In this document: one piece after another, positions 1 through 64,000 of the stretch
Layout: every line of letters begins with the position of its first letter
Position numbering within the stretch: position 1 is the first letter of the stretch
DNA from: an uncultured delta proteobacterium
GTDB taxonomy: Bacteria; Desulfobacterota; Binatia; UBA9968
Direction: 5' to 3'
Assembly: GCA_963816145.1 (NCBI GenBank)
Contig: CAWFJP010000001.1
Coordinates: forward strand, 128,001-192,000
DNA length: 64,000 bases
Position numbers and translations under genes: made by a program
The notes under the pieces: generated by a model
Database searches by the model: none
What the model saw: only the letters and a program-made list of their open reading frames with translations
What the model was told of the DNA's origin: nothing

Positions 1-7
1 GAGTGTC

Positions 8-1528
8 TTGGATCGCGCGTTCGCTGGCGTGAGCCAGGCGCGGGAAGCCTTTGCGCCGCAACTCGCGCCACGGGAAGTGGGCACAATCACCAGCATAGCC
101 ACTGGCATCGCCAAAGTCTCAGGCCTCCCCGGCGTGGGCTTTGAGGAGGTGCTGAAGTTTGCCGGCGAATTGTATGGCATCGCATTCAACGTCGATGAAG
201 ACGACATCGGCGTCGTTCTGCTGGGTGACTACTGGCAGTTGCACGCGGGCGATGAAGTCGAACGCAGGGGGCACGTGATAGACGTGCCGGTAGGAGACGG
301 ATTGATCGGACGCATTGTCAATCCATTGGGCCGGCCGCTGGATGGCAATGGTCCAGTGGTTTCCAGCGCGCGCCTGCCCATCGAACGCACGGCACCGCAC
401 ATCATGGATCGCGCGCCCGTCACCGTACCGTTGCAAACTGGCATCAAGGCCATCGATGCGCTTATTCCCGTCGGGCGCGGCCAGCGCGAGTTGATTCTTG
501 GTGACCGCCAGATCGGCAAGACCACCATTGCGATCGACACGATCCTCAACCAGCGCGACCACGACGTGCTGTGCGTTTATTGCGCCATCGGTCAACGCGC
601 GTCGGCTGTCGCCAAGGCTGTGGCCACTTTGCGGGAAAAGGGCGCGATGGATTACACCGTCGTCGTCGTGACCGAAGGCAACGACCCTCCAGGCCTCGCT
701 TATATTGCGCCTTACGCCGCGACCAGCGTCGCGGAATATTTCATGGAAGCGGGCCGTGATGTGCTGATCGTTTACGACGATCTCACCCATCATGCGCGCG
801 CCTACCGCGAACTCTCCCTCTTGCTGCGCCGCCCGCCCGGTCGTGAAGCGTTTCCCGGCGATATCTTTTATATTCACTCGCGCCTGCTGGAACGGGCGAC
901 GCATCTGTCCAAGGAACGCGGCGGTGGTTCGCTCACCGCCCTGCCCATCATCGAAACCGAAGCGCAGAACATTTCCGCCTACATTCCGACCAACTTGATT
1001 TCCATCACGGATGGGCAGATCTACCTATCGCCGTCGCTGTTCGAATTGGGCGTGCTGCCTGCGGTCGATGTCGGCAAATCCGTTTCGCGCGTCGGCGGCA
1101 AGGCGCAACGGGCGGCCTACCGCGCGGTGGCGGGCGACCTCAAGCTCGCCTACGCACAGTTCGAGGAACTCGAAACCTTCGCCCGATTCGGTGCCCGACT
1201 GGATGAAGAGACCCGTAAAATTATCGAGCACGGGCGGCGGCTCCGCGCCTGCCTCAAACAGTCGGAATCCCAACCGATGTCTATGCTGGAGCAGATCGCC
1301 GTCCTCTTGGCTTTGACGGCGGAACTCTTCGACCGCGTGCCGCTTGACCAGATGACCGACGCCGAGCACGCCCTATGCGAGGCGGCGGCGGAGATCCCGG
1401 CGGAGGTGCGCGAGCGACTCAATAGCGCCGCTACATTGAGCGACGAAGATCGTGAAACGATAATCCAAATCGGTCGCAAATCACTCGCGCGATTTCAGCC
1501 CAAGCCCGAACTTACGGACAAATCATGA
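8..1528 (+). CDS. atpA: F1 ATPase alpha subunit, alternate/N-ATPase type (probably begins before the window)
   Basis: Motifs [56 protein letters not shown]. Followed by gamma with no beta downstream, which is the N-ATPase gene order. Confidence 0.95.
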
Positions 1529-2457
1529 GCGACACTACGGCGAGCCTGCGACGAAAGATTAACACTGCCGGAGATCTCCAATCCGTTGTTCGCTCGATGA
1601 AGGCCTTGGCCGCATCGAGTATCGGACAATACGAGAAATCGGTGCGCGCCTTGGCCGACTACTATCGCACCGTGGAGCTGGGATTGGGCGTCTGTTTGCG
1701 GGAAAGCGCGCCGACAGCTTTAGCGGCAGTACCAAGAGGACAAACCGTTGCCGGTGCGATGGGCGCGGTCGTGTTCGGTTCGGACCAGGGACTGGTGGGC
1801 CAATTTAATGATGTGGTGGCCGATTATGCGGTCAAGACGCTGGCGGCGCTACCGGGCAAAGCCCAGGTCTGGGCAGTCGGCGAGCGCGTTCATGCACGCC
1901 TGGCGGACGCAGGCCTGCCGCTGATGGGACTCTTCACCGTGCCCAACTCCGTCAAGGCCATTACTCCGCTCATCGGACAGATTCTCGTGGAAAGCGAGAC
2001 GCGCCACAGTGCGGGTGAAGTCACCGAACTGCACCTCTTCTACAACCGCCCTAAGTCTGGGGCGATTTATACGCCCGTCAGTCAGCGACTGCTGCCGCTG
2101 GACGAACACTGGCGGCGCCAGCTGGTCGAACTTCCCTGGCCGACAGGGAACTTGCCTGAGGTCATGGGCAGTGGCGCCGCGACCTTGCAAGCGCTTATCC
2201 GCGAATATCTTTTTGTCTCGCTCTTCCGCGCATGCGCCGAATCCCTGGCGAGCGAAAATGCCAGCCGCCTGGCGGCAATGCAGCGTGCCGATAAAAACAT
2301 CGATGAACTCCTGGAGGAGCTCAACTCAACATTCCAACGCTTGCGCCAAAGCAGCATCGACGAGGAACTGTTCGACGTGATCTCCGGCTTCGAGGCGCTG
2401 TCCAAAGGACAAACCGCATCGGAGCGCGATGCGAGTAGAAGGCGCGTCGAACCATAA
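1525..2457 (+). CDS. atpG: F1 ATPase gamma subunit, alternate/N-ATPase type
   Basis: [50 protein letters not shown]; ATGA overlap with atpA. Confidence 0.95.
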
Positions 2458-2470
2458 AAGGAGTCTGAAG

Positions 2471-3340
2471 ATGAAAATCAATTTAAAGGATTTCAGGGTG
2501 CAGGCAGGCGAAAAGGTCAACCTCAAGAAGTGGCCGACCCTTGTGAAGCCCGTTTACCGTTCGAAAAAGCAGTATGAAGAGCTTCTTGGGGAACGGGTGA
2601 AGGAGCTGAGTTCGCTGCAACAACTTCACTACGCGTCCAATCGCTACGCGGTGCTGCTGATTTTTCAAGCCATGGACGCTGCCGGTAAGGATGGCGCCAT
2701 CAAGCACGTGATGTCCGGTGTCAATCCCCAAGGTTGCCAGGTCTTCAGTTTTAAACATCCGAGCGCTACGGAATTGGAGCACGATTTTCTCTGGCGCACC
2801 TCCCAGTGTTTGCCGGAACGCGGCCGCATCGGCATCTTTAATCGGTCCTATTACGAGGAAGTGCTGATCGTTCGGGTGCATCCGGAGATCCTGCGCAGCC
2901 AGGGGCTGCCCGGCGAGTTGCGTGACGAGAAAACTATCTGGCAGAAACGCTATCGGTCCATCGTCAACCTAGAAAACCATCTCTACCGTAACGGAACGCG
3001 AATCATCAAGTTTTTCCTCCACCTTTCGAAGCAAGAACAGCGGAAGCGCTTCCTCCAACGCATTGATGAGCCGGATAAGAACTGGAAATTCGGTCTTGCC
3101 GACATTGAAGAGAGAAAGTTCTGGAAGCATTACATGAACGCGTATGAGGCGTGCCTGAGTGCAACCAGCACAAAGGATGCACCCTGGCATGTCGTTCCTG
3201 CTGACGATAAAGAGAACGCTCGGCTAATCATTTCCGAGATCATCCTCGAGGTGTTCAATGGTCTGAAAATGGCTTATCCCAAACCCAGCGCGAAACGGCG
3301 GAGGGAACTGCATTTGATACGCAAGAGCCTTGTGAAGTGA
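2471..3340 (+). CDS. ppk2: Polyphosphate kinase 2 family protein (polyP:nucleotide phosphotransferase)
   Basis: [10 protein letters not shown] Walker [28 protein letters not shown]; AAGGAG RBS before ATG 2471. Confidence 0.93.
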
Positions 3341-3499
3341 AGACTTACAGTAACGAAAACGGCCTGGCGAGCAAAGTACCGGTATGCGCCGCCTTGGTGG
3401 GGTATCAACCAACCGCCACCTAACTTCGGGAGCATCGCTGCGCACGAGATGCTCCCGCAAGTGCAAACGACCGCAGGCTTTTTACAAAAAGGTGAAACT

Positions 3500-4975
3500 A
3501 TGACGGAACGAACTGATCGACAACAACGCTCCATCTTGCAGCGCATCGCCTACCGAGCGATGCTGGCAAGAGGACTGCTTCCCGACTTCTCACCCGCCGC
3601 ACTCGCCGAGCTCGACGCCATCCACGGGCCCGCAACCCTGGCTCAAGAATCGCCGCATGATCTGCGCAACCTTAACTGGTGTTCCATCGACAACGATGAC
3701 TCGCGGGATTTGGATCAGCTGACCTTTGCCGAAGCGCTGCCCGGAGGGGCCGCCAAGATCCTCGTCGCCATCGCCGATGTTGATGCGCTCGTGAAGAATC
3801 CGTCGGCGCTTGACGATCACGCCCGGCACAATACGACTTCGGTCTACACCGCCGCCAAGGTCTTTCCGATGCTGCCCGAGAAACTGTCGAGCGATTTTAC
3901 CTCTCTCAACTATGAATCAGACCGTCTTGCCATTGTCATCGAAATGCTACTCGCCGCGGACGGATCGCTTCAGAGTTCGGACATCTATCGTGCCACGGTG
4001 CGTAATCATGCCAAGCTCGCCTACAATAGCGTGGCTGCCTGGCTGGAAGTTAACGGGCCGATGCCGCAAGTGATTGGCCAGGTCGACGGTCTTGAGGAAA
4101 ACCTCCGGCTGCAAGACCGCGTGGCGCAAAAGCTGAAGGCGCTCCGGCATGAGCATGGCGCCTTGAATCTCGAAACCATCGAGGCGCGCCCGGTGTTTGA
4201 CGGTGATGAACTCAAGGACTTAGAGGCGGAGAGAAAGAGCCGGGCCAAAGAAATTATTGAAGACTTCATGATCGCGGCGAACGGCGTCACCGCGCGATAC
4301 CTCGCGGGCAAAATGTTTCCATCACTGCGGCGGGTTGTTCGCACGCCCAAACGCTGGGACCGGATCGTCGAGCTGGCCGCGGATCACGGCTTCAAGTTAT
4401 CCCGCGAGCCGGACTCAAGATCCCTGGAGCAATTTTTGGTTTCGGCGAATGCCGCAGATCCCCTGCGCTTCCCCGATCTTTCCCTTAGCGTCATCAAGCT
4501 CTTGGGCGCCGGTGAATATGTCGTCGAACTTCCGGGAGGCGCCACTGCCGGACACTTCGGTCTCGCGGTCAGAGATTATACTCACTCCACCGCGCCGAAT
4601 CGCCGATTCCCCGATCTGATCACCCAGCGCTTGCTGAAAGCTGCGCTGGCCGGCCACTCATTGCCCTATGGCAACGATGAATTGGCGGCGCTAGCAAGGT
4701 ATTGCACCGACGAGGAAGACGCGGCAAAAAAAGTTGAACGCCAGGTGGAGAAATCTGCGGCGGCAATGCTGCTCGAATCAAGGATCGGCGAGCGCTTCGA
4801 TGGCATCGTTACCGGCGCTTCCGACAAAGGCACCTGGGTTCGCCTCCTGCATCCGCCCATCGAAGGAAAGCTGGTGAGCGGTTCCGAAGGCGTGGACGTC
4901 GGCCACAGGCTCCGGGTGCAACTGATCCGCACGGATATTGAGCGCGGCTATATCGACTTTAAACGGGTAGGCTAA
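3500..4975 (+). CDS. RNB-domain exoribonuclease (RNase II/R family)
   Basis: SIDNDDSRDLDQ catalytic motif, IEDFMIAAN, YTHSTAPNRRFPDLITQR, C-terminal S1-like region. Confidence 0.9.
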   Translation: MTERTDRQQRSILQRIAYRAMLARGLLPDFSPAALAELDAIHGPATLAQESPHDLRNLNWCSIDNDDSRDLDQLTFAEALPGGAAKILVAIADVDALVKNPSALDDHARHNTTSVYTAAKVFPMLPEKLSSDFTSLNYESDRLAIVIEMLLAADGSLQSSDIYRATVRNHAKLAYNSVAAWLEVNGPMPQVIGQVDGLEENLRLQDRVAQKLKALRHEHGALNLETIEARPVFDGDELKDLEAERKSRAKEIIEDFMIAANGVTARYLAGKMFPSLRRVVRTPKRWDRIVELAADHGFKLSREPDSRSLEQFLVSANAADPLRFPDLSLSVIKLLGAGEYVVELPGGATAGHFGLAVRDYTHSTAPNRRFPDLITQRLLKAALAGHSLPYGNDELAALARYCTDEEDAAKKVERQVEKSAAAMLLESRIGERFDGIVTGASDKGTWVRLLHPPIEGKLVSGSEGVDVGHRLRVQLIRTDIERGYIDFKRVG

Positions 4976-5713
4976 GAAGCAGTCTTGCATGCGCCGTCAG
5001 GCAAATCTACGCCGCTAAGTTATCGGCGAATTCTAAACTGAGGATTGCAATCGATATGCAACAGTATCCGATCCCTGCCCACGCCAGCGGTGCCAGAGCT
5101 AACTCGGAGGGTGAGTCGCCAACAGTCTTGCGCACTAACGTGCGCAGTCTCTCACCCGCGCAACCCTGTTGCGCCAAAATGAACGGGATATGGCGATCCG
5201 CCTTGCCCTGGCGTTAGTGATGGCGTGGGTAATTTCGTGGGAGCTGGACCTTGGAGCGGCTGCTATGAATCTCCGAGGTCTCAGGCGTGATGCTCAAGCA
5301 ATATCTTGGGTTCTGCGGCAGGTTCGTCGCCCGCGACCCGACCCATTGCGTAAGGACTCGCTGGCTGCGGTTTTCCTTTGCACGATTAAGAACCAAGCCA
5401 TCGGCCATTTTCACATCTGCGAAACCACCGATCTTTTCGACGCAGAGTACCGCAAATATCGGCTCCCTTTGGGGCATGGAACTTGCGCAACGTTTCAGCT
5501 AAGAGATTTCGCTCACGGAACAGATCAGAAATATGCCGCCCTCTCACGGGTGGAGAAAGCGCCAAAGAGGGGTGGTACGAACGCGCCGAGATATTGCTGA
5601 ACTAACCAGCCCGTCAAAAAAGGACACCGGCTCATTCGCCGTTTGAAGTGGACTACGGGTGGGTCGGTGTGTCATACAAATTGGCAGAGCGGTAAAAACA
5701 AAAGGAGAAAATT

Positions 5714-6253
5714 ATGCATCCTATGTTCATCGTCGCCATCCCCTTGGTTCTGGTGATCGTCGGCATGGTCTTGAACAGCATCGGGCTGGGCTTCAATCAA
5801 CCGCCAAGTTCATCGGAGCAAGATCCGGCAAAGAAGGCGGCTGCGGAAAGGGAAGACTACCGCCGTTTCTTTGATTTACAGAGACGCCAAGCTGTGAAAA
5901 GGCAGACAAGGGTCGGCCAATATGCATGGTTGCTGATGATCGCGATTATCGGTTCCTTTATCTGGCTGTATATGTACACCGTGAGGAACACCAGCGTCGC
6001 GACTCGAGTTGCCACCCTGCAAACCTTGGCCACCGAAGACGCGAAAGACATGGTTCTTTCGATCACTCTAAAGGACGGCAGCAATGTCAAATATCTGATC
6101 AAATCACCCCAAGCCGACGCGTTGGCAGCCGCCAGAAAAGAAGGCATTTCAAATGAGAAAGTCTCCTCCTACGAGATTTCCCAATTGGGCACGGCTTTGA
6201 ATATCGGCGAAAGCCCGTTGCCGCTGGGCCTCGCGGTGAAGATTGCCGATTGA
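5714..6253 (+). CDS. Hypothetical membrane protein with two TM helices
   Basis: AAGGAG RBS; hydrophobic segments near aa 4-26 and 70-90 separated by a basic loop; no family recognised. Confidence 0.75.
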   Translation: MHPMFIVAIPLVLVIVGMVLNSIGLGFNQPPSSSEQDPAKKAAAEREDYRRFFDLQRRQAVKRQTRVGQYAWLLMIAIIGSFIWLYMYTVRNTSVATRVATLQTLATEDAKDMVLSITLKDGSNVKYLIKSPQADALAAARKEGISNEKVSSYEISQLGTALNIGESPLPLGLAVKIAD

Positions 6254-6389
6254 CCGGCGACAAACCCCGCTGTCATTAAATGCCTGTGGGGAAATGGCTC
6301 TGCTGTGTCGCGCGACGTGCCCGGGGCAATCATCGCGTAACCTGCCTTAAGATTTTTTACGGAGTCCATCGACAAAAAGGACAAGACCC

Positions 6390-6782
6390 ATGGCTAAGAA
6401 TAAGGTGTTCATCGGCTACGATTATGATTGTGACAAGGCCGCCAAGGATCGGCTGCTCGGGTGGGATGTCAATCAAGAATTCGATTTCTCTTCTTACGAC
6501 CGGTCCTTCGACGTCGCGGTCGACAGTGAGCAGGCGGCCGTCTTCAAACAGGACCTCGCCGCGCGCATCGGCGACTCCAGTCACTTTCTCTGCATCGTCG
6601 GCAAAGAGACCTACCACAGCGCCTGGATGGCTTGGGAAATCCGCAAGGCGATTGAACTCAAGAAGAAGCTCGTCGCCGCTAAGACCGATTCGACTAACAA
6701 CTCGCCGACGGTCGTGCAGGGGGTGGGGGCATCATGGAGCACGATATTCAACTTCGACTCCATCAAGAAGGCGATGAATTGA
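6390..6782 (+). CDS. TIR-like domain protein (DUF1863/MTH538, Thoeris ThsB-like)
   Basis: N-terminal KVFIGYDYD, LCIVGKETYHSAWMAWEI retaining the conserved Glu, 130 aa single domain. Confidence 0.8.
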   Translation: MAKNKVFIGYDYDCDKAAKDRLLGWDVNQEFDFSSYDRSFDVAVDSEQAAVFKQDLAARIGDSSHFLCIVGKETYHSAWMAWEIRKAIELKKKLVAAKTDSTNNSPTVVQGVGASWSTIFNFDSIKKAMN

Positions 6783-6904
6783 CGGGAACTCGTCGAGACC
6801 ATAACGCTGAGCCGAGCAGGCATGGCGTAAGGAACCTGGCCGCATGATTTTTCCGCTCACGGCTGGTTGCGTGAGACTGCTACGTGCGTGCGCTTTTCCG
6901 CATA

Positions 6905-7036
6905 GAGGCTGTGTCGCAACTGTCATTTCGAGGTGAAGCCGAGAAATCTCTTCTTCGCATGTGGCTGAAAATACGAGATCCCTCGCTGCGCTCGGGATGA
7001 CAGATGTGGGGCATTTGCGCATTACGACACAGCCTC
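6905..7036. mobile_element. MITE-A copy 1 (132 bp) with GAGGCTGTGTCG ends enclosing a REP-like doublet
   Basis: Ends GAGGCTGTGTCGCAA / TTACGACACAGCCTC; internal TGTCATTTCGAG..CGAGAAATCT and AGATCCCTCG..CTCGGGATGACA; near-identical inverted copy at 26772-26903. Confidence 0.85.
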
Positions 7037-7109
7037 TTACGCGCGCCGGCCTGCCAGTAGTGCTTGTGCAGCATTAGCCGGTTGTGAGCATTCCCCTTGA
7101 CCGGGGAAC

Positions 7110-10100
7110 TTGATGGCGTCGGTATGCGCCCTGCGCCCGCATCACCCTGAGATATGGGGATTGAAATTGCTATTTTCGCCGAACCTGTTACGCAAAAAAG
7201 CTTCAGCGGCCTTTGCCCTTTCGGCGCTCGAAGAACCGATTCGCGCTGAACTCTTTAGCGTCGAGCGACTTGAGCAGCACGGTGAAAGCCTTGCCGCCGC
7301 CCAGCGCGTCACGACCACACCGCGCAAAGGTCGCCTGCTGCTGCCGCGCGTGCTGGACAACGGGCGGGTGCTGCTCGCATCGTATCGTGCCATCGCCCAG
7401 GCAATCCGCGAGGAGCTCGCCATCACACCCGCGGCGGAGTGGCTGGTCGACAATTATCACATCGTCGACGAACAGCTGCGCGAGATCCGTGATGACCTGC
7501 CGCCCGGCTTTTACCGAGAACTGCCTAAGCTCGCCGAGGGTCCACTCAAGGGTTATCCGCGCGTCTATGGGCTGGCCTGGGCGTTCGTCGCCCATACCGA
7601 CAGCCGGTTCGATCCCGAAATGCTGCTTCGGTTCGTGCGCGCTTACCAGCGCGTGCAGCCGTTGACGATCGGTGAGCTCTGGGCCGTCGCGATTACTCTG
7701 CGGGTGGTGCTCGTGGAGAATCTCCGCCGGTTGGCGGAGCGCGTCGTGCATGGACGGGCGGAGCGCCAGGAGGCCGACACGCTAGCGGACGAACTGCTCG
7801 GACTTGGCGGCCGCTCAGTTGAACCGGCGGCAACAGCCCTGCGGCGGTTCGAAGGCGCCCCGCTGGCGCCGTCCTTCGTGGTGCAGCTGGTCCAGCGATT
7901 ACGCGACCAAGACCCGGTGGTCATGCCGGCACTTCGCTGGATAGAGGAGCACCTAGCAGCACAGGGCACAACCGCTGATGAGATCGTCCGAGCCGGGCAT
8001 CAGCGGCAGGCGGCGATGCACGTGACCGTGCGCAACGTGATCACCAGCATGCGGCTGATTTCCGCCTTCGACTGGGCGGAATTCTTCGAGAGCGTGAGTC
8101 TGGTCGATGCGATCCTTTGGACCGACACGGGTTTTGCCGCTCCGGACTTCGCGACACGAGATCGTTACCGGCGGGCAATCGAAGAACTCTCGCGCTGCGC
8201 ACCGCAAGATGAGCGTGAAGTTGCTCGGCGGGCGGTTGCTCAAGCGCAACGCTCTCGCGAAAAAGCGCAAGCGGCCGGTGACCCAGATGCGGACCGCCGC
8301 GCCGACCCCGGCTATTACCTCATCGCCAACGGGCGTGCCGCCTTCGAACAGGAAGTCGGCTTTCGCATGCCGATCAAAACTCGGCTTCGCCGCGCTTATA
8401 TTTCTCAAGCGACGCCTCGCTACCTTGGCACCATCGCGACGGTCAGCGGTCTGATTCTCGCTTTGTTCCTGTTCAATTCCGGCGCAGCGGAAGTTGGCGC
8501 CTTAGGCTTGCTCTTACTGGGGCTTCTCGCTCTCGTGCCGGCCTCGGATCTGGCCACCGCTTTCGTCAATCGCGAGGTCACAGAGTTGCTCGGGCCGCGG
8601 GCGCTGCCCAGACTAGCGCTCCGTGACGGAGTGCCCGCGGAACTGCGCACCTTGATCGTCGTGCCAACGCTCCTGATCGGACAGGAGCAGATTGCCGAGC
8701 AGATCGAGCGACTGGAAGTGCACTATCTGGCAAATCCAGATGGCGATCTTCGTTTCGCGCTCCTTTCCGACTGGACAGACGCGCCTCAAGAATCCATGCC
8801 GGAAGACGACGAACTGCTGGCGGCAACGGTTGAGGGCATCGCGCGGCTGAACCAACGCCATGGGCCTGCCCTAGATGGGAGCCAGCGATTTTTTCTTTTC
8901 CACCGCCGGCGCGGCTGGAACGAGAGCGAGCGAAAGTGGATCGGCTGGGAGCGCAAACGAGGCAAGCTCCATGAACTCAATCGCTTGCTCCGCGGTGCCA
9001 CAGATACCAGCTTCGTGCCAACAGCCGGTCGGACACCGCTGGTTCCTTCCGGAGTCCGCTATGTCATCACACTGGATGCCGACACGCGGCTGCCAAGGGG
9101 GTCCGCCGCTCGATTGGTCGGCACCCTCGCACATCCCCTCAATCGGCCGAGGTTTGACCCGCATGTCGGTCGAGTCGTTGAGGGCTACGCCCTGCTTCAG
9201 CCGCGCGTGACGCCGACGCTACCGACCGATCGCGGCGGATCGCTTTTTCAACGCATCTTCTCGGGCCCGGGCGGCATTGACCCGTACGCATCTGCGGTCT
9301 CCGATGTTTACCAAGACCTTTTCGGTGAGGGCTCTTACGTCGGCAAAGGGATCTACGATGTCGATGCATTTGAGGCAGCCCTCGCCGGGCGAGTGCCGGA
9401 GAACATGATGTTGAGTCACGACCTCTTTGAAGGCATCTTCGCACGGGCAGGACTGGTCACCGATATCGAGTTCTTCGATGAGTTTCCGCCGCACTATGCG
9501 ACCGCCACGGCGCGCCAACACCGCTGGGCACGCGGTGACTGGCAGTTGTTGCCGTGGATCCTTGGGCGCGCACGAAACGCCAACGGCGATCGGATTCACG
9601 CGCCGATTCCCCCCATCAGCCGTTGGAAGATGCTCGACAATCTACGGCGCACGCTGTCGGCCCCGGCCGCCTTTTTGACCTTGGTTGGCGGCTGGACGCT
9701 ACCGTTCGCTTCGCCGCTGATCTGGACATCGTTCGTGCTCGCTACCATCGCCATCCCGCCACTTTTGCCGGTCTTGATCGGCTTGATCCCGCATCGCCGC
9801 GGGATCTCAAAACGTAGCCATTTGACTGGCGTCGGCAAGGACTTGGTCCTCGCCCTGTCACAGATCGGACTCACGCTGACATTGCTTGCGCACCAGGCAT
9901 GGTTGATGACCGACGCGATCCTCCGGACACTCTTTCGCGTCTACGTGACCCAGCGAAATTTGCTTGAGTGGGTGACTGCCGCGCAGGCGCAATCTGCTTT
10001 TTCTAGAACTCTCGGCAGCGTCTATCAGTGGATGGGTGGGGCCGTGGCGCTGGCCGCGGCAGCAGCCATCCTGGTCCCGTTCGGGCCGCCGGGCGCGTGG

Positions 10101-13100
10101 CTGGTGGCGACGCCTTTCTGTCTTCTCTGGGCCCTGTCGCCCTTGCTGGCACATTGGATCAGCCTGCCACCGCGCGCAGCCGGGGTTCAGCCACTTTCGC
10201 CAGATGAAACGCGCACGCTGCGCTTAACCGCGCGCCGAACCTGGCGCTTCTTCGAAACCTTTGTCAGCCCAGAAGACCACGCCATGCCCCCCGACAATTT
10301 CCAGGAAGAGCCAACGCCGGTGGTGGCCCACCGGACGTCGCCGACCAACCTCGGGCTGTATCTCCTCTCCGCCATCGCTGCGCACGATTTTGGCTGGCTC
10401 GGCGCGGTGGCCGCAATCGAGCGGCTCGAAGCGACACTCGGAACCATGAACCGCCTCGAGCGTTTCCGCGGTCACTTCTATAACTGGTATGACACGCGCG
10501 ACCTCCGGCCGCTCGATCCCAAATACATATCCTCGGTCGACAGTGGAAACCTCGCCGGTCATCTGGTCGCGCTCGGACAGGCGTGCCAGGACATCATCGA
10601 CCGCCCGCTGCTCGGTGCGCACGCCCTCTCCGGGATTGCCGACACCATCCTCCTCCTCCGCCAATCGGCACGCGCGATCGTCGACGACCGGCGCACCCAA
10701 ACGGTCACTCGGAAACACTTGGACGAAGCACTCGATGCCCTGACCACGGCCCTCAACCCGATCCCCGTCACACCAGGGGATTGGCTCGCGCGCCTTAGCG
10801 CGCTCGACGCCCGTGCTCATACGATAGCGGACATTGCGCGCGCGCTGACCGCGGAAAGAGGCGACCGCGCCGATGCCGAGTTGGTCGCCTGGGCGGACGC
10901 CGTGCGCGCGGGCATCGCGAGCTTCACGCGCGATCTTGACGTGGTATTCCCCTGGGCGCGGCTGGTCTTTGGCAATGATCCGTCAAATCGCGCGATGACC
11001 ACGGAACCAGAGTTGGGCTCGACGGTGATCGCGGGCTTTTTTCTCTCGCTCCCGACGCTGCGCGACACGCCCGAGCGCTGCGAGACCGCCATACACGAGC
11101 TCGCCACTCTGCGCGCGCGCCTGGCAGCCGACACCGCCACACGGGAAAGTGCCCTTACCCGAATCGATGCGATGACCGAGAGTCTGGCACGTTCCGCCAC
11201 AGCCTCGGCAGCGCTGGTCCGCCGCCTTTCGACGCTCGTGACGCAGACAAAAACGCTGTTCGACGCGATGGAGTTTGGCTTTCTCTTCGATCCGACGCGG
11301 AAGCTCTTCTCGATCGGCTACCGGGTTGCTGATAACAGCCTCGATCCGAGTTGTTACGATCTGTTGGCTTCCGAGGCGCGCCTCACCAGCTTTATTGCCA
11401 TTGCCAAGGGTGATGTCCCGTCAACCCATTGGTTCCACCTCGGTCGCGCTTTGACACCCGTCGATCTGGGATCCGCGCTGGTCTCTTGGTCCGGCTCCAT
11501 GTTCGAGTATCTCATGCCGGCGCTGGTGATGCGCTCGTCGTCGGGTAGTCTGTTGGGCCAGACCTACCATCTCATCGTCCGCCGTCAGAGAAAATATGGC
11601 GCCGAGCGTGGCGTGCCTTGGGGGGTGTCGGAATCGGCCTTCAACGCGCGCGATCTGGAGTTCACCTACCAGTACTCGAATTTTGGCGTACCGGGCCTCG
11701 GCCTCAAGCGCGGCCTTAGCGAAGACGTGGTGGTCGCGCCTTACGCGACAGCGCTGGCGGCGATGATCGACCCGAAAACAGCGGCAGCGAATTTCGTCCG
11801 TCTTACCGAGGTCGGCGCGAGCGGCCGCTATGGCTTTTACGAGGCGCTCGATTACACCGCCACGCGGGTTCCGGAAAACCAAGACGTGGCCGTCGTGCGC
11901 GCCTATATGGCACATCACCAGGGGATGTCGATCGTAGCGCTCGCGAATGTTGTTTACGAGGGCGTCATGCGCGCGCGCTTCCACGCCGAGCCGCGCATGA
12001 AAGCCACCGAGTTGTTGTTGCAGGAACGCACGCCGCGGGACGTCCTGGTCGCCCGGCCCAGGGTCGAGGAAGTTCGGGTGGTCGCCAACGTCCGCGATCT
12101 CATTCCGCCGGTCCTGCGTCGATTCACCTCGCCACATGACATGACTCCTGGCGTCCATCTTCTCTCCAATGGGCGATATGCGGTGATGGTCACCACCGCC
12201 GGCTCCGGATACAGCCATTGGCGCGACCTTGCGGTTACCCGATGGCGCGAGGACCGCACGCGCGATGCTTGGGGGAGCTACGTCTTTCTTCGTGACAACC
12301 ACAGCGGCCAGGTCTGGTCGGCCGCTTACCAACCAAGCGGCGTCGAACCGGACAGTTATGAAGTGGCATTTTCCGAGGATCAGATAGAGATACGGCGGCG
12401 CGATGGCGCAATTGCGACCACGTTTGAAGTCGTAGTTTCGCCCGAACACGACGCCGAGGTGCGCCGGGTATCGATGACCAATCTCGGGCTGCGAACCCGT
12501 GAGATCGATCTGACCTCCTACGCCGAAATCGTCCTGGCGCCGCCCGCAGCGGATGCCGCTCACCCGGCGTTTTCCAATCTGTTCGTGCAAACGGAATTTG
12601 CTGCCGAGCTCGGCGCCCTGCTCGCCACGCGGCGGCCTCGGTCAGCCGGCGAGTCCCAGGTCTGGGTGGCGCACGTGATCGTCGCCGAAGGGGAAACCGT
12701 CGGCGACCTGGAATATGAGACTGACCGCGCCCGGTTTCTCGGCCGCGGGCGCACCATCCGAACTCCGCTGTCGGTCATCGATGGCCGCCCGCTCTCCAAC
12801 ACCGTCGGCGCCGTGCTCGATCCAATCGTCAGCCTGCGGCGCCGTGTGCGACTAGCGCCGGGCGGCACCGCGCGGGTGACGTTCTCGACGCTCGTCGCGC
12901 CATCGCGCGATGAAGCGCTCGACCTGGCCGATGAGTACAACAATCCAACTACGTTTGAGCGTGCGGCGACGCTGGCTTGGACGCAGGCCCAGGTCCAGTT
13001 ACACCATCTCGGCATCGATCCCGATGAGGCCTACCTCTTCCAGGAGCTCGCCAGCCAGATTCTATATTCGGACCCGACGCTACGGCCTTCATCCGCGATC

Positions 13101-14489
13101 CTCGAACGCAATAATCGCGGCGCCTCGGCACTCTGGCGGCACGGCATTTCCGGCGACATACCGATTGTTCTGGTGCGGATCGACGAAACTGAGGATCAGG
13201 GAATTATCCGGCAACTGCTGCGCGCCCACGAATACTGGCGGATGAAGCAGCTCGCCGTCGACCTGGTGATTCTCAACGAACAGGCCCCGTCCTACGCTCA
13301 AGATCTCCAGAGCGCTTTGGAAACGCAGGTCCGGACCAGCCAATCGCGTTTATCGCATGACGGGCATGACCCGTCCGGCAGCGTGTTTCTTCTGCGCGGA
13401 GATCTCATTTCGGCTGAGGATCGCAGCCTGCTCCAGACCGCCGCGCGGGCTGTGCTCTTGAGCCGCCGCGGCACCCTCGCCGAGCAAGTCGTGCGTCAGC
13501 CGCGCTCCGAGCCCGCTGTGGTTCGACTACCCCGGCGTCTCTCCGCGACCAAATCATTGGATACTTTGCCGCCGCAGCCCGACCTCGAGTTCTTCAACGG
13601 CCTCGGTGGTTTCGCTGCGGATGGCCGTGAGTACGTGACCATTCTAGGCGAGGGACAATGGACGCCGGCACCCTGGATCAACGTGGTTGCCAACCCGACC
13701 TTTGGCTTCCAGATTTCCGAGTCAGGCTCGGGTTACACCTGGTCACTCAACAGCCGGGAGAACCAACTCACGCCGTGGTCCAATGATCCGGTAAGCGACC
13801 CGCCAGGCGAAGCGATCTACATCCGCGACGAAGACACCGGCGAATTATGGAGCCCGACGGTGCTACCGATCCGCGAGGAACCCTGGCCCTATACCGCCCG
13901 ACATGGCCAGGGCTACAGCCGCTTCGAGCACGCCTCGCATGGGGTCGCGCTTGACCTCCTGCAATTCGTGCCGCTCGAAGACCCAATCAAAATTTCCCGG
14001 CTTACCATTGAGAATCATTCCGGACGATCCAGACGCCTCTCGGTGACGGCGTATGTCGAATGGGTCCTCGGCGTGTCGCGGAGCGGTTCGGCGCCCTTCG
14101 TGGTCACGGAAATCGACATCGAAACCGGCGCAATGCTCGCGCGCAACACCTGGAACAGCGAATTCGCCGGACGTGTAGCCTTTGCCGACCTCGACGGGCG
14201 CCAGACCTCTTGGACCGGTGATCGGACTGAGTTTCTCGGTCGAAACGGCACCCTCGACCATCCCGTATCGCTCGAACGTGGCAACCGACTCTCGGGAAAA
14301 GTCGGCGCCGGCCTTGACCCTTGCGGTGCGCTGCAGACGACGGTGGAATTGCGCGCAGGGGGGCGCGCCGAGATCATCTTTTACCTCGGCGAGGCGGCGA
14401 GCGCGGCAGAAGCGCGAACCTTGATTGCGCTCTACCGCGGGGCCGACCTTGATGGCGACCCTGCGCACGGTCATGAAGCACTGGGATGA
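7110..14489 (+). CDS. ndvB: Cyclic beta-1,2-glucan synthase (Cgs/NdvB/ChvB-like), main part; reading frame broken near 14454
   Basis: [67 protein letters not shown], two GH94 beta-sandwich repeats. True start may be TTG near 7161-7167. Confidence 0.9.
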
Positions 14490-16035
14490 CGTTCTTGGCG
14501 CGGTTCAGGTATCAACTCCTGATCGGGCAATGAACGTTCTGCTCAACCGCTGGTCGCTCTATCAGACCCTAGGGTGTCGTGTCTGGGCGCGAGCGGGGTT
14601 TTATCAAGCCGGCGGCGCCTATGGCTTCCGCGACCAGCTCCAAGACGTGATGGCGCTCATGGTCGCGAATCGAGATGTCGCGCGCGCGCAGATTCTGCGC
14701 GCCGCCGCGCGGCAGTTCGTTGAGGGCGACGTCCAGCACTGGTGGCACCCACCTTCCGGCCGGGGCGTGCGCACCCGCATCTCCGATGATCTTTTATGGC
14801 TGCCCTACGCGGTTTTCCACTACCTCGAAGTTACCGGCGATGCCGGTCTTCTCGACGAGGTCGTCCCCTTCCTCGACGGGCCGACGCTCGTGGCTGGGCA
14901 AGACGAGTCATATTTCGAGCCGCATGTGTCGGCGCAAAGCGCTACCCTGTTCGAGCATTGCGCCCGCGCGCTCGACCGCAGTCTGGCGGTTGGCAGCCAC
15001 GGCCTACCCTTGATCGGCACGGGAGACTGGAACGATGGCATGAACCGGGTCGGATCTGCGGGGCAAGGCGAGAGTGTTTGGCTCGGCTGGTTCCTCCACA
15101 CCAACCTCTGGGAGTTTGCCCGGCTGGCCGATGCCCGTGGCGAGTACCAGCGCGCCGAAACATGGCGCGTCCATGTCAGCGCACTCAAAGCAGCGCTCGA
15201 ACTAAAGGCGTGGGATGGCGAGTGGTACCGGCGTGCCTACTTTGACGATGGCACGCCGCTGGGCTCGGCCACCAATGACGAGTGCCGCATTGATTCGATC
15301 GCTCAATCCTGGGGGGTCATTTCCGGTGCCGCTGAGCCGGCTCGTAGAGCACGGGCCATGGCGGCGGTCGAGAGCTACCTGGTTGATCGCGACAACCGGC
15401 TGATCCTACTGTTCACGCCTCCATTCAACCGCGCAAGCCCGGACCCTGGCTATATCAAAGGGTATCTCCCCGGCATTCGCGAAAATGGCGGCCAATATAC
15501 CCATGCGGCGATCTGGTGCGTCCTGGCCTTCGCCGCACTCGGTGACGGCGATAAAGCCGGCGAACTTTTCGCGCTCTTGAACCCGATCAATCATGCTGAC
15601 AGCCGCGCCGGCGTTTACCGCTACAAGGTCGAGCCCTACGTCGTCGCCGCCGATATTTATGCCGAACCGCCGCATGTCGGCCGCGGCGGCTGGACCTGGT
15701 ACACCGGATCCGCGGGTTGGATGTATCGCGCCGGCATCGAGTGGATCCTCGGCTTTCGGCTGCGCGGCACGAGGCTTTATCTCGATCCTTGTATCCCAAG
15801 TGCATGGCGGAGCTTTGACATTACATTCCGCTATCACTCGGCGCGCTACGATATCAAAGTCGAGAACCCACAAGCGGTTGCCCGGGGGGTGTCATCCATT
15901 GAGCTCGATGGTGCGTCGCTCGCAGGCGGTAGCATGCATATCCAGCTCGCCGATGACGGCGCAACGCACCGCGTGCGCGTTGTTCTGGGCACAGCGGATG
16001 CTGCAGCTGCGCTCCAAGCTGCGGTGTCTCTGTGA
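14452..16035 (+). CDS. C-terminal GH94 phosphorylase domain of the same glucan synthase, in the +1 frame
   Basis: [58 protein letters not shown]. Removing one G at 14454/14455 fuses it to the upstream ORF (..[19 protein letters not shown]). Confidence 0.88.
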
Positions 16036-16166
16036 CCGCCTAAGCAAACAGTTGCCCGCTTAAGCTACCGGCAAAATCGTCAGCATCGAGAGGGGGATCT
16101 GCAGCAGCCAGTGCCCGGTGACGAAGTCGCTACGCGTTCATGACCGCAGCATAGGTCGGGCATATG

Positions 16167-16181
16167 AGGCATTGCTTTTGC
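16167..16181 (+). promoter_or_regulatory. Sigma-54 -24/-12 promoter motif
   Basis: AGGCATTGCTTTTGC (GG-N10-GC), about 60 nt before ATG 16243. Confidence 0.65.
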
Positions 16182-16242
16182 TTATCATTACAGGGGTGAA
16201 TCAAGAGAAATGTTTTTTAGTTAATTATAAGGAGGACTCGTC

Positions 16243-16530
16243 ATGAATAGCCAAGATTCGTCAAAATTGACCTTCGGACTTTTTGCCGCGGCTTTGGGCG
16301 CGATCGCCGGCGCGCTAGCGGTTTTGCTCGCTCGCAAAGAGTCGCGTGAATATCTGCGCGAACACAGCGCCAAAGGAATTGATTATTTGAATCAAACCGG
16401 CAGTAAACTGCGCGAGCGCACAGGAGGCATATTGAGCAAGGGCCGCGAAATCATGAGCGGATGCTGCGCCTCGGCCGAGCGGACTGGCGAGAGCGCGACG
16501 CCTACCGAGCATAGGGACGAGATCCATTAG
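16243..16530 (+). CDS. Small YtxH-like protein
   Basis: AAGGAGG RBS; GAIAGALAVLLARKESRE hydrophobic N-terminus followed by a charged helix. Confidence 0.65.
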   Translation: MNSQDSSKLTFGLFAAALGAIAGALAVLLARKESREYLREHSAKGIDYLNQTGSKLRERTGGILSKGREIMSGCCASAERTGESATPTEHRDEIH

Positions 16531-16546
16531 TGCCGACGATCCAAGT

Positions 16547-16583
16547 CCAACGGCGCGCTAGCCCGCATTCGGCGCGCCGTTGG
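16547..16583. terminator. GC-rich hairpin (12-bp stem); possible terminator or processing site
   Basis: CCAACGGCGCGC...GCGCGCCGTTGG just after stop 16530; no U-tract. Confidence 0.4.
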
Positions 16584-16626
16584 CGGCATTAGCAAATCAT
16601 TATAAGCTGGCGCAGAGGCCGGTGCG

Positions 16627-17781
16627 TTGATTTCCAGCTTCGACCCTGACACAAACAGAGCGGTGACCTCAGCGCCGAGCAAAAACGACCCGATACTCAA
16701 GATCCAAGACGGTCTGTGCTACGTCACCTTGGCCTACGACGCAGCGCGCTCGATCGATCTCAATAAGGCGGCGGCGCGCGTCCGTGAAGCGACGCAGCGC
16801 TCGACGCTGCGCCACAAGCGGCCCGCCCCCAGTTATTTTGAGTATCAGCCGGCGCCTTTGCGTCTGACACAGGACACCGAAGCCATCACGATCGGCAGCT
16901 TTCGCACGCGCCCGAGCGTCGACCTCCAGTTCTACGATTTCGGCGCTGTCGCGGTAACCTATGCCGTCGATATCGCCGGGCTGTTTGCCGAACTGTTGAC
17001 CCTCAGTGAAGCACTCTATGACAATGAGCCCTTGCTCGCCGACTCAGGCCTACGGGTCGGCCAGCTATTGGCCGTCATCGGCGACGCAGCGGTGCAAGCC
17101 CATCCCTCGCCGGTGGTCGAAGATTACATCGTCTTTCATATCGCGTCCTTTGCCGAAGCCATCGACGTCAACCGCTTTGACGCCGAGCACGGACAGGAAA
17201 TCGCAAAAATTCTGCGCGCCGAGCGCCGCCCGTTATCGGAGCAAGAGGTGTCGGACGCTTTCACCGCGCGCATTTCTTACGGATTGGAAGACTTGACCAT
17301 CGTCGATTGGAACGCCGCCCTGCTCATCGACCGGGACGGTGACGACATTCGAGCGGTTCTCGAGTATGCCAATGTCGAGTTATTGGAAATGCGCTATCTC
17401 GATCAGAAACTCGACCGTGCCCTGGATCAAGCCTACGACACGCTTTCAAAACGCACGTTCAGCCTGCCGCGGCTATTGGGTTACTACGGCGCCGATCTAC
17501 GCACCGTCGCCGAGCTGCAGGTCGACAACGCGGTCCTCTTCGAAGGCGTCAACAACACGCTCAAACTCTTGGGCGATCAATATCTCGCCCGCGTCTATCG
17601 TCTGATCAACCGGCGCTTTCACCTGGACGAATGGGACGCCAGCATCCTGCGAAAATTGCAGACGCTGGAGAGCATTTACGAAAAGATTTCCGATCAAGCC
17701 TCCAACCGGCGCATGGAAATATTGGAGTGGGTGATCGTCCTGCTGATCGCGTTTTCCATCGCCATAGAATTCATCCGCTAA
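16627..17781 (+). CDS. Conserved hypothetical protein with RMD1/DUF155-like C-terminus and terminal TM helix
   Basis: Long ORF ending ..LARVYRLINRRFHLDEW..RRMEILEWVIVLLIAFSI; start codon uncertain. Confidence 0.65.
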   Translation: MISSFDPDTNRAVTSAPSKNDPILKIQDGLCYVTLAYDAARSIDLNKAAARVREATQRSTLRHKRPAPSYFEYQPAPLRLTQDTEAITIGSFRTRPSVDLQFYDFGAVAVTYAVDIAGLFAELLTLSEALYDNEPLLADSGLRVGQLLAVIGDAAVQAHPSPVVEDYIVFHIASFAEAIDVNRFDAEHGQEIAKILRAERRPLSEQEVSDAFTARISYGLEDLTIVDWNAALLIDRDGDDIRAVLEYANVELLEMRYLDQKLDRALDQAYDTLSKRTFSLPRLLGYYGADLRTVAELQVDNAVLFEGVNNTLKLLGDQYLARVYRLINRRFHLDEWDASILRKLQTLESIYEKISDQASNRRMEILEWVIVLLIAFSIAIEFIR

Positions 17782-17824
17782 CCAGTTTATGCGGAACGGT
17801 GAAAATCGATGAGAACGCTCGATC

Positions 17825-17905
17825 TCACCACGAAGGACACGAAGAGCACGAAGCTCGGAAAATAATTCCACGAAACCTTCGTGTCCTTCGTGATCTTCGT
17901 GGTGA
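17825..17905. repeat. Palindrome built from 9-nt periodic CACGAAG units, between convergent genes
   Basis: TCACCACGAAGGACACGAAGAGCACGAAG ... CTTCGTGTCCTTCGTGATCTTCGTGGTGA. Confidence 0.85.
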
Positions 17906-17939
17906 AAATCATCTTATCGTCTTGGCTGCGGGCCAGCCG

Positions 17940-18812
17940 CTAATTCGTCTTCGCCGGCACCGCGAGCACTGGGCAATGCGCCGCGCGCAGTACCCGCTCG
18001 GTGGTGCTGCCGCGCAACGCATCGAGAAAGTCGCGATGTCCCTCGGTGGTAAACACCATCAGGTCCGGCTCCCACAGCGCGGCTTCTCTTTCAATCACCT
18101 CCACCGCATCGCCATTCACCAGCCGCTCTTTCCATCGGTAGCCGGGGTTATGCGGCAAGAATAATGTCGGCATGCCTTGGCCGGGGCCGACATGGAGCAA
18201 CTTGAACTCGACGTCACGGCAGCCCAAACCTTCGGCAAGAAAAAATGCCTCTTCCACGGCGGCCTGGCCATCGGGTACGTGATCCACCGGGATAAGCACC
18301 TTTTCGAGCTTCACGGCGCCGTCGGCCGGCGCGATAAAACCCTTGCCATGGCTGGGCACGAATAGGGTCATGGCACGGGACCGACGCGCCAGCGGCTCGG
18401 CCACCGCGCGATGCAGCCAGCGGCTCAATCCTTCCCGTTGGTGGGTCGCCAAAACTAATAAATCGGGCGGGTGGTCTTCGCAGTAATGCACCATCGACTC
18501 CAACGGGTCATGCTCCGAGTTGAGAATCTTGCGCGCCCGCAATCCGGTTTTTTCCACGTCTTCGCGGGTTGCGCTCGGCGGCACAACCTGCCAACGCGCC
18601 AGCGTGGCGCGCACGCCGGGAAAGTCCGTCCAATGGACATCTTTTTCGTTGCCGAGTTTGTGTCCCTGGACATGGACGATTTCCAGCTCGGCGTGGGAAA
18701 GCAAGGCAATTTTTAGCGCGTGAGCGAAAGCGATCTGGCTCAAGCGCGAAAAATCAGATGGATGAACGATGCGAAACAGCGGCTCTCCCGCCGCGGCGTT
18801 GGCGACACTCAT
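17940..18812 (-). CDS. Universal stress protein, tandem USP domains
   Basis: RIVHPSDFS, DLLVLATH, KVLIPVD, GSTTERVLRAAHCPVLAV. Confidence 0.9.
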   Translation of the reverse strand: MSVANAAAGEPLFRIVHPSDFSRLSQIAFAHALKIALLSHAELEIVHVQGHKLGNEKDVHWTDFPGVRATLARWQVVPPSATREDVEKTGLRARKILNSEHDPLESMVHYCEDHPPDLLVLATHQREGLSRWLHRAVAEPLARRSRAMTLFVPSHGKGFIAPADGAVKLEKVLIPVDHVPDGQAAVEEAFFLAEGLGCRDVEFKLLHVGPGQGMPTLFLPHNPGYRWKERLVNGDAVEVIEREAALWEPDLMVFTTEGHRDFLDALRGSTTERVLRAAHCPVLAVPAKTN

Positions 18813-18822
18813 GGCACCTCCG

Positions 18823-19341
18823 TTAGGCTGCGGCCTCCTCGACGCCGTGCACGCTCTTGGGTTTGACCGTCAAAACTGGACAACGCGCGTGACGCACGAC
18901 TTTCTCGGCGACGTTGCCAATCACCAGCCGTTTGATGCCGGTGCGCCCGTGGGTCGCCAAGACGATAAGATCGGTCAGGAAATCCTCGCTGGCGTCGAGA
19001 ATATTTTCGAAGGGATCGCCCTGGCGGATATGATAGTGCACTTTGGCCACGCCGAGCACGGCGTCATGGCAAAACTGTTTGAGGAGAATTTCGGCATGCT
19101 CTTCGGTGGCGCGGACGATCTTGGCGCGCCGGGCCGGCTCCGCGGCGTAGGCATCGATCATCGCCGGATCGCTTTCGGTGATCGACGACATATAAAGCTC
19201 GTCGAAAGGATTGTGAATGACATGGAGAATGTCCAGCACCGCGCCGCCGCTTTTGGCAAGCGGCACGGCCAACCGCAGCGCCTCCATTGAGAACCCCGAC
19301 AAATCTACCGGGCAAAGTATCCGCTTGAATTCACTCATCAC
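18823..19341 (-). CDS. Universal stress protein, single domain
   Basis: FKRILCPVDLS, DLIVLATHGRTGIKRLVIGNVAEKVVRHARCPVLTV. Confidence 0.93.
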   Translation of the reverse strand: MMSEFKRILCPVDLSGFSMEALRLAVPLAKSGGAVLDILHVIHNPFDELYMSSITESDPAMIDAYAAEPARRAKIVRATEEHAEILLKQFCHDAVLGVAKVHYHIRQGDPFENILDASEDFLTDLIVLATHGRTGIKRLVIGNVAEKVVRHARCPVLTVKPKSVHGVEEAAA

Positions 19342-19412
19342 AATCCTCCTTTGCTGCGTTCAGCGCCTTTAGCAATCTTGCCAATTCTCCTGGTTTCGAT
19401 TCCGACAAATAG

Positions 19413-19427
19413 GCAAAGCCCGTGCCC
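19413..19427 (-). promoter_or_regulatory. Sigma-54 -24/-12 promoter motif for the usp-usp unit
   Basis: Minus strand GGGCACGGGCTTTGC (GG-N10-GC), about 70 nt before the start at 19341. Confidence 0.7.
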
Positions 19428-19605
19428 GAAAGGGGCAGCCCTGCTCGCTCGCCAAGATTGCCGTTAGCGAATAATTCCCGCGCTTTCCCGACGCCATCAA
19501 AACGACCCTTATCAGAGTTGCGAATTAGCGCCGCTCGGCCATGTTAAATTTGCAAAAAAATATTCGCCAATGGCAAATCTCGCAGATGATTCCGGCTGCG
19601 ACCGG

Positions 19606-19620
19606 CGGCACGACAATTGC
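19606..19620 (+). promoter_or_regulatory. Sigma-54 -24/-12 promoter motif
   Basis: CGGCACGACAATTGC, about 80 nt before ATG 19701. Confidence 0.75.
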
Positions 19621-19700
19621 GCCTCATTCTTTCAAAGCTACAAGAGTTTCGCAATAACGTTATCCCCAGACGATCGACGTGAATCGTACAGGAGATTTTT

Positions 19701-20882
19701 ATGTTCATGGCGCGGTCCCGCGCCGCTCGCGCATCCTCCCTCTGGGGTTTGGTCTTAGCCGGCGGCGATGGCCGGCGCCTGCAGAGTTATATTCGCCAGA
19801 CCCGTGGCACCGACCTACCCAAACAATTTGTCACTTTCACTGGCGAACTTTCGATGCTCGAACAGACTTACCGCCGGGCCGAGCACCTGATCCGCCCGGA
19901 GCACATCCTGACGATCGTCGGCAAACACCACTTGCAGCATGGCGAAGTGAAGCGCCAACTGGCCGAGCGCGACGTGGAGACCATCATCGTGCAACCGCAG
20001 AACAAGGAGACCGGCCCCGGCGTGCTTTTGCCGCTCCTGCATCTTTACAAACGCGACCCCCACGCCATTGTCGCGCTGTTTCCGTCCGATCATTTCATTG
20101 TCCCGGAAAAGAGCTTCATGGAGCATGTCGCGCTCGCCGCCCAGGCGGTCGCCCACAACTCGGCGCAAATCGTCATCCTCGCCATCGAACCCAATGCTCC
20201 GGAGGTCGAGTACGGCTACATCCTGCCGCGCTTGGCTGAAGGGCAAATCCCCCTCTGGGGGACGCACCAAATGGCGAGCTTCATTGAGAAACCCGATCGC
20301 CAACTGGCCCAAGAACTCGTGACCGTCGGCGGCCTGTGGAACACCATGATCATGGTTTTCAAAGTCCGCACCGTACTGCGGATGATGCGTCGCTTGTGCC
20401 CGGCCACCTATTATCCATTCGCCGACATCTTTGACAGCATCGGCACGCCGATGGAAGCGCCGGCGATCGAAGCACTTTACGATAACCTCAAGCCGTTAAA
20501 TTTTTCTCGGGACTTTCTGGAAAAGGTGAGCCGCGCGACTCCCGCCGCCATCGCGGTCCTGCCGGTGCTGGGAGTTTATTGGAGCGATTGGGGCTCGCCG
20601 GAGCGCATACTGGAAACCCTCGAGCACCTCGAGCAAGGGCGTGGCCTGGAGAGCGCTGGCAAATTGAGCGATACGACAGGATCCCGCCCCCCAACCGAGC
20701 AGCTCCACCTGGCCGATCGAACTGCGCTAACAAGCAAAAACGCGGCGGTCATGAAGCGTAAACTTCACTACCGCCGCGCACGCCGCATGACCGACGCTAG
20801 CGCAGTCTATGCGGCAAACTTGCTGCGCTCGCCAACCAGACGCGCCACCTGCGGCTTTACCAGGGTTGCGAAGTCTTTGTAG
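19701..20882 (+). CDS. Sugar-phosphate nucleotidyltransferase (mannose-1-phosphate guanylyltransferase-like)
   Basis: LVLAGGDGRRL, PKQF, QPQNKETGP, FPSDH, EYGYI, FIEKP, WSDWGSP. The low-similarity C-terminal tail overlaps the next gene. Confidence 0.85.
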   Translation: MFMARSRAARASSLWGLVLAGGDGRRLQSYIRQTRGTDLPKQFVTFTGELSMLEQTYRRAEHLIRPEHILTIVGKHHLQHGEVKRQLAERDVETIIVQPQNKETGPGVLLPLLHLYKRDPHAIVALFPSDHFIVPEKSFMEHVALAAQAVAHNSAQIVILAIEPNAPEVEYGYILPRLAEGQIPLWGTHQMASFIEKPDRQLAQELVTVGGLWNTMIMVFKVRTVLRMMRRLCPATYYPFADIFDSIGTPMEAPAIEALYDNLKPLNFSRDFLEKVSRATPAAIAVLPVLGVYWSDWGSPERILETLEHLEQGRGLESAGKLSDTTGSRPPTEQLHLADRTALTSKNAAVMKRKLHYRRARRMTDASAVYAANLLRSPTRRATCGFTRVAKSL

Positions 20883-21298
20883 CGCACACACACGGTCTGC
20901 ACATGATTGCCGGCGTTGAAATAAATATGTTCGTCCTTGGCCAATGCCGGATCGACATAGACCTTTAGACCAAACAAATTACCGAATGGCGGCATCGCGC
21001 CGACCTCGCATTCCGGAAAGCGCGAGATGAACTCTTCTTCGGTCGCCAACCGGGCATGTCTCACATTGAGGCTATCCTCGACCATGTGGAGATCGATTTT
21101 ATCGTTGCCTCGCACCACCCCCATCACCAACTGCTCGTCGGCTTCGATCATGACCACCTTGGCCAGATCATTGCCCGAGACATGCTGCCTGGCGGCAATT
21201 TCCTGCGCGGTATAGGCCAACGCATGAGTGTAGATTTCGTAGGGAACCTTGGCTTCATCGAGCATCACTTTTAGTTTTTTGAGGATCGCCATGGCCAA
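20807..21298 (-). CDS. YbaK/EbsC family aminoacyl-tRNA deacylase
   Basis: AYTAQEIAA, LAKVV, RLATEEEF, CEVGAMPPFG, YFNAGNH. Confidence 0.9.
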   Translation of the reverse strand: MAMAILKKLKVMLDEAKVPYEIYTHALAYTAQEIAARQHVSGNDLAKVVMIEADEQLVMGVVRGNDKIDLHMVEDSLNVRHARLATEEEFISRFPECEVGAMPPFGNLFGLKVYVDPALAKDEHIYFNAGNHVQTVCVRYKDFATLVKPQVARLVGERSKFAA

Positions 21299-21353
21299 CT
21301 CCTTTCGTCAAAAAAACTTTCTCGTCAAAATCGCAGACTCAATCACAAGAAGC

Positions 21354-21368
21354 GCAAGAATCATGCCC
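21354..21368 (-). promoter_or_regulatory. Sigma-54 -24/-12 promoter motif for the ybaK-like gene
   Basis: Minus strand GGGCATGATTCTTGC, about 55 nt before the start. Confidence 0.7.
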
Positions 21369-21434
21369 CGCCATCATGTTTGCCGACTCGCGAGAAATCT
21401 GTTGATTCCCGCCGGATGACGGCTACTCTATACC

Positions 21435-21461
21435 TGTCATTTCGAGCAAAGCGAGAAATCT
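21435..21461 (+). repeat. Solitary REP-like arm
   Basis: TGTCATTTCGAGCAAAGCGAGAAATCT, same family as the arm inside MITE-A. Confidence 0.7.
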
Positions 21462-21653
21462 ATTCGACGCATTTCCACAGGACCAGTACAATTAGCCACG
21501 CTCAATGCTTGGCTTGGGGTGGCGAGTATTATCGCCATTGACAAGCAGGCGGGAATAAATTCTCAGCCCTGCGAAGTGCTGGCCGCGGCCATCGATTGAA
21601 GGATTATTTGCCTGGTAAATCAATTGGTTTTCTGCCGACGAAACAGCCGCAGC

Positions 21654-21668
21654 TGGCACATCTCTTGC
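21654..21668 (+). promoter_or_regulatory. Sigma-54 -24/-12 promoter motif for hpf-usp
   Basis: TGGCACATCTCTTGC, near-perfect consensus, about 68 nt before ATG 21736. Confidence 0.85.
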
Positions 21669-21735
21669 CGTTTTTTAGCAGCGGGGTAAAAAGAAGTGTT
21701 CGCCTGAAGTAATCACAACCGGAGGACAAGAAATT

Positions 21736-22359
21736 ATGAAGATTCCCTTGCAGATCACCTATCGCCACATGGAGGCAACCCCGGCCATCGAAGAGAATAT
21801 CCGCGAGAAGGCCGCGAAACTCGACACGATCTACGACGGGATTATGAGTTGCCGGGTGGCCGTTGAAGCGCCGCACCGCCACCATCACAAAGGCAAAGCC
21901 TATGTGGTGCGTATCGATCTAACCGTTCCCGGCGGCGAACTGGTTATCAATCGCGAACCGAAACGTTTAGTGCCGAAAAAAGCGCTGGGCGGCGGCGAGC
22001 CTGAAAAAGACTTCGCCGAGTTACATGAACCCAGTAAACATGCCGCCCGTGAGGATCTCTATGTTGCCATCCGCGACGCCTTCAGCGCCGCGGGACGGAA
22101 GCTACAGGATCATGCCCGGCGTCGGCGCGGCAAAGTCAAAGTCCATGAGCCGCCGCCGGTCGCTCGGATCGCCAGCCTGTTTCCCATGGAAGATCATGGA
22201 TTCCTCCTGACCACAGACGGGCGAGAACTGTATTTTCACAAGAACAGCGTGCTGGCGCCCGGATTCGATCAGCTGGAGATCGGTCATGAGGTTCATTTCG
22301 CCGAAGAACTCGGCGAGAAGGGTCCGCAGGCGAGCACCGTGCGGCCGATTGGCCGATGA
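21736..22359 (+). CDS. HPF/RaiA ribosome hibernation factor fused to a cold-shock domain
   Basis: PLQITYRHME, SCRVAVEAPHRHHHKG, DLYVAIRDAF; C-terminal GFLLTTDGRELYFHKNSV..GEKGPQASTV. Confidence 0.9.
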   Translation: MKIPLQITYRHMEATPAIEENIREKAAKLDTIYDGIMSCRVAVEAPHRHHHKGKAYVVRIDLTVPGGELVINREPKRLVPKKALGGGEPEKDFAELHEPSKHAAREDLYVAIRDAFSAAGRKLQDHARRRRGKVKVHEPPPVARIASLFPMEDHGFLLTTDGRELYFHKNSVLAPGFDQLEIGHEVHFAEELGEKGPQASTVRPIGR

Positions 22360-22383
22360 GAAGTACGGGATCGGGGGCAGCGC

Positions 22384-23193
22384 ATGTTCGATGAAGTGAT
22401 CGTCTGCCTTGACGGCTCATCGCTGGCGGAAAAAATCCTCCCCTTGGCGCGCGGCATCGCCGCCGCCAAGGGCGGCAAGCTGACCCTCCTGCGCGTGGTC
22501 GAGGATGTCGCCGAACTGGCAGCCGAAGAGGACTATTTGCGCGATTGCGCGCGCCAGTACGCGGCGCAGCTCAGCCTGTTGGTTGCCGCTGATGCCGGGT
22601 CCGCCATCGCCGCTCATCTGGCCAATCGTAGCCATGCGCTCGCCGCCCTCACCACGCACGGCCGAACCGCCTGGAGCGAAGCGATCTTGGGCAGCGTTGC
22701 GCTCCGAGTGATCCGCGAAGCGAAACGACCGGTACTGATTTTTTGTCCCATCGAAAAAGCCGCCGACGCAGCGAAGAAGATCGATAACATCGTGGTCGCC
22801 CTCGACGGCAGCGCGCTGTCGGAAAAGATCATTCCATACGCCGCCGACGCGGCCCGATCCCTGGGCGCCGGACTTTTGTTAGTCCAAGTGTTGCCGGCGC
22901 GGCCGCCAACGCCGGCAAATCTAGAAAAGGGCGATATCAACGAGGCCGCTTACCTCCACGCCAAAGCCGCAGCCATTAAGAAACGCTATGACTTGGCAGC
23001 GCAGTGGGAAGTGCTTCATGGCGATGTCGCCGATGCGATCTGCCAATATGTCAACACCCTGCCCAACACGTTGCTGGCGATGACCACCCACGCGCGCGCC
23101 GGCATCGAGCGCGCCATCCTCGGCAGCGTCGCCGCCGCCTGCGTGCGCCGCGCCAACGTGCCGCTGCTGCTCTATTGGCCCCAGGAAAAATAG
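22384..23193 (+). CDS. Universal stress protein, tandem USP domains
   Basis: IVCLDGSSLAEKIL, TTHGRT..LGSVA, IVVALDGS, ILGSVAAACVRRANVPLL. Confidence 0.9.
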   Translation: MFDEVIVCLDGSSLAEKILPLARGIAAAKGGKLTLLRVVEDVAELAAEEDYLRDCARQYAAQLSLLVAADAGSAIAAHLANRSHALAALTTHGRTAWSEAILGSVALRVIREAKRPVLIFCPIEKAADAAKKIDNIVVALDGSALSEKIIPYAADAARSLGAGLLLVQVLPARPPTPANLEKGDINEAAYLHAKAAAIKKRYDLAAQWEVLHGDVADAICQYVNTLPNTLLAMTTHARAGIERAILGSVAAACVRRANVPLLLYWPQEK

Positions 23194-23205
23194 CCACTAC
23201 AGATA

Positions 23206-23259
23206 GTGTCTCTGTCTCAACTCTCTATCTCTAACTCTCTCTATCTCTATCTCTATCTC
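23206..23259. repeat. Low-complexity (CTCTAT)n-like tract between convergent genes
   Basis: gtgtctctgtctcaactctctatctctaactctctctatctctatctctatctc; the pntB stop codon lies within it. Confidence 0.7.
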
Positions 23260-24638
23260 GATTCTTTCAACCCCCTAACCATCTCCGTCAAGGTCTTATT
23301 GGCATCGCCGAACAGCATCATGGTATTGGGCCGGACGAACAGTTCGTTTTCGATCTTGGCAAACCCAGGATTCATGGTGCGCTTGAGGACGATGACCGTG
23401 CGCGCCAACTCGGCGTCGAGCACCGGCATGCCGTAAATTGGACTGCTCGGGTCATGCTTGGCGGCCGGATTGACGACGTCATTGGCGCCCACCACCAGTG
23501 CAACATCGGTGTCGGCGAACTCTTCGTTGATCGCGTCGATATCATAAAGCCGATCATAGGGAACATTGGCTTCGGCGAGCAGCACATTCATATGGCCCGG
23601 CATCCGGCCCGCCACCGGGTGGATTGCGTATTTGACTGTGAGACCGCGCTGTTCCAAAAGTTCCGCCAGCTCGCGCAAAGCGTGCTGGCAGCGCGCCGCC
23701 GCCATGCCATAACCGGGAACGACAATCACCGATCTGGCGCTGGTCAAGGCGATCAAAGCATCGCCGATGGTCGCGCCCGATAGCGGCGCTGTCGCCGAGG
23801 CTCCGGCTTGCCCGCCGGCACCGCTTGCGCCGCCGAAACCGCCGAAAAGAATATTGGTGAACGAGCGGTTCATCGCCTTGCTCATCACCAGCGAAAGGAA
23901 AAAACCCGACGCGCCGTCGAGAGCGCCGCAGACGATCAGAATCGTATTGGACAAGGCGAAGCCGGTCGCCACGGCAGCCAGACCGGCGTAGGAGTTCAAC
24001 AGTGAGATCACCACCGGCATATCGGCGCCGCCGATGGGCACGACCAGGGAAACGCCCAGCAAAAATGCCACGCCGACCATGGTGTAAAAGACCCGTGGAT
24101 CGGCGGCATAAATCGTTAAATAGGCGATGGCAACGAGCGATGCCGCCACCAGCGCGAGGTTCAGGCCGTTCTGGAAACGGTGATTTAACGGCCTGTCGGC
24201 GAGCGCGCCTTGGAGCTTGCCGAAAGCGACCAGACTGCCGGTGAAGGTCACGGCGCCGAGCAGCACCTCGAAGCCAAGCGCAGCGATCTTCGCGGCGCCG
24301 AGGGCCGCGCCATGGCGCCCATACTCGGCGATGCCGACCAACGCCGCAGCCAGGCCGCCGAACGCATGCGACAGTGCGATCCGCTCCGGCATCTTGGCCA
24401 TCGGGATCACCACCGCCATGGTAATGCCGATCACCGAGCCGACGACAACGCCGGCGACGATCCAATCGTAGCGCAGCAGATGCTTGCCGACTAAAGTGCC
24501 AGCCACCGCGGTCGCCATCGCCAAGGCGGCGAGTTGCACACCGCGCCGGCCGCTCTCCGGCGCGCGCAGCTGATGCAAACCTAGAACAAACAGCAGTGCG
24601 GCAATGAGATAAGCTAGTTCTGTGAAAGATGTCGTCAC
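23253..24638 (-). CDS. pntB: NAD(P) transhydrogenase beta subunit
   Basis: GGADMPVVISLLNSYAG, AMNRSF, VPGYGMA, HPVAGRMPGHMNVLLAEA, GANDVVNPAA. Confidence 0.97.
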   Translation of the reverse strand: MTTSFTELAYLIAALLFVLGLHQLRAPESGRRGVQLAALAMATAVAGTLVGKHLLRYDWIVAGVVVGSVIGITMAVVIPMAKMPERIALSHAFGGLAAALVGIAEYGRHGAALGAAKIAALGFEVLLGAVTFTGSLVAFGKLQGALADRPLNHRFQNGLNLALVAASLVAIAYLTIYAADPRVFYTMVGVAFLLGVSLVVPIGGADMPVVISLLNSYAGLAAVATGFALSNTILIVCGALDGASGFFLSLVMSKAMNRSFTNILFGGFGGASGAGGQAGASATAPLSGATIGDALIALTSARSVIVVPGYGMAAARCQHALRELAELLEQRGLTVKYAIHPVAGRMPGHMNVLLAEANVPYDRLYDIDAINEEFADTDVALVVGANDVVNPAAKHDPSSPIYGMPVLDAELARTVIVLKRTMNPGFAKIENELFVRPNTMMLFGDANKTLTEMVRGLKESR

Positions 24639-24928
24639 GAACGCGGCTCACTATGTTTTTTAAACATCTTGAGCATGCGGTCGGTGATCAAGAAGCCGCC
24701 GACGACATTGATGGTCGCGCAGGTAACCGCCACCACCCCCAACAGCGAGCTCGACAGATCGTAATCGGCGCCGGCGAGCACCAGCGAACCGACCAGCGAA
24801 ATACCGGAGATCGCATTGGTCGCCGACATCAGCGGCGTATGCAAGAGCGGCGGCACACCGGAGATCACCAGATAACCGACGAACGCGGCGAAGAAAAAAA
24901 TGTAGAGCCAGAAAATCCACTCGGCCAT
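24635..24928 (-). CDS. pntAB: NAD(P) transhydrogenase alpha subunit part 2 (membrane)
   Basis: VPPLLHTPLMSATNAISG, INVVGGFLITDRMLKMF. Confidence 0.95.
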   Translation of the reverse strand: MAEWIFWLYIFFFAAFVGYLVISGVPPLLHTPLMSATNAISGISLVGSLVLAGADYDLSSSLLGVVAVTCATINVVGGFLITDRMLKMFKKHSEPRS

Positions 24929-24933
24929 GAGCC

Positions 24934-26073
24934 TTATCCTTTGAGTGAAGCCAGCGCTTGGCGCAACTCGACGCCGAGCACTTCGCCGTCATGAGTCACC
25001 ACGCAGCGCCGGGTGATTTCATCGTCAAAGTCCAAGCGCAGCAGACCATCGCGCAGGACATGAGCCAAAAATTTTTCCATGTTGCGCGAATACATCCGGC
25101 TGGCATCCTGGGCGACCTCGGCGGCGAGATTCAGCCGGCCGACGATCGTCACGGCGCGCCAGACGAAATCTTCGCCGGCCTTGGTCAACTCGCAGTTGCC
25201 GCCCTGTGCGGCAGCGAGATCGACCAGCACCGAGCCGGGACGCATGCACTCGAGCATCTCCCGAGTGATCAGTATCGGCGCGCGCTGGTGCGGCACCAAC
25301 GCGGTGGTAATGCAGACATCGGCATTGGCCAAAGGCGAGCGGATGGCGTTGCGCGCCCGTTCCAGCGCTGCTTCGGTCAATTGATCGGCATAACCGTCGG
25401 CGCTCTCGGCGCTTTGTTCGACCCAAGGTTCAATATACTTGGCGCCCAAGCTTTCGACCTGCTCGCGCACCGTGCGGCGGACGTCGAAGGCTTCGACCAG
25501 CGCGCCCAAACGGCGCGCCGTGGCGATCGCTTGCAAACCGGCGACGCCGGCGCCCAAGACCAACACTCGTGCCGGGGCGAAGGTCCCGGCGGGCGTCATC
25601 AGCATGGGGAAAAACTTGGCGAGCAGATTGGCCGCGACGATTACCGCGCGATAACCGGCCGCGCTGCTCTGCGAACTCAAGACATCCATCGACTGCGCGA
25701 CCGTCGTGCGCGGCAGATTTTCCAGCGCCAGGGTGGTCACGCCGCGCGCGGCCAGGCGCAGCGTCGCGTCAACATGAGCACGCGGATAAAGCAGACAAAC
25801 CAAGGCCGCGCCCCGGCGCAGCGCTTCGACTTCGAGCAGGGTCGGTGGGTTTATTTTGACCACCAGATCGGCGTGCTCGAGCAGCTTTTCGGGCGCAGCT
25901 TCGAGCCGCGCTCCCGCCCGCGCATAGTCGTCGTCACTGAACCAAGCGGCTTGGCCCGCGCCGCTCGCGACCGCAACCTCGATTTTGTCGGCAATCAGCC
26001 GACGCACCCCCTCCGGCACCAACCCCACCCGACGCTCGCCAGGGAAAGTTTCCCTGGCCACGCCAACAATCAC
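24934..26073 (-). CDS. pntAA: NAD(P) transhydrogenase alpha subunit part 1 (NAD-binding)
   Basis: ETFPGERRV, AQSMDVLSSQ, GAGVAGLQAIATARRLGA, VDLAAAQGGNCE. Confidence 0.95.
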   Translation of the reverse strand: MIVGVARETFPGERRVGLVPEGVRRLIADKIEVAVASGAGQAAWFSDDDYARAGARLEAAPEKLLEHADLVVKINPPTLLEVEALRRGAALVCLLYPRAHVDATLRLAARGVTTLALENLPRTTVAQSMDVLSSQSSAAGYRAVIVAANLLAKFFPMLMTPAGTFAPARVLVLGAGVAGLQAIATARRLGALVEAFDVRRTVREQVESLGAKYIEPWVEQSAESADGYADQLTEAALERARNAIRSPLANADVCITTALVPHQRAPILITREMLECMRPGSVLVDLAAAQGGNCELTKAGEDFVWRAVTIVGRLNLAAEVAQDASRMYSRNMEKFLAHVLRDGLLRLDFDDEITRRCVVTHDGEVLGVELRQALASLKG

Positions 26074-26438
26074 GCCGCCTCCCGATGGACCGATCCGTGC
26101 CGCCCGCGTTTTTGCGTCGGCGCGGGGACCGCCGCCGATTCACGCAAACCGCGACGCACATAGTCTGGCTCGAGCGCGAGCAGCTCGCAGACGTTTTCGA
26201 ACGAGAACAACCAGTGCTCGCCTTCGTTCATGAACCAGTCGTTGACCTCGCGAAAGTGCTCTTTACCGGCGCGGTCGCGCGCGCTGCGGTACTTTTGATA
26301 AAGATGAATCGCATCTTCGAGCAGCGCCAGGAGCAACGCCTTCTCCGGCTCCAAGTATTCGCTGCGGCGGAAGGTATCGAAGAATCGGCGTGGAGCATCG
26401 TTATCGTTACCGACAATGGCAAAGACCGGTTCGTCCAT
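26070..26438 (-). CDS. Conserved hypothetical protein (PEKALLLALLEDA...FSFENVCELL), translationally coupled to pntAA
   Basis: GAAGGAG RBS before ATG 26438; stop overlaps the pntAA GTG. Confidence 0.75.
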   Translation of the reverse strand: MDEPVFAIVGNDNDAPRRFFDTFRRSEYLEPEKALLLALLEDAIHLYQKYRSARDRAGKEHFREVNDWFMNEGEHWLFSFENVCELLALEPDYVRRGLRESAAVPAPTQKRGRHGSVHREAA

Positions 26439-26494
26439 GGCTATTACTCCTTCTCGGTTTAGCAGCGCGTCGCAGGCTGCTGTAAGACGTATTC

Positions 26495-26509
26495 GCAACG
26501 CTTATGCCA
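26495..26509 (-). promoter_or_regulatory. Sigma-54 -24/-12 promoter motif for the hyp-pntAA-pntAB-pntB operon
   Basis: Minus strand TGGCATAAGCGTTGC, about 57 nt before ATG 26438. Confidence 0.8.
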
Positions 26510-26743
26510 CGAGAATTTCGGCGCTTTTCCGCCCCCTCTTCGCAACCTTGCGATGAACATGATGGCTTCTTCTCAGCGTTAGGAATTGCCCCGCTCGGAA
26601 AGGCTTCCACCACAAATACTACCCGTTGGCATCACGCGCCAAGCTACTTGGACGACTCACGACGAATTGTGTCATGAGCATGCGCTCGTCTACAGAGTAT
26701 GAGATCGCCGCCCCCCAGCACCGCTATGGTTCTTCCACTGATT

Positions 26744-26946
26744 CGTCATGCCGGCGCAGGCCGGCATCCAGGAGGCTGTGTCGTAATGCGCAAATGCCCC
26801 ACATTTGTCATCCCGAGCGCAGCGAGGGATCTCGTGTTTTCAGCCACATACGAAGAAGAGATTTCTCGGCTTCACCTCGAAATGACAGTTGCGACACAGT
26901 CTCAAGGGGAGGGAGGGGATGGATACCGGCTTTCGCCGGTATGACG
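26744..26946. repeat. CGTC-type REP doublet whose spacer is occupied by MITE-A
   Basis: CGTCATGCCGGCGCAGGCCGGCATCCAG ... TGGATACCGGCTTTCGCCGGTATGACG. Confidence 0.8.
26772..26903. mobile_element. MITE-A copy 2 (132 bp), inverted relative to copy 1
   Basis: Ends GAGGCTGTGTCGTAA / TTGCGACACAGTCTC; same length and almost the same sequence as 6905-7036. Confidence 0.85.
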
Positions 26947-26992
26947 GAAGCCTCATGCCAGTTCGTCGCCGAGATCGTACCTTTACTTTTGT

Positions 26993-27205
26993 GGGTCATC
27001 GCGTAATCGAGTGGGCGCTGACTTAATGGCAAATTACTCTCCCATGGCCGGTTCCTCCCTTTCGCAAAGGGAGGTTAGGAGGGATTTTTCATGGCTTGAA
27101 AGATCGTCTTCTGCACAAAATCCCCCAACCCCCTTTTCTAAAGGGGGGGACCTACAAGAACAGCATTTCTCAACAAATTTCACCCACTCGATTACGCGAA
27201 GAGCC
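26993..27205. mobile_element. MITE-B copy 1 (ISL3-like ends, about 213 bp)
   Basis: 25-bp TIRs GGGTCATCGCGTAATCGAGTGGGCG / GGCTCTTCGCGTAATCGAGTGGGTG (22/25); flanks ACTTTTGT and ACTTTTAT give a 7/8 match to an 8-bp TSD; second copy at 37168. Confidence 0.85.
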
Positions 27206-27281
27206 ACTTTTATTTTCTCCGGAAACTCCATCGAAAATACTTGTGCGGAGATGATCCGCGCAACGAAGAGCCAGCCGCTTC

Positions 27282-27359
27282 CGTCATACCCGCGAAAGCG
27301 GGTATCCAAGCTAGTTTTGCCGAAAACAAACCTCGATTCCCGCCTGCGCGGCAATAACA
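27282..27359. repeat. CGTC-type REP doublet with a degenerate right arm
   Basis: CGTCATACCCGCGAAAGCGGGTATCCA ... GATTCCCGCCTGCGCGGCAATAAC. Confidence 0.75.
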
Positions 27360-27479
27360 AGTCGAGGAGAGGAGCCTGTAAAGGAAATTTACTCCAATTA
27401 TCTATTCTCTGGACGACTGTCAGCTCATGGCCACTTCGTGGTGAATCGATTTTTTGCGTTTCAACCAGGCCCCATACCA

Positions 27480-27494
27480 TGGCATGGCCATTGC
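27480..27494 (+). promoter_or_regulatory. Sigma-54 -24/-12 promoter motif for hsp20-lon
   Basis: TGGCATGGCCATTGC, about 88 nt before ATG 27582. Confidence 0.8.
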
Positions 27495-27581
27495 GTTTGA
27501 ATTTAAGTGAAGTTTTCACTGGTTCAATTGATCGGACAATGAAAAGAATTGTCCGTGCCCAAACCGCGGGAGATCCTAGCG

Positions 27582-28034
27582 ATGGCGCAGAAACAAACTG
27601 ACTTGATATCGTTTCCAATCCACCTAACGCGCGAAGTCGAACGGCTTTTCGATGAAATGATCCACCGGCCTTGGGGCTTCTGCCGCGATGTCCGCGGCTG
27701 GAATCCGTCCGTCGATCTGTACGAAACCGAAGATGCCTTTTTCCTCGAAGCCGACTTGCCGGGGGTCAAAGCCGAAGACGTCAGAGTCGAAGCGGAAAAC
27801 GGCGACCTGGTGTTGCAAGGATGGCGCTCCATCGAGACCAGCCGCAGCGAGGGCCAGTTTCACACCATGGAGCGCTCTTCAGGCAATTTCCTGCGCCGCA
27901 TCCAACTGCCGTCATCCATCGACAAAAATGCCATCGAGGCCGAGTTTCACGATGGCGTCTTGCACGTGCGGCTGCCCAAACTGAAGGGCACCAAGAGAGG
28001 AGAGGGCGATGATCGAGACAACCGGAGTCGTTGA
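27582..28034 (+). CDS. Hsp20/alpha-crystallin small heat-shock protein
   Basis: WNPSVDLYETED, ADLPGV, ERSSGNFLRRIQLP, AEFHDGVLHVRLPK. Confidence 0.93.
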   Translation: MAQKQTDLISFPIHLTREVERLFDEMIHRPWGFCRDVRGWNPSVDLYETEDAFFLEADLPGVKAEDVRVEAENGDLVLQGWRSIETSRSEGQFHTMERSSGNFLRRIQLPSSIDKNAIEAEFHDGVLHVRLPKLKGTKRGEGDDRDNRSR

Positions 28035-30465
28035 CAGCGAGACCAGCAATGAAGCGGCAGGCGCGCCGCGCGAACTGACCGCCGAGGAGCTGCGTTTTGT
28101 GCCCAAGATCGAGCAACACTTCGCGTCGACCCGCGAACTCGCCGGCGTCAAAGATTTTGTCGGCCAGGAACGCGCCTTGGCGTCGCTCGAACTCGGTCTC
28201 GGCGTCGCCGGCAGCGGCTATAACATTTTCGTCTCCGGTTTGACCGGCGCGGACAAGTTGGAAACGCTGCACCGTTGGGTCGCCGAACGGGCGAGCGCCA
28301 CGGCGACACCGGGCGATTGGGTTTATGTCCATGATTTCAACCATCCCGATGCGCCGCGGGCGATCTATTTGCGCGCCGGCGCCGGCAACGAGCTCAGGGA
28401 AATGATGCATGATCTGGTCAAGACCCTGCGTGAAGAACTGCCCAAGGCGTTTCGCCAGGAAGCCTTCGATAAGGAAAAATCGTCGCTGATGGAGAAGTTC
28501 AACAACCGCGCCCAGGAGCTCAACGTTCAGTTCGCCACCCTGGCGCGCGAGCGCGGCTTCCAGGTGCAGTCGAGTCCCCGCGGCCATATTTATTTTCTTC
28601 CCTTGGTCGACGGCAAGCCGCTGCAAAAGCCCCCGGACTTCGCGGCGCTTTCGGAGGACCAACGGCATGATGTCGAACGGCGCCAGCAGGAACTCAATGT
28701 CGAGCTCGAACGGTTGGCGCGCCGCCAGCAGGAAATCATGCGCGAGATGGAACAGGATATCCGCGGTGTCGAGCGGCGCTTCTGTGAGAATCTGTTACTG
28801 CCGATCTTGGGCCGCATCGCCGAGAAGCTCGACAATCCCGAGGTCAACATTTATCTCGACGAGACCCGCGAACATATCCTCAGTAATCTCGACGATTTCA
28901 AAGAAGCCGGCGCGAGCCCGATGGCATTGCCCTTCATGCCGCAGCCGCGCGAGCGCGATCCCTATCTGGAATATGAAGTCAACGTCGTCGTCGACAACGC
29001 CAAGACCCAGGGCGCGCCGATCCTGGTCGAAAGCGCGCCGACTTATTTGAATCTGTTCGGCACCATCGAGCGGGTGGTCGATCGCTTCGGCCGGGTGGTG
29101 ACCAATTTTACCCGGATCAAATCCGGCTCCTTCCTGCGCGCCCATGGCGGTTACCTGATCTTCAGTTTAGAAGACGCCATCACCGAGCCGGCGGTGTGGA
29201 AGGTTTTGAAGCGCACGCTGCGCAGCGGCCGCATCGAGATGGAAACCTACGAACCCTTCGCCATGTTCTCGGCTTCAGGGTTGAGACCCGAACCGGTCAA
29301 GGTCAACACCAAAGTGATCGTCGTCGGCAGCGCCTATCTCTATCATCTGCTCTACAGCTGGGACGACGACTTCCACGAGATGTTCAAGATCCGCGCCGAT
29401 TTCAATCCGGTGATGCCGCGCGACAACGACCACCAGTCGGCCTACGCCCACTGGGTCGGCAATTTGTGCAACGACGAGGGCATGCCCCACTTCGACGAGA
29501 GCGGCGTGGGAAAATTGATCGAGTATGGCGCCCGCGAGGCCGGCGACCGCGATAAAGTCTTGGCCTCCCACGCGACCATCGCCGACCTGGTCCGTGAAGC
29601 GGCATTCTGGGCGCGCAAGGAAGACCGCCAGCTGGTGTCGGCGCGCCATGTCGAGAAGGCGCTCGAAAGCCGGGTCTTTCGTTCCAACCGCATCGAAGAA
29701 AACATTCGCGAGCTGATCGCCAACGGCACCATCTTGGTCGATATCGACGGCAAGAAGGTCGGCCAGGTCAACGGTCTGTCGGTGATGGAGATCGGTGGCT
29801 ACGCCTTCGGCCGGCCGAGCCGGGTGACCGCCAGCGTCGGCATGGGTCAGGCGGGCATCGTCAACATCGAGCGCGAGTCGAAGCTGAGCGGCAACATTCA
29901 CGACAAGGGCATGTTGATCTTGGCCGGCTATCTGCGCAACCGCTTCGGCCAGAACCAACCGCTGGCGCTCTCCGCCAGCCTCTGCTTCGAGCAGTCCTAC
30001 GGCGGCGTCGAAGGGGACAGTGCGTCGTCGACTGAGCTTTATGCCCTGCTGTCACGACTGGCGAATCTGCCGCTGCGCCAGGACATCGCCGTCACCGGAT
30101 CGGTCAATCAATGGGGCGAGGTGCAAGCGATCGGCGGCGTCAACGAAAAGATCGAAGGCTTTTACGATGTCTGCCGCGTCGTCGGCTTGACCGGCAAGCA
30201 GGGCGTGCTGATCCCGGCGTCCAACGTGCGCAATCTGATCCTGCGCAGCGACGTCGTCAAGGCTGTAGCCGAGGGCAAGTTTCACATCTATCCGGTAAAA
30301 GTCATCGACGAAGGGATCGCCATCTTGACCGGCCGGTTCGCGCCCGGCAAGCCGGGCGACGAGACCATCAACGACGCCGTCGCCAAGCGGCTCAAGGAAC
30401 TCGCAGTGGGGCTGAAAGAATTCGCCGCGCCGGAGAAAAGCGCTGCGACAGACGGCCCGCAATGA
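28009..30465 (+). CDS. Lon-like protease (LonC-type AAA-like module plus S16 protease domain)
   Basis: GQERA, PGDWVYVHDF, VGQVNGLSV, catalytic EGDSASSTEL and IGGVNEKIEGF; Walker A degenerate (GLTGADKL). Confidence 0.9.
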   Translation: MIETTGVVDSETSNEAAGAPRELTAEELRFVPKIEQHFASTRELAGVKDFVGQERALASLELGLGVAGSGYNIFVSGLTGADKLETLHRWVAERASATATPGDWVYVHDFNHPDAPRAIYLRAGAGNELREMMHDLVKTLREELPKAFRQEAFDKEKSSLMEKFNNRAQELNVQFATLARERGFQVQSSPRGHIYFLPLVDGKPLQKPPDFAALSEDQRHDVERRQQELNVELERLARRQQEIMREMEQDIRGVERRFCENLLLPILGRIAEKLDNPEVNIYLDETREHILSNLDDFKEAGASPMALPFMPQPRERDPYLEYEVNVVVDNAKTQGAPILVESAPTYLNLFGTIERVVDRFGRVVTNFTRIKSGSFLRAHGGYLIFSLEDAITEPAVWKVLKRTLRSGRIEMETYEPFAMFSASGLRPEPVKVNTKVIVVGSAYLYHLLYSWDDDFHEMFKIRADFNPVMPRDNDHQSAYAHWVGNLCNDEGMPHFDESGVGKLIEYGAREAGDRDKVLASHATIADLVREAAFWARKEDRQLVSARHVEKALESRVFRSNRIEENIRELIANGTILVDIDGKKVGQVNGLSVMEIGGYAFGRPSRVTASVGMGQAGIVNIERESKLSGNIHDKGMLILAGYLRNRFGQNQPLALSASLCFEQSYGGVEGDSASSTELYALLSRLANLPLRQDIAVTGSVNQWGEVQAIGGVNEKIEGFYDVCRVVGLTGKQGVLIPASNVRNLILRSDVVKAVAEGKFHIYPVKVIDEGIAILTGRFAPGKPGDETINDAVAKRLKELAVGLKEFAAPEKSAATDGPQ

Positions 30466-30593
30466 GGTGGCGCCGCGGGCAGCCAATTCGCAAATTCGCA
30501 AGCGGGCGCCTGCAAATCTTGCACGAATGCGAAACGATTCCGGTGCGGCGCATTTAAACCCTTGATCACGCGGCGGAAACCGCCGCGCAGCCA

Positions 30594-30608
30594 AGGCACG
30601 GCGCTTGC
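30594..30608 (+). promoter_or_regulatory. Sigma-54 -24/-12 promoter motif for the dksA/traR-like gene
   Basis: AGGCACGGCGCTTGC, 32 nt before ATG 30641. Confidence 0.72.
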
Positions 30609-30640
30609 TCATTCAAACACACACCAAGGAGGTAACTGCC

Positions 30641-30997
30641 ATGGAAGCGACCACAATCGACATGAGTTTCAACCGTCTCAGCAAACGACGCGAGCAGTTG
30701 CTGACAACCTTGCGCCATCTCGACGCCGAGCAAAATGAAGTCGAACGCAACACCGACTGGGTCGATGAGGCCGCCTATGATAGCCGAGTCGCCTTGCTCG
30801 ACGGACTGCGCTACGACTACCAGGCCGAGATGGCCAGGATCGATCGCGCCCTCGAGCGCATCGAAAGCCACCAGTACGGCATCTGCGCCGCTTGCAACGA
30901 TCCGATCGACCCCAAGCGGCTGGAGTCAGTGCCGGAAGCCGAGCACTGCTTCGCCTGTGAAAGTTTCCGCGAAGGGGTAGAGCAGTTCGCGGCATAG
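30641..30997 (+). CDS. TraR/DksA family C4 zinc-finger protein
   Basis: AAGGAGG RBS; DWVDEA coiled-coil tip; YGICAAC..IDPKRL..P.AEHCFAC. Confidence 0.9.
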   Translation: MEATTIDMSFNRLSKRREQLLTTLRHLDAEQNEVERNTDWVDEAAYDSRVALLDGLRYDYQAEMARIDRALERIESHQYGICAACNDPIDPKRLESVPEAEHCFACESFREGVEQFAA

Positions 30998-31500
30998 AGT
31001 AGCGCTCCGCGGAACGCGACAAGGAGTCTGGACAATCAACCGGCGAGCCGACGATCACCGAGAGATGATGACAAGATCGTACGGGTGGTCTAGGCCTACC
31101 GGTTCATAGCGGTGCGATCCAGATACCGCAGGCGGCCATGCGCCCGGGGCGGGTCAATTCATGCGGCGAGAATAGCGCCATCCGCAACAGCAAAACAGAA
31201 AAATCGCGACCTCAGGGATCGAACCCTCGTGACGAGCGATCCGTCCGGCGCCTACAGCCGCGCCGCTATGCACTCATAGGTTCGAAACTCTTGTCGGCAT
31301 TCCTGCGCCGCCCATGGCAGAATCCGGCCGGTTATTGTGTGTGAAACTTCAACGGCAACTCTGATATCTCCATGGTCGGTCAGAACAGATCTAGATTCGC
31401 CAGATAAACCGCCATCGCACTCGGCAACCGGGTGGCAGTGAAAATCGCAGGTCGGGTATTTCCTGTTCTTGCCGCATAGCGAAATCGTCCAGGAGATCAC

Positions 31501-32484
31501 ATGGTCGGCCAACTTCTCGCCGCCGCTGCTTTCATCGTTCTGCTGCTGCACACGCCATCGGCCGCCCAAGAGCGGCCCAAGCTCTTTTTTGGCGCGACCA
31601 CCAAGACCCTGGGGTACAGTCCGCTTTGGGTCGGTACCAAGCGCGGCTTTTTCGAGCAACAAGGACTCGATGTTCAATTGGTGCTGCTGCGCGGCGTGCC
31701 CATGACCTTGCAAGCGTTGGCGGCGGGATCGTTGCAAGTCGGCACCGGCGGACCGGAACCCTATATCGAGGCGAGCGAGCGCGGGCTCGACTTCGCCATC
31801 GCCGGCGGTCTCAGCAATGGCATGGCCCAAGTGCTCATCGCCGGCAAGAATTATAAAACCGTGGAAGATCTGCGCGGCGCGGCCATCGGCGCGTCCTCTT
31901 TAACCAGCAGCACGGTCACGGCATTGAAAGAGGCATTGAAACAAAAAGGTCTCGATTACCCGCGCGATTACAAACTGCTGATCATCGCCGGTGGATCGGC
32001 GAGCAACCTCACGGCATTGCAATCGGGCCAGATCGCGGCAACGACGGTGGCGGTCCCCCTCAATTACGCCGCCGAGGAAGTGGGCATGAATACGCTTGGC
32101 CGGCTGCTCGACGCGGTGCCGAACTTTCAGGCCTCGACCATCGTCATCAAACGCTCCTGGGCGGCAAAAAACCGCGCCACCATGATCCGCTTCATGAAAG
32201 CGATGGTGCAGTCGCACCGCTGGCTCCACGACAACCGCGACGCCGCCGTCGAATTGATCGCCAAGGAAATGCAGCTCAAACCCGCTCACGCGCTCAAGGG
32301 TTGGGAATACTACACGCAGAATCGTCTTTGGCCGGTCGATGGCGGACCGAACATCGAGGGGATGAAACATAATCTGCGGGTCTACGCAGACCAATTGGGG
32401 ACCAAGCGACCGGTGCCCGATGTAGACAAATCTTTGGAGCTGAGTTATCTGAGCGAAGCGCTGACGGAGTTGGCTAAGCGTTAG
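31501..32484 (+). CDS. ABC transporter substrate-binding protein (NMT1/SsuA/THI5-like), orphan
   Basis: Signal peptide; GFFEQQGLDV, ALAAGSLQ, VEDLRG, ALQSGQIAA. Confidence 0.85.
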   Translation: MVGQLLAAAAFIVLLLHTPSAAQERPKLFFGATTKTLGYSPLWVGTKRGFFEQQGLDVQLVLLRGVPMTLQALAAGSLQVGTGGPEPYIEASERGLDFAIAGGLSNGMAQVLIAGKNYKTVEDLRGAAIGASSLTSSTVTALKEALKQKGLDYPRDYKLLIIAGGSASNLTALQSGQIAATTVAVPLNYAAEEVGMNTLGRLLDAVPNFQASTIVIKRSWAAKNRATMIRFMKAMVQSHRWLHDNRDAAVELIAKEMQLKPAHALKGWEYYTQNRLWPVDGGPNIEGMKHNLRVYADQLGTKRPVPDVDKSLELSYLSEALTELAKR

Positions 32485-32565
32485 CCGAGTAAAGAAAGAG
32501 TTGCGCCGGTTGCGTCCGGACTGCTGTTTCCACAGAGACTTAAGCCTGAGGTTACGCCGGGCTAG

Positions 32566-34147
32566 GAGTTTGCGCTGCAGAAACGATCGTTTTTAGCAGG
32601 CCGGATGTGATGGCAGCAACAGCAGAGCAAGATTTTACCTCTCGGTTAACCGCTTGGTGCAGCGCGAACCACAACCAACTCAAAAATGGCGTCGCGCATG
32701 CCTATGACACCTCAGCAAGCCGTGGATATTTAGAATTGGAGCGCCCACATGCGGCGCAGGTTGAGCGCCAGACACACCAAGCCCCACTCGCCCGCGACTT
32801 TGTCGATCCCTCGTAAACTGAATTGACGAAACCCCATCGCATGCTTGATCCAACCAAATACCGGCTCCACGATCGCTTTGCGCCGCCGATAGTGCGCTTG
32901 ACCTTCTTTGCTGGCCAGCCGCTCGGCCATGCGCACCGTAGCGGGATACAGCTTGGGATCAATCGCCGCTTGATCTTTTCCCTCCCGCCCCAACGCCACC
33001 AACACTTCCATCCCCTCATAATTTTGCGTTGCCAGTTTCGCAAAGCCATCTTCGGAGCGAAAACCCGCATCGCCCAACACTCGTTTGGGCAGAAGGCCGA
33101 GATTCTCCTTAACCGCTTCCACCATCGGCACCAATTGCTCGTTGTCCGCCGCGTTGTTGCCCAGCCCAATCGCCACGATCAGCTGACTGTCACCATCGAC
33201 CACCACCTGCGCGTTGTAGCACTGTTCAAAACTCCCGCCCATCTTCATGATGCGCGACTGGGGATCGGTGAAGTTATCCTGCGCTTTGTCCTGGGGTACC
33301 CCGAAGGGCCGCTTGAACGGCCGCCCGGCTCCATCCCCTCGGCGCTGCTCATCATCGGGATGGCGCCCCCGCTCCCGATCGGCTTGAGCTTGGCGCTCTT
33401 CCAAGCGTTGCTTGGCCGCTTCAATCTTGGCCAAACGATCTTGCCGTCTTTTGAGCTCCTGGGGCAGCGGCTCTTCGCTCTGATCCGCTCCCCATTGTGC
33501 GTCCTCTTGAACGTCGGTCTGTTGCGCTCGCTCCAACAGCGCTTCGATCTCCGCTTTAAGCTTTTGTTCTTGTTCCTTCATCCGCCCGTAGCTCATCGCT
33601 TTGTGCTTGCTCGCCTGCGCTTTGACTTTGGTCCCATCCAACGCCACCGTCCCAAGCTTGACCAATCCCATCTCTTTGGCCAGCCGCGCCACCGCGACAA
33701 ACAACTCTTTAAGCTCTGGCAAATGCCTCATCCGAAATTCACAGATCGTTCGGTGCGATGGAAAATTGCCTGCTCCCAAGACCCGAAACCCTACGTCCTC
33801 GTAAAGCTTTCGCGCCAGCTGGCGCGAAGAGAAGACTCGGGTGGCATACCCGTACACCAACACCTTGACCAACAGCGCTGGATCGTACGGCTGGTTTCGC
33901 CGCCCGTCTCCTTCGTAGCGGGCATAAAACTTCCCCAACTCCAACCGATCGATGATCTCGCTGACGAAATACACCAGATGATCTTCGGCCAACCACTCCG
34001 ACGGCGAGGGCGGTAGCAAAAATGTCTGATTCGGCTCGTAGGGAAGAAAAGATGTCGACATCTCCACCTCACACTCAGCGCAACATTTCTTTTCCTTATA
34101 CGCCCTTGCGAATCAGAGACAAGAATATTTTTCTGCGGCGCAAACTC
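32566..34147 (-). mobile_element. Complete IS1182-family insertion sequence (1582 bp)
   Basis: TIRs GAGTTTGCGCTGCAGAAA / GAGTTTGCGCCGCAGAAA (17/18); CTAG on both flanks (32562-65 and 34148-51). Confidence 0.93.
32730..34067 (-). CDS. IS1182-family DDE transposase
   Basis: PYDPALLVKVLVYGY, PSHRTICEFR, ALDGTKVKA, NFTDPQSRIM, YNAQ, DAGF, YRRRKAIVEPVFGWIK. Confidence 0.95.
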   Translation of the reverse strand: MEMSTSFLPYEPNQTFLLPPSPSEWLAEDHLVYFVSEIIDRLELGKFYARYEGDGRRNQPYDPALLVKVLVYGYATRVFSSRQLARKLYEDVGFRVLGAGNFPSHRTICEFRMRHLPELKELFVAVARLAKEMGLVKLGTVALDGTKVKAQASKHKAMSYGRMKEQEQKLKAEIEALLERAQQTDVQEDAQWGADQSEEPLPQELKRRQDRLAKIEAAKQRLEERQAQADRERGRHPDDEQRRGDGAGRPFKRPFGVPQDKAQDNFTDPQSRIMKMGGSFEQCYNAQVVVDGDSQLIVAIGLGNNAADNEQLVPMVEAVKENLGLLPKRVLGDAGFRSEDGFAKLATQNYEGMEVLVALGREGKDQAAIDPKLYPATVRMAERLASKEGQAHYRRRKAIVEPVFGWIKHAMGFRQFSLRGIDKVAGEWGLVCLALNLRRMWALQF

Positions 34148-34779
34148 CTAGACCGTTTTTGTCAAATCAAAATCGGCGAGCTTATAAATCCTCGGCTCGG
34201 CGCATTCTTGATTTACGCGATTTTCAAAAAAGGTAAGCAAAAGGTTGGCCACAAGGCGATTCTAATTGCCGTTAAAATGGGTAATTTAACCGCGGCTTAC
34301 TAAAATCTCCTCGGTAACCTCTTGCCGTCAAAGAAAGGCTTCTCAAATACAACCACTTAGCAGCTCCGGGATAAAGAGAAGAAACGAGTAATCGAGCCTT
34401 GCAAAAACTACCCAGGAGCGGCTGAGTTCGCCAAAACCGATGAGGTAGAGCAAGCGCCGGCAACCAATCGTAGGCAATTTATGTCACCTTTGTGACTGAA
34501 TTGTCCATGCGCTTGGCGGCCGCGCTTTTTGTCTGCCGATGCAGCGTAAATAGGAAATTAATCTGTGAGACCGTGCGGTTATTCCGGGTCGATGGAAACC
34601 TGATCGGCCTCGCCCGTCATCTTAATCGGGGCTCGCGTCGGCACCGGAACCTAGCTGCGTTTGGCTCGAACGGCGCGCCGAAGCCAACTGCTTTGCCTTA
34701 AATCGATTGCTGCAACGAGAAGCAATTCACTGGAAAGATGAAACTCGCTAAGCTGTCCGGCTCGACGGTGGTCGACGGA

Positions 34780-35307
34780 TTACGCAGTAAGGGATAAATC
34801 GCTTTCAGACGCTGGAGAATTTTTTTGTTGCAACGACAAATCAGCGATGAAATTGTGCAAGCGATCATTTTGCGACTTGGTCAAATGGAGAAATTCCAGT
34901 CGCAGATAATTCTGACTCACGTCGCGGGCCACGGCCGCTTCCACCACAATGGTAGGCATATCCTTAGAAGTCTGGAGTGATATGCGAAAAATCGTCCCCG
35001 GTGCAAATTTTGCCGCAGCTCGGATGGCGCAGCCAGCGATCGACAAGTCGGCCATCGTTCCCCTAATCTGAACCGCACCGCTCGTAAAGGTTACCGGGAA
35101 ATTCGACGCCAATCGCTCATAGTTGCGCCGATCGTCCTCGACGCTTAAATATTTCACTCCCCATTGAAGTGACTTGAAACGATGTCCGCAGAGCTGACAG
35201 CGGAATGGATAGAAATAGAGTGAATTAAGTAAACGATCTTGGAGCGACTCCCCAGCAACTCGCTTGACATATTCGCTAGAACATTCTGGGCATCTAAGCT
35301 GCGACAT
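34780..35307 (-). CDS. PilZ-domain protein with N-terminal zinc ribbon
   Basis: CPEC..YPFRCQLCGHRF; c-di-GMP-binding motifs RRNYER (RxxxR) and DLSIAG (DxSxxG). Confidence 0.85.
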   Translation of the reverse strand: MSQLRCPECSSEYVKRVAGESLQDRLLNSLYFYPFRCQLCGHRFKSLQWGVKYLSVEDDRRNYERLASNFPVTFTSGAVQIRGTMADLSIAGCAIRAAAKFAPGTIFRISLQTSKDMPTIVVEAAVARDVSQNYLRLEFLHLTKSQNDRLHNFIADLSLQQKNSPASESDLSLTA

Positions 35308-35436
35308 GGACTTTGATATTCTAATATCTGGTTACTTTTCGGCTCATTTTCCCGTCGAGTTCTATCGATTCATCAGCAATAATTGAGCCAACTGAACGAC
35401 CGTCGGCTTCATGCCGAGGCGTTCTGCATGGCGTCC

Positions 35437-35720
35437 ATGCTCCAACCCAACTCGCAACGGCTCGAAGACCGCAAGAAATATTCGCAGATTATTGCCGGCT
35501 ACAACCGCAGCGAGGAGCGCGTCACCATCGAGAAAACCGTCGCAAGCCTGGTGAATATAGCCAAAAGCCTTGACGGGGAATAACGTCGTGCAGGCGAAAA
35601 AGGTTTGCGCGAGGAGGATTTCGCGTGCTTCGATATAGTGAAAAACTCAGTAAAGCCGAATGGGTAAGGCTGAAGCAAGCGAGCCGGAGCCTGATCGATT
35701 CGCGACGTAAATTAACTGCC
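35437..35720 (+). pseudogene. Relic of the type I restriction subunit HsdR C-terminus (DUF3387-like)
   Basis: KKYSQIIAGYNRSEERVTIEKT..SLDGE*RRAGEKGLREEDFACFD, then after a frameshift EKLSKAEWVRLKQASRSLI. Resembles the HsdR tail as I recall it; in-frame TAA at 35581. Confidence 0.65.
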
Positions 35721-36054
35721 TGCCTAAATAATCCGCTCACGCCTGCATCATCTTGCGCCGTTCCGACAGATGGGCGGCGAAGTTGTCAGCCGCGCGCAGG
35801 GCGTGGCGATCCGCGTATGCGAGCTGGCGCTCGATCGCTTGATGATTCCCGCCTTGTTCGTGCGCCAACATCGACGCCATGCTAAAAAAACCATCGCCGG
35901 TTATCTCGTCCTACCCGTGCGCATCAAATGAATCCTGCATATATGTATGGAGGAATATCCGGCCTGACCAGAAGCCGCTCGTCCGTATGGATAGGATGAT
36001 GACTATCAAACATGATAATTCCTAAGCGCCATGAAATTGACCGTCCGAGAGTGC

Positions 36055-36410
36055 CTAGTGTCCCGGCGCAGAAGTTGGTTGAACAAAAGCCGTATCGGTT
36101 CGGACGATCCCCCCTTTAGAAAAGGGGGAAAGGGGGGATTTTCTTGCGCGCACACACGTCAAATCCCCCTCGGTCCCCCTTTTTCAAAGGGGGAGGCTCT
36201 GAGCCTTTTAGTAAACGAACCTCTGGACCATGACACTCGTGTGACGACGCAAAAGTTCGCTACAAAATTCATCCGTCATTCCGGGCAAGCTGGCGATAGC
36301 TAGCGCGACCCGGAATCCAGGAAAATCGCCAACCTGGATGCCGGCTTTCTCCGGCATGACGATATCAGGCCGTCCGACTTGTTTTGCGAACTTCTGGGCC
36401 ATGACACTAG
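36055..36410. mobile_element. Two tandem MITE-C units with CTAG-flanked TGTC..CAGAAGTT ends, each holding a different REP doublet
   Basis: Left CTAGTGTCCCGGCGCAGAAGTT; right AACTTCTGGGCCATGACACTAG; internal junction ..GAACCTCTGGACCATGACA-CTCG-TGTGACGACGCAAAAGTTCGC at 36236-39. Confidence 0.72.
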
Positions 36411-36756
36411 CGCCGCCGGGCAAAAGTCCGTTTCGGACTTGGTCGAAGAATCGCGACGTTGGCGTGCAAGCCCGCATACAAGCGACAGTGCTGCGATGTG
36501 ACAACGACAATCTTGGCGATCACCAAGCTGGCTGGCAGCGTCCGGGAAGCACGCTTGGATTTCGCGCTCGGCTCCGGTTTAGATTTTGCGCAAGAAAAAA
36601 GCGATAATCGCGCAATCGAGTGGGTCAAAATCAACGATTATTACGGTCGTATACCCGGATGCAAAACGAGAAACACTTGCAAACTACATCCACCCGCGCA
36701 TCGTTTGGGGAGACCCCGCAACTCGTTTCCCTGCGGCCCGTTTCCGATCGATCCTT

Positions 36757-37167
36757 CCTCCCTTTTTTAAAGGGAGGTTAGGAGGGATTTTCCACAAATT
36801 GAAAGATCGCCTCCAGCACGGACTCTGTCTCTAGCAACACTTGTCGGTCGTCAAAGCGAATGACTTTCAATCCTCGCTCCTCGAGATCCTTGGTCCGTTG
36901 AGCGTCGTAGTTTGCTTGTCCGCGTTCCAAATGCTGAGCGCCGTCCAGTTCGATGACTAGTTTTGCTGCCGGTGCATAAAAGTCAGCGATGTAGTTACCG
37001 ATGGGCTTTTGCCTGTAGAATTGCCCGCCGCGAATTTGTTTTCGCCGCAGGCGATGCCATAAATAAAGTTCGGCATCGGTTGGATGGGCACGCAAGCAGC
37101 GAGCTTTGGCCTTGAGCCTTCGATTGTAGGTGAACACCTGACAAATCCCCCCGGCCCCCCTTTTTCA
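36757..37167 (-). mobile_element. Palindrome-flanked DUF559 unit (REPtron-like)
   Basis: CCTCCCTTTTTTAAAGGGAGGTTAGGAGGGATTT at 36757-36790 contains the gene's stop codon. The inverted partner AAATCCCCCCGGCCCCCCTTTTTCA at 37143-37167 is cut by MITE-B. Confidence 0.7.
36778..37137 (-). CDS. DUF559 / Vsr-like PD-(D/E)xK endonuclease
   Basis: ARCLRAHPTDAELYLW..LR, FYRQKPIGNYIADFY, LVIELDGAQH, YDAQRT, GLKVIRF. Confidence 0.92.
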   Translation of the reverse strand: MFTYNRRLKAKARCLRAHPTDAELYLWHRLRRKQIRGGQFYRQKPIGNYIADFYAPAAKLVIELDGAQHLERGQANYDAQRTKDLEERGLKVIRFDDRQVLLETESVLEAIFQFVENPS

Positions 37168-37385
37168 GGGTCATCGCGTAATCGAGTGGGCGATGACTTA
37201 ATGGCAAATTACTCTCCCATGGCCGGTTCCTCCCTTTCGCAAAGGGAGGTTAGGAGGGATTTTTCATGGTTTGAAAGATCGTCTTCTGCACAAAATCCCC
37301 CCAACCCCCCTTTTCTAAAGGGGGGTGAAACCTACAAGAACAGCATTTCTCAACAAATTTCACCCATTCGATTACGCGAAGAACC
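37168..37385. mobile_element. MITE-B copy 2
   Basis: Near-identical to 26993-27205 and in the same orientation; no convincing TSD. Confidence 0.85.
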
Positions 37386-37398
37386 TTTCTTTATGACG

Positions 37399-39006
37399 TT
37401 ACTGCTCCAGCCAGGTGCGCCAGAGGCCGCCTTTGGCGTGAGTGTATTCCTGTCCCGGACCGCGGTCCCAGTTCTTCACTTTGTCGCGCCAGACGAAGTT
37501 TCGGTCGTTGGCCCAGCCGATTACGTAGTAGGCGACGTCATCGACAAAATACTTTTGCGCCAGCTTGTTCCAGATCGCCAGCCGTTTGGCGCGGTTCGGC
37601 TCTTCCATGTACTGAGTAATCAAATTTCCCAACTCAGCCGTGCAGATTTTGGCAACGTTGCCGACACCGGCTTTACCGCCGGTGCAGGAAATGTACTGCT
37701 CGTTGGCGACCAGCGGTTCGCCATTGCCGCCAGCTCCATACACCGAGACGTTCAACTCGCCGGCGACGGTTTTTTGAATCAGCTCAGCGCCGGCGAGGTT
37801 CTGAATCGAAAATTTGATGCCCGCCTCGGCCGCTTGACGCGTCACCGCCTCGGCCCAGGGGTCGTCCTGGCCCTGAGTCGATCCCAAAGTGATCGGTTTG
37901 CCGGCGTAACCGGCTTCCTTCAGCAAACGCTTGGCTTCTTCGAGGTTGCGTTTCCATTTAAACTTTACCGAAGTCTCCCAGTCGGTTTCAGCCGCCGCCC
38001 AGGTCAGTACCGGAACACCGAAGCCAAAGGTCGCTTCTTTCATGATCGCGTCTTTGTCCAAGGCTAAGGCGATGGCTTTACGCACCCGAGGATCCGACGT
38101 CGGCGCTAACTGGGTGTTCAACACCAACTGTTTGATGCCGGCCATGCCGATGGATTTGAATTGCATTCCCTTCAGCGCGCCGCTTTTGATGCGCTGCACG
38201 AAGGTTGGACCCAAGCGCTCCGTCAAATCGATGTCCCCTGCCTGGATGGCTGAGGCGCGCGATGTCGCTTCGATGATGACGCGGAACCGAACACCGTCCA
38301 AGTATGGCGCGCCGCCCCAGTAGTCGTCATTGCGCACGACCTCGTACTCCTGGCCCGGGATCCACGCCTTGAATTTGAAGGGACCGGTGCCGGGCGGCGG
38401 ATTGCTGCCGATCATCTTTTGCTGGCCCGGCGCCAGCGACTCCTTGGGTGCAATGTGCAAAGTCTGGCTGTCGGCAAAAATCTCCGGCAGCAAACCGCGC
38501 GGACCGGGACAAGTGAATTTCACCGTATAGTTGTCCAAGGCAACGGCGTCACGAACGTTGCTCGATAACTGCCCCTGGCCTGCGGCGCCGTTGGCGGGGT
38601 TCATGATGTGCTTTACCGACCAGACCACGTCATTGGCCGTCATCTCCTTGCCATCGTGGAACTTCACGCCGCGGCGAATCTTGAACGTCCACTCGCTCGA
38701 ACTGGCGTTGGTCGTCCAGCTTTCCGCGAGCCAGGGATGAATCTCGCCCTTCTGGTCGAACATGACCAGCGGTTCGTAGACGTTATCTTTCACGTATTGG
38801 CTTATGGAAGTGTAGGCAACGAAAGGAATCGGCGTGCCAATGTCCTTGACGATGCCAAACTTGAGCGTGCCACCGATGCGCGGTTTCCCGGCTGCCGGAG
38901 CCTGAATCGCCGGGGCGGCGGCCGGTTCGGCTTTGGCAACTACCAACAACAACGCGGCGGCCACCATCAGCCCGCGCGCGACGCCTTTCCTGGTCTGCTG
39001 TTTCAT
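37399..39006 (-). CDS. ABC transporter substrate-binding protein, family 5 (peptide/nickel)
   Basis: Signal peptide; VYEPLV, PWLAESW, IRRGVKFHDG, GTGPFKF, RNDDYWG, DPRVRKAIALALD. Confidence 0.92.
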   Translation of the reverse strand: MKQQTRKGVARGLMVAAALLLVVAKAEPAAAPAIQAPAAGKPRIGGTLKFGIVKDIGTPIPFVAYTSISQYVKDNVYEPLVMFDQKGEIHPWLAESWTTNASSSEWTFKIRRGVKFHDGKEMTANDVVWSVKHIMNPANGAAGQGQLSSNVRDAVALDNYTVKFTCPGPRGLLPEIFADSQTLHIAPKESLAPGQQKMIGSNPPPGTGPFKFKAWIPGQEYEVVRNDDYWGGAPYLDGVRFRVIIEATSRASAIQAGDIDLTERLGPTFVQRIKSGALKGMQFKSIGMAGIKQLVLNTQLAPTSDPRVRKAIALALDKDAIMKEATFGFGVPVLTWAAAETDWETSVKFKWKRNLEEAKRLLKEAGYAGKPITLGSTQGQDDPWAEAVTRQAAEAGIKFSIQNLAGAELIQKTVAGELNVSVYGAGGNGEPLVANEQYISCTGGKAGVGNVAKICTAELGNLITQYMEEPNRAKRLAIWNKLAQKYFVDDVAYYVIGWANDRNFVWRDKVKNWDRGPGQEYTHAKGGLWRTWLEQ

Positions 39007-39262
39007 TGTCACCCTTTCCTTTTTGTCGCTGCCAGCGCCGCGCGCTTGGCGATCGAACGGCGCCGATGACAGCTTAGATGGCACTCTCGCCAAGCAGCGG
39101 AACGCTAGCACCGGGTCGCGACGAGTGTCAAGGATTTCTCAGCGTTTACGCGTCGTGCGCTTGTCATACTTCGGATCTTTGTTGTACGATCCGGCGGCTT
39201 TCCGCTGATGACAGCAATTGTTTTCTGTCGCCGCACAGGGATTTTATCAGGAGGATTTGGCG

Positions 39263-40222
39263 ATGCGCCTGCGCTACATCGCGATGCGTTTGTTGCAATT
39301 GATTCCGCTGGCCCTGGTGGTCACCATGGTGGTGTTTTTTGTCATGATGATCGTGCCCGGAGACCCGGTCATGGTGATGCTCGGCGCGGTGGACGGCGCG
39401 CAAGTTTCCCGCGAGGTCTATGAAGCCATGCGCGTGCGCTTGGGATTGGACCAGCCGCTCATCGTCCAATATCTCCACTGGCTGACGAATCTGCTTCAGG
39501 GCGATCTCGGCATGTCCATCACGCACCGGACCGCAGCCCTGGAAGTCATTCTGCAGCGCCTGGTGCCAACCCTGTATTTGATGGTTGGCGGCCTGATCAT
39601 GGCGGTCATCATCGCCGTGCCCGCGGGCGTGTTGGCAGCGATTCACAACAACACTAAATGGGACCACCTCGCCACGGCTTTCGTTGTCGCCGGTATTTCG
39701 GTGCCGACCTTTTGGCTGGCTCTGGTCGCCGTGTTGATCTTCGCCGTCTACCTCGGCTGGCTGCCGGCGATCGGCTATACCCGCCCGCAAGATGACTTTG
39801 TCGATTTCTTAAAGCATATCGCCTTACCGATGAGTGTCGTGGCCTTGAATATTGCCGCCACGGTCCTACGCTTTCAGCGTCAGGACTTCCTTGAGCAAAT
39901 GGACCAGGATTATGTTCGCACCGCGCGCGCCAAGGGGTTGAGCGAGCGACTGGTGCAGTGGAAGCATGTGCTGCGCAACTCGCTGATCACGACATTCACC
40001 GTGGTCGGCTTGCAGATGGCCTACTTGAGCGGGCTGATCACCATCGTCGAGTCGGTTTTCAATTATCCCGGCATCGGCTATCTGCTGCTCAACTCGATCC
40101 GCACGCGGGATTTCATAGTCGTCCAGGGTGTCGTCCTGTTCATGGTTTTTCTCGTCATCGTCGTCAACCTGATCGTCGATCTACTCTACACGGTGCTCGA
40201 CCCACGGATCCGCTACAGTTAG
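39263..40222 (+). CDS. ABC permease, DppB/OppB-like
   Basis: PGDPV, LGLDQPLIVQY, GDLGMS, DYVRTARAKGL, VESVFNYPGIG, LDPRIR. Confidence 0.93.
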   Translation: MRLRYIAMRLLQLIPLALVVTMVVFFVMMIVPGDPVMVMLGAVDGAQVSREVYEAMRVRLGLDQPLIVQYLHWLTNLLQGDLGMSITHRTAALEVILQRLVPTLYLMVGGLIMAVIIAVPAGVLAAIHNNTKWDHLATAFVVAGISVPTFWLALVAVLIFAVYLGWLPAIGYTRPQDDFVDFLKHIALPMSVVALNIAATVLRFQRQDFLEQMDQDYVRTARAKGLSERLVQWKHVLRNSLITTFTVVGLQMAYLSGLITIVESVFNYPGIGYLLLNSIRTRDFIVVQGVVLFMVFLVIVVNLIVDLLYTVLDPRIRYS

Positions 40223-40239
40223 CCGTGGAAAAATTCGTC

Positions 40240-41169
40240 ATGAAAGCTCAAACCGTCGACCAATCTGCAAGCTTGGGAATTCCGGCTGCGCGGTCTTCAA
40301 CAGCGCTGCGCAGCGTCCTTGCGTTGGTCGGCAGCGACCGGCGTTTCATGGTCGGCGGCCTGCTGCTGATCTTCTACATTCTCATCGCCCTGATTGGACC
40401 CGGTATCTCGCCCCATGATTTGGATGCCCCCAACCTAGACGTGCGCCTGGGGGCGCCGACGGCAACCCATTGGCTCGGCACCGACCGCATCGGCAGGGAC
40501 GTCTTGACCCGCATCATCGCCGGCTCTCGGGTCAGCCTGGAAGTGGCGGCGGGGGCGGTGCTGATGGCGTTGATGATTGGCGCGCCGCTCGGCGCTGTGG
40601 GCAGCTACGTTGGCGGAAAAATCGATGCGCTGGTGCAGCGAGTGATGGAGGGGATCATGGCTTTTCCGTCGCTCGTGCTTGCGCTGGCACTGGTAGCGCT
40701 GGCCGGACCGAGCGTCTTTATGCTCTGGTTCGCCATCGCCTTCAGCTCGGTTCCGCGCTACGCGCGCCTGATCAGAAGCGGCGTGCTGACACAGAAAGAG
40801 CGCGAGTATGTGCTCGCAGCGCAGGCCATGGGACAAAGCCCGCTGCGGATCTTGATCAAACAAATTCTGCCGAACATCATGGCGCCCATCGCGGTGCAAG
40901 TAACACTCGACTTTGCTCGAGCCATCAGTGTAGAAGCGTCGCTCAGCTACCTTGGTCTTGGCTTGTCAGTTCCCTACATCAGTTGGGGCACGATGATCCG
41001 GGACGCCCAAGACTTTTTAGAAGTAGCGCCGTGGTTGGCGATTTTTCCCGGACTCGCCTTGGCGGGAGTCATCGTCGCCTTTACCTTGGTAGGTGACGCT
41101 CTGCGCGACCGCATGGACCCGCGCTTGCGCAGAAGCTTGAGTAGGCAACTTAGAGGTCGACATGAATGA
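40240..41169 (+). CDS. ABC permease, DppC/OppC-like
   Basis: HWLGTDRIGRDVLTR, EYVLAAQAMG, ILPN, EASLSYLGLG, GDALRD..DPR. Confidence 0.93.
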   Translation: MKAQTVDQSASLGIPAARSSTALRSVLALVGSDRRFMVGGLLLIFYILIALIGPGISPHDLDAPNLDVRLGAPTATHWLGTDRIGRDVLTRIIAGSRVSLEVAAGAVLMALMIGAPLGAVGSYVGGKIDALVQRVMEGIMAFPSLVLALALVALAGPSVFMLWFAIAFSSVPRYARLIRSGVLTQKEREYVLAAQAMGQSPLRILIKQILPNIMAPIAVQVTLDFARAISVEASLSYLGLGLSVPYISWGTMIRDAQDFLEVAPWLAIFPGLALAGVIVAFTLVGDALRDRMDPRLRRSLSRQLRGRHE

Positions 41170-41394
41170 TCGATTCGCCCCAGAGTGCTCACAAACCGAC
41201 GTAAAGAGGTCTACTTCGTTCGTATGCTAAAATTCCGCCTTCAGGTTAACTAATCAACCGGGCATTTCGCGATCGGGGTATGAACCCCGCTCGCGACCAA
41301 AGGGGATGTTCAACCCCCTTTGGAAACCCCAACAATTTTGTGCCCGCAGCAAGCTGCGGGGAATATTAGATTCAATTAATCCCGAGGAGGTACC

Positions 41395-41820
41395 ATGAGC
41401 ATCGCGGCAATTGATCACTGGGTATTAGTAGTCAAGGACTTGGAAGCAACCTTCGCTTTCTACCGCAAGCTCGGCCTTGAGGCGGGTTGGCAAGAACGAC
41501 CCGGTGGGCGGGGCAAACGTCCGATCATCCGCATCAGCGAGACCCAGAAGCTAAACCTTTACGTCGTCGATCGCTATGAAATCGAGAGCCCGACCCACGC
41601 GCCGGGGTACGCATTGGGATCGGCGGACTTCTGCCTGCGCTGGGAAGGAACCGTGCAAGAGGCGCAGGACTTTCTCAAGCAGGCCCGAGTTGCGGTGCTC
41701 CAAGAGCCGGCCGCCCGCTCAGGCGCTCTGGGTCCGGGGACCAGTCTGTACGTGCGCGACCCCGATGACAACCTGATCGAGCTGATCACCTACGGCGACC
41801 CCAAGTATAAGCAGGGTTGA
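41395..41820 (+). CDS. VOC/glyoxalase family protein
   Basis: IDHWVLVVKDLEAT..FY, GSADFCL, SLYVRDPDDNLIEL; GAGGAGG RBS. Confidence 0.9.
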   Translation: MSIAAIDHWVLVVKDLEATFAFYRKLGLEAGWQERPGGRGKRPIIRISETQKLNLYVVDRYEIESPTHAPGYALGSADFCLRWEGTVQEAQDFLKQARVAVLQEPAARSGALGPGTSLYVRDPDDNLIELITYGDPKYKQG

Positions 41821-41823
41821 TCT

Positions 41824-43050
41824 TTACGCGCTGGCGCGCACCGCGGGCTTTTCAACTACAGGCTGCGGCCCGACTTTGATCGGTCCCGGATCGTACAGCG
41901 GTTGTTTGATCTGAGATTTATCCACATCAAGCTTGTAAAGCCCGATGGCGTTGTCCATCAGAATCTTCTTGCGCTCATCCACCGACACCACGTCCTGAAG
42001 CGAGTGAGTCCGGCACCAGACCGACTTGGGCCAGGTGGTGGTGCCGTGCGGGTAGTCGGTGGAGTACATAATCTTGTCGGCACCGATCTCATCGCGGCTT
42101 TTGATCCCATGGCGCTCGTGCCAGAAGGTGGCCCACATGTTGGTGCGGAAAACTTCGCTCGGCTTCTTGGTGAGCGTGGTGCTTTTCGCCACCCTGCGCT
42201 CGTCAAACTCATGGTCGAGCTCTTCGAGTAAGTATGGCAGCCAGCCGACACCGCTCTCGACACTGATTGCCTTCAACTTGGGGAACTTTTCAAATACGCC
42301 GGAATACAAAATGTTCGACACGATCTCCATATGACTGACAAAGGTCATGGAAACCTGCAGGGCGGACCTGGCGCCTTGCTCGAGCGAGCCCCAGGCCGGC
42401 AAGGCTGGCAAGGCGGTCGAGTGCAAACACAGCGGCACATCCAGGTCGCCGCATGCCTGGAAGACAGGATTCCAATAGGAATCGTTGAAATGTTTCAACC
42501 CGAGAACATGCGGCGCGCCGTGCCAGGCCAACGCTTTGTGGCCGCGCTTCACCGCGCGCTGGATCTCGGCAACGCACAACTTCACGTCCCACATCGGGGT
42601 TACGCACTGCGCGATGAACCTGGGCGAGTAGTCTTGCCACTCTTCGATGAGCCAGTCGTTATAAGCTTGAATGCAAGCCAGACGGAATTCTTCACTGCCC
42701 TCTTTCTGGAAGTTCTGGTTGGTGATGCCGATGATGTTGGGGAAAAGCACCGAAGCGTCCACTTCCTCTTGGTCGAGAATTTTCACACGCTCGGCGGCAA
42801 CGTACGTGGACGGCGGCACTTCGTCCCAGGTTCGCACCTTTGGATTCACGCCGGCGATGCGCGCCAGACCGCCGAATCCTTGCGCGTTGCCGCCCAGAGC
42901 CCAGGTCTGGCTGCCGTCCGGCAATTCGACGATGTGCGGGATGTCATCGCCAAACTTGGCTTTGGACATCCGCTTGGTCCAAACATCGGGCGCTTCTTGG
43001 ACGTGATCATCAGCGGAGATGACACCATACTTCATCTTCAGGGTTGCCAT
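41824..43050 (-). CDS. Amidohydrolase family protein (Amidohydro_2)
   Basis: ISADDHVQE, AYNDWL, PLCLH, VESGVGWLP, MYSTDYPH. Confidence 0.9.
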   Translation of the reverse strand: MATLKMKYGVISADDHVQEAPDVWTKRMSKAKFGDDIPHIVELPDGSQTWALGGNAQGFGGLARIAGVNPKVRTWDEVPPSTYVAAERVKILDQEEVDASVLFPNIIGITNQNFQKEGSEEFRLACIQAYNDWLIEEWQDYSPRFIAQCVTPMWDVKLCVAEIQRAVKRGHKALAWHGAPHVLGLKHFNDSYWNPVFQACGDLDVPLCLHSTALPALPAWGSLEQGARSALQVSMTFVSHMEIVSNILYSGVFEKFPKLKAISVESGVGWLPYLLEELDHEFDERRVAKSTTLTKKPSEVFRTNMWATFWHERHGIKSRDEIGADKIMYSTDYPHGTTTWPKSVWCRTHSLQDVVSVDERKKILMDNAIGLYKLDVDKSQIKQPLYDPGPIKVGPQPVVEKPAVRASA

Positions 43051-43322
43051 TGAATCTCCTTAGAGAATAGTTGAACCCGATTAGTCAGACATTCCCGTGT
43101 CAGCCGAAAAGGCGCCGTCGAACCCTGCGGGAGAATAAATTGCACTGTCATGAGCCGTCGCACCGCGAAAGCGAAATATCCGATTTCAATCTGTTCCGGC
43201 CCATACCGGCAAACGAATCCGAACTTACTCTCGCCCATGAAGGCTGTCAATTGTTACCGGAGCGATCAGAAGTTTGCACACTTCGCTGGCAGACGCGGCG
43301 ATGAATTAGGATCGCGGCGCTG

Positions 43323-44105
43323 CTAGGAACTGCCGATGGTGCCGCCGTTGACCACTAGGGTTTGCCCGGTAGTGAAACGCGCCATGGGCGAAGCGAGGAA
43401 CAGAGCCGTCTGAGCAATATCCGCTGGCTCACCTCTGAACCCCAATGGGTTGGAACCGACCAACGTTTGATTGGCAGAAAGATCAACCTGGGCTGCAGAG
43501 GTGGGACTTCCAGTGTTGATGCCGCCCGGCGCGATGGCATTGATTCTGATCCCCAAAGGCCCGAGTTCAAAAGCCAGCACTCTTGTCATTTGAATAATCG
43601 CCGCCTTGGACGCCGCGTAGTGGACGCCTTGCCCGCGGCTGTAAAAAAGCCCGGCGTGGGACGCGATGTTGATGATGCAGCCGGTTCGCTGCACCATCAT
43701 CAGACGCGCCGCCCGCTGGGTGCACATGAAAGTGCCCTTCAGATTGACCGCAAGCACCTTGTCCCATTCGCCATCGGCGATCTCCAGGAAAGGCTTTCTA
43801 AACCATATGCCGGTGTTGTTGACCAGGATGTCGACGCCGGCGAATTTTTCCTGCACGGTCGCGAACAACCGGTCCACGTCCGCGGGCGAGGCAACATCAG
43901 TTTTAACCGCCAAAGCCTTTCTACCGATGTGCTGCACACTCTCGGCGATCTTCCGGGCGTTATCTTGGTTGATGTCGGCGATGACGAGATCAGCGCCGGC
44001 CCTGGCAAACGTTTCGGCAATCGCGGCGCCGATGCCGCGGCCAGCCCCGGTCACGATGGCGAGCTTACCGCTCAGATCGATGACAGCTTCTGACTTTGAC
44101 TCCAC
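43323..44105 (-). CDS. Short-chain dehydrogenase/reductase
   Basis: VTGAGRGIG, DILVNNTG, YAASK, IRINAIAPG. Confidence 0.93.
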   Translation of the reverse strand: MESKSEAVIDLSGKLAIVTGAGRGIGAAIAETFARAGADLVIADINQDNARKIAESVQHIGRKALAVKTDVASPADVDRLFATVQEKFAGVDILVNNTGIWFRKPFLEIADGEWDKVLAVNLKGTFMCTQRAARLMMVQRTGCIINIASHAGLFYSRGQGVHYAASKAAIIQMTRVLAFELGPLGIRINAIAPGGINTGSPTSAAQVDLSANQTLVGSNPLGFRGEPADIAQTALFLASPMARFTTGQTLVVNGGTIGSS

Positions 44106-44142
44106 GGCTCTTTCCTTCGGGATGCCACACAGTTGTTCTCAC

Positions 44143-44388
44143 TCAAGATGGTGCTTTAGCAAATTCATTCTGATTCGCCAACTCACGCGCAATGGCTTTC
44201 GCGAACTCATCAGCACCCGGACGCTCCGTCTGCTGCGAGTCGGCGAGCTCTCGGATGATCTCGCCTTGCCGCACGCTCGTCACTTGACCGTAGTTGCAAA
44301 AGGTCGTGAGCACTTGTACGTGACCGAGGTTCTGACTCGACGCTTTGAACTGCTCTGGCGTCTGGCATACTTTCTCGCCTAATTGAAC
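44143..44388 (-). pseudogene. C-terminal relic of a tyrosine recombinase/integrase (absent from the ORF track)
   Basis: My translation: VQLGEKVCQTPEQFKASSQNLGHVQVLTTFCNYGQVTSVRQGEIIREL..*, carrying the LGH..TT..Y box-II pattern; no start codon or upstream HxxR. Confidence 0.7.
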
Positions 44389-44711
44389 TGGCAGTTTGCT
44401 GAAAAACTTGATTGGAAATGGTTTTTCATCGTGGTGATGTGATCAAAGGATCGACTTGTGGAAGCCCTATTTATCTCACGTCAAGGCTGGCGTGGTTTTG
44501 TCGGTTGATCACTGCCCTCAATAGTGGCGACTTGAAAACCCAAATAGATGTTCCGTGGTTTAGACCCCGAAATTGTCGAAGTGCGGCTAGTTTAGTTAAT
44601 TTTAAAGAAAGGAGTGCCGTTCAGGTTGCGACCGGCAAAGGCGAGGCCCATTGCCTGCGACCGGAGATTCTTACTCCTAGGTTGTCTTCCCGGTGAATAA
44701 TCCGGGCTTGG

Positions 44712-45272
44712 CTACTTTGCCCAGGATACTCGATTGGGCTTACGGAGAAGAGCAGGCAGCTCCTTTTGCTGTGGCATGTCGAGCGCAGAAAAGATGTGCG
44801 AGATGCTCTTTTCGAATAACGGGATTGTAGTCTTATTTATCTTGTCGCCCTTTCCCGTCAGCACCACGTGAACCACGCGGCGATCATTCTCGTCTCGTTT
44901 ACGCGATACGAGTTTTTTCTCTTCCAACCGGTCAACGATGCCTGTCAGGTTGCTCACCGTGACCATCATCTTCGCGCCGATTTCTCCGAAGGGAAGCCCG
45001 CCGGCATAACCGATGGTCGCCAGTACGTAAAACCGAGGCGACGTGAGACCCAGTTTCTCGAGATCCTCCTCGAGCTTGTTGTGCGAGAGGAGGCTAAAAC
45101 GCAGAAACCGGACCCACACGCTCGTCGTGTACGATATAAGAAAGGACGTTTGAAAACGACCACGCGCATCACTGTATTCGCAGGGGAAATAAAACGCAAA
45201 TCGTGTTTTCTTTTTCGAAAGTAGCGATCTTTGTCCACTAAGAAGGCGCTGCCCTCGCGTAGCCGGTCCCAT
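44712..45272 (-). CDS. MarR family regulator; N-terminus doubtful, possibly degenerate
   Basis: GLTSPRFYVL, SNLTGIVDRLEEKKLVSR..DRRVVHVVLT. Similarity is apparent only below about 45135. Confidence 0.7.
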   Translation of the reverse strand: MGPATRGQRLLSGQRSLLSKKKTRFAFYFPCEYSDARGRFQTSFLISYTTSVWVRFLRFSLLSHNKLEEDLEKLGLTSPRFYVLATIGYAGGLPFGEIGAKMMVTVSNLTGIVDRLEEKKLVSRKRDENDRRVVHVVLTGKGDKINKTTIPLFEKSISHIFSALDMPQQKELPALLRKPNRVSWAK

Positions 45273-45286
45273 AAATTTTTAATGAT

Positions 45287-45331
45287 TGGAGCGGGCGATG
45301 GGGATCGAACCCACGAGGTCGAGCTTGGCAA
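45287..45331 (-). other. 3' half of tRNA-Gly (att-site scar), not a complete tRNA
   Basis: Minus strand TTGCCAAGCTCGACCTCGTGGGTTCGATCCCCATCGCCCGCTCCA: anticodon loop (GCC), T-arm GTGGG-TTCGATC-CCCAT, acceptor strand CGCCCGC-T-CCA. No D-arm or 5' strand upstream. Confidence 0.85.
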
Positions 45332-45741
45332 TTTTGTCATAAAATGAACGTTTTTGATTGACTAACCTTATCTTATAGCACTATAAGATGATGGAATCCT
45401 TAGTGTTTGGCGACTATTGATTTAGCTTCGATTCGCTAAAGCTAAAGATAGTTGGTCACCCCGACCACTACCAGCTAATGGACTCTCATCACGCAAACGG
45501 TAAAGGAACGATGGAAGCTGATCCGGTACAGAGCCACGAAACTTGCTCATCGATGCCGAGCTTGGTTGGCTTTTATGGGGTCCCGGCATTTCGGATAACG
45601 AATACCTGCTATCGGTTTCCATCATAACCCTGATCGATCGCAAACACTCGATATTATGGAGAAATTGTTCGTAGAGCTTTATTTTTTCGGTGAGGACTAA
45701 CTAATGTTGCGCGCTTTAAGTTCGAACCGACGGAGGTAGCA

Positions 45742-47589
45742 TTGCGCACAAGTGGTGAACACAGAACTGAATTGGAACCTACCCCCACTGAGAACACCGT
45801 GGCTTTTCGGGCGGCTGATTTTTCCACGCTATGCGAGGCCCTGGATTACTCAGCCCTGGGACAGACCGGGTGCAATTTCTACGGGAGTCGGGGCGAGTTG
45901 TGCGCCGTTCTGTCATATGCGGATCTTCGAGAGCAGGCACTATCCTTGGCGCGAAAGCTTTTGAGCTTGAGACTCGACCGGGGCGCTCGAGTAGCAATCA
46001 TTGCCGAGACCGATCCAAATTTTCACCGCATATTTTTCGCTTGCCAGTACGCCGGTCTCGTGCCAGTGCCGGTTTCGGCATCGACGTTCATGAGTGGCCG
46101 AGAGGCTTACGTCGCACAACTCAGGGCGCTTCTGCGCGATTGCCGAGCGTCCGTCGCGATGGCGCCGTCTGAGTTCTATCCCTTTTTGGCCGAGGCCGCC
46201 GAGGAGTCAAATATTGCCCATGTCGGCACACTGGAATCCTTCGAGCGACTGCCTGAGTCTCAAGAGAGTCTGCGCCCCTCGGAGCCGGATGAGGTCGCCT
46301 ATCTTCAATATACTTCCGGAAGCACGCGATTTCCCCGCGGAGTAATTATTACCCAAAAGGCGGTCCTCGCCAATCTGAATGAAATCATAATTCATGGCCT
46401 CAAGCTCCGCCCCGGTGACCGCGCCTTCTCCTGGCTGCCCTTTTATCACGACATGGGGCTGGTGGGATTCGTGCTCGGGCCGATGGTGTCGCAGATCTCC
46501 GTGGATTATTTAAAAACCTGGATGTTTGCCATGCGACCACTGTTGTGGTTGTCCTTGATGACACGCACCAAAGCCACCATTTCGTTTAGCCCGTCTTTCG
46601 GTTATCAACTGTGCGTGAAGCGTCTCAGGGGGGATGTCGCCAGCACTTTCGATCTCGGCGCGTGGCGGGTCGCCGGAGTAGGCGCCGAAACGATCCGGTC
46701 AGCTGCCTTGGCGGAGTTTGCCGAAGTTCTGCAACCAAGCGGATTTAAGGCGAGCGCATTTATGCCCTGCTACGGAATGGCAGAGGCCGCCCTCGCCGTA
46801 AGTTTCACACCCGTCGACCAAGGTATCACCGTTGATCGAGTTGACCCGGCTGCGTTATCCGAGCGTGGAATGGCTTTGGCCGTGAATGGGCGTGACCCAG
46901 GCTCCGAACGGGTGATATCAAATACAAGACCGTTTGTAATTTGCGGCGTCCCTCTGCCGGGAACTCAAGTCGAAATTCGTGACGAGCAAGGCAGAGTTCT
47001 GCCGGATCGCCATGCCGGTGTTATTTTTTTGCGCGGCGCAAACATGATGTCCGGGTACTTCGACAATCTCGAGAGAACTCGTGAGGTCTTGTCCTCGGAC
47101 GGATGGTTTGACACCCAAGACATTGGCTATCTCGCCGAAGGTCGGGTTGTGATCATTGGCCGCAAGAAAGATGTCATCATTATCAATGGCCGAAAAATCT
47201 GGGCTCAAGATTTGGAGCATCTCGCTGAGGAATTGCCCGAGGTGAGAACGGGCGACGCATGCGCGTTTTCGCTACTGAACCCTAATGGGATTGAAATGGC
47301 GGCGATGGTTGTGCAGTGGCGCGAGGGGAATTCGACCAGGGAAGGAGAGTTTGCCCATCGCTTGCAGGGGCTGATCGGCGAGCGCTTCGGGATAGACTGT
47401 TTCATTGAGATTGTTCCGCCGCACACCCTGCCGCGTACGTCCTCCGGAAAGCTTTCCCGTTCGAAGGCACGGGAAGAATTTCTGAGCCGGCATGATCCGG
47501 CTATTCTGCAACGAAAATGGGTCAGGCGAAGCGCGTCCACCGAGGCTCGGCAGGAAGAATCAAATCCATGCGCGGCGTCGTCGCGTTGA
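45742..47589 (+). CDS. Fatty acyl-AMP ligase / acyl-ACP synthetase (AasR-like)
   Basis: YLQYTSGSTRFPRGV, SWLPFYHDMGLVG, CYGMAEA, IGRKKDVIIINGR, LPRTSSGKLSR. Start may be TTG 45772. Confidence 0.9.
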   Translation: MRTSGEHRTELEPTPTENTVAFRAADFSTLCEALDYSALGQTGCNFYGSRGELCAVLSYADLREQALSLARKLLSLRLDRGARVAIIAETDPNFHRIFFACQYAGLVPVPVSASTFMSGREAYVAQLRALLRDCRASVAMAPSEFYPFLAEAAEESNIAHVGTLESFERLPESQESLRPSEPDEVAYLQYTSGSTRFPRGVIITQKAVLANLNEIIIHGLKLRPGDRAFSWLPFYHDMGLVGFVLGPMVSQISVDYLKTWMFAMRPLLWLSLMTRTKATISFSPSFGYQLCVKRLRGDVASTFDLGAWRVAGVGAETIRSAALAEFAEVLQPSGFKASAFMPCYGMAEAALAVSFTPVDQGITVDRVDPAALSERGMALAVNGRDPGSERVISNTRPFVICGVPLPGTQVEIRDEQGRVLPDRHAGVIFLRGANMMSGYFDNLERTREVLSSDGWFDTQDIGYLAEGRVVIIGRKKDVIIINGRKIWAQDLEHLAEELPEVRTGDACAFSLLNPNGIEMAAMVVQWREGNSTREGEFAHRLQGLIGERFGIDCFIEIVPPHTLPRTSSGKLSRSKAREEFLSRHDPAILQRKWVRRSASTEARQEESNPCAASSR

Positions 47590-48527
47590 CGGGAGCGACC
47601 GGATTCATCGGTAGCGCGATAGCTCGAAAACTCGTAAACGAAGGGTGGCGCGTCCGCGCGCTCATCCGCGCGCCATCGCGGCGAGCACGCCTCGAGGGAA
47701 TCTCGATTCAGTGGGTTCACGGCACACTCGAAAATTTTGAGCACCTCGATAGCCTGGTGGGCGATGCGGATGCCGTGGTCCACTGCGCAGGGGCGCTGCG
47801 CGGTATCACCGACGCCGATTTTTATTCTGTGAATGTTGAGGCGGTGTCACGGCTGGCGCAAATTGCCACGCTCAGGAGCCCCGCTCCCCGGTTCCTTTTA
47901 ATTTCATCTTTGGCAGCTCGGGAACCAAATTTGTCGGCCTACGCGGCCAGCAAGCGGATGGGAGAGATCGCCCTATCCCAAATGGCCGGCGGTTTCGCGT
48001 GGACCGTGCTTCGCCCGCCAGCTGTCTATGGCCCCGGCGACCGTGCACTGCTTCCCCTGTTCCGCCTTATGCGGCGCGGGATCGCTCCGTTGCTAGGCCG
48101 AACTGACGCCAGATTCTCTCTGCTCTATGTCGAAGATCTGGCGGAGGCGGTGCTAAAATGGCTGGTCAGCGAGAGCCGAGAGAGCCGCGTGTTCGAGTTG
48201 GATGACGGACACCCAAGGGGATATAGCTGGAGTGAGGTTGCGGAAACGTTCGAGCGGCTTCGCGGAAAACCGGCGTTTCGTTTCCACTTGTCCGAGCTGC
48301 CCATGAATGTCGCCGCGAAGCTTAATCAAATCGCCGCATCGGTTATAGGATACGCGCCAATGTTTACCGAGGGGAAAGTGCGGGAGATTAGGCATCCCGA
48401 CTGGGTGTGTGACAACTCCATGTTTTGCCAGGCGGCCAATTGGAAGCCCACGATGTGTCTGGAAGAAGGGCTGCGGGCGACTCTTAGCCTCACGGCAAGT
48501 GGTGTCAGTGGCCTGGGGCAGGGTTAG
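47568..48527 (+). CDS. NAD-dependent epimerase/dehydratase-type reductase (CerR-like by context)
   Basis: LTGATGFIG, VVHCAG, ISSLAAREP, YAASK, RPPAVYGPGD; overlaps the ligase gene. Confidence 0.85.
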   Translation: MRGVVALTGATGFIGSAIARKLVNEGWRVRALIRAPSRRARLEGISIQWVHGTLENFEHLDSLVGDADAVVHCAGALRGITDADFYSVNVEAVSRLAQIATLRSPAPRFLLISSLAAREPNLSAYAASKRMGEIALSQMAGGFAWTVLRPPAVYGPGDRALLPLFRLMRRGIAPLLGRTDARFSLLYVEDLAEAVLKWLVSESRESRVFELDDGHPRGYSWSEVAETFERLRGKPAFRFHLSELPMNVAAKLNQIAASVIGYAPMFTEGKVREIRHPDWVCDNSMFCQAANWKPTMCLEEGLRATLSLTASGVSGLGQG

Positions 48528-48649
48528 ACATCTGCCCCCGATTGGGGTATGAGGCTTTTAAACAACCTGGCTGTAGGAGGGATCGAAGGTCAACTCTTTT
48601 AGCGGAGGATCTCGTGCAGGCGGGGCCAGCGACTCTTGCCCGAGAGGCA

Positions 48650-48842
48650 AGAATCGCTGCACGCAGTGACGCCACCCACGCCCTCTGCGCATCCACGCAG
48701 GCTCGTGAACATCATCGGAGAAGTCGACAAGTCATTTCCAAAGGGGATTTTTCCCAGACCGCACAAGAAAGACCGCGACTATTACTGGAAAAAAGCGACC
48801 TCGCTGGCAAATAAGCTGCGGGCCTTTGACAAGAGCGGATGA
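48650..48842 (+). pseudogene. Probable C-terminal remnant of a 2OG-Fe(II) oxygenase-like gene
   Basis: ESLHAVTPPTPSAHPRRLVNIIGEV resembles the distal His...Arg motif. Its stop overlaps the next ATG (ATGA), and an in-frame stop lies upstream. Confidence 0.45.
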
Positions 48843-49807
48843 CGCCTGTGCAGCAGCCTGAGAGCCCCTGGAACTGGTTGCGACGCAAACTCTACTGCGC
48901 CCGCTTACGCAACAACATGCGCCACATGCGGAAGGCGCATCCGGACTTCCGGCTCGCCGGCGCACATGGGGTACTAAACACCGTCTATTGGCGCGGTAAG
49001 CCGGTTGGCCGTATTCTCCCACTCGAACGCCTCACTCGGGCAACCGCGCCAGACTGCTTCATCGTCGCTACGGGCCCGTCGATCAATCAGATCGACTTCT
49101 CCCACCTGCAAGGGCGTACCTGCATTGGCGTCAATGGCAGCATCCTCAAAAGCGAGGAATACTCGCTGCCCTTCCGCTCGCACGTGATCGCCGACCGCCA
49201 ATTCTTCAAGGACCGCTTCGAACTGGTGCGCAAGGCACTGATGTCCGGTGCGGAGTGTCTGTTCTCGTTTCGCGGTCTGAGCGTCATCTGCGAACGCCAG
49301 CCTGAGCTGTTGCGCGACGCCCGGGTCTTCCTGCTGGACGAGATCACGGCGCGCTTTGGCCAGCCGAAGCTGAGTGCGGTCAATTTCGATGCGGCGGCGG
49401 ATCGCGATCCCGACCTCGTTTTGCACCCCTCGGCGCGGCCCTCTAAGGGTTGGGTAGGATTCAGCCGGGATATCCGCAAAGGGGTGTTTACAGGTCAGAC
49501 TATCGCCTTTTCCGCCGTACAGGTCGCCGTCTGGCTCGGCTACACACGGATATTTATCCTCGGCATGGATCTCGGCGGAACCGGAGACAGGGCGCGCTTT
49601 TATGAGTCCGGAGAGAAGGCGGCACCGATACGACTCGACCGTGACTATGTAAGCTATATCCAGCCGGCGTTCGAAGTCGCGAGCAAGCTGCGTGGCGCAC
49701 TCGGCATCCAGATCTACAATCTGTCGCCGGACAGTCGCCTTCCCGCCGCAATCATTCCAAAATTGTCTTTCGCGGACGCGCTGGAGATGATCCGACAGCC
49801 TGCCTGA
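48839..49807 (+). CDS. WaaZ/RfaZ-like (GT73/DUF115-like) glycosyltransferase
   Basis: IVATGPS, IGVNGS, GFSRDIRKG..TIAFSAVQVA..LGY..I..GMDL..RFYE, IYNLS; pattern resembles the Kdo transferase WaaZ. Confidence 0.7.
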   Translation: MTPVQQPESPWNWLRRKLYCARLRNNMRHMRKAHPDFRLAGAHGVLNTVYWRGKPVGRILPLERLTRATAPDCFIVATGPSINQIDFSHLQGRTCIGVNGSILKSEEYSLPFRSHVIADRQFFKDRFELVRKALMSGAECLFSFRGLSVICERQPELLRDARVFLLDEITARFGQPKLSAVNFDAAADRDPDLVLHPSARPSKGWVGFSRDIRKGVFTGQTIAFSAVQVAVWLGYTRIFILGMDLGGTGDRARFYESGEKAAPIRLDRDYVSYIQPAFEVASKLRGALGIQIYNLSPDSRLPAAIIPKLSFADALEMIRQPA

Positions 49808-49991
49808 GCTCTTTCGCCCGCATGTAGATTCGGGTCTTATGTCGATTTCAGCGCGGGGTTCCAGGCGTGGCCGGCAAGCTTTACAAGACAACCGCGTCCG
49901 TGATAGAAAAGAATCCGGTGGTGGCGCCGGGGAAAATGCGGCAACTTAAGTTCCCGCGGATAAACGGATCACCTTCGCGGCCTCCCACACG

Positions 49992-50240
49992 ATGAGCCAC
50001 TACGAGTCGATACTTTCCCAACTCTATGAAATTTTAGGGCCGTATACGCCGGACGGGCAGAGCCTTTCCGAGAACACGGAATTCATATCCGATCTAGGCC
50101 TCGATTCGATGAAGGTCATGCAGCTCCTGCTCGATACCGAAGAACGGTTCGACATTTCCATTCCCCTGAATATCATCCCGGACGTGCGGACCGTCGGGCA
50201 TTTCGCCCGCTGTCTCCAGCAACTCGTTGACCGAGGGTAA
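49992..50240 (+). CDS. Acyl carrier protein (AcpR-like, coupled to spt)
   Basis: DLGLDSM phosphopantetheine site, EERFDISIP; TAATG overlap with spt. Confidence 0.92.
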   Translation: MSHYESILSQLYEILGPYTPDGQSLSENTEFISDLGLDSMKVMQLLLDTEERFDISIPLNIIPDVRTVGHFARCLQQLVDRG

Positions 50241-51421
50241 TGGCCCTCCTTGACAAATTCCAGCAAATTGCCGGCGCCCGCGCGGCGCTGGCGCAATTGG
50301 GCGAGGACCCTTTCCGGGCGACGATTGAACGGATCCTGTCGCCAACCGAGGCCATTGTAAACGGCCGTCCAATGATCCTCGCGGGAACGAACAACTATCT
50401 TGGTCTCACCTTAGATGCTCAGTGCGTAGAAGCGGCGGTCCGAGCCGTGCGAGAAGAAGGAACGGGAACTACCGGATCGAGGATGGCTAACGGCAGCTAT
50501 GGCGGGCACGTTGCGTTGGAGAAGGATCTGGCGGACTTTTATGGGCGCCGGTGGTGTGTCGTGTTCTCAACCGGGTACGTTGCCAATCTGGGCGTTATTT
50601 CGGCGCTCACCGGGCCGGGAGATGTGATCCTTCTCGATGCCGATTGCCATGCAAGCATTTATGACGGCTGCCGGATGAGCGGGGCAGAAGTTATTCGGTT
50701 CCGTCACAACGATGTCGGGGATCTCGATAAGCGCCTGCGACGTTTTGGGGAGCGTCGTGCCGACACGCTGATCGTCGTGGAAGGCATCTATAGCACGCTG
50801 GGGGATCGAGCGGCGCTGGCGGAAATCGCGGCGGTAAAACAGGATCATGGCGCTTGTTTGCTTGTAGACGAAGCTCATTCGCTTGGAGTGCTGGGGGAGC
50901 GGGGCCGCGGACTTTCGGAGGAGAGTGATGTCGAAAGCAGCGTCGATTTTATCGTCGGCACGTTCAGCAAAAGCCTGGGAGCCACCGGCGGATTTTGCGT
51001 CTCGGATCACCCCGAGGCGGAGCTGATCCGATATGCAAGCCGCCCGTATATTTTCACCGCATCTCCCTCCCCGGCGGTGGTCGCTTCGACCAGAGCCGCT
51101 TTAAACAGGCTCCGAAACCAGCCTGAACTCCGTGTCCGGCTGTGGAACAATGCGCGGCGATTGTATCAGTCATTGCAGGAGATGGGATTCAGACTGGGTC
51201 CCGAGGTTAGTCCGATTGTCGCGGTCCGGTTCGCGCAGCGCGAAGAAGCGTTCGGCTTGTGGAACGCCCTTCTGGATCAAGGAGTATATGTCAACTTGAT
51301 TTTGCCGCCGGCGGCCCCCGACGGCGGCAGCTTGCTTCGTTGTAGCGCGACCGCGGCGCACACGCCGGACCAGATCGATCGAATCTGCAAAGCATTTGCT
51401 ACCGCCAGGGCATTATATTGA
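50240..51421 (+). CDS. spt: Serine palmitoyltransferase (PLP alpha-oxoamine synthase)
   Basis: GTNNYLGL, GTGTTGSRMANG, DADCHASIYDG, DEAHS, VGTFSKSLG, RPYIFTAS; ligase-reductase-ACP context. Confidence 0.85.
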   Translation: MALLDKFQQIAGARAALAQLGEDPFRATIERILSPTEAIVNGRPMILAGTNNYLGLTLDAQCVEAAVRAVREEGTGTTGSRMANGSYGGHVALEKDLADFYGRRWCVVFSTGYVANLGVISALTGPGDVILLDADCHASIYDGCRMSGAEVIRFRHNDVGDLDKRLRRFGERRADTLIVVEGIYSTLGDRAALAEIAAVKQDHGACLLVDEAHSLGVLGERGRGLSEESDVESSVDFIVGTFSKSLGATGGFCVSDHPEAELIRYASRPYIFTASPSPAVVASTRAALNRLRNQPELRVRLWNNARRLYQSLQEMGFRLGPEVSPIVAVRFAQREEAFGLWNALLDQGVYVNLILPPAAPDGGSLLRCSATAAHTPDQIDRICKAFATARALY

Positions 51422-51523
51422 GCTGACTACCCAGTCGCCTTGGTCATGATAACTTACCGGACATCAGGGTTCCGATTCTTCGATGTTCTCTTCGAACGAC
51501 ACGCGGCAGGACATTAAAGAAGC

Positions 51524-53284
51524 ATGCGGTTTTTGATTACCATCGCCCGGATGTATCCCGGACGGAGCGCGCTCACGCTGGTCGCGCTGTTATTTGCCAG
51601 CGTCGCGGAGGGGCTCAGTCTGCTCTTGCTGCTTCCATCGCTCAACCTGCTGACCAACGACGCCGCTCAAGGTCCCGGCAATGGGTTATCGGGGCTCGGA
51701 CACATGCTGACCGAAGCGCTCTCGGCAATTGGCGTAACGCCGACAGTCGGCGCTTTGCTGGGCATCATGGTCATCTGTCTTGCGCTCAAGGCGGTATTTT
51801 TGCTCCTGGCGAACGCCCAGGTCGGCTACACCGTTGCCCATGTCACGACCGACTTGCAACTCTCCCTGCTTCGCGCCTTGTTGGCTGCCCGGTGGGAGTT
51901 TTACGTGCGCCAACCTGTGGGCGGCCTGACCAATGCCATCGGCACCGAAGCGCTCCGGGCGTCACAGGCGTATCTTCAAGGCGCCAGGACTCTGGTGGCT
52001 CTCGTTCAAGCCATTGTCTTCGCGGGCGCGGCCTTTTTTCTTACGTGGAAGGGCGCCCTGCTATCCCTCGCGGCAGGAGGGATGGTCCTTTATGGGCTGC
52101 GCCGGCTCGTCCGCATGGCGCATCATGCCGGCATGCGCCAGACTCAACTGCTCAAGTCTCTCTTGACCCGATTGACCGACAGCCTTCAATCGGTCAAACC
52201 TCTGAAAGCAATGGCCCGTGAAGAACTGGTCGGCTCTCTTCTCAGATCAGAAAACAAGCGCTTGAATCGCGCGTTGCGTCAGGATGTGATCAGCACGGAG
52301 ACTCTGACCGCGGCTCAGGATTTCACGATTGGGCTGATCATCACCTCCGGTTTGTACGTGGCCCTGATTCAGTGGAAGCTGCCGTTCAACGCCGTGCTCG
52401 TCATGATTCTGGTCCTTACGCGCTCGATTGTATATATGGGAAAGACCCAGCGGCAATATCAAAAAATGAAGTCCTATGAGAGCGCCTTCTGGTCGTTGCA
52501 GGCCGTCATTGAAGACACCAGCCGCGCCCGCGAAACGAATCCAGAGGGCGCTTCTCCCCGCCTTGAGCACTCGGTTCGCCTGAACAATGTCAGTTTCGGC
52601 TATGGAAAAGTATCTGTGCTTGGGAATGCGTCGCTCACCGTCCCGGCGGGTTCATTCACTGCCATCATGGGGCCGTCGGGAGCGGGGAAAACCACGATCG
52701 CCGATCTGATCATCGGCCTGCTCCGTCCACAGCAAGGCGAAATACTGATTGATAATGTGTCATTGGAGCAGATTGACCTCAGGCAGTGGCGCAGGATGAT
52801 CGGCTACGTGCCGCAGGAATCTTTCCTGCTGCACGAGACGGTCCTGTGGAACGTGACGCTTGGCGATCCGGAGGTGAACGAGGCCGACGCCGAGGCTGCG
52901 CTGCGCGCCGCCGGGGCATGGGAATTCGTCGCGGAACTGCCGCAGCAAATACACAGCTCGGTGGCGGAGCGCGGTATGGCGCTCTCAGGCGGCCAGCGAC
53001 AGCGTATCGCGATCGCGAGGGCGTTGGCTCGCCGCCCCAAGCTGCTGATCCTCGATGAGGTCACAAGCTCGCTCGACCCGCAGACCGAGGCGGCAATTTG
53101 CCAAACGTTGCAAAGCCTTCGAGGTCAGCTGACCATCTTGGCGATCTCGCACCAGCCCGCCGTCGTCGAAGCCGCCGATAGAATTTACCAGATACAGAGC
53201 GGCGAGGTTATTTTAGTCCGCGATGGCCGTGAGTTGGATCTCGTCTCCGGCCAGTTACAAAAGTTACGCAGCGCCCAAACATAG
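51524..53284 (+). CDS. ABC exporter, fused permease/ATPase (MsbA-like)
   Basis: N-terminal TM domain; GPSGAGKTT, LSGGQRQR, LILDE. Confidence 0.92.
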   Translation: MRFLITIARMYPGRSALTLVALLFASVAEGLSLLLLLPSLNLLTNDAAQGPGNGLSGLGHMLTEALSAIGVTPTVGALLGIMVICLALKAVFLLLANAQVGYTVAHVTTDLQLSLLRALLAARWEFYVRQPVGGLTNAIGTEALRASQAYLQGARTLVALVQAIVFAGAAFFLTWKGALLSLAAGGMVLYGLRRLVRMAHHAGMRQTQLLKSLLTRLTDSLQSVKPLKAMAREELVGSLLRSENKRLNRALRQDVISTETLTAAQDFTIGLIITSGLYVALIQWKLPFNAVLVMILVLTRSIVYMGKTQRQYQKMKSYESAFWSLQAVIEDTSRARETNPEGASPRLEHSVRLNNVSFGYGKVSVLGNASLTVPAGSFTAIMGPSGAGKTTIADLIIGLLRPQQGEILIDNVSLEQIDLRQWRRMIGYVPQESFLLHETVLWNVTLGDPEVNEADAEAALRAAGAWEFVAELPQQIHSSVAERGMALSGGQRQRIAIARALARRPKLLILDEVTSSLDPQTEAAICQTLQSLRGQLTILAISHQPAVVEAADRIYQIQSGEVILVRDGRELDLVSGQLQKLRSAQT

Positions 53285-53368
53285 GGGAACGGCCGATCGA
53301 GCCGCGCCGTTGTTTTAACACGGGCCTGGATCGCCGTTCAAAATTGGGGATGCTATTTTTCTACTTGG

Positions 53369-54601
53369 TTGGATAGAAGAGTTTTCCCCATACCGTTGAA
53401 GAAGACCGGGAAGGAAGTGAACATTGCCGTGAGCGCTGGCGACGCGCTCGGTCCACCGACCGACACCCCTCAGCGGCCGCGGGTTTGGGTGCTCCTCAGC
53501 GACCGCGCCGGCGACAACGCGCAATTATTGCGGCTCGCCGAAGCGCTAGGCTGGCGCTTCGAAACAAAGCGCATTCGTTACAACCGGCTCAATCGGTGCC
53601 CGAACCTGCTGCTAGGTGCCTCGAAGCTCGCCGTGGATACTCGGCGCTCCGATCCATTAGCGCCACCGTGGCCAGATCTGGTGATCGGCGCCTCACGCCG
53701 TGCCGCGCCTCTGGCGCGCTGGATCAAGAAGCAATCGGGCGGGCGCAGCCGCTTGGTGCACCTGCTGCACGCTCAGGCGCCCTTGCATTATTTCGATTTG
53801 GTGGTAACCACGCCGCAGTACCGCCTGCCTGAGCGGTCCAACGTGTTGCACAACCTGTTGCCCTTGAACGCTGCGCAGCCGGAAGTTCTGGAATCGTCGG
53901 TGGCGCAATGGCGCGGGCGGCTGGAGCATCTGTCGCGACCCTGGATCGCGGTGCTGGTGGGAGGCAATAGCTCCAGCTACCGACTGGACGCGTTCACGGC
54001 GAGCCAACTCGGGCAGTTCGCCAGCCGCACGGCGCGTGAAACCGGCGGGAGCCTTCTTATCAGCAGCAGCTCGCGCACACCGCCGGATGCCGCTGATGCG
54101 CTGTTGGCCGCGGTACAAGTCCCTGCTTACGTCTACCGGTGGCAGTCGACGAACAAGGACGAAAATCCATATCTAGCTTATCTCGCGCTCGCCGACCGCT
54201 TCATCGTCACCGCCGATAGCGCGTCGATGCTCGCGGAAGCCTGCTCCACCGGTCGTCGGGTCGATTTGTTCGATTGGACGCCCCGCAGACAACCGAAGCG
54301 GCTGCTCCGCGCGTTTCCTGGATCACAACGGATTGAAGAGACCTTGATCCACTGGGGCGTCATCAGACCGAAACGCGATTTTCAGGCGCTTCATCGCGGA
54401 TTGATTGAACGTGGGCTCTTGTGCTCTCCCGGTCAGGAGCAATCGCTGCAACCCGCAAAGTCGGACGATCTTGCGCGCGCTGTGAGCAGAATACGCCGGC
54501 TCATGGGCGAAGGGGAGAGCGAGCGGGCTCCTACAGAGCCCCAATACCAAGTAGGAGATTACAGCCCCAAAGCCCACCACCGCCTGAATAGGCCGTCATA
54601 G
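53369..54601 (+). CDS. ELM1/GtrOC1 family putative glycosyltransferase
   Basis: VWVLLSDRAGDNAQ..LAEALG, PPWPDLVIGA, VLVGG, SSRTP, NPYLAYLALAD..VTADSASMLAEA; start uncertain. Confidence 0.85.
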   Translation: MDRRVFPIPLKKTGKEVNIAVSAGDALGPPTDTPQRPRVWVLLSDRAGDNAQLLRLAEALGWRFETKRIRYNRLNRCPNLLLGASKLAVDTRRSDPLAPPWPDLVIGASRRAAPLARWIKKQSGGRSRLVHLLHAQAPLHYFDLVVTTPQYRLPERSNVLHNLLPLNAAQPEVLESSVAQWRGRLEHLSRPWIAVLVGGNSSSYRLDAFTASQLGQFASRTARETGGSLLISSSSRTPPDAADALLAAVQVPAYVYRWQSTNKDENPYLAYLALADRFIVTADSASMLAEACSTGRRVDLFDWTPRRQPKRLLRAFPGSQRIEETLIHWGVIRPKRDFQALHRGLIERGLLCSPGQEQSLQPAKSDDLARAVSRIRRLMGEGESERAPTEPQYQVGDYSPKAHHRLNRPS

Positions 54602-54744
54602 GCGGTCATAAAATCGCTGTAACGGATCCACCCGCTGCGCGATGCGCAGGAAATGAAAAAACACCGGCGGACTAGCCGTCCTTCTCGATCACGATAGTTA
54701 CCGTTTTGCGGAGTGCCGACGAGCCGAGCCGCGACCGAACCGAA

Positions 54745-55050
54745 ATAGCGGTCGAGATCGATGTGCTGCATCTTGAGACATGCGGCCGTCTGCGTGATGA
54801 ACTCGTGGCTCTTGATCCACGAGTGGAACCGATTCCATGCGGAGTTCTGCGCGAGAAGGCGGCCGTAGTTCTTCGAAGCGAACTTCTCGGACAAGCTCAG
54901 CCTGTAGTCAAATTTCGGCAGCACGGTGAAGAGATCGGGTGTCGGAAACGTTCGGGTCAGCTCGTCGCAGAGCGCCGGGGCCGTCTCGGGGCCCAGCGCG
55001 ATCAGCGAATACGGTTCGTAACGGACGTGGGACGGGACGAAGCTCAGCAT
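54745..55050 (-). pseudogene. N-terminal fragment of a truncated gene, possibly 2OG-Fe(II) oxygenase-like
   Basis: About 100 protein-like codons (RYEPY..ELTRTFP..LSLSEK..WNRFHSWIKSHEF), after which the frame runs into non-protein-like sequence overlapping the ELM1 3' end. Confidence 0.4.
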
Positions 55051-55241
55051 CGGAGTCTAGCCCGCACTCTTATCGGACATTGCCCGCTGCGAAGTTGGGA
55101 TGGGAGCCAGTCCTTACTCTCTGCCGCTTGTCAGGTTCTCCAGGTCGGGCGGCAGGCGGGCGGCAGGATAAATAAGAGTTCCGGCGGGTCACCACTTAGA
55201 AAAAAAATTCCTATCATCTCATTTGATTCTTGTCATCCATT

Positions 55242-56510
55242 TTATTCCGCGGCTGACTGCGGCGGCGGATGAGTCTTTCGAATCTCCTCGGCCACCTCGG
55301 CCGCAACCACCGCGTGACCAGCCGGTGTCAGATGCACGTTGGTCCGAAAGTAGAGCGGCCGGGTTGACGGTAGCTTCGCGGCAGCGCGTTGCAGCGCCGA
55401 CGTGAGATCGCGATACACGAAGCCTGCCTCCCCCGCCTTGCGCGCGAAATAGCCGCGCTGACGATCGCTGAACTCGGTCACCGTCCGCTCGACACCGGCG
55501 TCGTGGAAATGCGCCTGGTGCCGGTATGCCGTATAAGCCGACGGGATGTAGACGACGATCGGCGTGAAGCCGTGCTCGCGACCCAGAGCGACGAGACCTC
55601 GCAGCGGCGGTTCGAAGAGGTCTAGAGTGACCTCGTCGCGCGCCAGCGCACGGGCATAGGTGACTTCATCGAGATCGCCGTTGCGTGAGTTAAACGTTAC
55701 CGTGTTGCCGTCCGGAAAGCGGATGTCGTAGCGGAAGTCGATCTCCTTCTTGCCGCGGTTGTACGCGAACCGCCAGATGCCGGAGAGCGCCAGGTTGAAG
55801 CCATAGCTGTGGCGTCCGAGGAACCCATGTTTCAGCCGTTCGTGCCAGGCGCAGAGCCTGTCCGACGCGATGGGGCAGGTGTGCTGGGCCTTCGACGCAC
55901 GGGCTTCCTGGAAGTGCACCGCATCGCGCAGGTCGTTGCCTTCGTAGACGGCGACGACAACGAAGCGCGGACGTTTGGCGAGCGCAAAGGCTTTCAAGGT
56001 CTGCACGTACTCGTACAACCCTCGACTCGGCATGCCGAAATTATAGACCCGCAGCCCCGTGCGCTCGGCCAGCACCGCCGGCCATGCGTCGGCGGGGGCG
56101 ACGCCGAAGCAGAATGTGAAAGAGTCGCCGATCGCGGCGACGTCGAGGCGCTCGAGCTTTTCGTAAGCGGCGGCATTGGCGTTGCAAAAGCCGGCGTTGT
56201 CCATGCGTCTGGTGTCGACGATGCCGGCCTCGTCGAACGACTCGGTGACCTCGACACCCGGCTTGTAGATCCACATGCGGTCCGCCGGACCACCGTCGTC
56301 ACGCGGCACGAGGACCGTGTCTTCAAAGCGTTGGAGCTTGCGCTGCTTGGCGATTGCCGAACGCAGCGTGGGCTCGAACTCGATGAGCAGATTCAGCGGG
56401 ATAGCGCTCGGGACGAGCCGCAACGCCAGCTCGAGAGGAGCAACGAACGCGAAGGTGACGACCGCCGCCAGGATGATGAAGCGCATCAGGCGCATTTCCC
56501 GTCCGTCCAA
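55242..56510 (-). CDS. SGNH/AlgX-AlgJ-like protein (putative O-acyltransferase or esterase) with N-terminal TM
   Basis: AIGDSFTF, YNFG, YEGND, NVHLTPAGH. Confidence 0.8.
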   Translation of the reverse strand: MDGREMRLMRFIILAAVVTFAFVAPLELALRLVPSAIPLNLLIEFEPTLRSAIAKQRKLQRFEDTVLVPRDDGGPADRMWIYKPGVEVTESFDEAGIVDTRRMDNAGFCNANAAAYEKLERLDVAAIGDSFTFCFGVAPADAWPAVLAERTGLRVYNFGMPSRGLYEYVQTLKAFALAKRPRFVVVAVYEGNDLRDAVHFQEARASKAQHTCPIASDRLCAWHERLKHGFLGRHSYGFNLALSGIWRFAYNRGKKEIDFRYDIRFPDGNTVTFNSRNGDLDEVTYARALARDEVTLDLFEPPLRGLVALGREHGFTPIVVYIPSAYTAYRHQAHFHDAGVERTVTEFSDRQRGYFARKAGEAGFVYRDLTSALQRAAAKLPSTRPLYFRTNVHLTPAGHAVVAAEVAEEIRKTHPPPQSAAE

Positions 56511-56609
56511 TCCGAAACGCCCCCTGCCCCCTCCATGGCGACCGGATTAACGCATCGCATGACCGCTTTTGCATTCGTTTTGTCTCTGGGAATATCGGCG
56601 TCCTTGGGG

Positions 56610-57731
56610 CTATATTTTGGCAATTGCACTGCGCCATAATCGCATCGGATCATCACCGCGCCTTGCCGCGAGGCGGGCGCCGCGCAAGAGATCGCGGAGC
56701 GCAGTAAAATATCCCGGACAGCAGGTCCTGCGGTAGGGCGAGTCTTCGGGAAGCGCGTTCATGAGACGCCGATGGGCCTTTCCCAGGGCGTGATAGGGTA
56801 GTGAAGGGAAGAGATGATGCAGGCCATGATAGCGCAACCCCACCGGGAATAGCAGCAACGTGACCAACGAGCTGCGAACGATGTTAATGGACTCCTCAAC
56901 TTGCTCTGCGAAAGTCATTTCGCCTCCCATATTCGCGTACCGGTGCGCCGCCAGGTTCCGAACCCAGTTCAGCGCGATCGAATAGGTCGACAAGCAATAG
57001 AAAAGTCCGACCATCGTCCAAGTAAGGAATCCCTTTAGAACCAAAATAAGAATCACGGCCAACCACAAGAAGCAGACCACGTCCAGTGCAATCCAGAGAC
57101 GCTGAGGTTCGGTAGGCGGGATGGTGCGGCGGTAGTATGGGTTGATCGCATAGGAAGATGCGCGCTCGAGCAGCCATCGCCGGAGGCAGGGATGGAGAAA
57201 AGACAGCGGTACCGCGACGAGGAAGCGGACGATTGCCAGGAGAGGCAAAATGGGGACCTGCGCAAAATACAACACAATTTCTCGGGTCGGCGCCGATGCC
57301 AGGGGCAGATATTCGCCATCTGCCGGAGTTCCATGCTTGCGCGGGTTGTGGTGATCGAGATGATTGCTGTAAAGGAGTGAGTGCATCAGCAAAGGCACTC
57401 CGCAAACAACATTCCAGGCAACGCGAAAGCCTACCATCGTCCGCCCCGACATGTGAACAATCTCGTGGATGAAGGTCCCCACCCGGAATAGGGCGGCTCC
57501 GGACAGTAAAAATGCGGCGACCTGAATCAGCGAGAAGGGCGGCGCCATGATATATATAGCAGCAGAACCGTAGGCGACGGATACCGTGATCAAAAAGTCA
57601 GCCCAATAAAGCAAGGGCTTGGGCACGAAAAGATCCTGAATAAGCTCCTTCGTCTGCCGGAGTGAAAAGGTCTGGGACGCCGGCCCAGTGGCAGGCGATC
57701 GGCCGCATTGGAGATTGGTTGATGAATTCAC
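56610..57731 (-). CDS. Membrane fatty acid desaturase/hydroxylase
   Basis: Three His boxes HEIVH, HLDHH, HGLHH; TM segments. Confidence 0.9.
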   Translation of the reverse strand: MNSSTNLQCGRSPATGPASQTFSLRQTKELIQDLFVPKPLLYWADFLITVSVAYGSAAIYIMAPPFSLIQVAAFLLSGAALFRVGTFIHEIVHMSGRTMVGFRVAWNVVCGVPLLMHSLLYSNHLDHHNPRKHGTPADGEYLPLASAPTREIVLYFAQVPILPLLAIVRFLVAVPLSFLHPCLRRWLLERASSYAINPYYRRTIPPTEPQRLWIALDVVCFLWLAVILILVLKGFLTWTMVGLFYCLSTYSIALNWVRNLAAHRYANMGGEMTFAEQVEESINIVRSSLVTLLLFPVGLRYHGLHHLFPSLPYHALGKAHRRLMNALPEDSPYRRTCCPGYFTALRDLLRGARLAARRGDDPMRLWRSAIAKI

Positions 57732-57924
57732 CTGGCGCTATTTCCTAAATCCATTGTATTCAGAATGTTCAAACGCTTGCCCTTCAGATAAGCATATCAT
57801 GCTGCAAGTCTTAAAAATTAAAAGCAGAAGTATCGGCACAGGTGCTTATGTCGTACTATATTCACGCGTCCATAGTCAAAGTCCGGGGGATCGACGGATA
57901 ATCCGCGACGACGCTGCGGCTTCA

Positions 57925-58989
57925 TCACAGCCGCCGATACAGCCAAACCGCGATACCAAGCATCACTGCCACTGGGCTCAGAGTTACCAGCGGCGCCGGC
58001 AGATGAAGCAAAGATCCAAGCTGGATCGTCAGCTGACTGCCGGCATGAAAAGTGGCGCCGATTAAGCCTCCGTGCAGCATGCGCTTACCGGCGCTTACCT
58101 GGCGAATCGGGCCGAGCACGTACGGAATGGCGAGAATCACCATCGCCAGCGTCGACAGCGGCATGCTGATAGATTGCCAGAGTGTAAGTTCAGGACGTTC
58201 GGCGGCAAGACCGGCCCGCTTGAGGTATTGTACGTATTCGTACAACTCCGAAGGCGAAAGCTTCTCCACCGGCAACATGATTTTAGTGATTTGGTCCGGC
58301 GTAAACGGGGAGTCCCACGGTAACCGGGCAAATCGCTCAGTAAAAATCTTGTTTTCCGTAATGATTTGCTGACGCACGTCGTGAAGCACCCACCGGTTTG
58401 AGTCCTGAATAACGGCCTCCCTCGCCCATGCCACGAGACGAAGCGCTCCATTGTTGTCGAAATGATAAATTTCGATTTCAGAGGGGATTCGACCATGAAG
58501 CAAGCGGCGTACATGCACCACACGTTGGCCATTGCGCGACCAGAACCCCCCCCGGGTATTCGTGGATTCCATGCTGGAAATCGCCTGAGTGCGGCGCTCA
58601 AAAGCCAATTGGTCCAACTTCGGCGCCACGAACTCCTGCAAGCCCACAACCGCAAGCATCACTAGAAGCCCGGTTTTCAGCACCGACCAAGCAATGCGCG
58701 CCTGGGAGACGCCGAGGGCTTGCATGGCGGTAAGCTCTTCGCCGGCCGCTAATTCTCCCAACCCGACGATCGCTCCCAAGAGCGCCATGGCTGGTGACAG
58801 CTCCACAATCCACCGCGGCAACGTCAACAGGACATACAACGCCGCATCGGAAGTCTTGTACGTCCCCTTGCCTACGCTATCCAGTTCGTGTACGAGTGCG
58901 ATCAGGCTGAACGCGGAGACCAGGATCACCACGATTAGTGCGTAGCCTCTAAAAACCCTTCTCGCGATGTATCGATCAAGTAAACGCAT
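57925..58989 (-). CDS. lptG: LptG-family lipid export permease
   Basis: MRLLDRYI, LGELAAGEELTAMQALGVS, QEFVAP, LSPSEL..Y; six-TM layout. Confidence 0.9.
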   Translation of the reverse strand: MRLLDRYIARRVFRGYALIVVILVSAFSLIALVHELDSVGKGTYKTSDAALYVLLTLPRWIVELSPAMALLGAIVGLGELAAGEELTAMQALGVSQARIAWSVLKTGLLVMLAVVGLQEFVAPKLDQLAFERRTQAISSMESTNTRGGFWSRNGQRVVHVRRLLHGRIPSEIEIYHFDNNGALRLVAWAREAVIQDSNRWVLHDVRQQIITENKIFTERFARLPWDSPFTPDQITKIMLPVEKLSPSELYEYVQYLKRAGLAAERPELTLWQSISMPLSTLAMVILAIPYVLGPIRQVSAGKRMLHGGLIGATFHAGSQLTIQLGSLLHLPAPLVTLSPVAVMLGIAVWLYRRL

Positions 58990-59001
58990 ACTTGCTTGTA
59001 G

Positions 59002-60198
59002 CTAGCCCCGAGATACGGGCGTTGCGGTCCTTTGCTGCGCTGGCCCCGGCCGGTTCCAAAGCAGTCCGACAACCAGGAGCGCCAGCAGGAGATCCGGCCA
59101 CCAGAGACCCGGGATCGGCTTTACGACGCCTTGTTCCACCCAGGTTTTGGCGATTAGCTGCAGGTTGTAAAACACCGCATAACTCACAGCCGATATGAAT
59201 AACTTGGCGTACTTGCCTTCGCGCGGCCTTGCGCGGCTAAGCGGGAAACCGAGCAATCCCATAAGAAACGCGAAGACCGGCGTAGATAGGCGCCATTGCA
59301 ACTCTGCGATATCGGGGGACGCGAGCGAATGCGCCAACTGCCAGGTAGGCGCCGCTTTGCGTTTATAGCCGATCGGCACATCATCGGGATTGTCCAGCTT
59401 GACGACAAGCTCTGGGCTGACCGTCCACGACATACCATCCTGACTCGATGAAAGGTCGTAGGAGCGCGCCCGAATACACACTAAAAATCCCCCGGCACGC
59501 CCGTCGTCCCGTGGCTGATGAAAGGCTTCGTCCGCCGACACGATGGTTACGGTGTCGCCCGAAATTGTTTGCATAAACACCCGCTGCATACGGCTGGAGT
59601 CTGGATCAATAGCTTGAAAAAACAGCACACGATTTCCGGACGGGTTTTCATAGAAATGCCCCGGTTTCAAATCGGCGAAATTGAACTCGGCGACGGCTTG
59701 CCGCTCAAGCAAATAGCGCAGTCCGTTTGCCCAAGGACGCATGTACAATGTAAGGCAAGCCATCAGAAGCGCGACTAGCAGCGATACCACAGCGACGACG
59801 CGAAAAATCCGCATGGGACTTATGCCGCAGGCAAAAAATGCCGTCATTTCGGAATCCGTATAGAGCCGGCTCAGACCGACGACAACCGAAATGTGAAAGC
59901 CGATCGGCAGGAGGATCTCCAAGGCCATGGCCAACCCGAGCAGGAGTAGCGGGAGGACAGCATCGGCCGGCAGCAAACCGCTGGCAACCAGGTTCAAGTA
60001 CCGGATGGCCGTAAAGTTGGCGAAGAGAAATAAGAGCGCTGGGCAGAAAATCAGCAGGGGCTTGGAAATTTCTCCAGCGATGTATCGATCGACGGTCGAT
60101 GTGAAAGTACTGGGGAACGTCGGGCTGGGTTTTGTCCGTGCGAACTTTCCATCGTCGCGTGACGAATGTCTCTTGGTGCGGGCCAGTAATTCAATCAC
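59002..60198 (-). CDS. lptF: LptF-family lipid export permease
   Basis: VDRYIAGE, RLYTDSEMTAFFACGIS, LKPGHF, AELQWRLS.P, PREGKY. Confidence 0.9.
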   Translation of the reverse strand: MIELLARTKRHSSRDDGKFARTKPSPTFPSTFTSTVDRYIAGEISKPLLIFCPALLFLFANFTAIRYLNLVASGLLPADAVLPLLLLGLAMALEILLPIGFHISVVVGLSRLYTDSEMTAFFACGISPMRIFRVVAVVSLLVALLMACLTLYMRPWANGLRYLLERQAVAEFNFADLKPGHFYENPSGNRVLFFQAIDPDSSRMQRVFMQTISGDTVTIVSADEAFHQPRDDGRAGGFLVCIRARSYDLSSSQDGMSWTVSPELVVKLDNPDDVPIGYKRKAAPTWQLAHSLASPDIAELQWRLSTPVFAFLMGLLGFPLSRARPREGKYAKLFISAVSYAVFYNLQLIAKTWVEQGVVKPIPGLWWPDLLLALLVVGLLWNRPGPAQQRTATPVSRG

Positions 60199-60540
60199 GG
60201 TGATCGGTGCACGGAAATACTTATTCTATCTTGCTTGCTTTCGATGCGACTGCGCACGAGTATAGCGGAATATAGCGCTAGCGTCCGGCTTTGCCAATCA
60301 TGGCTCAAAACCGATGCCGGTTTTACTGCAAAACGTCCACTGAGAAGAGAAGGACTATCGCTAGCAGCTGTCTTCTATCCTCAACAGTTGTTTTTTAATT
60401 GTTTTTTCTTGATTCCGGCGCGGTTTTCTCTTATTAGCTAGACAATTTGCTTCAACCTGGCGCACCACCTACAACACAGAGGCAGGGGCAAGTGCTCATG
60501 CCAAAAGGAATAACACGATGGCTATCAGTGTAAGCTCGTT

Positions 60541-61329
60541 ATGAAAGCGATTGTCCTAAACGCAGGCTATGGGAGTCGTTTGCGACCCAACACCGAGGAG
60601 CTTCCCAAATGCCTTCTGCCGGTCGACGCAGACCGTCCGGTGCTTGAGCTGCAACTGCGTACCCTCGCGCGATGTGGGATTCGACACGTCACTATCATGA
60701 TTGGCTATGGGGCCGAAAAGATTGAACACTTTCTTACCACGCACCCCATCGCGTCTCTGACAGTTCAAACTAGTTATAATCCTTTCTTTGCTACGACGAA
60801 TACGGCCGTGACCTGCTGGCTGGCAATTCGCGACATGACCGAAGATTTTGTTTTGGTCAATGGTGACACCCTCTTTGACGCAGAAATTTTACGTCGGGTG
60901 TTGGCCGCGCCGGAGGCCCCACTCGTCATGGCGATCGATCAAAAAGCCAGTTACGACGCTGACGATATGAAAGTTATGCTCACCAACCATGGACGGCTGA
61001 AAGCGGTCGGGAAATCCCTTCCAGAGTCGAAAATCGATGGCGAATCGATCGGCCTAATGGCATTTCGCGCTGACGGCGGCGCGGCTTTTCGTTCCGCGCT
61101 CGAAACAGCGGTCCGGGAACCTGAGACTTTGCGGCTGTGGTATCACGATGTCATTAGCCGGATGGCCTCTACACTGCAAGTGAACACCGTCCTCATCAAA
61201 GGCCTGTGGTGGAGAGAAATTGATACTCCTCAGGACCTTGCGGAAGTTCGTGCTTCGTTTGCGCGCCGAGAGTCGACGAGTGGGTTCCGTGACTTGCCTA
61301 GGATCAATACTGTTCCGCTCAAAGTTTGA
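60541..61329 (+). CDS. LicC-like (phosphocholine cytidylyltransferase family) NTP transferase
   Basis: MKAIVLNAGYGSRL..PKCLL, YNPFFATTN, NGDTLF, YDADDMKV, GESIG, WREIDTPQDL. Confidence 0.88.
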   Translation: MKAIVLNAGYGSRLRPNTEELPKCLLPVDADRPVLELQLRTLARCGIRHVTIMIGYGAEKIEHFLTTHPIASLTVQTSYNPFFATTNTAVTCWLAIRDMTEDFVLVNGDTLFDAEILRRVLAAPEAPLVMAIDQKASYDADDMKVMLTNHGRLKAVGKSLPESKIDGESIGLMAFRADGGAAFRSALETAVREPETLRLWYHDVISRMASTLQVNTVLIKGLWWREIDTPQDLAEVRASFARRESTSGFRDLPRINTVPLKV

Positions 61330-61523
61330 ACGTGCCCCACGCTCGCGCGAATCAATTTCAAATTCGAGCATTGCCTTGCCGCTTGCAACCATGAGCTTTG
61401 AATCATGCTCTCACGTTGCTTGAGCGCGTCTTGTGCTGTTGCCATCATTCTGACTCGCGCTGGATTGTGTCGACTTGAACCGCGCGCCCCAAATGCTGAG
61501 CGCCGCTGCGCGCCGGAGGTCAC

Positions 61524-62666
61524 GTGAAGCGGTGGAAGGTGAGGCGCAACCTATTTGCCCATCTTGGATTGGTGCTGATGGGCCTGGTGATCAGTGTGTT
61601 GCTGGCCGCGCTCGGCATAGAGGTTACGCTGCGCGTGACGGACGCCGTGCGCGAGGTCGAAGAGCCCCTCTCCGGCTCGCACCAGAGCGATGCGTATCTC
61701 GGCTGGAGTGGCAAACCCAACCTGCGCCTGCGTTTCCGCCGCGCCGAGTTCGACGCGCTGGTGCAGCATGATGCGGAGGGCTGGCGCCGGCCGAAGCCGC
61801 CGCGGCCGGCTGCGCCCACCTCACGCATCCTAGTTCTGGGGGACTCCTTCACCTGGGGCTGGGGTGTCAGCCAGGGACAGGTGTTCACCGACCTGCTGCA
61901 GGCCGGTCTGCCCGCCACAGTCGCCGTGTACAACCGCGGTGTCCCCGGCTTTGGTACCGCGCAGGAATACCTGGTGCTGCAGCGGGAGTTGGCCGCGCGA
62001 ACGTACGATGCGGTGGTGCTGCTGTTCTACATGAACGACTTGTCCGACAATATCAGCGCTAGGCAAGGTCGTCGGCCCTACTTCGAGCTGGTCGATGGGG
62101 AGCTGCGCCCGCGCAACCAACCCGCCTTGCCGGTGATCAATCCGATGAAGCAGTTCCTCAGGGAGCGCAGCCGCGCATACGCGTTCGTCGAGTTCAGGGT
62201 GGAGTTGCTGAGGCGCCGCTTCTTCCGCGAGGCGAACGACGACCGCGAGTACCGGACGGCGGCAGCGGTCGACTTCCACGACGTGCCCGGCTACGCCGTC
62301 ACGGCGCGCCTGCTCGGCGAGATACAGCGGCTGGCGCATAAACACGGAGCACGGTTTTTCCTGGTCTACATTCCGCAGCGCAGCGAGATCGAGCTCGACG
62401 CCCCGTTTCCCTATGTCCGCAGCATCCACGCGATGGTCGACGACATCGCGCGCCGCGAAAACATCCCGCTGATCGACCTCTCACCGCCGTTCCATCAGCA
62501 CACCAAGGCCGGGGAACAGCTCATCTACCCCATCGACGCGCATTGGACTCCAGCCGGGCACCGGGTGGCCGCTGCTGCACTGCTGGAGTCACCGATCTTT
62601 CAGCCGCTCCGCGATGCTAGCGCAAGCGCGCGGCGCGGCCCGGGCCTGGCTGGCCGCCGTCGGTGA
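61524..62666 (+). CDS. SGNH/GDSL family protein with N-terminal TM
   Basis: LVLGDSFTWGWGV, NRGVPGFGT.QE, YMND, DAHWTPAGH. Confidence 0.88.
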   Translation: MKRWKVRRNLFAHLGLVLMGLVISVLLAALGIEVTLRVTDAVREVEEPLSGSHQSDAYLGWSGKPNLRLRFRRAEFDALVQHDAEGWRRPKPPRPAAPTSRILVLGDSFTWGWGVSQGQVFTDLLQAGLPATVAVYNRGVPGFGTAQEYLVLQRELAARTYDAVVLLFYMNDLSDNISARQGRRPYFELVDGELRPRNQPALPVINPMKQFLRERSRAYAFVEFRVELLRRRFFREANDDREYRTAAAVDFHDVPGYAVTARLLGEIQRLAHKHGARFFLVYIPQRSEIELDAPFPYVRSIHAMVDDIARRENIPLIDLSPPFHQHTKAGEQLIYPIDAHWTPAGHRVAAAALLESPIFQPLRDASASARRGPGLAGRRR

Positions 62667-62696
62667 CGGGGTGCGCGCCGAGGGGTGATCGTCGTC

Positions 62697-63782
62697 CTAC
62701 GCACGTGGCCGCTTGGCTTGTCCCCATATCCGCGCGCCGCTTGTGAAATCACGCGGCTTGCGCGCCACCGTTAAAGACCTCCAGAGCGAGGAAAGGCGGA
62801 TATGCGACAGGGTCTGCCGACACAGCGCGGACCGCCAAAACCGCCACCAAACATTCCATCTTCTATCGCTCGCTGTATGCCAGCATACTTTGAACCAGAG
62901 GCGACCAAGCAATTGCGAGAACGCCGGCTCAGGATAGCAGCCTGCCCGGTGATTCGCCGCCTGCAGGCGCAACAACCAGGTCTCTGCCCATTCAAGATAA
63001 TTAAGATCCGGTCTGAACCCTCGTTTCCGCATGCTGCGCAACAACAAGTGACGATTCAGGTCGGAATCAGTAAACGAAACTCCGAGGAGGTGGAGTTGCT
63101 CTGCATAGATAGCCAATCGTCGCTCTGGCGCCCGATCGGCCTTTTCTTGGCTAAGCTGGTTAGCGTGCATCCGACGACGCACCAAGACTTCAGGCAAAGT
63201 GGCGAGCTTGTGATTTGCAGCGATACGCGACCAGAGGTCGAAATCCTCACTGACATCAAATTCCTCTCGATGCCTGTACGCACGCAGCACAACGGTGCGG
63301 GCCATACTGGTGGAATTCTCAATTCCTTGTTGGAAGAGCCGCCACGCTGCGATCTCCTCTGGTGAGGTAGGTTTGCGCTTAATCCTGCCCGACGGGTATC
63401 CTGCTTCGCTCATCCACTCGATCCAAGATCCTACTGCCGCATAATCTGGGTGGCTATCAAGAAAGGCGGTCTGCTTAGCAAGCCGCTCGGGACACGCCCA
63501 ATCGTCGCTGTCCAAAAACGCCAGATACTCGCCGCGCGCGAGTTCAATACCTTTGTTGCGGGTCGGCGACACACCGAGATTGGTATCGTTACACACTAGA
63601 CGAATGCGAGGATCGCCATAGGATCGGACAACGGCTATGCTTCCGTCGTTCGATCCGTCATCGATAACGAGCAGTTCGAAATCAGGAAATGTCTGAGACA
63701 ATATGCTGTCGACTGCAATACCCAAGTACTTTTCCCGATTATAAACCGGAATGACGACAGTGACCTTAGGGGATTCAGTCAT
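62697..63782 (-). CDS. Glycosyltransferase family 2
   Basis: VTVVIPVYNREKYL, IDDGSND, RNKG, AFLDSDD, SEDFDLW. Confidence 0.92.
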   Translation of the reverse strand: MTESPKVTVVIPVYNREKYLGIAVDSILSQTFPDFELLVIDDGSNDGSIAVVRSYGDPRIRLVCNDTNLGVSPTRNKGIELARGEYLAFLDSDDWACPERLAKQTAFLDSHPDYAAVGSWIEWMSEAGYPSGRIKRKPTSPEEIAAWRLFQQGIENSTSMARTVVLRAYRHREEFDVSEDFDLWSRIAANHKLATLPEVLVRRRMHANQLSQEKADRAPERRLAIYAEQLHLLGVSFTDSDLNRHLLLRSMRKRGFRPDLNYLEWAETWLLRLQAANHRAGCYPEPAFSQLLGRLWFKVCWHTASDRRWNVWWRFWRSALCRQTLSHIRLSSLWRSLTVARKPRDFTSGARIWGQAKRPRA

Positions 63783-64000
63783 GTCGAGTACCTATCCATT
63801 CGCATCTCGCACCGAAAGGCTGACGAATTGACGCTGGGCGCAAAAGTCACGCCGTTTTTACTCATAGCCCCTTGACGGTTCACCAAAAAAGCGACGCACA
63901 CGGTCAACCATTGTGTTCTGATTCATAACGACAATGAAAACCTTGCGCATATGACCTGGCGGGCAGGTGAGTGCCCGCACGCCATGCCATGACCTTTGGG

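Follow-up and report, generated by a model that had tools for sequence, protein, structure and literature searches.

A probable fossil attachment-site scar carried with a horizontally spread ceramide gene block, now beside a tmRNA gene

The locus and its genes

The window analysed here is a stretch of 64,000 nucleotides on the 431-kb contig C1 of an uncultured delta proteobacterium, the genome called G000 below. At 45287-45331 it holds, on the minus strand, the 3' half of a tRNA gene. To the right of this piece lie the genes of a predicted ceramide pathway and, past the end of the window, the gene of tmRNA. The features are listed below from left to right; the last one is given both in contig coordinates and in window-equivalent ones.

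44200..44711: left edge of the variable block, where synteny with G003, G004 and G023 ends (44199-44237)
44712..45272, minus strand: MarR-family regulator gene, an imported member of the block, shared by G071 and L085 at 90-91%
45275..45286, minus strand: 12-nt trailer after CCA, atcattaaaaat, resembling the trailer of the intact tRNA-Gly(CCC) in G006 and G009
45287..45331, minus strand: orphan 3' half of tRNA-Gly(CCC), from position 32 to CCA, with two genome-private substitutions, one of which gives the anticodon GCC
45332..45359, minus strand: A-rich arm directly 5' of the half gene, aatcaaaaacgttcattttatgacaaaa, related to the arms of the family's other orphan halves (from a table of 16 sites)
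45360..45475: AT-rich spacer with a TAGNACTA-type palindromic repeat, from alignments of carriers
45742-47589, plus strand: fatty acyl-AMP ligase (NF006624, 753 bits against a cut-off of 600)
47517-48527, plus strand: SDR/epimerase (domain-level match)
48839-49807, plus strand: WaaZ/MptE-like insert
49992-50240, plus strand: ACP (PF00550)
50240-51421, plus strand: serine palmitoyltransferase, Spt (NF047599 equivalog, 633.8 bits against a cut-off of 500)
51524..64000: rest of the island in the window, with an MsbA-like ABC transporter, an Elm1-like gene, SGNH genes, a fatty-acid desaturase, an NTP-transferase and a GT2
57925-60198: second LptG/LptF pair, within the island
C1:206606-206958 (window-equivalent 78606-78958), minus strand: tmRNA gene (197.5 bits), its 3' end facing the block

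The ceramide core genes together span 45742..51421 on the plus strand. An Spt is present, a dedicated ACP and an acyl-activating enzyme stand beside spt, and we read the block as a predicted ceramide (sphingolipid) synthesis gene cluster. Candidates for the CerR-type reductase and the bCerS-type synthase are matches at the level of domains only (epimerase/SDR; weak GNAT). The candidate acyltransferase is a weak GNAT match at L051:5312-6451 (E 6e-5), and in contigs labelled Methylomirabilis the GNAT adjoins the ligase gene. Over its whole length, the block also encodes two CDP-alcohol phosphotransferases, a GNAT-like protein, an LpxL-like acyltransferase, a P450 and a sulfotransferase.

A gene set for ceramide synthesis in Caulobacter was reportedly described by Stankeviciute in 2022. 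The Caulobacter set (Olea-Ozuna 2021, as cited in PMC11324152) comprises spt, an ACP, an acyl-ACP synthetase, a reductase and an acyltransferase. Our block is similar in that Spt, a dedicated ACP, a fatty acyl-AMP ligase, an SDR/epimerase and a GNAT-like acyltransferase come together in one block with transport genes. It differs in having its own LptF/LptG, an MsbA-like ABC transporter, inositol-phosphate-like head-group genes and mobility scars, and in belonging to uncultured soil/wetland lineages.

The half-tRNA and the DNA on its two sides

The minus strand of 45287-45331 reads TTGCCAAGCTCGACCTCGTGGGTTCGATCCCCATCGCCCGCTCCA and comprises, in 45 nt, the anticodon loop, the 3' strand of the anticodon stem, the variable loop, the T arm, the 3' strand of the acceptor stem, the discriminator and CCA; its T stem can pair (GTGGG/CCCAT, with one G-T, one T-A and three G-C pairs). 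ARAGORN makes zero tRNA calls in the window, and a search of Rfam with 45000-45800 at E <=10 returns only a chance CRISPR-repeat match and a 7.8-bit match to a tmRNA T arm, both results being those expected for half a gene. Compared with the genome's own tRNAs, the piece is identical to Gly(CCC) at 39/45 positions, to Gly(GCC) at 36/45 and to Gly(TCC) at 33/45. The tRNA-Gly(CCC) of G074, from a related genus of the same family, reaches 42/45 and has the same GTGGG/CCCAT T stem. Among 123 genomes of the order, the 45-mer finds matches with up to 3 mismatches only in G000 and in two places of G074, and the reversed 45-mer, our control, has 0 matches. The preliminary description of this DNA, made from its letters alone, had recognized a minus-strand 3' half of a tRNA-Gly running from the anticodon loop to CCA, and the sequence, the tRNA identities and the reversed control all confirm it.

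The assignment to glycine stands, but the apparent GCC anticodon does not survive comparison. In the homologous pieces of L085, G071 and G083, TTCCCAA occupies the position of the GCC anticodon here, and since these copies beside the same cluster read CCC, the G in the anticodon here is a later substitution. The copy of L085 differs by a single base from the half of the G074 tRNA. The piece thus derives from tRNA-Gly(CCC), and its GCC results from one of two substitutions private to this genome. Two other origins were tried and rejected: a repeat of the genome's own tRNA-Gly(GCC), which is less similar to the piece than its Gly(CCC), and the 3' end of tmRNA, of which no repeat was found.

On the 5' side of the half gene, the 144 bases of 45332-45475 have a G+C content of 37.5%, against 56.4% for the genome, and hold no tRNA 5' half, just as the preliminary description had stated that AT-rich DNA unrelated to tRNA lies where the 5' half belongs. 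The arm at 45332-45359 is read as the putative core-proximal sequence of the element side (P-arm). The spacer at 45360-45475 is kept with the cluster in G071, G083, G072, L083, L084 and L085 and is absent in G016; its palindromic repeat occurs here in one copy, and in two in most other carriers.

On the other side, the DNA left of the half gene (marR, from 44587/44716) has counterparts of 90-91% identity in L085 and G071 and none in the closest relatives, and the native marR paralogue of G000 lies on contig C17. The marR left of the scar is imported too; further left, ORF94 (44412-44696) has no family match. Because marR is imported, 45331 is not a live island boundary in this genome. The earlier claim that the DNA to the right of 45331 is island thus holds in part: this DNA is acquired, judging from the distribution of Spt given below, but the edge of the block lies at about 44200. 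There is no empty tRNA-Gly site, of the kind to be looked for in relatives, next to the native marR loci that were fetched: the flanks of six such loci (L007-L012) and of the C17 paralogue are without tRNA or tmRNA. The motif AAAACGTGCCCA, which flanks tRNA-Gly(CCC) sites in relatives, is matched 3 times in the window (expected: 2.25) and never near 45 kb, and its matches genome-wide are scattered.

Twenty sequencing runs from 18 studies contain part of 43800-46200, and contigs of 4/20 runs were aligned to it; stretches that these contigs leave uncovered carry no weight either way. Run X3 has a contig that agrees with the window over 45239-45557 at every base, with 0 differences, and X2 has one that spans 44149-44317 with 1 difference; one of the runs may be the source sample. 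The junctions of the scar region are not assembly artefacts. In a soil contig of run X2, 44622 is joined to 45316, a natural deletion variant of 693 nt in which marR and most of the scar are gone, and a contig of run X1 diverges from the window at 45287-45290. The scar/marR locus is polymorphic today.

Orphan halves, carriers of the cluster and the tmRNA end

The anticodon loop is a known place of crossover for the integrases of tRNA genes, and decayed tRNA fragments without a partner are common. As a general principle (PMC4383910), tyrosine integrases acting at tRNA genes leave a regenerated tRNA and a displaced fragment. In the family studied here, orphan 3' halves of tRNA-Gly(CCC) are found in G000, L085, G071, L084, G019:C43, G003:C25 and G006:C387, twice in G077, twice in G074 and four times in G083 (three full-length copies and one of 31 nt). 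The 14 tabulated halves start at position 32, with the single exception of the 31-nt piece (G083:C2 f2). Every full-length half is preceded by a related A-rich arm of 28 nt, with a consensus of about ...gaaaacaTTCAattcgATAgAAAA followed by TTCCC; in G019, G003 and G006 a sequence of ~150-220 nt upstream of the halves is conserved. The orphan copies are 86-100% like the tRNA. Three genomes have, on the contig of an orphan half and in direct orientation to it, an intact tRNA-Gly(CCC), at a distance of 62 kb (G003), 20.7 kb (G006) and 39.4 kb (G083:C2); in G074 one orphan half is inverted, 5.3 kb from the tRNA. These sites support the reading of the 45-nt piece as an att-type recombination scar, of a type common in this family.

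No PF00589 integrase is found in the intervals between tRNA and fragment (G003:C25, G006:C387 and G083:C2 953-997 kb) or beside the cluster-linked scars. The genes of the G006 interval look ordinary and chromosomal (RND efflux, a sigma-54 activator, PPK2, glycogen phosphorylase), and together with the lack of a detectable PF00589 integrase this argues that the tRNA-Gly(CCC) scar sites are old. The cluster-linked copy of G083 has a compensatory T arm, GCCGG..CCGGT, of the type of its own tRNA, where the other copies have GTGGG..CCCAT; this is what would be expected if its host-side half had been replaced by a fresh integration. As this T arm is one T-loop base off G083's own tRNA, an origin in situ in G083 is not proven. 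Originally, the scar may have joined an element arm to a host half, as an attR does, or one element to the next in a tandem. Since its trailer resembles that after the intact tRNAs of G006 and G009, a tandem, attP-like junction fits as well as attR, and the likeness of the trailers would favour the tandem junction.

The cluster itself has a patchy distribution. In a protein search, the other 30 genomes of the genus have no Spt homologue above 39% identity; the exception is G016, where a partial copy of the cluster at the end of a 6.7-kb contig is seen by DNA only. In the family's other genera, an Spt 92-94% identical is present in four of the 59 genomes (G071, G072, G077 and G083, from three genera), that of G083 being split by a frameshift. 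The closest named contigs are labelled Ca. Binatia, 'delta proteobacterium', Thermodesulfobacteriota, Acidobacteria, Terriglobales, Acidiferrales and Limnocylindrales, and those with a 91-93% identical Spt include labels of other phyla (Acidobacteria, Chloroflexota). The taxonomic label of L085 looks doubtful: its AraC-like neighbour gene is 81% identical to that of G016 and 76% to a gene of G000. Cluster DNA is 88-94% identical among carriers; for the flanking core DNA beside ssrA, identity is only 73-75% with G016 and 69-71% with G072. The tmRNA gene is 86% identical to that of G016, versus 96-98% to those of the closest relatives, which are without the cluster. These comparisons support a horizontal acquisition of the ceramide block. 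The G+C content of the island (0.577 and 0.554) does not differ from that of the genome (0.564).

Ten carriers were aligned (G000, G016, G071, G072, G077, G083, L083, L084, L085 and L099), among which the contigs of G077 and L099 stop short of the site. The half-tRNA is at the same place beside the cluster in five of the eight assessable carriers, and these are the cluster-linked halves of G000, G071, G083, L084 and L085. In the other three the homology begins at 45476 (G016), ~45340-45406 (G072) and 45405 (L083). On the far side of the scar, G000, L085 and G071 have marR in common (90-91% identity to the window), L084 has different DNA after a 13-nt trailer, and G083 has different DNA immediately past the scar. 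In every case the cluster is found on the arm (element) side, and the polarity argument of the preliminary description is upheld in this respect. In no carrier is the cluster seen between the scar and an intact tRNA-Gly; in G083, the only intact tRNA-Gly(CCC) is ~990 kb from the continuation of the island at the start of contig C2.

The acquired block measures ~34 kb, from 44200 of the window to window-equivalent ~78605. To its left, 37389-44199 is syntenic with G003, G004, G023 and G021 of the same genus at 78-88% identity, and this synteny stops at 44199-44237, just upstream of an SDR gene; to its right, synteny is met again at C1:206604, after 34.4 kb. A single contig of G004 has the two flanks, and what separates them there is ~11 kb with phage-like remnants, compared with the 34.4 kb of G000. 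Apart from one 45-nt hit, 45400-64000 has no match in G003, G004, G021 or G023, and between the conserved flanks the block is absent from close relatives.

At its right end the block abuts the tmRNA gene, on whose 3' side the DNA is variable and past which lie smpB, panC and panB. With tblastn, we found the 3' end of tmRNA to be overlapped by a frameshifted C-terminal remnant of a tyrosine integrase. Its matches to the G014 integrase cover residues ~127-148 and 236-349, its identity to the intact integrases next to ssrA in G014 and G044 is 63-83% (E 3e-37), and an IS1182-family element with terminal inverted repeats cuts it short. At the distal end there is no direct repeat of the tmRNA 3' end, only 10-nt chance matches (C1:165000-206600), and because this repeat is missing in G000, ssrA-specific integration of the block is something we infer. 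The preliminary description had predicted, beyond 64000, an intact minus-strand tRNA-Gly, perhaps with an integrase. The tRNA prediction failed: there are 0 tRNA genes on the 431 kb of C1 (the genome has 49, on 31 contigs), and the minus-strand gene at the far end of the block is that of tmRNA. As for the integrase, a six-frame search of C1 with PF00589 gave no match, and only the decayed ssrA-type remnant at tmRNA was found, by tblastn. The sole tRNA-Gly(CCC) of the genome is on contig C11 and has a T stem different from that of the scar.

Williams, in 'Traffic at the tmRNA gene' (J Bacteriol 2003), is said to have described islands at ssrA, including tandem arrays. Downstream of ssrA, four of the nine relatives surveyed (G014, G044, G008 and G018) have integrase genes or fragments, two of the contigs in this survey ending within 171 nt of tmRNA. 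In G014 there is a 10-kb island bounded by a 34-nt direct repeat of tmRNA, and then a second integrase; in G004 there is a phage-like remnant. From these neighbourhoods, ssrA is an island hotspot in the genus. The right half of the block is collinear in G072, 23.7 kb downstream of its tmRNA, and the left half is on another contig, 2.6 kb from smpB, an arrangement that could be explained by an inversion of the segment made of ssrA and the island. The block of G083 is far from ssrA, and in L083 a tRNA-Ala(CGC) lies 720 nt from the start of the cluster. An SDR-like match beside tmRNA on G016:C492 was considered as shared synteny and discarded, being on the wrong side and 70% identical, that is, a paralogue.

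Origin of the scar and meaning of the block

Our preferred reading, which we hold to be probable though by no means certain, is that the 45-nt piece is a fossil attachment-site scar that has been carried with a horizontally spread ceramide block and is now beside the tmRNA gene. The order of events that we infer is the following. Recombination of an integrative element with a tRNA-Gly(CCC) gene, at the base that opens the anticodon loop, would have produced the 45-nt scar, in another lineage whose tRNA had a GTGGG/CCCAT T stem, as that of G074 has today. Since the ceramide genes are on the element side of the scar, such an element, or several of them in tandem, may once have carried the block as cargo. 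It would later have moved between genera as one piece, scar and adjacent marR included, and have reached, most likely via the ssrA site, the island hotspot that it now occupies just downstream of the tmRNA gene; this route of arrival is suggested by where the block lies, by the integrase remnant and by a second genus (G072) in which the linkage recurs. The ssrA-type tyrosine integrase there has been truncated, frameshifted and struck by IS1182, and the scar now sits ~1.1 kb inside the left edge, partnerless, decaying and idle in recombination. The foreign T stem, the imported marR, the left edge ~1.1 kb further left and the far-end tmRNA with its dead integrase all argue that the integration did not happen in this genome, which makes the scar a fossil inside a composite block. 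The idea that the sphingolipid pathway came as tRNA-targeted cargo is in this way the best reading of its history but not of an event in this genome, and the earlier interpretation as a whole is partly supported.

Two kinds of known islands are therefore to be compared with the locus. As in tDNA islands of the Islander/TIGER type (PMC4383910), there is a displaced 3' fragment beginning in the anticodon loop, with acquired cargo on its element side, and in three relatives such a fragment is paired with an intact tRNA-Gly(CCC). Unlike in those islands, the contig has no partner tRNA that would be the regenerated gene of the same identity, there is no tRNA-Gly-type integrase adjacent to a tRNA gene, the host-side DNA is imported, and the fragment would be a relic in a larger block. 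Like ssrA islands, the block abuts the 3' end of ssrA, a frameshifted C-terminal remnant of an integrase frame overlaps the tmRNA 3' end, the content is variable in every relative and an intact example exists in G014; unlike them, the block in G000 has an integrase pseudogene into which IS1182 has inserted, and the far end is without a tmRNA repeat.

Among the alternatives, the one with most to be said for it, which we nonetheless consider unlikely, is that the scar is a passenger left, together with marR, by an older and unrelated element remnant, and that the block moved by ssrA-specific integration only. The linkage of block and ssrA in two genera and the ssrA-type integrase remnant speak for it, as do the three of eight assessable carriers that are without the scar and a trailer that suggests element DNA on both flanks. 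Against this, the conserved arm and spacer adjoin the cluster without a break in five carriers, including G083 and L084 with their different far-side DNA, the T arms of carriers differ in a compensatory manner, and the block's far end has no tmRNA repeat. It is clearly less plausible that half-tRNA and arm form a unit of their own and are no integrase scar, either as a small repeated or non-autonomous element or as a regulatory or processed RNA of the intergenic region between marR and the cluster. Such a unit would agree with the absence of an integrase beside any site, with the ~150-220 nt conserved upstream in G019, G003 and G006, with orphan copies that stay 86-100% like the tRNA and with the placement of the piece between marR and the palindromic repeats. 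It is contradicted by the classic configuration of three genomes (the tRNA, then 20-62 kb, then a direct repeat), by a junction in the very loop where tDNA integrases are known to cross over, and by the natural variant that deletes marR and most of the piece with nothing else changed.

We give very little credence to the reading in which a single intact island extends rightwards from the scar, its far junction, to a regenerated minus-strand tRNA-Gly with its integrase, marR being native. The polarity is right, the right-hand DNA is acquired, and a tRNA-like gene on the minus strand, that of tmRNA, does occur 33 kb to the right with an integrase remnant. But C1, of which 239 kb lie rightwards of the window start region, has 0 tRNA genes, and this already refutes the reading on that contig; what stands at the far end is tmRNA, whose 3' end is identical to the scar at only ~22/34 positions in a hand alignment; the block contains no tmRNA repeat; and marR is imported and the T stem of the scar unlike that of the genome's tRNA-Gly(CCC). 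That the piece is a tRNA pseudogene formed in situ, with its 5' half deleted or overwritten, or a chance resemblance, can practically be dismissed, as it has only the absence of a partner tRNA in its favour. Breakpoint and arm recur in many genomes and genera, the region is absent from the closest relatives, the piece has 42/45 identity to a real tRNA, and the reversed control is without matches in 123 genomes.

Returning to the fossil scar carried with the ceramide block, its general features are not new: tDNA and tmRNA islands with displaced fragments are textbook matter (PMC4383910), and we see the scar as an ordinary feature with a moderately interesting cargo. A horizontal transfer of the ceramide cluster to gamma-proteobacteria has also been proposed already, in a passage of PMC11324152. 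In the library searched, no paper joins Binatota and sphingolipid, and those that join serine palmitoyltransferase and genomic islands concern, to judge by their titles and the openings of their abstracts, fungi, algae and their viruses. What is new is this combination of cargo and scar, and a ceramide pathway that travels with its own predicted LptFG and ABC export genes among uncultured soil/wetland lineages. For annotation, the locus advises caution, in that an orphan tRNA half is the mark of a past recombination, whereas an island need not end there today.

Sphingolipids were for a long time considered rare in bacteria, and why they are so patchily distributed has no explanation yet. The locus is physical evidence of the spread of the ceramide pathway, with defined block limits, att relics of tRNA-Gly(CCC) and tmRNA, a decayed integrase and near-identical copies in at least four genera. 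More tentatively, as a possibility that we rate below our reading of the scar itself, the block may be a self-contained outer-membrane lipid module of ~30 kb that combines ceramide synthesis and head-group genes with an MsbA-like flippase and an LptF/LptG extractor of its own, and that passes from genus to genus among uncultured soil/wetland bacteria by tRNA-Gly(CCC)- and tmRNA-specific integration. If this is true, a recipient would gain the synthesis of sphingolipids and their export to the outer membrane in a single step; and if the labels of other phyla are not binning errors, the module would cross phyla.

The interval between marR and the ceramide cluster

An 8.4-kb contig from a soil sequencing run (X2) joins position 44622 to 45316 with an overlap of 4 bases, and thus carries a natural 693-nt deletion (44623-45315) that removes marR and most of the orphan 3' half of tRNA-Gly(CCC). 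Within 45360-45475, the genome studied here (G000) has a single, diverged copy of the repeat tcatcgtgtagtactataac, as opposed to the two copies found in most of the genomes and loci carrying ceramide cluster DNA. Because this repeat contains the palindrome TAGTACTA and is located between marR and the cluster, we consider it a candidate operator. In a cluster carrier from another genus (G083), two orphan tRNA-Gly(CCC) halves lie directly left of the ceramide cluster in the same orientation, 5.9 kb apart (G083:C3:880699-886638; L075/L076), and the isoamylase and SDF-symporter genes between them are both truncated, an arrangement that resembles remnants lined up in tandem.

The tmRNA end and an intact ssrA island

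At the far end of the island, outside the window, an element of the IS1182 family, whose inverted repeats read CCTAGGAGTTTGCGC.GCAG, abuts a frameshifted integrase remnant, which itself overlaps the 3' end of a tmRNA gene encoding the tag peptide ADDFEYQLAA. A related genome (G014) bears an intact ssrA island of 10 kb (G014:C12:414900-434899; L061), directly followed by a second integrase, of the P4 type.

G000:C1:204676-206958 (window-equivalent about 76676-78958), IS1182-family element, integrase remnant and tmRNA
L061 760-1809, integrase of the G014 ssrA island
L061 10947-10980, 34-nt repeat of the tmRNA 3' end, G014 ssrA island

Private and repeated sequence in the window

Among all carriers aligned, a 1.35-kb insert (48514-49867) is private to G000; it contains a WaaZ/MptE-like ORF (48839-49807) scoring 93.7 bits against TIGR04437, below the cut-off of 200. 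Elsewhere, short stretches at about 26767-26916, 27226-27454, 35728-35912 and 36055-36411 have dozens of matches in three related genomes (G003, G021 and G023) at 72-88% identity, and probably belong to a multi-copy repeat family. The window also holds a 2459-aa open reading frame (7110-14489, plus strand).

Possible head-group and export genes

60541-61329, NTP-transferase
L051:3012-5245, two CDP-alcohol phosphotransferases
51524-53284, MsbA-like ABC transporter

The NTP-transferase and the two CDP-alcohol phosphotransferases match inositol-phosphate cytidylyltransferase and synthase families weakly, and may make an inositol-phosphate head group. Besides its native LptG/LptF pair (contig C4, 280908-283187), G000 has a second one on the island (57925-60198), both members of which exceed the NCBIfam cut-offs; each of four relatives (G003, G004, G019 and G021) has a single pair. 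This second pair, together with the MsbA-like transporter, suggests that the lipid of the island is exported by dedicated machinery.

Follow-up and report, generated by a model that had tools for sequence, protein, structure and literature searches.

Which lipid does a sphingolipid-type gene cluster of an uncultured delta proteobacterium make, and what head group would that lipid carry? To our knowledge, few organisms have had the head groups of their bacterial sphingolipids described; polar sphingolipids extract poorly. The cluster begins in a stretch of 64,000 nucleotides, here called the window, for which a first-pass annotation had proposed an unsaturated or hydroxylated, glycosylated and possibly O-acylated sphingolipid. 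From the genes, we consider the product to be an anionic glyco(phospho)ceramide, that is, an outer-membrane glycosphingolipid exported by LptF2G2, with a probability of roughly 0.6.

All genes named between 45742 and 63782 proved to be real in Pfam and NCBIfam profile searches of the window (Table 1). Contrary to first appearance, the cluster extends past 63782 and runs on for ~12.6 kb beyond the window edge, to roughly 76,570 if the window numbering is continued. The resulting island of ~31 kb appears to have spread horizontally, and the tRNA-Gly piece at its left end is possibly an old insertion scar. The genome of the host is 99.5% complete.

Table 1. Features of the island and its flanks. 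Positions are those of the window or, where marked L001, of the stretch that carries the cluster past it (G000:C1:190001-208000).
Feature	Position	Strand	Basis
tRNA-Gly gene, decayed 3' piece	45286..45331	.	87% over 46 nt to tRNA-Gly(CCC) gene on contig C11
AasR-type acyl-ACP synthetase (fatty acyl-AMP ligase)	45742..47589	+	PRK09192 753 bits, cut-off 600
CerR-type ceramide reductase (extended SDR, NAD-dependent)	47568..48527	+	PF01370
Optional 1,359-nt cassette between cerR and acpR	48514..49872	.	6-nt direct repeat, 48508-48513 and 49867-49872
WaaZ homologue	48839..49807	+	CMP-ulosonate transferase fold (Maf/CstII-like)
AcpR, dedicated acyl carrier protein	49992..50240	+	PF00550; Ser39 conserved (motif)
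Serine palmitoyltransferase (SPT), proteobacterial type	50240..51421	+	PLP lysine K244
ABC exporter, MsbA/PglK/HepA superfamily	51524..53284	+	PF00664, PF00005
ELM1/GtrOC1 (KdoT-family) GT-B glycosyltransferase	53369..54601	+	PF06258 207 bits
SGNH protein 1	55242..56510	-	PF13472/PF16822; N-terminal anchor
Three-His-box desaturase/hydroxylase	56610..57731	-	PF00487; His boxes at 89, 124, 302
LptG2	57925..58989	-	TIGR04408 337.5 bits, cut-off 240
LptF2	59002..60198	-	TIGR04407 291.6 bits, cut-off 230
LicC-like nucleotidyltransferase	60541..61329	+	PF00483
SGNH protein 2	61524..62666	+	PF13472; N-terminal anchor; Ser-Asp-His motifs intact
GT2 glycosyltransferase	62697..63782	-	PF00535
2-oxoglutarate/Fe(II) oxygenase	63858..64000 (3' end; start past window); gene L001:1858-2619	-	Pfam/NCBIfam
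GT8-like/ELM1 fusion	L001:2600-5002	-	Pfam/NCBIfam; GT8 lead from Atlas 0.97 (family present on 27-40% of members)
CDP-alcohol phosphotransferase	L001:5012-6493	-	Pfam/NCBIfam
CDP-alcohol phosphotransferase, second	L001:6514-7245	-	Pfam/NCBIfam
bCerS-type GNAT	L001:7312-8451	-	47% to E. coli YghO
LpxL-family acyltransferase	L001:8850-9845	+	Pfam/NCBIfam
P450	L001:10123-11523	-	Pfam/NCBIfam
Sulfotransferase	L001:12323-13369	-	Pfam/NCBIfam
Phosphodiesterase, then IS	L001:13617-14570	+	Pfam/NCBIfam
tmRNA	L001:16606-16958	-	

By homology, the core (aasR, cerR, acpR, spt, bCerS, lptF2G2) is of the known Caulobacter/E. coli type. The five ceramide genes are all present and intact, bCerS lying past the window; E. 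coli YghO is presumably a bCerS homologue. AasR and CerR match the ligase and reductase of the E. coli spt locus at 45% and 42%. The couplings noticed at first sight are there: ligase and reductase overlap by 22 nt, with the reductase ATG likely at 47568, and the ACP and SPT genes are joined by TAATG.

The protein starting at 50240 is, on its sequence, a serine palmitoyltransferase of the proteobacterial type. It passes NF047599 (633.8 bits, cut-off 500) and stays below the cut-offs for BioF (331.5/426), Kbl (297.6/460) and HemA (221.9/339); the alphaproteobacterial SPT model is not reached (468 bits, cut-off 670). The phmmer scores are 438 and 427 bits against solved SPTs vs. 209 against Kbl and 165 against ALAS. 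The phylogeny that the first-pass annotation had suggested as a check nests the protein with SPTs at 100/100, apart from BioF, Kbl and HemA, in a 21-row tree whose references are annotated or locus-defined, the purified enzymes being compared by phmmer only. Model cut-offs, phmmer scores and tree rule out an identity as BioF, Kbl or HemA. The alpha-oxoamine synthase fold is common to other synthases, and a P450, an oxygenase and a sulfotransferase in the island might suggest that a non-serine substrate is condensed or that a secreted amino-lipid metabolite is made. This seems extremely improbable in view of the SPT model passed, the nesting and the full five-gene core accompanied by lptFG.

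The best 80 spt loci in GTDB, taken over at most 10 kb on each side of spt and many of them shorter, contain acpR in 78/80 cases, cerR in 74/80, aasR in 68/80 and bCerS in 37/80, along with the exporter in 56/80, lptF in 41/80 and lptG in 37/80. Since core and export genes recur in this manner, the arrangement is not due to chance. Ceramide is very probably made by the island, to judge from its genes.

The lptF-lptG pair described as stand-alone was confirmed, both genes passing their TIGRFAM cut-offs. The genome holds four LptF/G matches, two in the island and two (the housekeeping pair) on contig C4, and its LptG paralogues are 23.5% identical. Dedicated outer-membrane export is supported by the presence of this additional pair at spt, separate from the one on C4. 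lptB is absent among the island ORFs, and lptC is absent from the island. The accessible part of a preprint on Caulobacter (bioRxiv 10.64898/2026.04.12.717747) reports a genetic link of LptF2/G2 to sphingolipid export as well as LptB binding. Export of the ceramide lipid by LptF2G2 appears highly likely. The exporter was called MsbA-like, which is correct at the superfamily level but not for MsbA itself (211.8 bits vs. a cut-off of 602). Its best NCBIfam model is HepA (279 bits, cut-off 725), and it falls under every listed cut-off. Another exporter, adjoining waaA on contig C18, would be the likelier MsbA, and the island protein is probably the flippase for the decorated lipid.

The LicC-like transferase was confirmed as a nucleotidyltransferase. 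It shows 51% and 43% to its counterparts in the Roseomonas and Diaphorobacter spt loci, and such genes occur in 22/80 spt loci. The enzyme probably makes a CDP-alcohol donor and, from its family and its place in the locus, is likely to correspond to Caulobacter CC_1152. The locus had been contrasted with Caulobacter because no CDP-alcohol transferase was visible. Two such genes are present 3.0-5.2 kb beyond the end of the window, with the bCerS-like GNAT after them, and the contrast fails because the absence is a window-edge artefact. Both phosphotransferases have intact motifs and are kept in a related genome (G202). Their resemblance to CpgA-type proteins is distant (probabilities of 88% and 52%), one having a CpgA-like layout. 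The reported lack of a ceramide kinase holds genome-wide with the queries used, the contigs having been searched by profile and tblastn: the DAGK family gave one genome match, below cut-off, and tblastn of the genome with 8 kinase-like and 7 Tam41-like proteins, all taken from spt loci, gave no match. The genome likewise yielded no MobA-like or phosphoesterase gene of the kind used in the CPG route; as none of the four kinds turned up, CPG/CPG2 itself is unlikely. Inositol-phosphate synthase was not found.

The nucleotidyltransferase and the two phosphotransferases could be the main builders of the head group, by Kennedy-type transfer to ceramide or as a CPG-like polymer, leaving the glycosyltransferases secondary or assigned to another surface glycan. 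The intact, conserved phosphotransferases, the CpgA-like layout of one and the recurrence of the nucleotidyltransferase near spt are in line with such a phosphosphingolipid, and the accessible part of bioRxiv 10.1101/2021.04.26.441525 proposes that Bacteroidetes use a similar route, made up of a nucleotidyltransferase and a CDP-alcohol transferase. Nevertheless, we regard it as quite improbable, as the CPG-route genes were not found and four conserved glycosyltransferase domains would lack a role.

The three glycosyltransferases announced for the window (WaaZ-like, ELM1-family and GT2) are all confirmed. WaaZ of E. coli K-12 carries out KdoIII transfer in the LPS core, onto the Kdo of lipid A. 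Profile comparison with that protein (hhalign 99.6%, E 1.4e-23, 238 columns) indicates genuine homology of the WaaZ-like gene to WaaZ, although the gene is an optional insert. The structure model (pLDDT 93.9) has CstII/CstI as best Foldseek matches and Maf as VIA best match (Z 14.7, rmsd 3.9, 215 aligned). WaaZ proper was rejected as an assignment, the scores being below equivalog cut-offs (TIGR04437 93.7/200; another model 68/473). The cassette is missing in 5/5 close genomes, and contigs from two RNA-library runs read across the site without it; it is present in 3/3 metagenome loci found with the gene. A general linkage of this gene to spt is not borne out (0/80 spt loci, 0/7 WaaZ-family carriers in Pseudomonadota); 4/6 of the Pseudomonadota loci opened have the family beside heptosyltransferases, O-antigen ligase, GT8 and GT4.

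Both SGNH genes, like the WaaZ-like gene, are optional cassettes. Their products are membrane-anchored as described, with one N-terminal hydrophobic segment apiece. SGNH protein 1 keeps Ser and His, with Asn replacing the triad Asp, and its region is absent in G201 and G204; SGNH protein 2 is absent in G205 and skipped by contigs of two runs. The island contains no MBOAT (the genome has one, on contig C9), and no AT3 was found among the island ORFs scanned. The suggested O-acylation by SGNH proteins is not supported: the genes are missing at the same places in ~90% identical relatives, and the island is without an MBOAT partner.

The desaturase has all three of the His boxes ascribed to it and probably acts on the ceramide acyl chain. 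The desaturase with which it was compared, which adjoins lptFG at the spt locus of a Sphingomonas, shows 38% over 324 aa; a DesA-family ceramide hydroxylase, CC_0202, is known from Caulobacter. GT2 is syntenic at 89% in G205, and a 43% homologue adjoins an ELM1 gene of the clade discussed below in G397. Glycosylation plus hydroxylation or desaturation of the sphingolipid, as first envisaged, is supported as probable, and the island's own enzymes would likely glycosylate the ceramide.

The new part of the island appears to be its two ELM1/KdoT-family GT-B domains, one of them in the GT8-like/ELM1 fusion past the window; they belong to an spt-linked clade whose members often stand beside a GT8-like domain. 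Both combine PF06258 with a GT-B fold in structure models, which match GT-B proteins broadly (epimerases, MurG, MGD1) and give no pointer to the donor. ELM1b has the motif SRRT and ELM1a (53369..54601) has SSRT, with the first Arg replaced and the second kept. The second Arg and the Thr are invariant across 65 rows, and the first Arg is lost in ELM1a and most clade members (S-S-R-T or S-P-R-T). The one characterised ELM1-family member found is KdoT, a CMP-Kdo transferase. According to the accessible part of PMC12856342, its acceptor is Kdo2-lipid A, the second Arg of SRRT is needed and the first is dispensable.

Both island domains fall within a 23-row clade (SH-aLRT 98) in which every row comes from an spt-bearing record; the tree was a quick one with no bootstrap and KdoT left off, and 14/23 rows were reached via spt. 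Clade domains carry a C-terminal extension, and many of the canonical ELM1 genes sampled adjoin greA, trxB or lrp. Full-length strong matches to the clade profile were obtained in 4/351 Pseudomonadota genomes, all 4 with spt (spt overall 27/351), at a cut-off chosen after the data were seen and among related genomes that are not independent. ELM1 of any kind shows no association with spt (9/77, p 0.15). The clade is found in just 9/80 spt loci and 4/27 spt genomes, and several copies lie away from spt (G222, G365, G371, G397). The best 14 of 79 plasmid ELM1 matches all come from plasmids that carry spt. In 3/3 plasmid loci opened, ELM1 is fused to the GT8-like partner or lies next to it, and the island fusion shows 40% over 728 aa to a pPNP1 protein. 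Clade ELM1 sits between acpR and cerR in Roseomonas and right after cerR in Diaphorobacter. The anticipated linkage of tailoring genes to spt in other genomes was found for both ELM1 and the desaturase.

KdsB, WaaA, LpxC and a NeuA/NeuB pair are all encoded by the host. Among the best GTDB loci, NeuB is present in 30/80 and a CMP-sugar synthetase in 19/80, so that ulosonate chemistry repeatedly accompanies spt. A ulosonate as the ELM1 donor is suggested tentatively, at somewhat less than even odds.

The Kdo-type transferases might instead serve LPS. The island would then remodel the envelope through two products, making a plain or phospho-ceramide while its WaaZ-like, ELM1 and LpxL-like proteins modify the host LPS core and lipid A. 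The acceptors given above for KdoT and WaaZ (Kdo2-lipid A, an existing Kdo), the spt-free LPS-type loci of the WaaZ family, the LPS genes retained by the host and the LpxL-like gene are consistent with this; those acceptors together with the LpxL-like gene make LPS a possible acceptor. We consider it unlikely, since the ELM1 clade goes with spt in several phyla and in three plasmid lineages, and an LPS-only role leaves its placement among core genes unexplained.

For the anionic glyco(phospho)ceramide that we favor, AasR would load a fatty acid onto AcpR, Spt would condense the AcpR-borne acyl with serine, bCerS would N-acylate and CerR would reduce; LptF2G2, borrowing host LptB, would extract the lipid toward the outer membrane. 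These core and LptF2G2 steps rest on strong homology to systems characterised in other organisms. The desaturase and the 2-oxoglutarate oxygenase may desaturate or hydroxylate the lipid. The nucleotidyltransferase may form the CDP-alcohol, whose moiety one or both phosphotransferases may place on the ceramide 1-OH or the growing head group; no ceramide kinase would be needed. GT2 and the GT8-like domain may add hexoses. The two ELM1/KdoT-family enzymes may attach an acidic sugar, for which Kdo or a different ulosonate, drawn from the host CMP-sugar pool, is the likeliest candidate. Sulfate may be contributed by the sulfotransferase, and the ABC exporter would flip the product.

More speculatively, the spt-linked KdoT clade might transfer Kdo or another ulosonic acid to a ceramide-linked glycan, giving a ganglioside analogue or an LPS inner-core mimic sent out via LptF2G2; this is possible but doubtful. 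If true, the NeuB/CMP-synthetase modules beside spt would represent the same strategy with other acidic sugars, and ulosonylated ceramides would be a widespread, mobile, undescribed class of surface lipids in environmental bacteria and on proteobacterial plasmids.

In general, these data suggest that the known ceramide core is a mobile chassis with exchangeable head-group modules. The island singles out the spt-linked KdoT-family clade and its GT8-like partner as specific candidate enzymes, and the same module on plasmids of cultured bacteria makes them testable without culturing the host. Should the donor be Kdo, a sugar chemistry and a transport route would be common to ceramide and lipid A. 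This is of relevance to sphingolipids standing in for LPS, and to lipids in soil communities and in Roseomonas mucosa, a skin commensal.

The Caulobacter crescentus locus CC_1152-CC_1168 accounts for ceramide, CPG/CPG2 and LptF2G2C2 (PMC11324152, PMC9393093, bioRxiv 10.64898/2026.04.12.717747). Compared by family and via orthologous loci, not protein to protein, it shares with the island the grouped aasR, cerR, acpR and spt, a separate bCerS, extra lptF/lptG, a nucleotidyltransferase, CDP-alcohol phosphotransferase(s) and retained LPS. Unlike it, the island has no lptC, and no ceramide kinase, Tam41-like, MobA-like or metallophosphoesterase gene was found; it adds the ABC exporter, ELM1, GT8-like, GT2, sulfotransferase, oxygenase and LpxL-like genes. 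The E. coli yghO-spt-lptFG locus (NZ_AP022261.1) has the same operon order, with the core 37-55% identical to the island, LptG2 35% and LptF2 33%; it possesses its own 'LPS biosynthesis protein' and dTMP-kinase-like genes and lacks the island's head-group genes.

KdoT of Acinetobacter baumannii (the accessible part of PMC12856342; PMC10936431) resembles the island enzymes in ELM1 family, GT-B fold, essential SRRT Arg and a second-GT partner, but acts on Kdo2-lipid A, whereas the island domains form part of an spt-linked clade with a C-terminal extension. The WaaZ-like protein matches E. coli K-12 WaaZ over the full-length profile and has the same sialyltransferase/Maf-type fold, yet at 26% identity, and its gene is inserted in a ceramide operon (cerR/acpR), not in an LPS core locus. 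The spt clusters on plasmids pPNP1 (Pseudomonas sp. JS425), pDCB2 (Diaphorobacter sp. JS3051) and p1-AD2 (Roseomonas mucosa), on which no study was found in the literature, lack the WaaZ-like and SGNH genes in the stretches opened, and those of Pseudomonas and Roseomonas keep kinase-type genes, which the island does not have. All three share with the island the spt core, ELM1, a GT8-like domain, lptFG and the nucleotidyltransferase, and pPNP1 also has an ABC exporter and the same GT8-like/ELM1 fusion.

The ceramide gene island that begins in the window and runs past its end has a core of a known kind (aasR, cerR, acpR, spt, and bCerS), and its ELM1 genes are its informative part. ORF and profile scans recovered every gene named by the first-pass annotation roughly at the position it had assigned. 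The reductase gene probably starts at ATG 47568, inside the overlapping ligase gene, and the ACP stop codon and the SPT start codon have one base in common. The window corresponds to G000:C1:128001-192000 of the source genome (7.8 Mb), which is 99.5% complete with 6.7% contamination. Away from the island, a GH94/glucoamylase-domain gene, presumably of the cyclic beta-glucan synthase type, occupies a pair of overlapping ORFs (2,459 and 536 aa).

By sequence, the condensing enzyme is identified as a serine palmitoyltransferase (SPT). It scores 634 with the betaproteobacterial SPT model (cut-off 500) and stays under the BioF, Kbl, and HemA cut-offs; its nearest solved structures are SPTs, with 438 and 427 bits, whereas Kbl reaches 209, BioF 196, and ALAS 165. 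The phylogeny suggested earlier as a check bears this out, placing the protein inside the SPT side with 100/100 support in a 21-row tree whose references are annotated or locus-defined rather than purified enzymes. The sister is a Candidatus Binatia record, followed by Methylomirabilis and Nitrospiraceae records (99/99). We infer its substrate use from this likeness. In the best 80 of 510 matching GTDB stretches, surveyed with at most 10 kb on either side (32 loci extend to 20 kb), spt is accompanied by acpR in 78, cerR in 74, aasR in 68, the exporter in 56, lptF in 41, lptG and bCerS in 37 each, and the nucleotidyltransferase in 22. Near-zero counts for GT2 and SGNH2 were set aside, as the distance of these genes from spt, 10–11 kb, puts them at the edge of the flank or outside it.

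Beyond the window end, the cluster continues in locus L001 with genes for a 2OG oxygenase, a GT8-like/ELM1 fusion of 800 aa, and a pair of CDP-alcohol phosphotransferases. A bCerS-type GNAT and an LpxL-family acyltransferase come next, and after them a P450, a sulfotransferase, and a phosphodiesterase, followed by an IS and the gene for tmRNA. The lack of a CDP-alcohol transferase, presented at first as a contrast to Caulobacter, is thus an edge artefact, because the cluster runs past the window. The absence of a ceramide kinase, on the other point, holds: the DAGK family gives one genome match, under the cut-off, and the source genome has no match to the kinase-like or Tam41-like queries taken from other spt loci. 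On these grounds membership in the CPG/CPG2 type was rejected. Both phosphotransferases have intact motifs and are only distantly similar to CpgA-type proteins. An inositol-phosphoceramide, similar to plant GIPC, was dropped as the main model, inositol-phosphate synthase not being found in the genome. The single MobA-like match of the genome search is an ORF overlap with bCerS.

Positions of the features discussed
Feature	Sequence	Position	Strand
Ceramide gene cluster	window	from 45742, past window end	
Locus running past window end (L001)	G000:C1	190001-208000	
WaaZ-like gene	window	48839..49807	+
ELM1a	window	53369..54601	+
163-aa ORF	window	54559-55050	-
SGNH1	window	55242..56510	-
SGNH2	window	61524..62666	+
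GH94/glucoamylase-domain gene	window	7110-16035	
DDE-transposase IS, copy 1	window	32562-34151	
DDE-transposase IS, copy 2	L001	14675-16266	
Island right-end piece	L006	1-51	
Island right-end piece	L007	5869-6257	
Island right-end piece	L012	2448-2789	
Fused ATP-sulfurylase/APS kinase	L006	8866-10605	
Surface-glycan cluster (L162)	G000:C16	76000-96000	
bCerS homologue, Pseudomonas pPNP1	L096	9724-11750	

Three pieces of the island, namely the WaaZ-like cassette, the SGNH1 region, and SGNH2, are optional. Five genomes have island DNA 87–94% identical to that of the source. As far as their contigs extend, they show synteny for the core, the exporter, ELM1a, the desaturase, lptFG, the nucleotidyltransferase, and GT2, and one of the close relatives, G202, has the phosphotransferases, bCerS, the LpxL-like gene, and the phosphodiesterase in the same order. 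The WaaZ-like cassette (1,359 nt, flanked by 6-nt direct repeats) is absent from all five and present in the 3/3 metagenome loci recovered with the gene, among them a near copy of the source strain. The SGNH1 region is absent from G201 and G204, and SGNH2 from G205. Contigs from four soil/rhizosphere RNA libraries cover island relatives, many of them 90–99% alike, and at both the WaaZ and the SGNH2 site contigs of two runs pass across without the cassette; these contigs inform the cassette joints only, not transcription or its levels. O-acylation by the SGNH proteins, proposed at first, is unsupported, since their regions are optional, the island has no MBOAT, and SGNH1 has Asn at the triad Asp position. 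Between ELM1a and SGNH1 lies a 163-aa ORF, possibly a gene remnant, which has no Pfam match and a 70% identical counterpart at the same place in a relative (L008).

By hhalign (99.6% over 238 columns), the WaaZ-like protein is truly homologous to E. coli WaaZ, with a score under the family cut-off. Its predicted model (pLDDT 93.9) matches the sialyltransferases CstII/CstI in Foldseek; VIA-align ranks Maf best (Z 14.7, rmsd 3.9, 215 aligned), followed by the non-transferase MptE/HPPK (Z 12.7, rmsd 3.6, 184 aligned). A PDB sequence search with the protein gave no match. The gene was counted earlier in the sphingolipid tailoring set, a placement that the counts speak against: besides being an optional cassette, it is near spt in 0/80 of the best GTDB loci, none of the seven WaaZ-family carriers among 351 Pseudomonadota genomes has spt, and five further spt genomes yielded one weak, partial match. 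Its candidacy as a conserved sphingolipid gene was accordingly rejected. Four of the six WaaZ-family loci opened adjoin glycosyltransferase or LPS-core genes.

The predicted model of ELM1a has a GT-B fold (pLDDT 93.2), and the ELM1 motif Arg is invariant across 65 aligned rows. Fold searches with this model returned GT-B proteins in general and singled out neither WaaA nor any other Kdo transferase, an outcome that does not count against such an activity. ELM1a and the ELM1 domain of the fusion (ELM1b) fall into one 23-row clade with SH-aLRT 98 in a quick 64-row tree made without bootstrap. The tree drew on 77 ELM1-positive genomes through 30 top-scoring loci and 15 regions picked after the spt list had been seen; all 23 clade rows come from spt-bearing records, 14 of them reached through spt. 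Canonical ELM1 loci are often flanked by greA, trxB, or lrp (37 of 97 neighbour ORFs scanned). Clade-profile matches that score above 250 bits and reach beyond position 330 occur in 4/351 genomes, all four with spt vs. 27/351 overall (p 2.8e-5, under a criterion set post hoc and with related genomes treated as independent). In three other genomes the match exceeds 250 bits but has no extension, and these genomes have no spt; when ELM1 genes of all kinds are counted, there is no association with spt (9/77, p 0.15). On plasmids, the best 14 of 79 ELM1 matches are all on spt plasmids (11 Roseomonas, 2 Pseudomonas, 1 Diaphorobacter), and the three loci opened have ELM1 among or near the core genes, with the GT8-like domain fused or adjacent. 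In one Pseudomonas plasmid cluster (pPNP1), the bCerS homologue is apparently split around an IS5 transposase.

According to the main rival explanation, LPS remodelling is the role of the Kdo-type and LpxL-like genes, which travel with the ceramide genes. LPS is not replaced in this host, because housekeeping lptFG, lpxC, waaA, and kdsB are all kept, which rules out a Sphingomonas-like replacement; the ELM1 clade is restricted (9/80 spt loci, 4/27 spt genomes), and some of its copies lie away from spt. Against this rival stands the recurrence of the clade in spt-bearing records. In our favoured reading, the five core enzymes would make a ceramide, which would then be hydroxylated or desaturated. 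The narrower proposal of a Kdo- or ulosonate-bearing ceramide is tentative, with a probability of about 0.3. Three His boxes are present in the desaturase, whose identity to one adjoining lptFG in a Sphingomonas spt locus is 38%; in Caulobacter, hydroxylation of the acyl chain of ceramide is reported for an enzyme of the DesA family (PMC11324152). The nucleotidyltransferase and CDP-alcohol phosphotransferases may add a phospho-alcohol without a kinase, GT2 and the GT8-like domain may add hexoses, and the ELM1 enzymes may add an acidic sugar. Sulfation is possible, which the fused ATP-sulfurylase/APS kinase lying between the ELM1 and desaturase genes of a close relative fits; the source genome gave APS-kinase-domain matches only. 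We infer every head-group step, while the core synthesis steps rest on homology to tested systems.

CMP-Kdo can be provided by the host, as can, probably, a CMP-nonulosonate. Elsewhere in the genome, a surface-glycan cluster that includes NeuB, NeuA-like, and SGNH genes is a possible second CMP-ulosonate source. In other lineages, a module with NeuB (30/80 loci), a CMP-sugar synthetase (19/80), an unassigned 450-aa protein (15/80), an SDR, an aldehyde dehydrogenase, a transketolase, and a HAD phosphatase recurs beside spt (L014, L031, L038, L045, L078, and others, from Desulfobacterales, Methylomirabilis, and other deltaproteobacterial records), which suggests a nonulosonate-type head group there. 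LptF-LptG is a textbook pair. The ABC exporter would flip the product. LptF2G2 would export it, by homology to tested systems; the work of Uchendu et al. (bioRxiv 10.64898/2026.04.12.717747) describes sphingolipid export by LptF2/G2 on genetic evidence and their binding to the shared LptB.

Horizontal spread of the island is likely. FtsZ of the source genome is 80–86% identical to that of same-genus/family genomes and of G201 and G202, spt has no match above 45% identity among the matches listed for 200 same-class genomes, and source-type spt occurs in 4/89 genomes of the family of G201. The island is bounded by a decayed tRNA-Gly piece on one side and an IS beside tmRNA on the other, and the same kind of cluster is carried on plasmids. 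Its tetranucleotide distance is matched by 4/154 windows; GC is ordinary (57.1% vs. 56.4%) and no mark of an island, and no duplicated tmRNA end was found. A DDE-transposase IS has 99.9% identical copies in the window and L001 and a third on contig C31. In three close relatives (L006, L007, L012), right-end pieces from the sulfotransferase or phosphodiesterase region adjoin aasR on its upstream side, an arrangement that looks like circular permutation of the island. The aasR end of L007 is also near panB-panC-DUF502, which flank tmRNA in the source genome. Among L008–L012 and L024, records labelled Acidobacteria, Chloroflexota, Terriglobales, or Thermodesulfobacteriota have spt at 91–94% identity, and one labelled Patescibacteria at 77%. 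G205 is a member of the same GTDB family as G201; for the others, mis-binning of contigs or a recent transfer may be the explanation.

The new side of the island would be ELM1/KdoT-family genes in a sphingolipid setting; the main texts of a mostly open literature yielded no publication tying ELM1 or KdoT to bacterial sphingolipids, and the papers listed for Roseomonas included none on this subject. No published work was found on serine palmitoyltransferase in Binatia. The ceramide core and export are already known, and spt-like genes are reported from Desulfobacterota and other phyla (PMC11334938). In E. coli, blastn matches the spt gene in 4,098/5,426 complete genomes, 7 of 8 matches listed being annotated spt. 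The core of the island recurs in the E. coli spt locus, at 33–55% identity, and the Caulobacter core is described together with CPG/CPG2 genes by Olea-Ozuna et al. (PMC11324152) and in PMC9393093.
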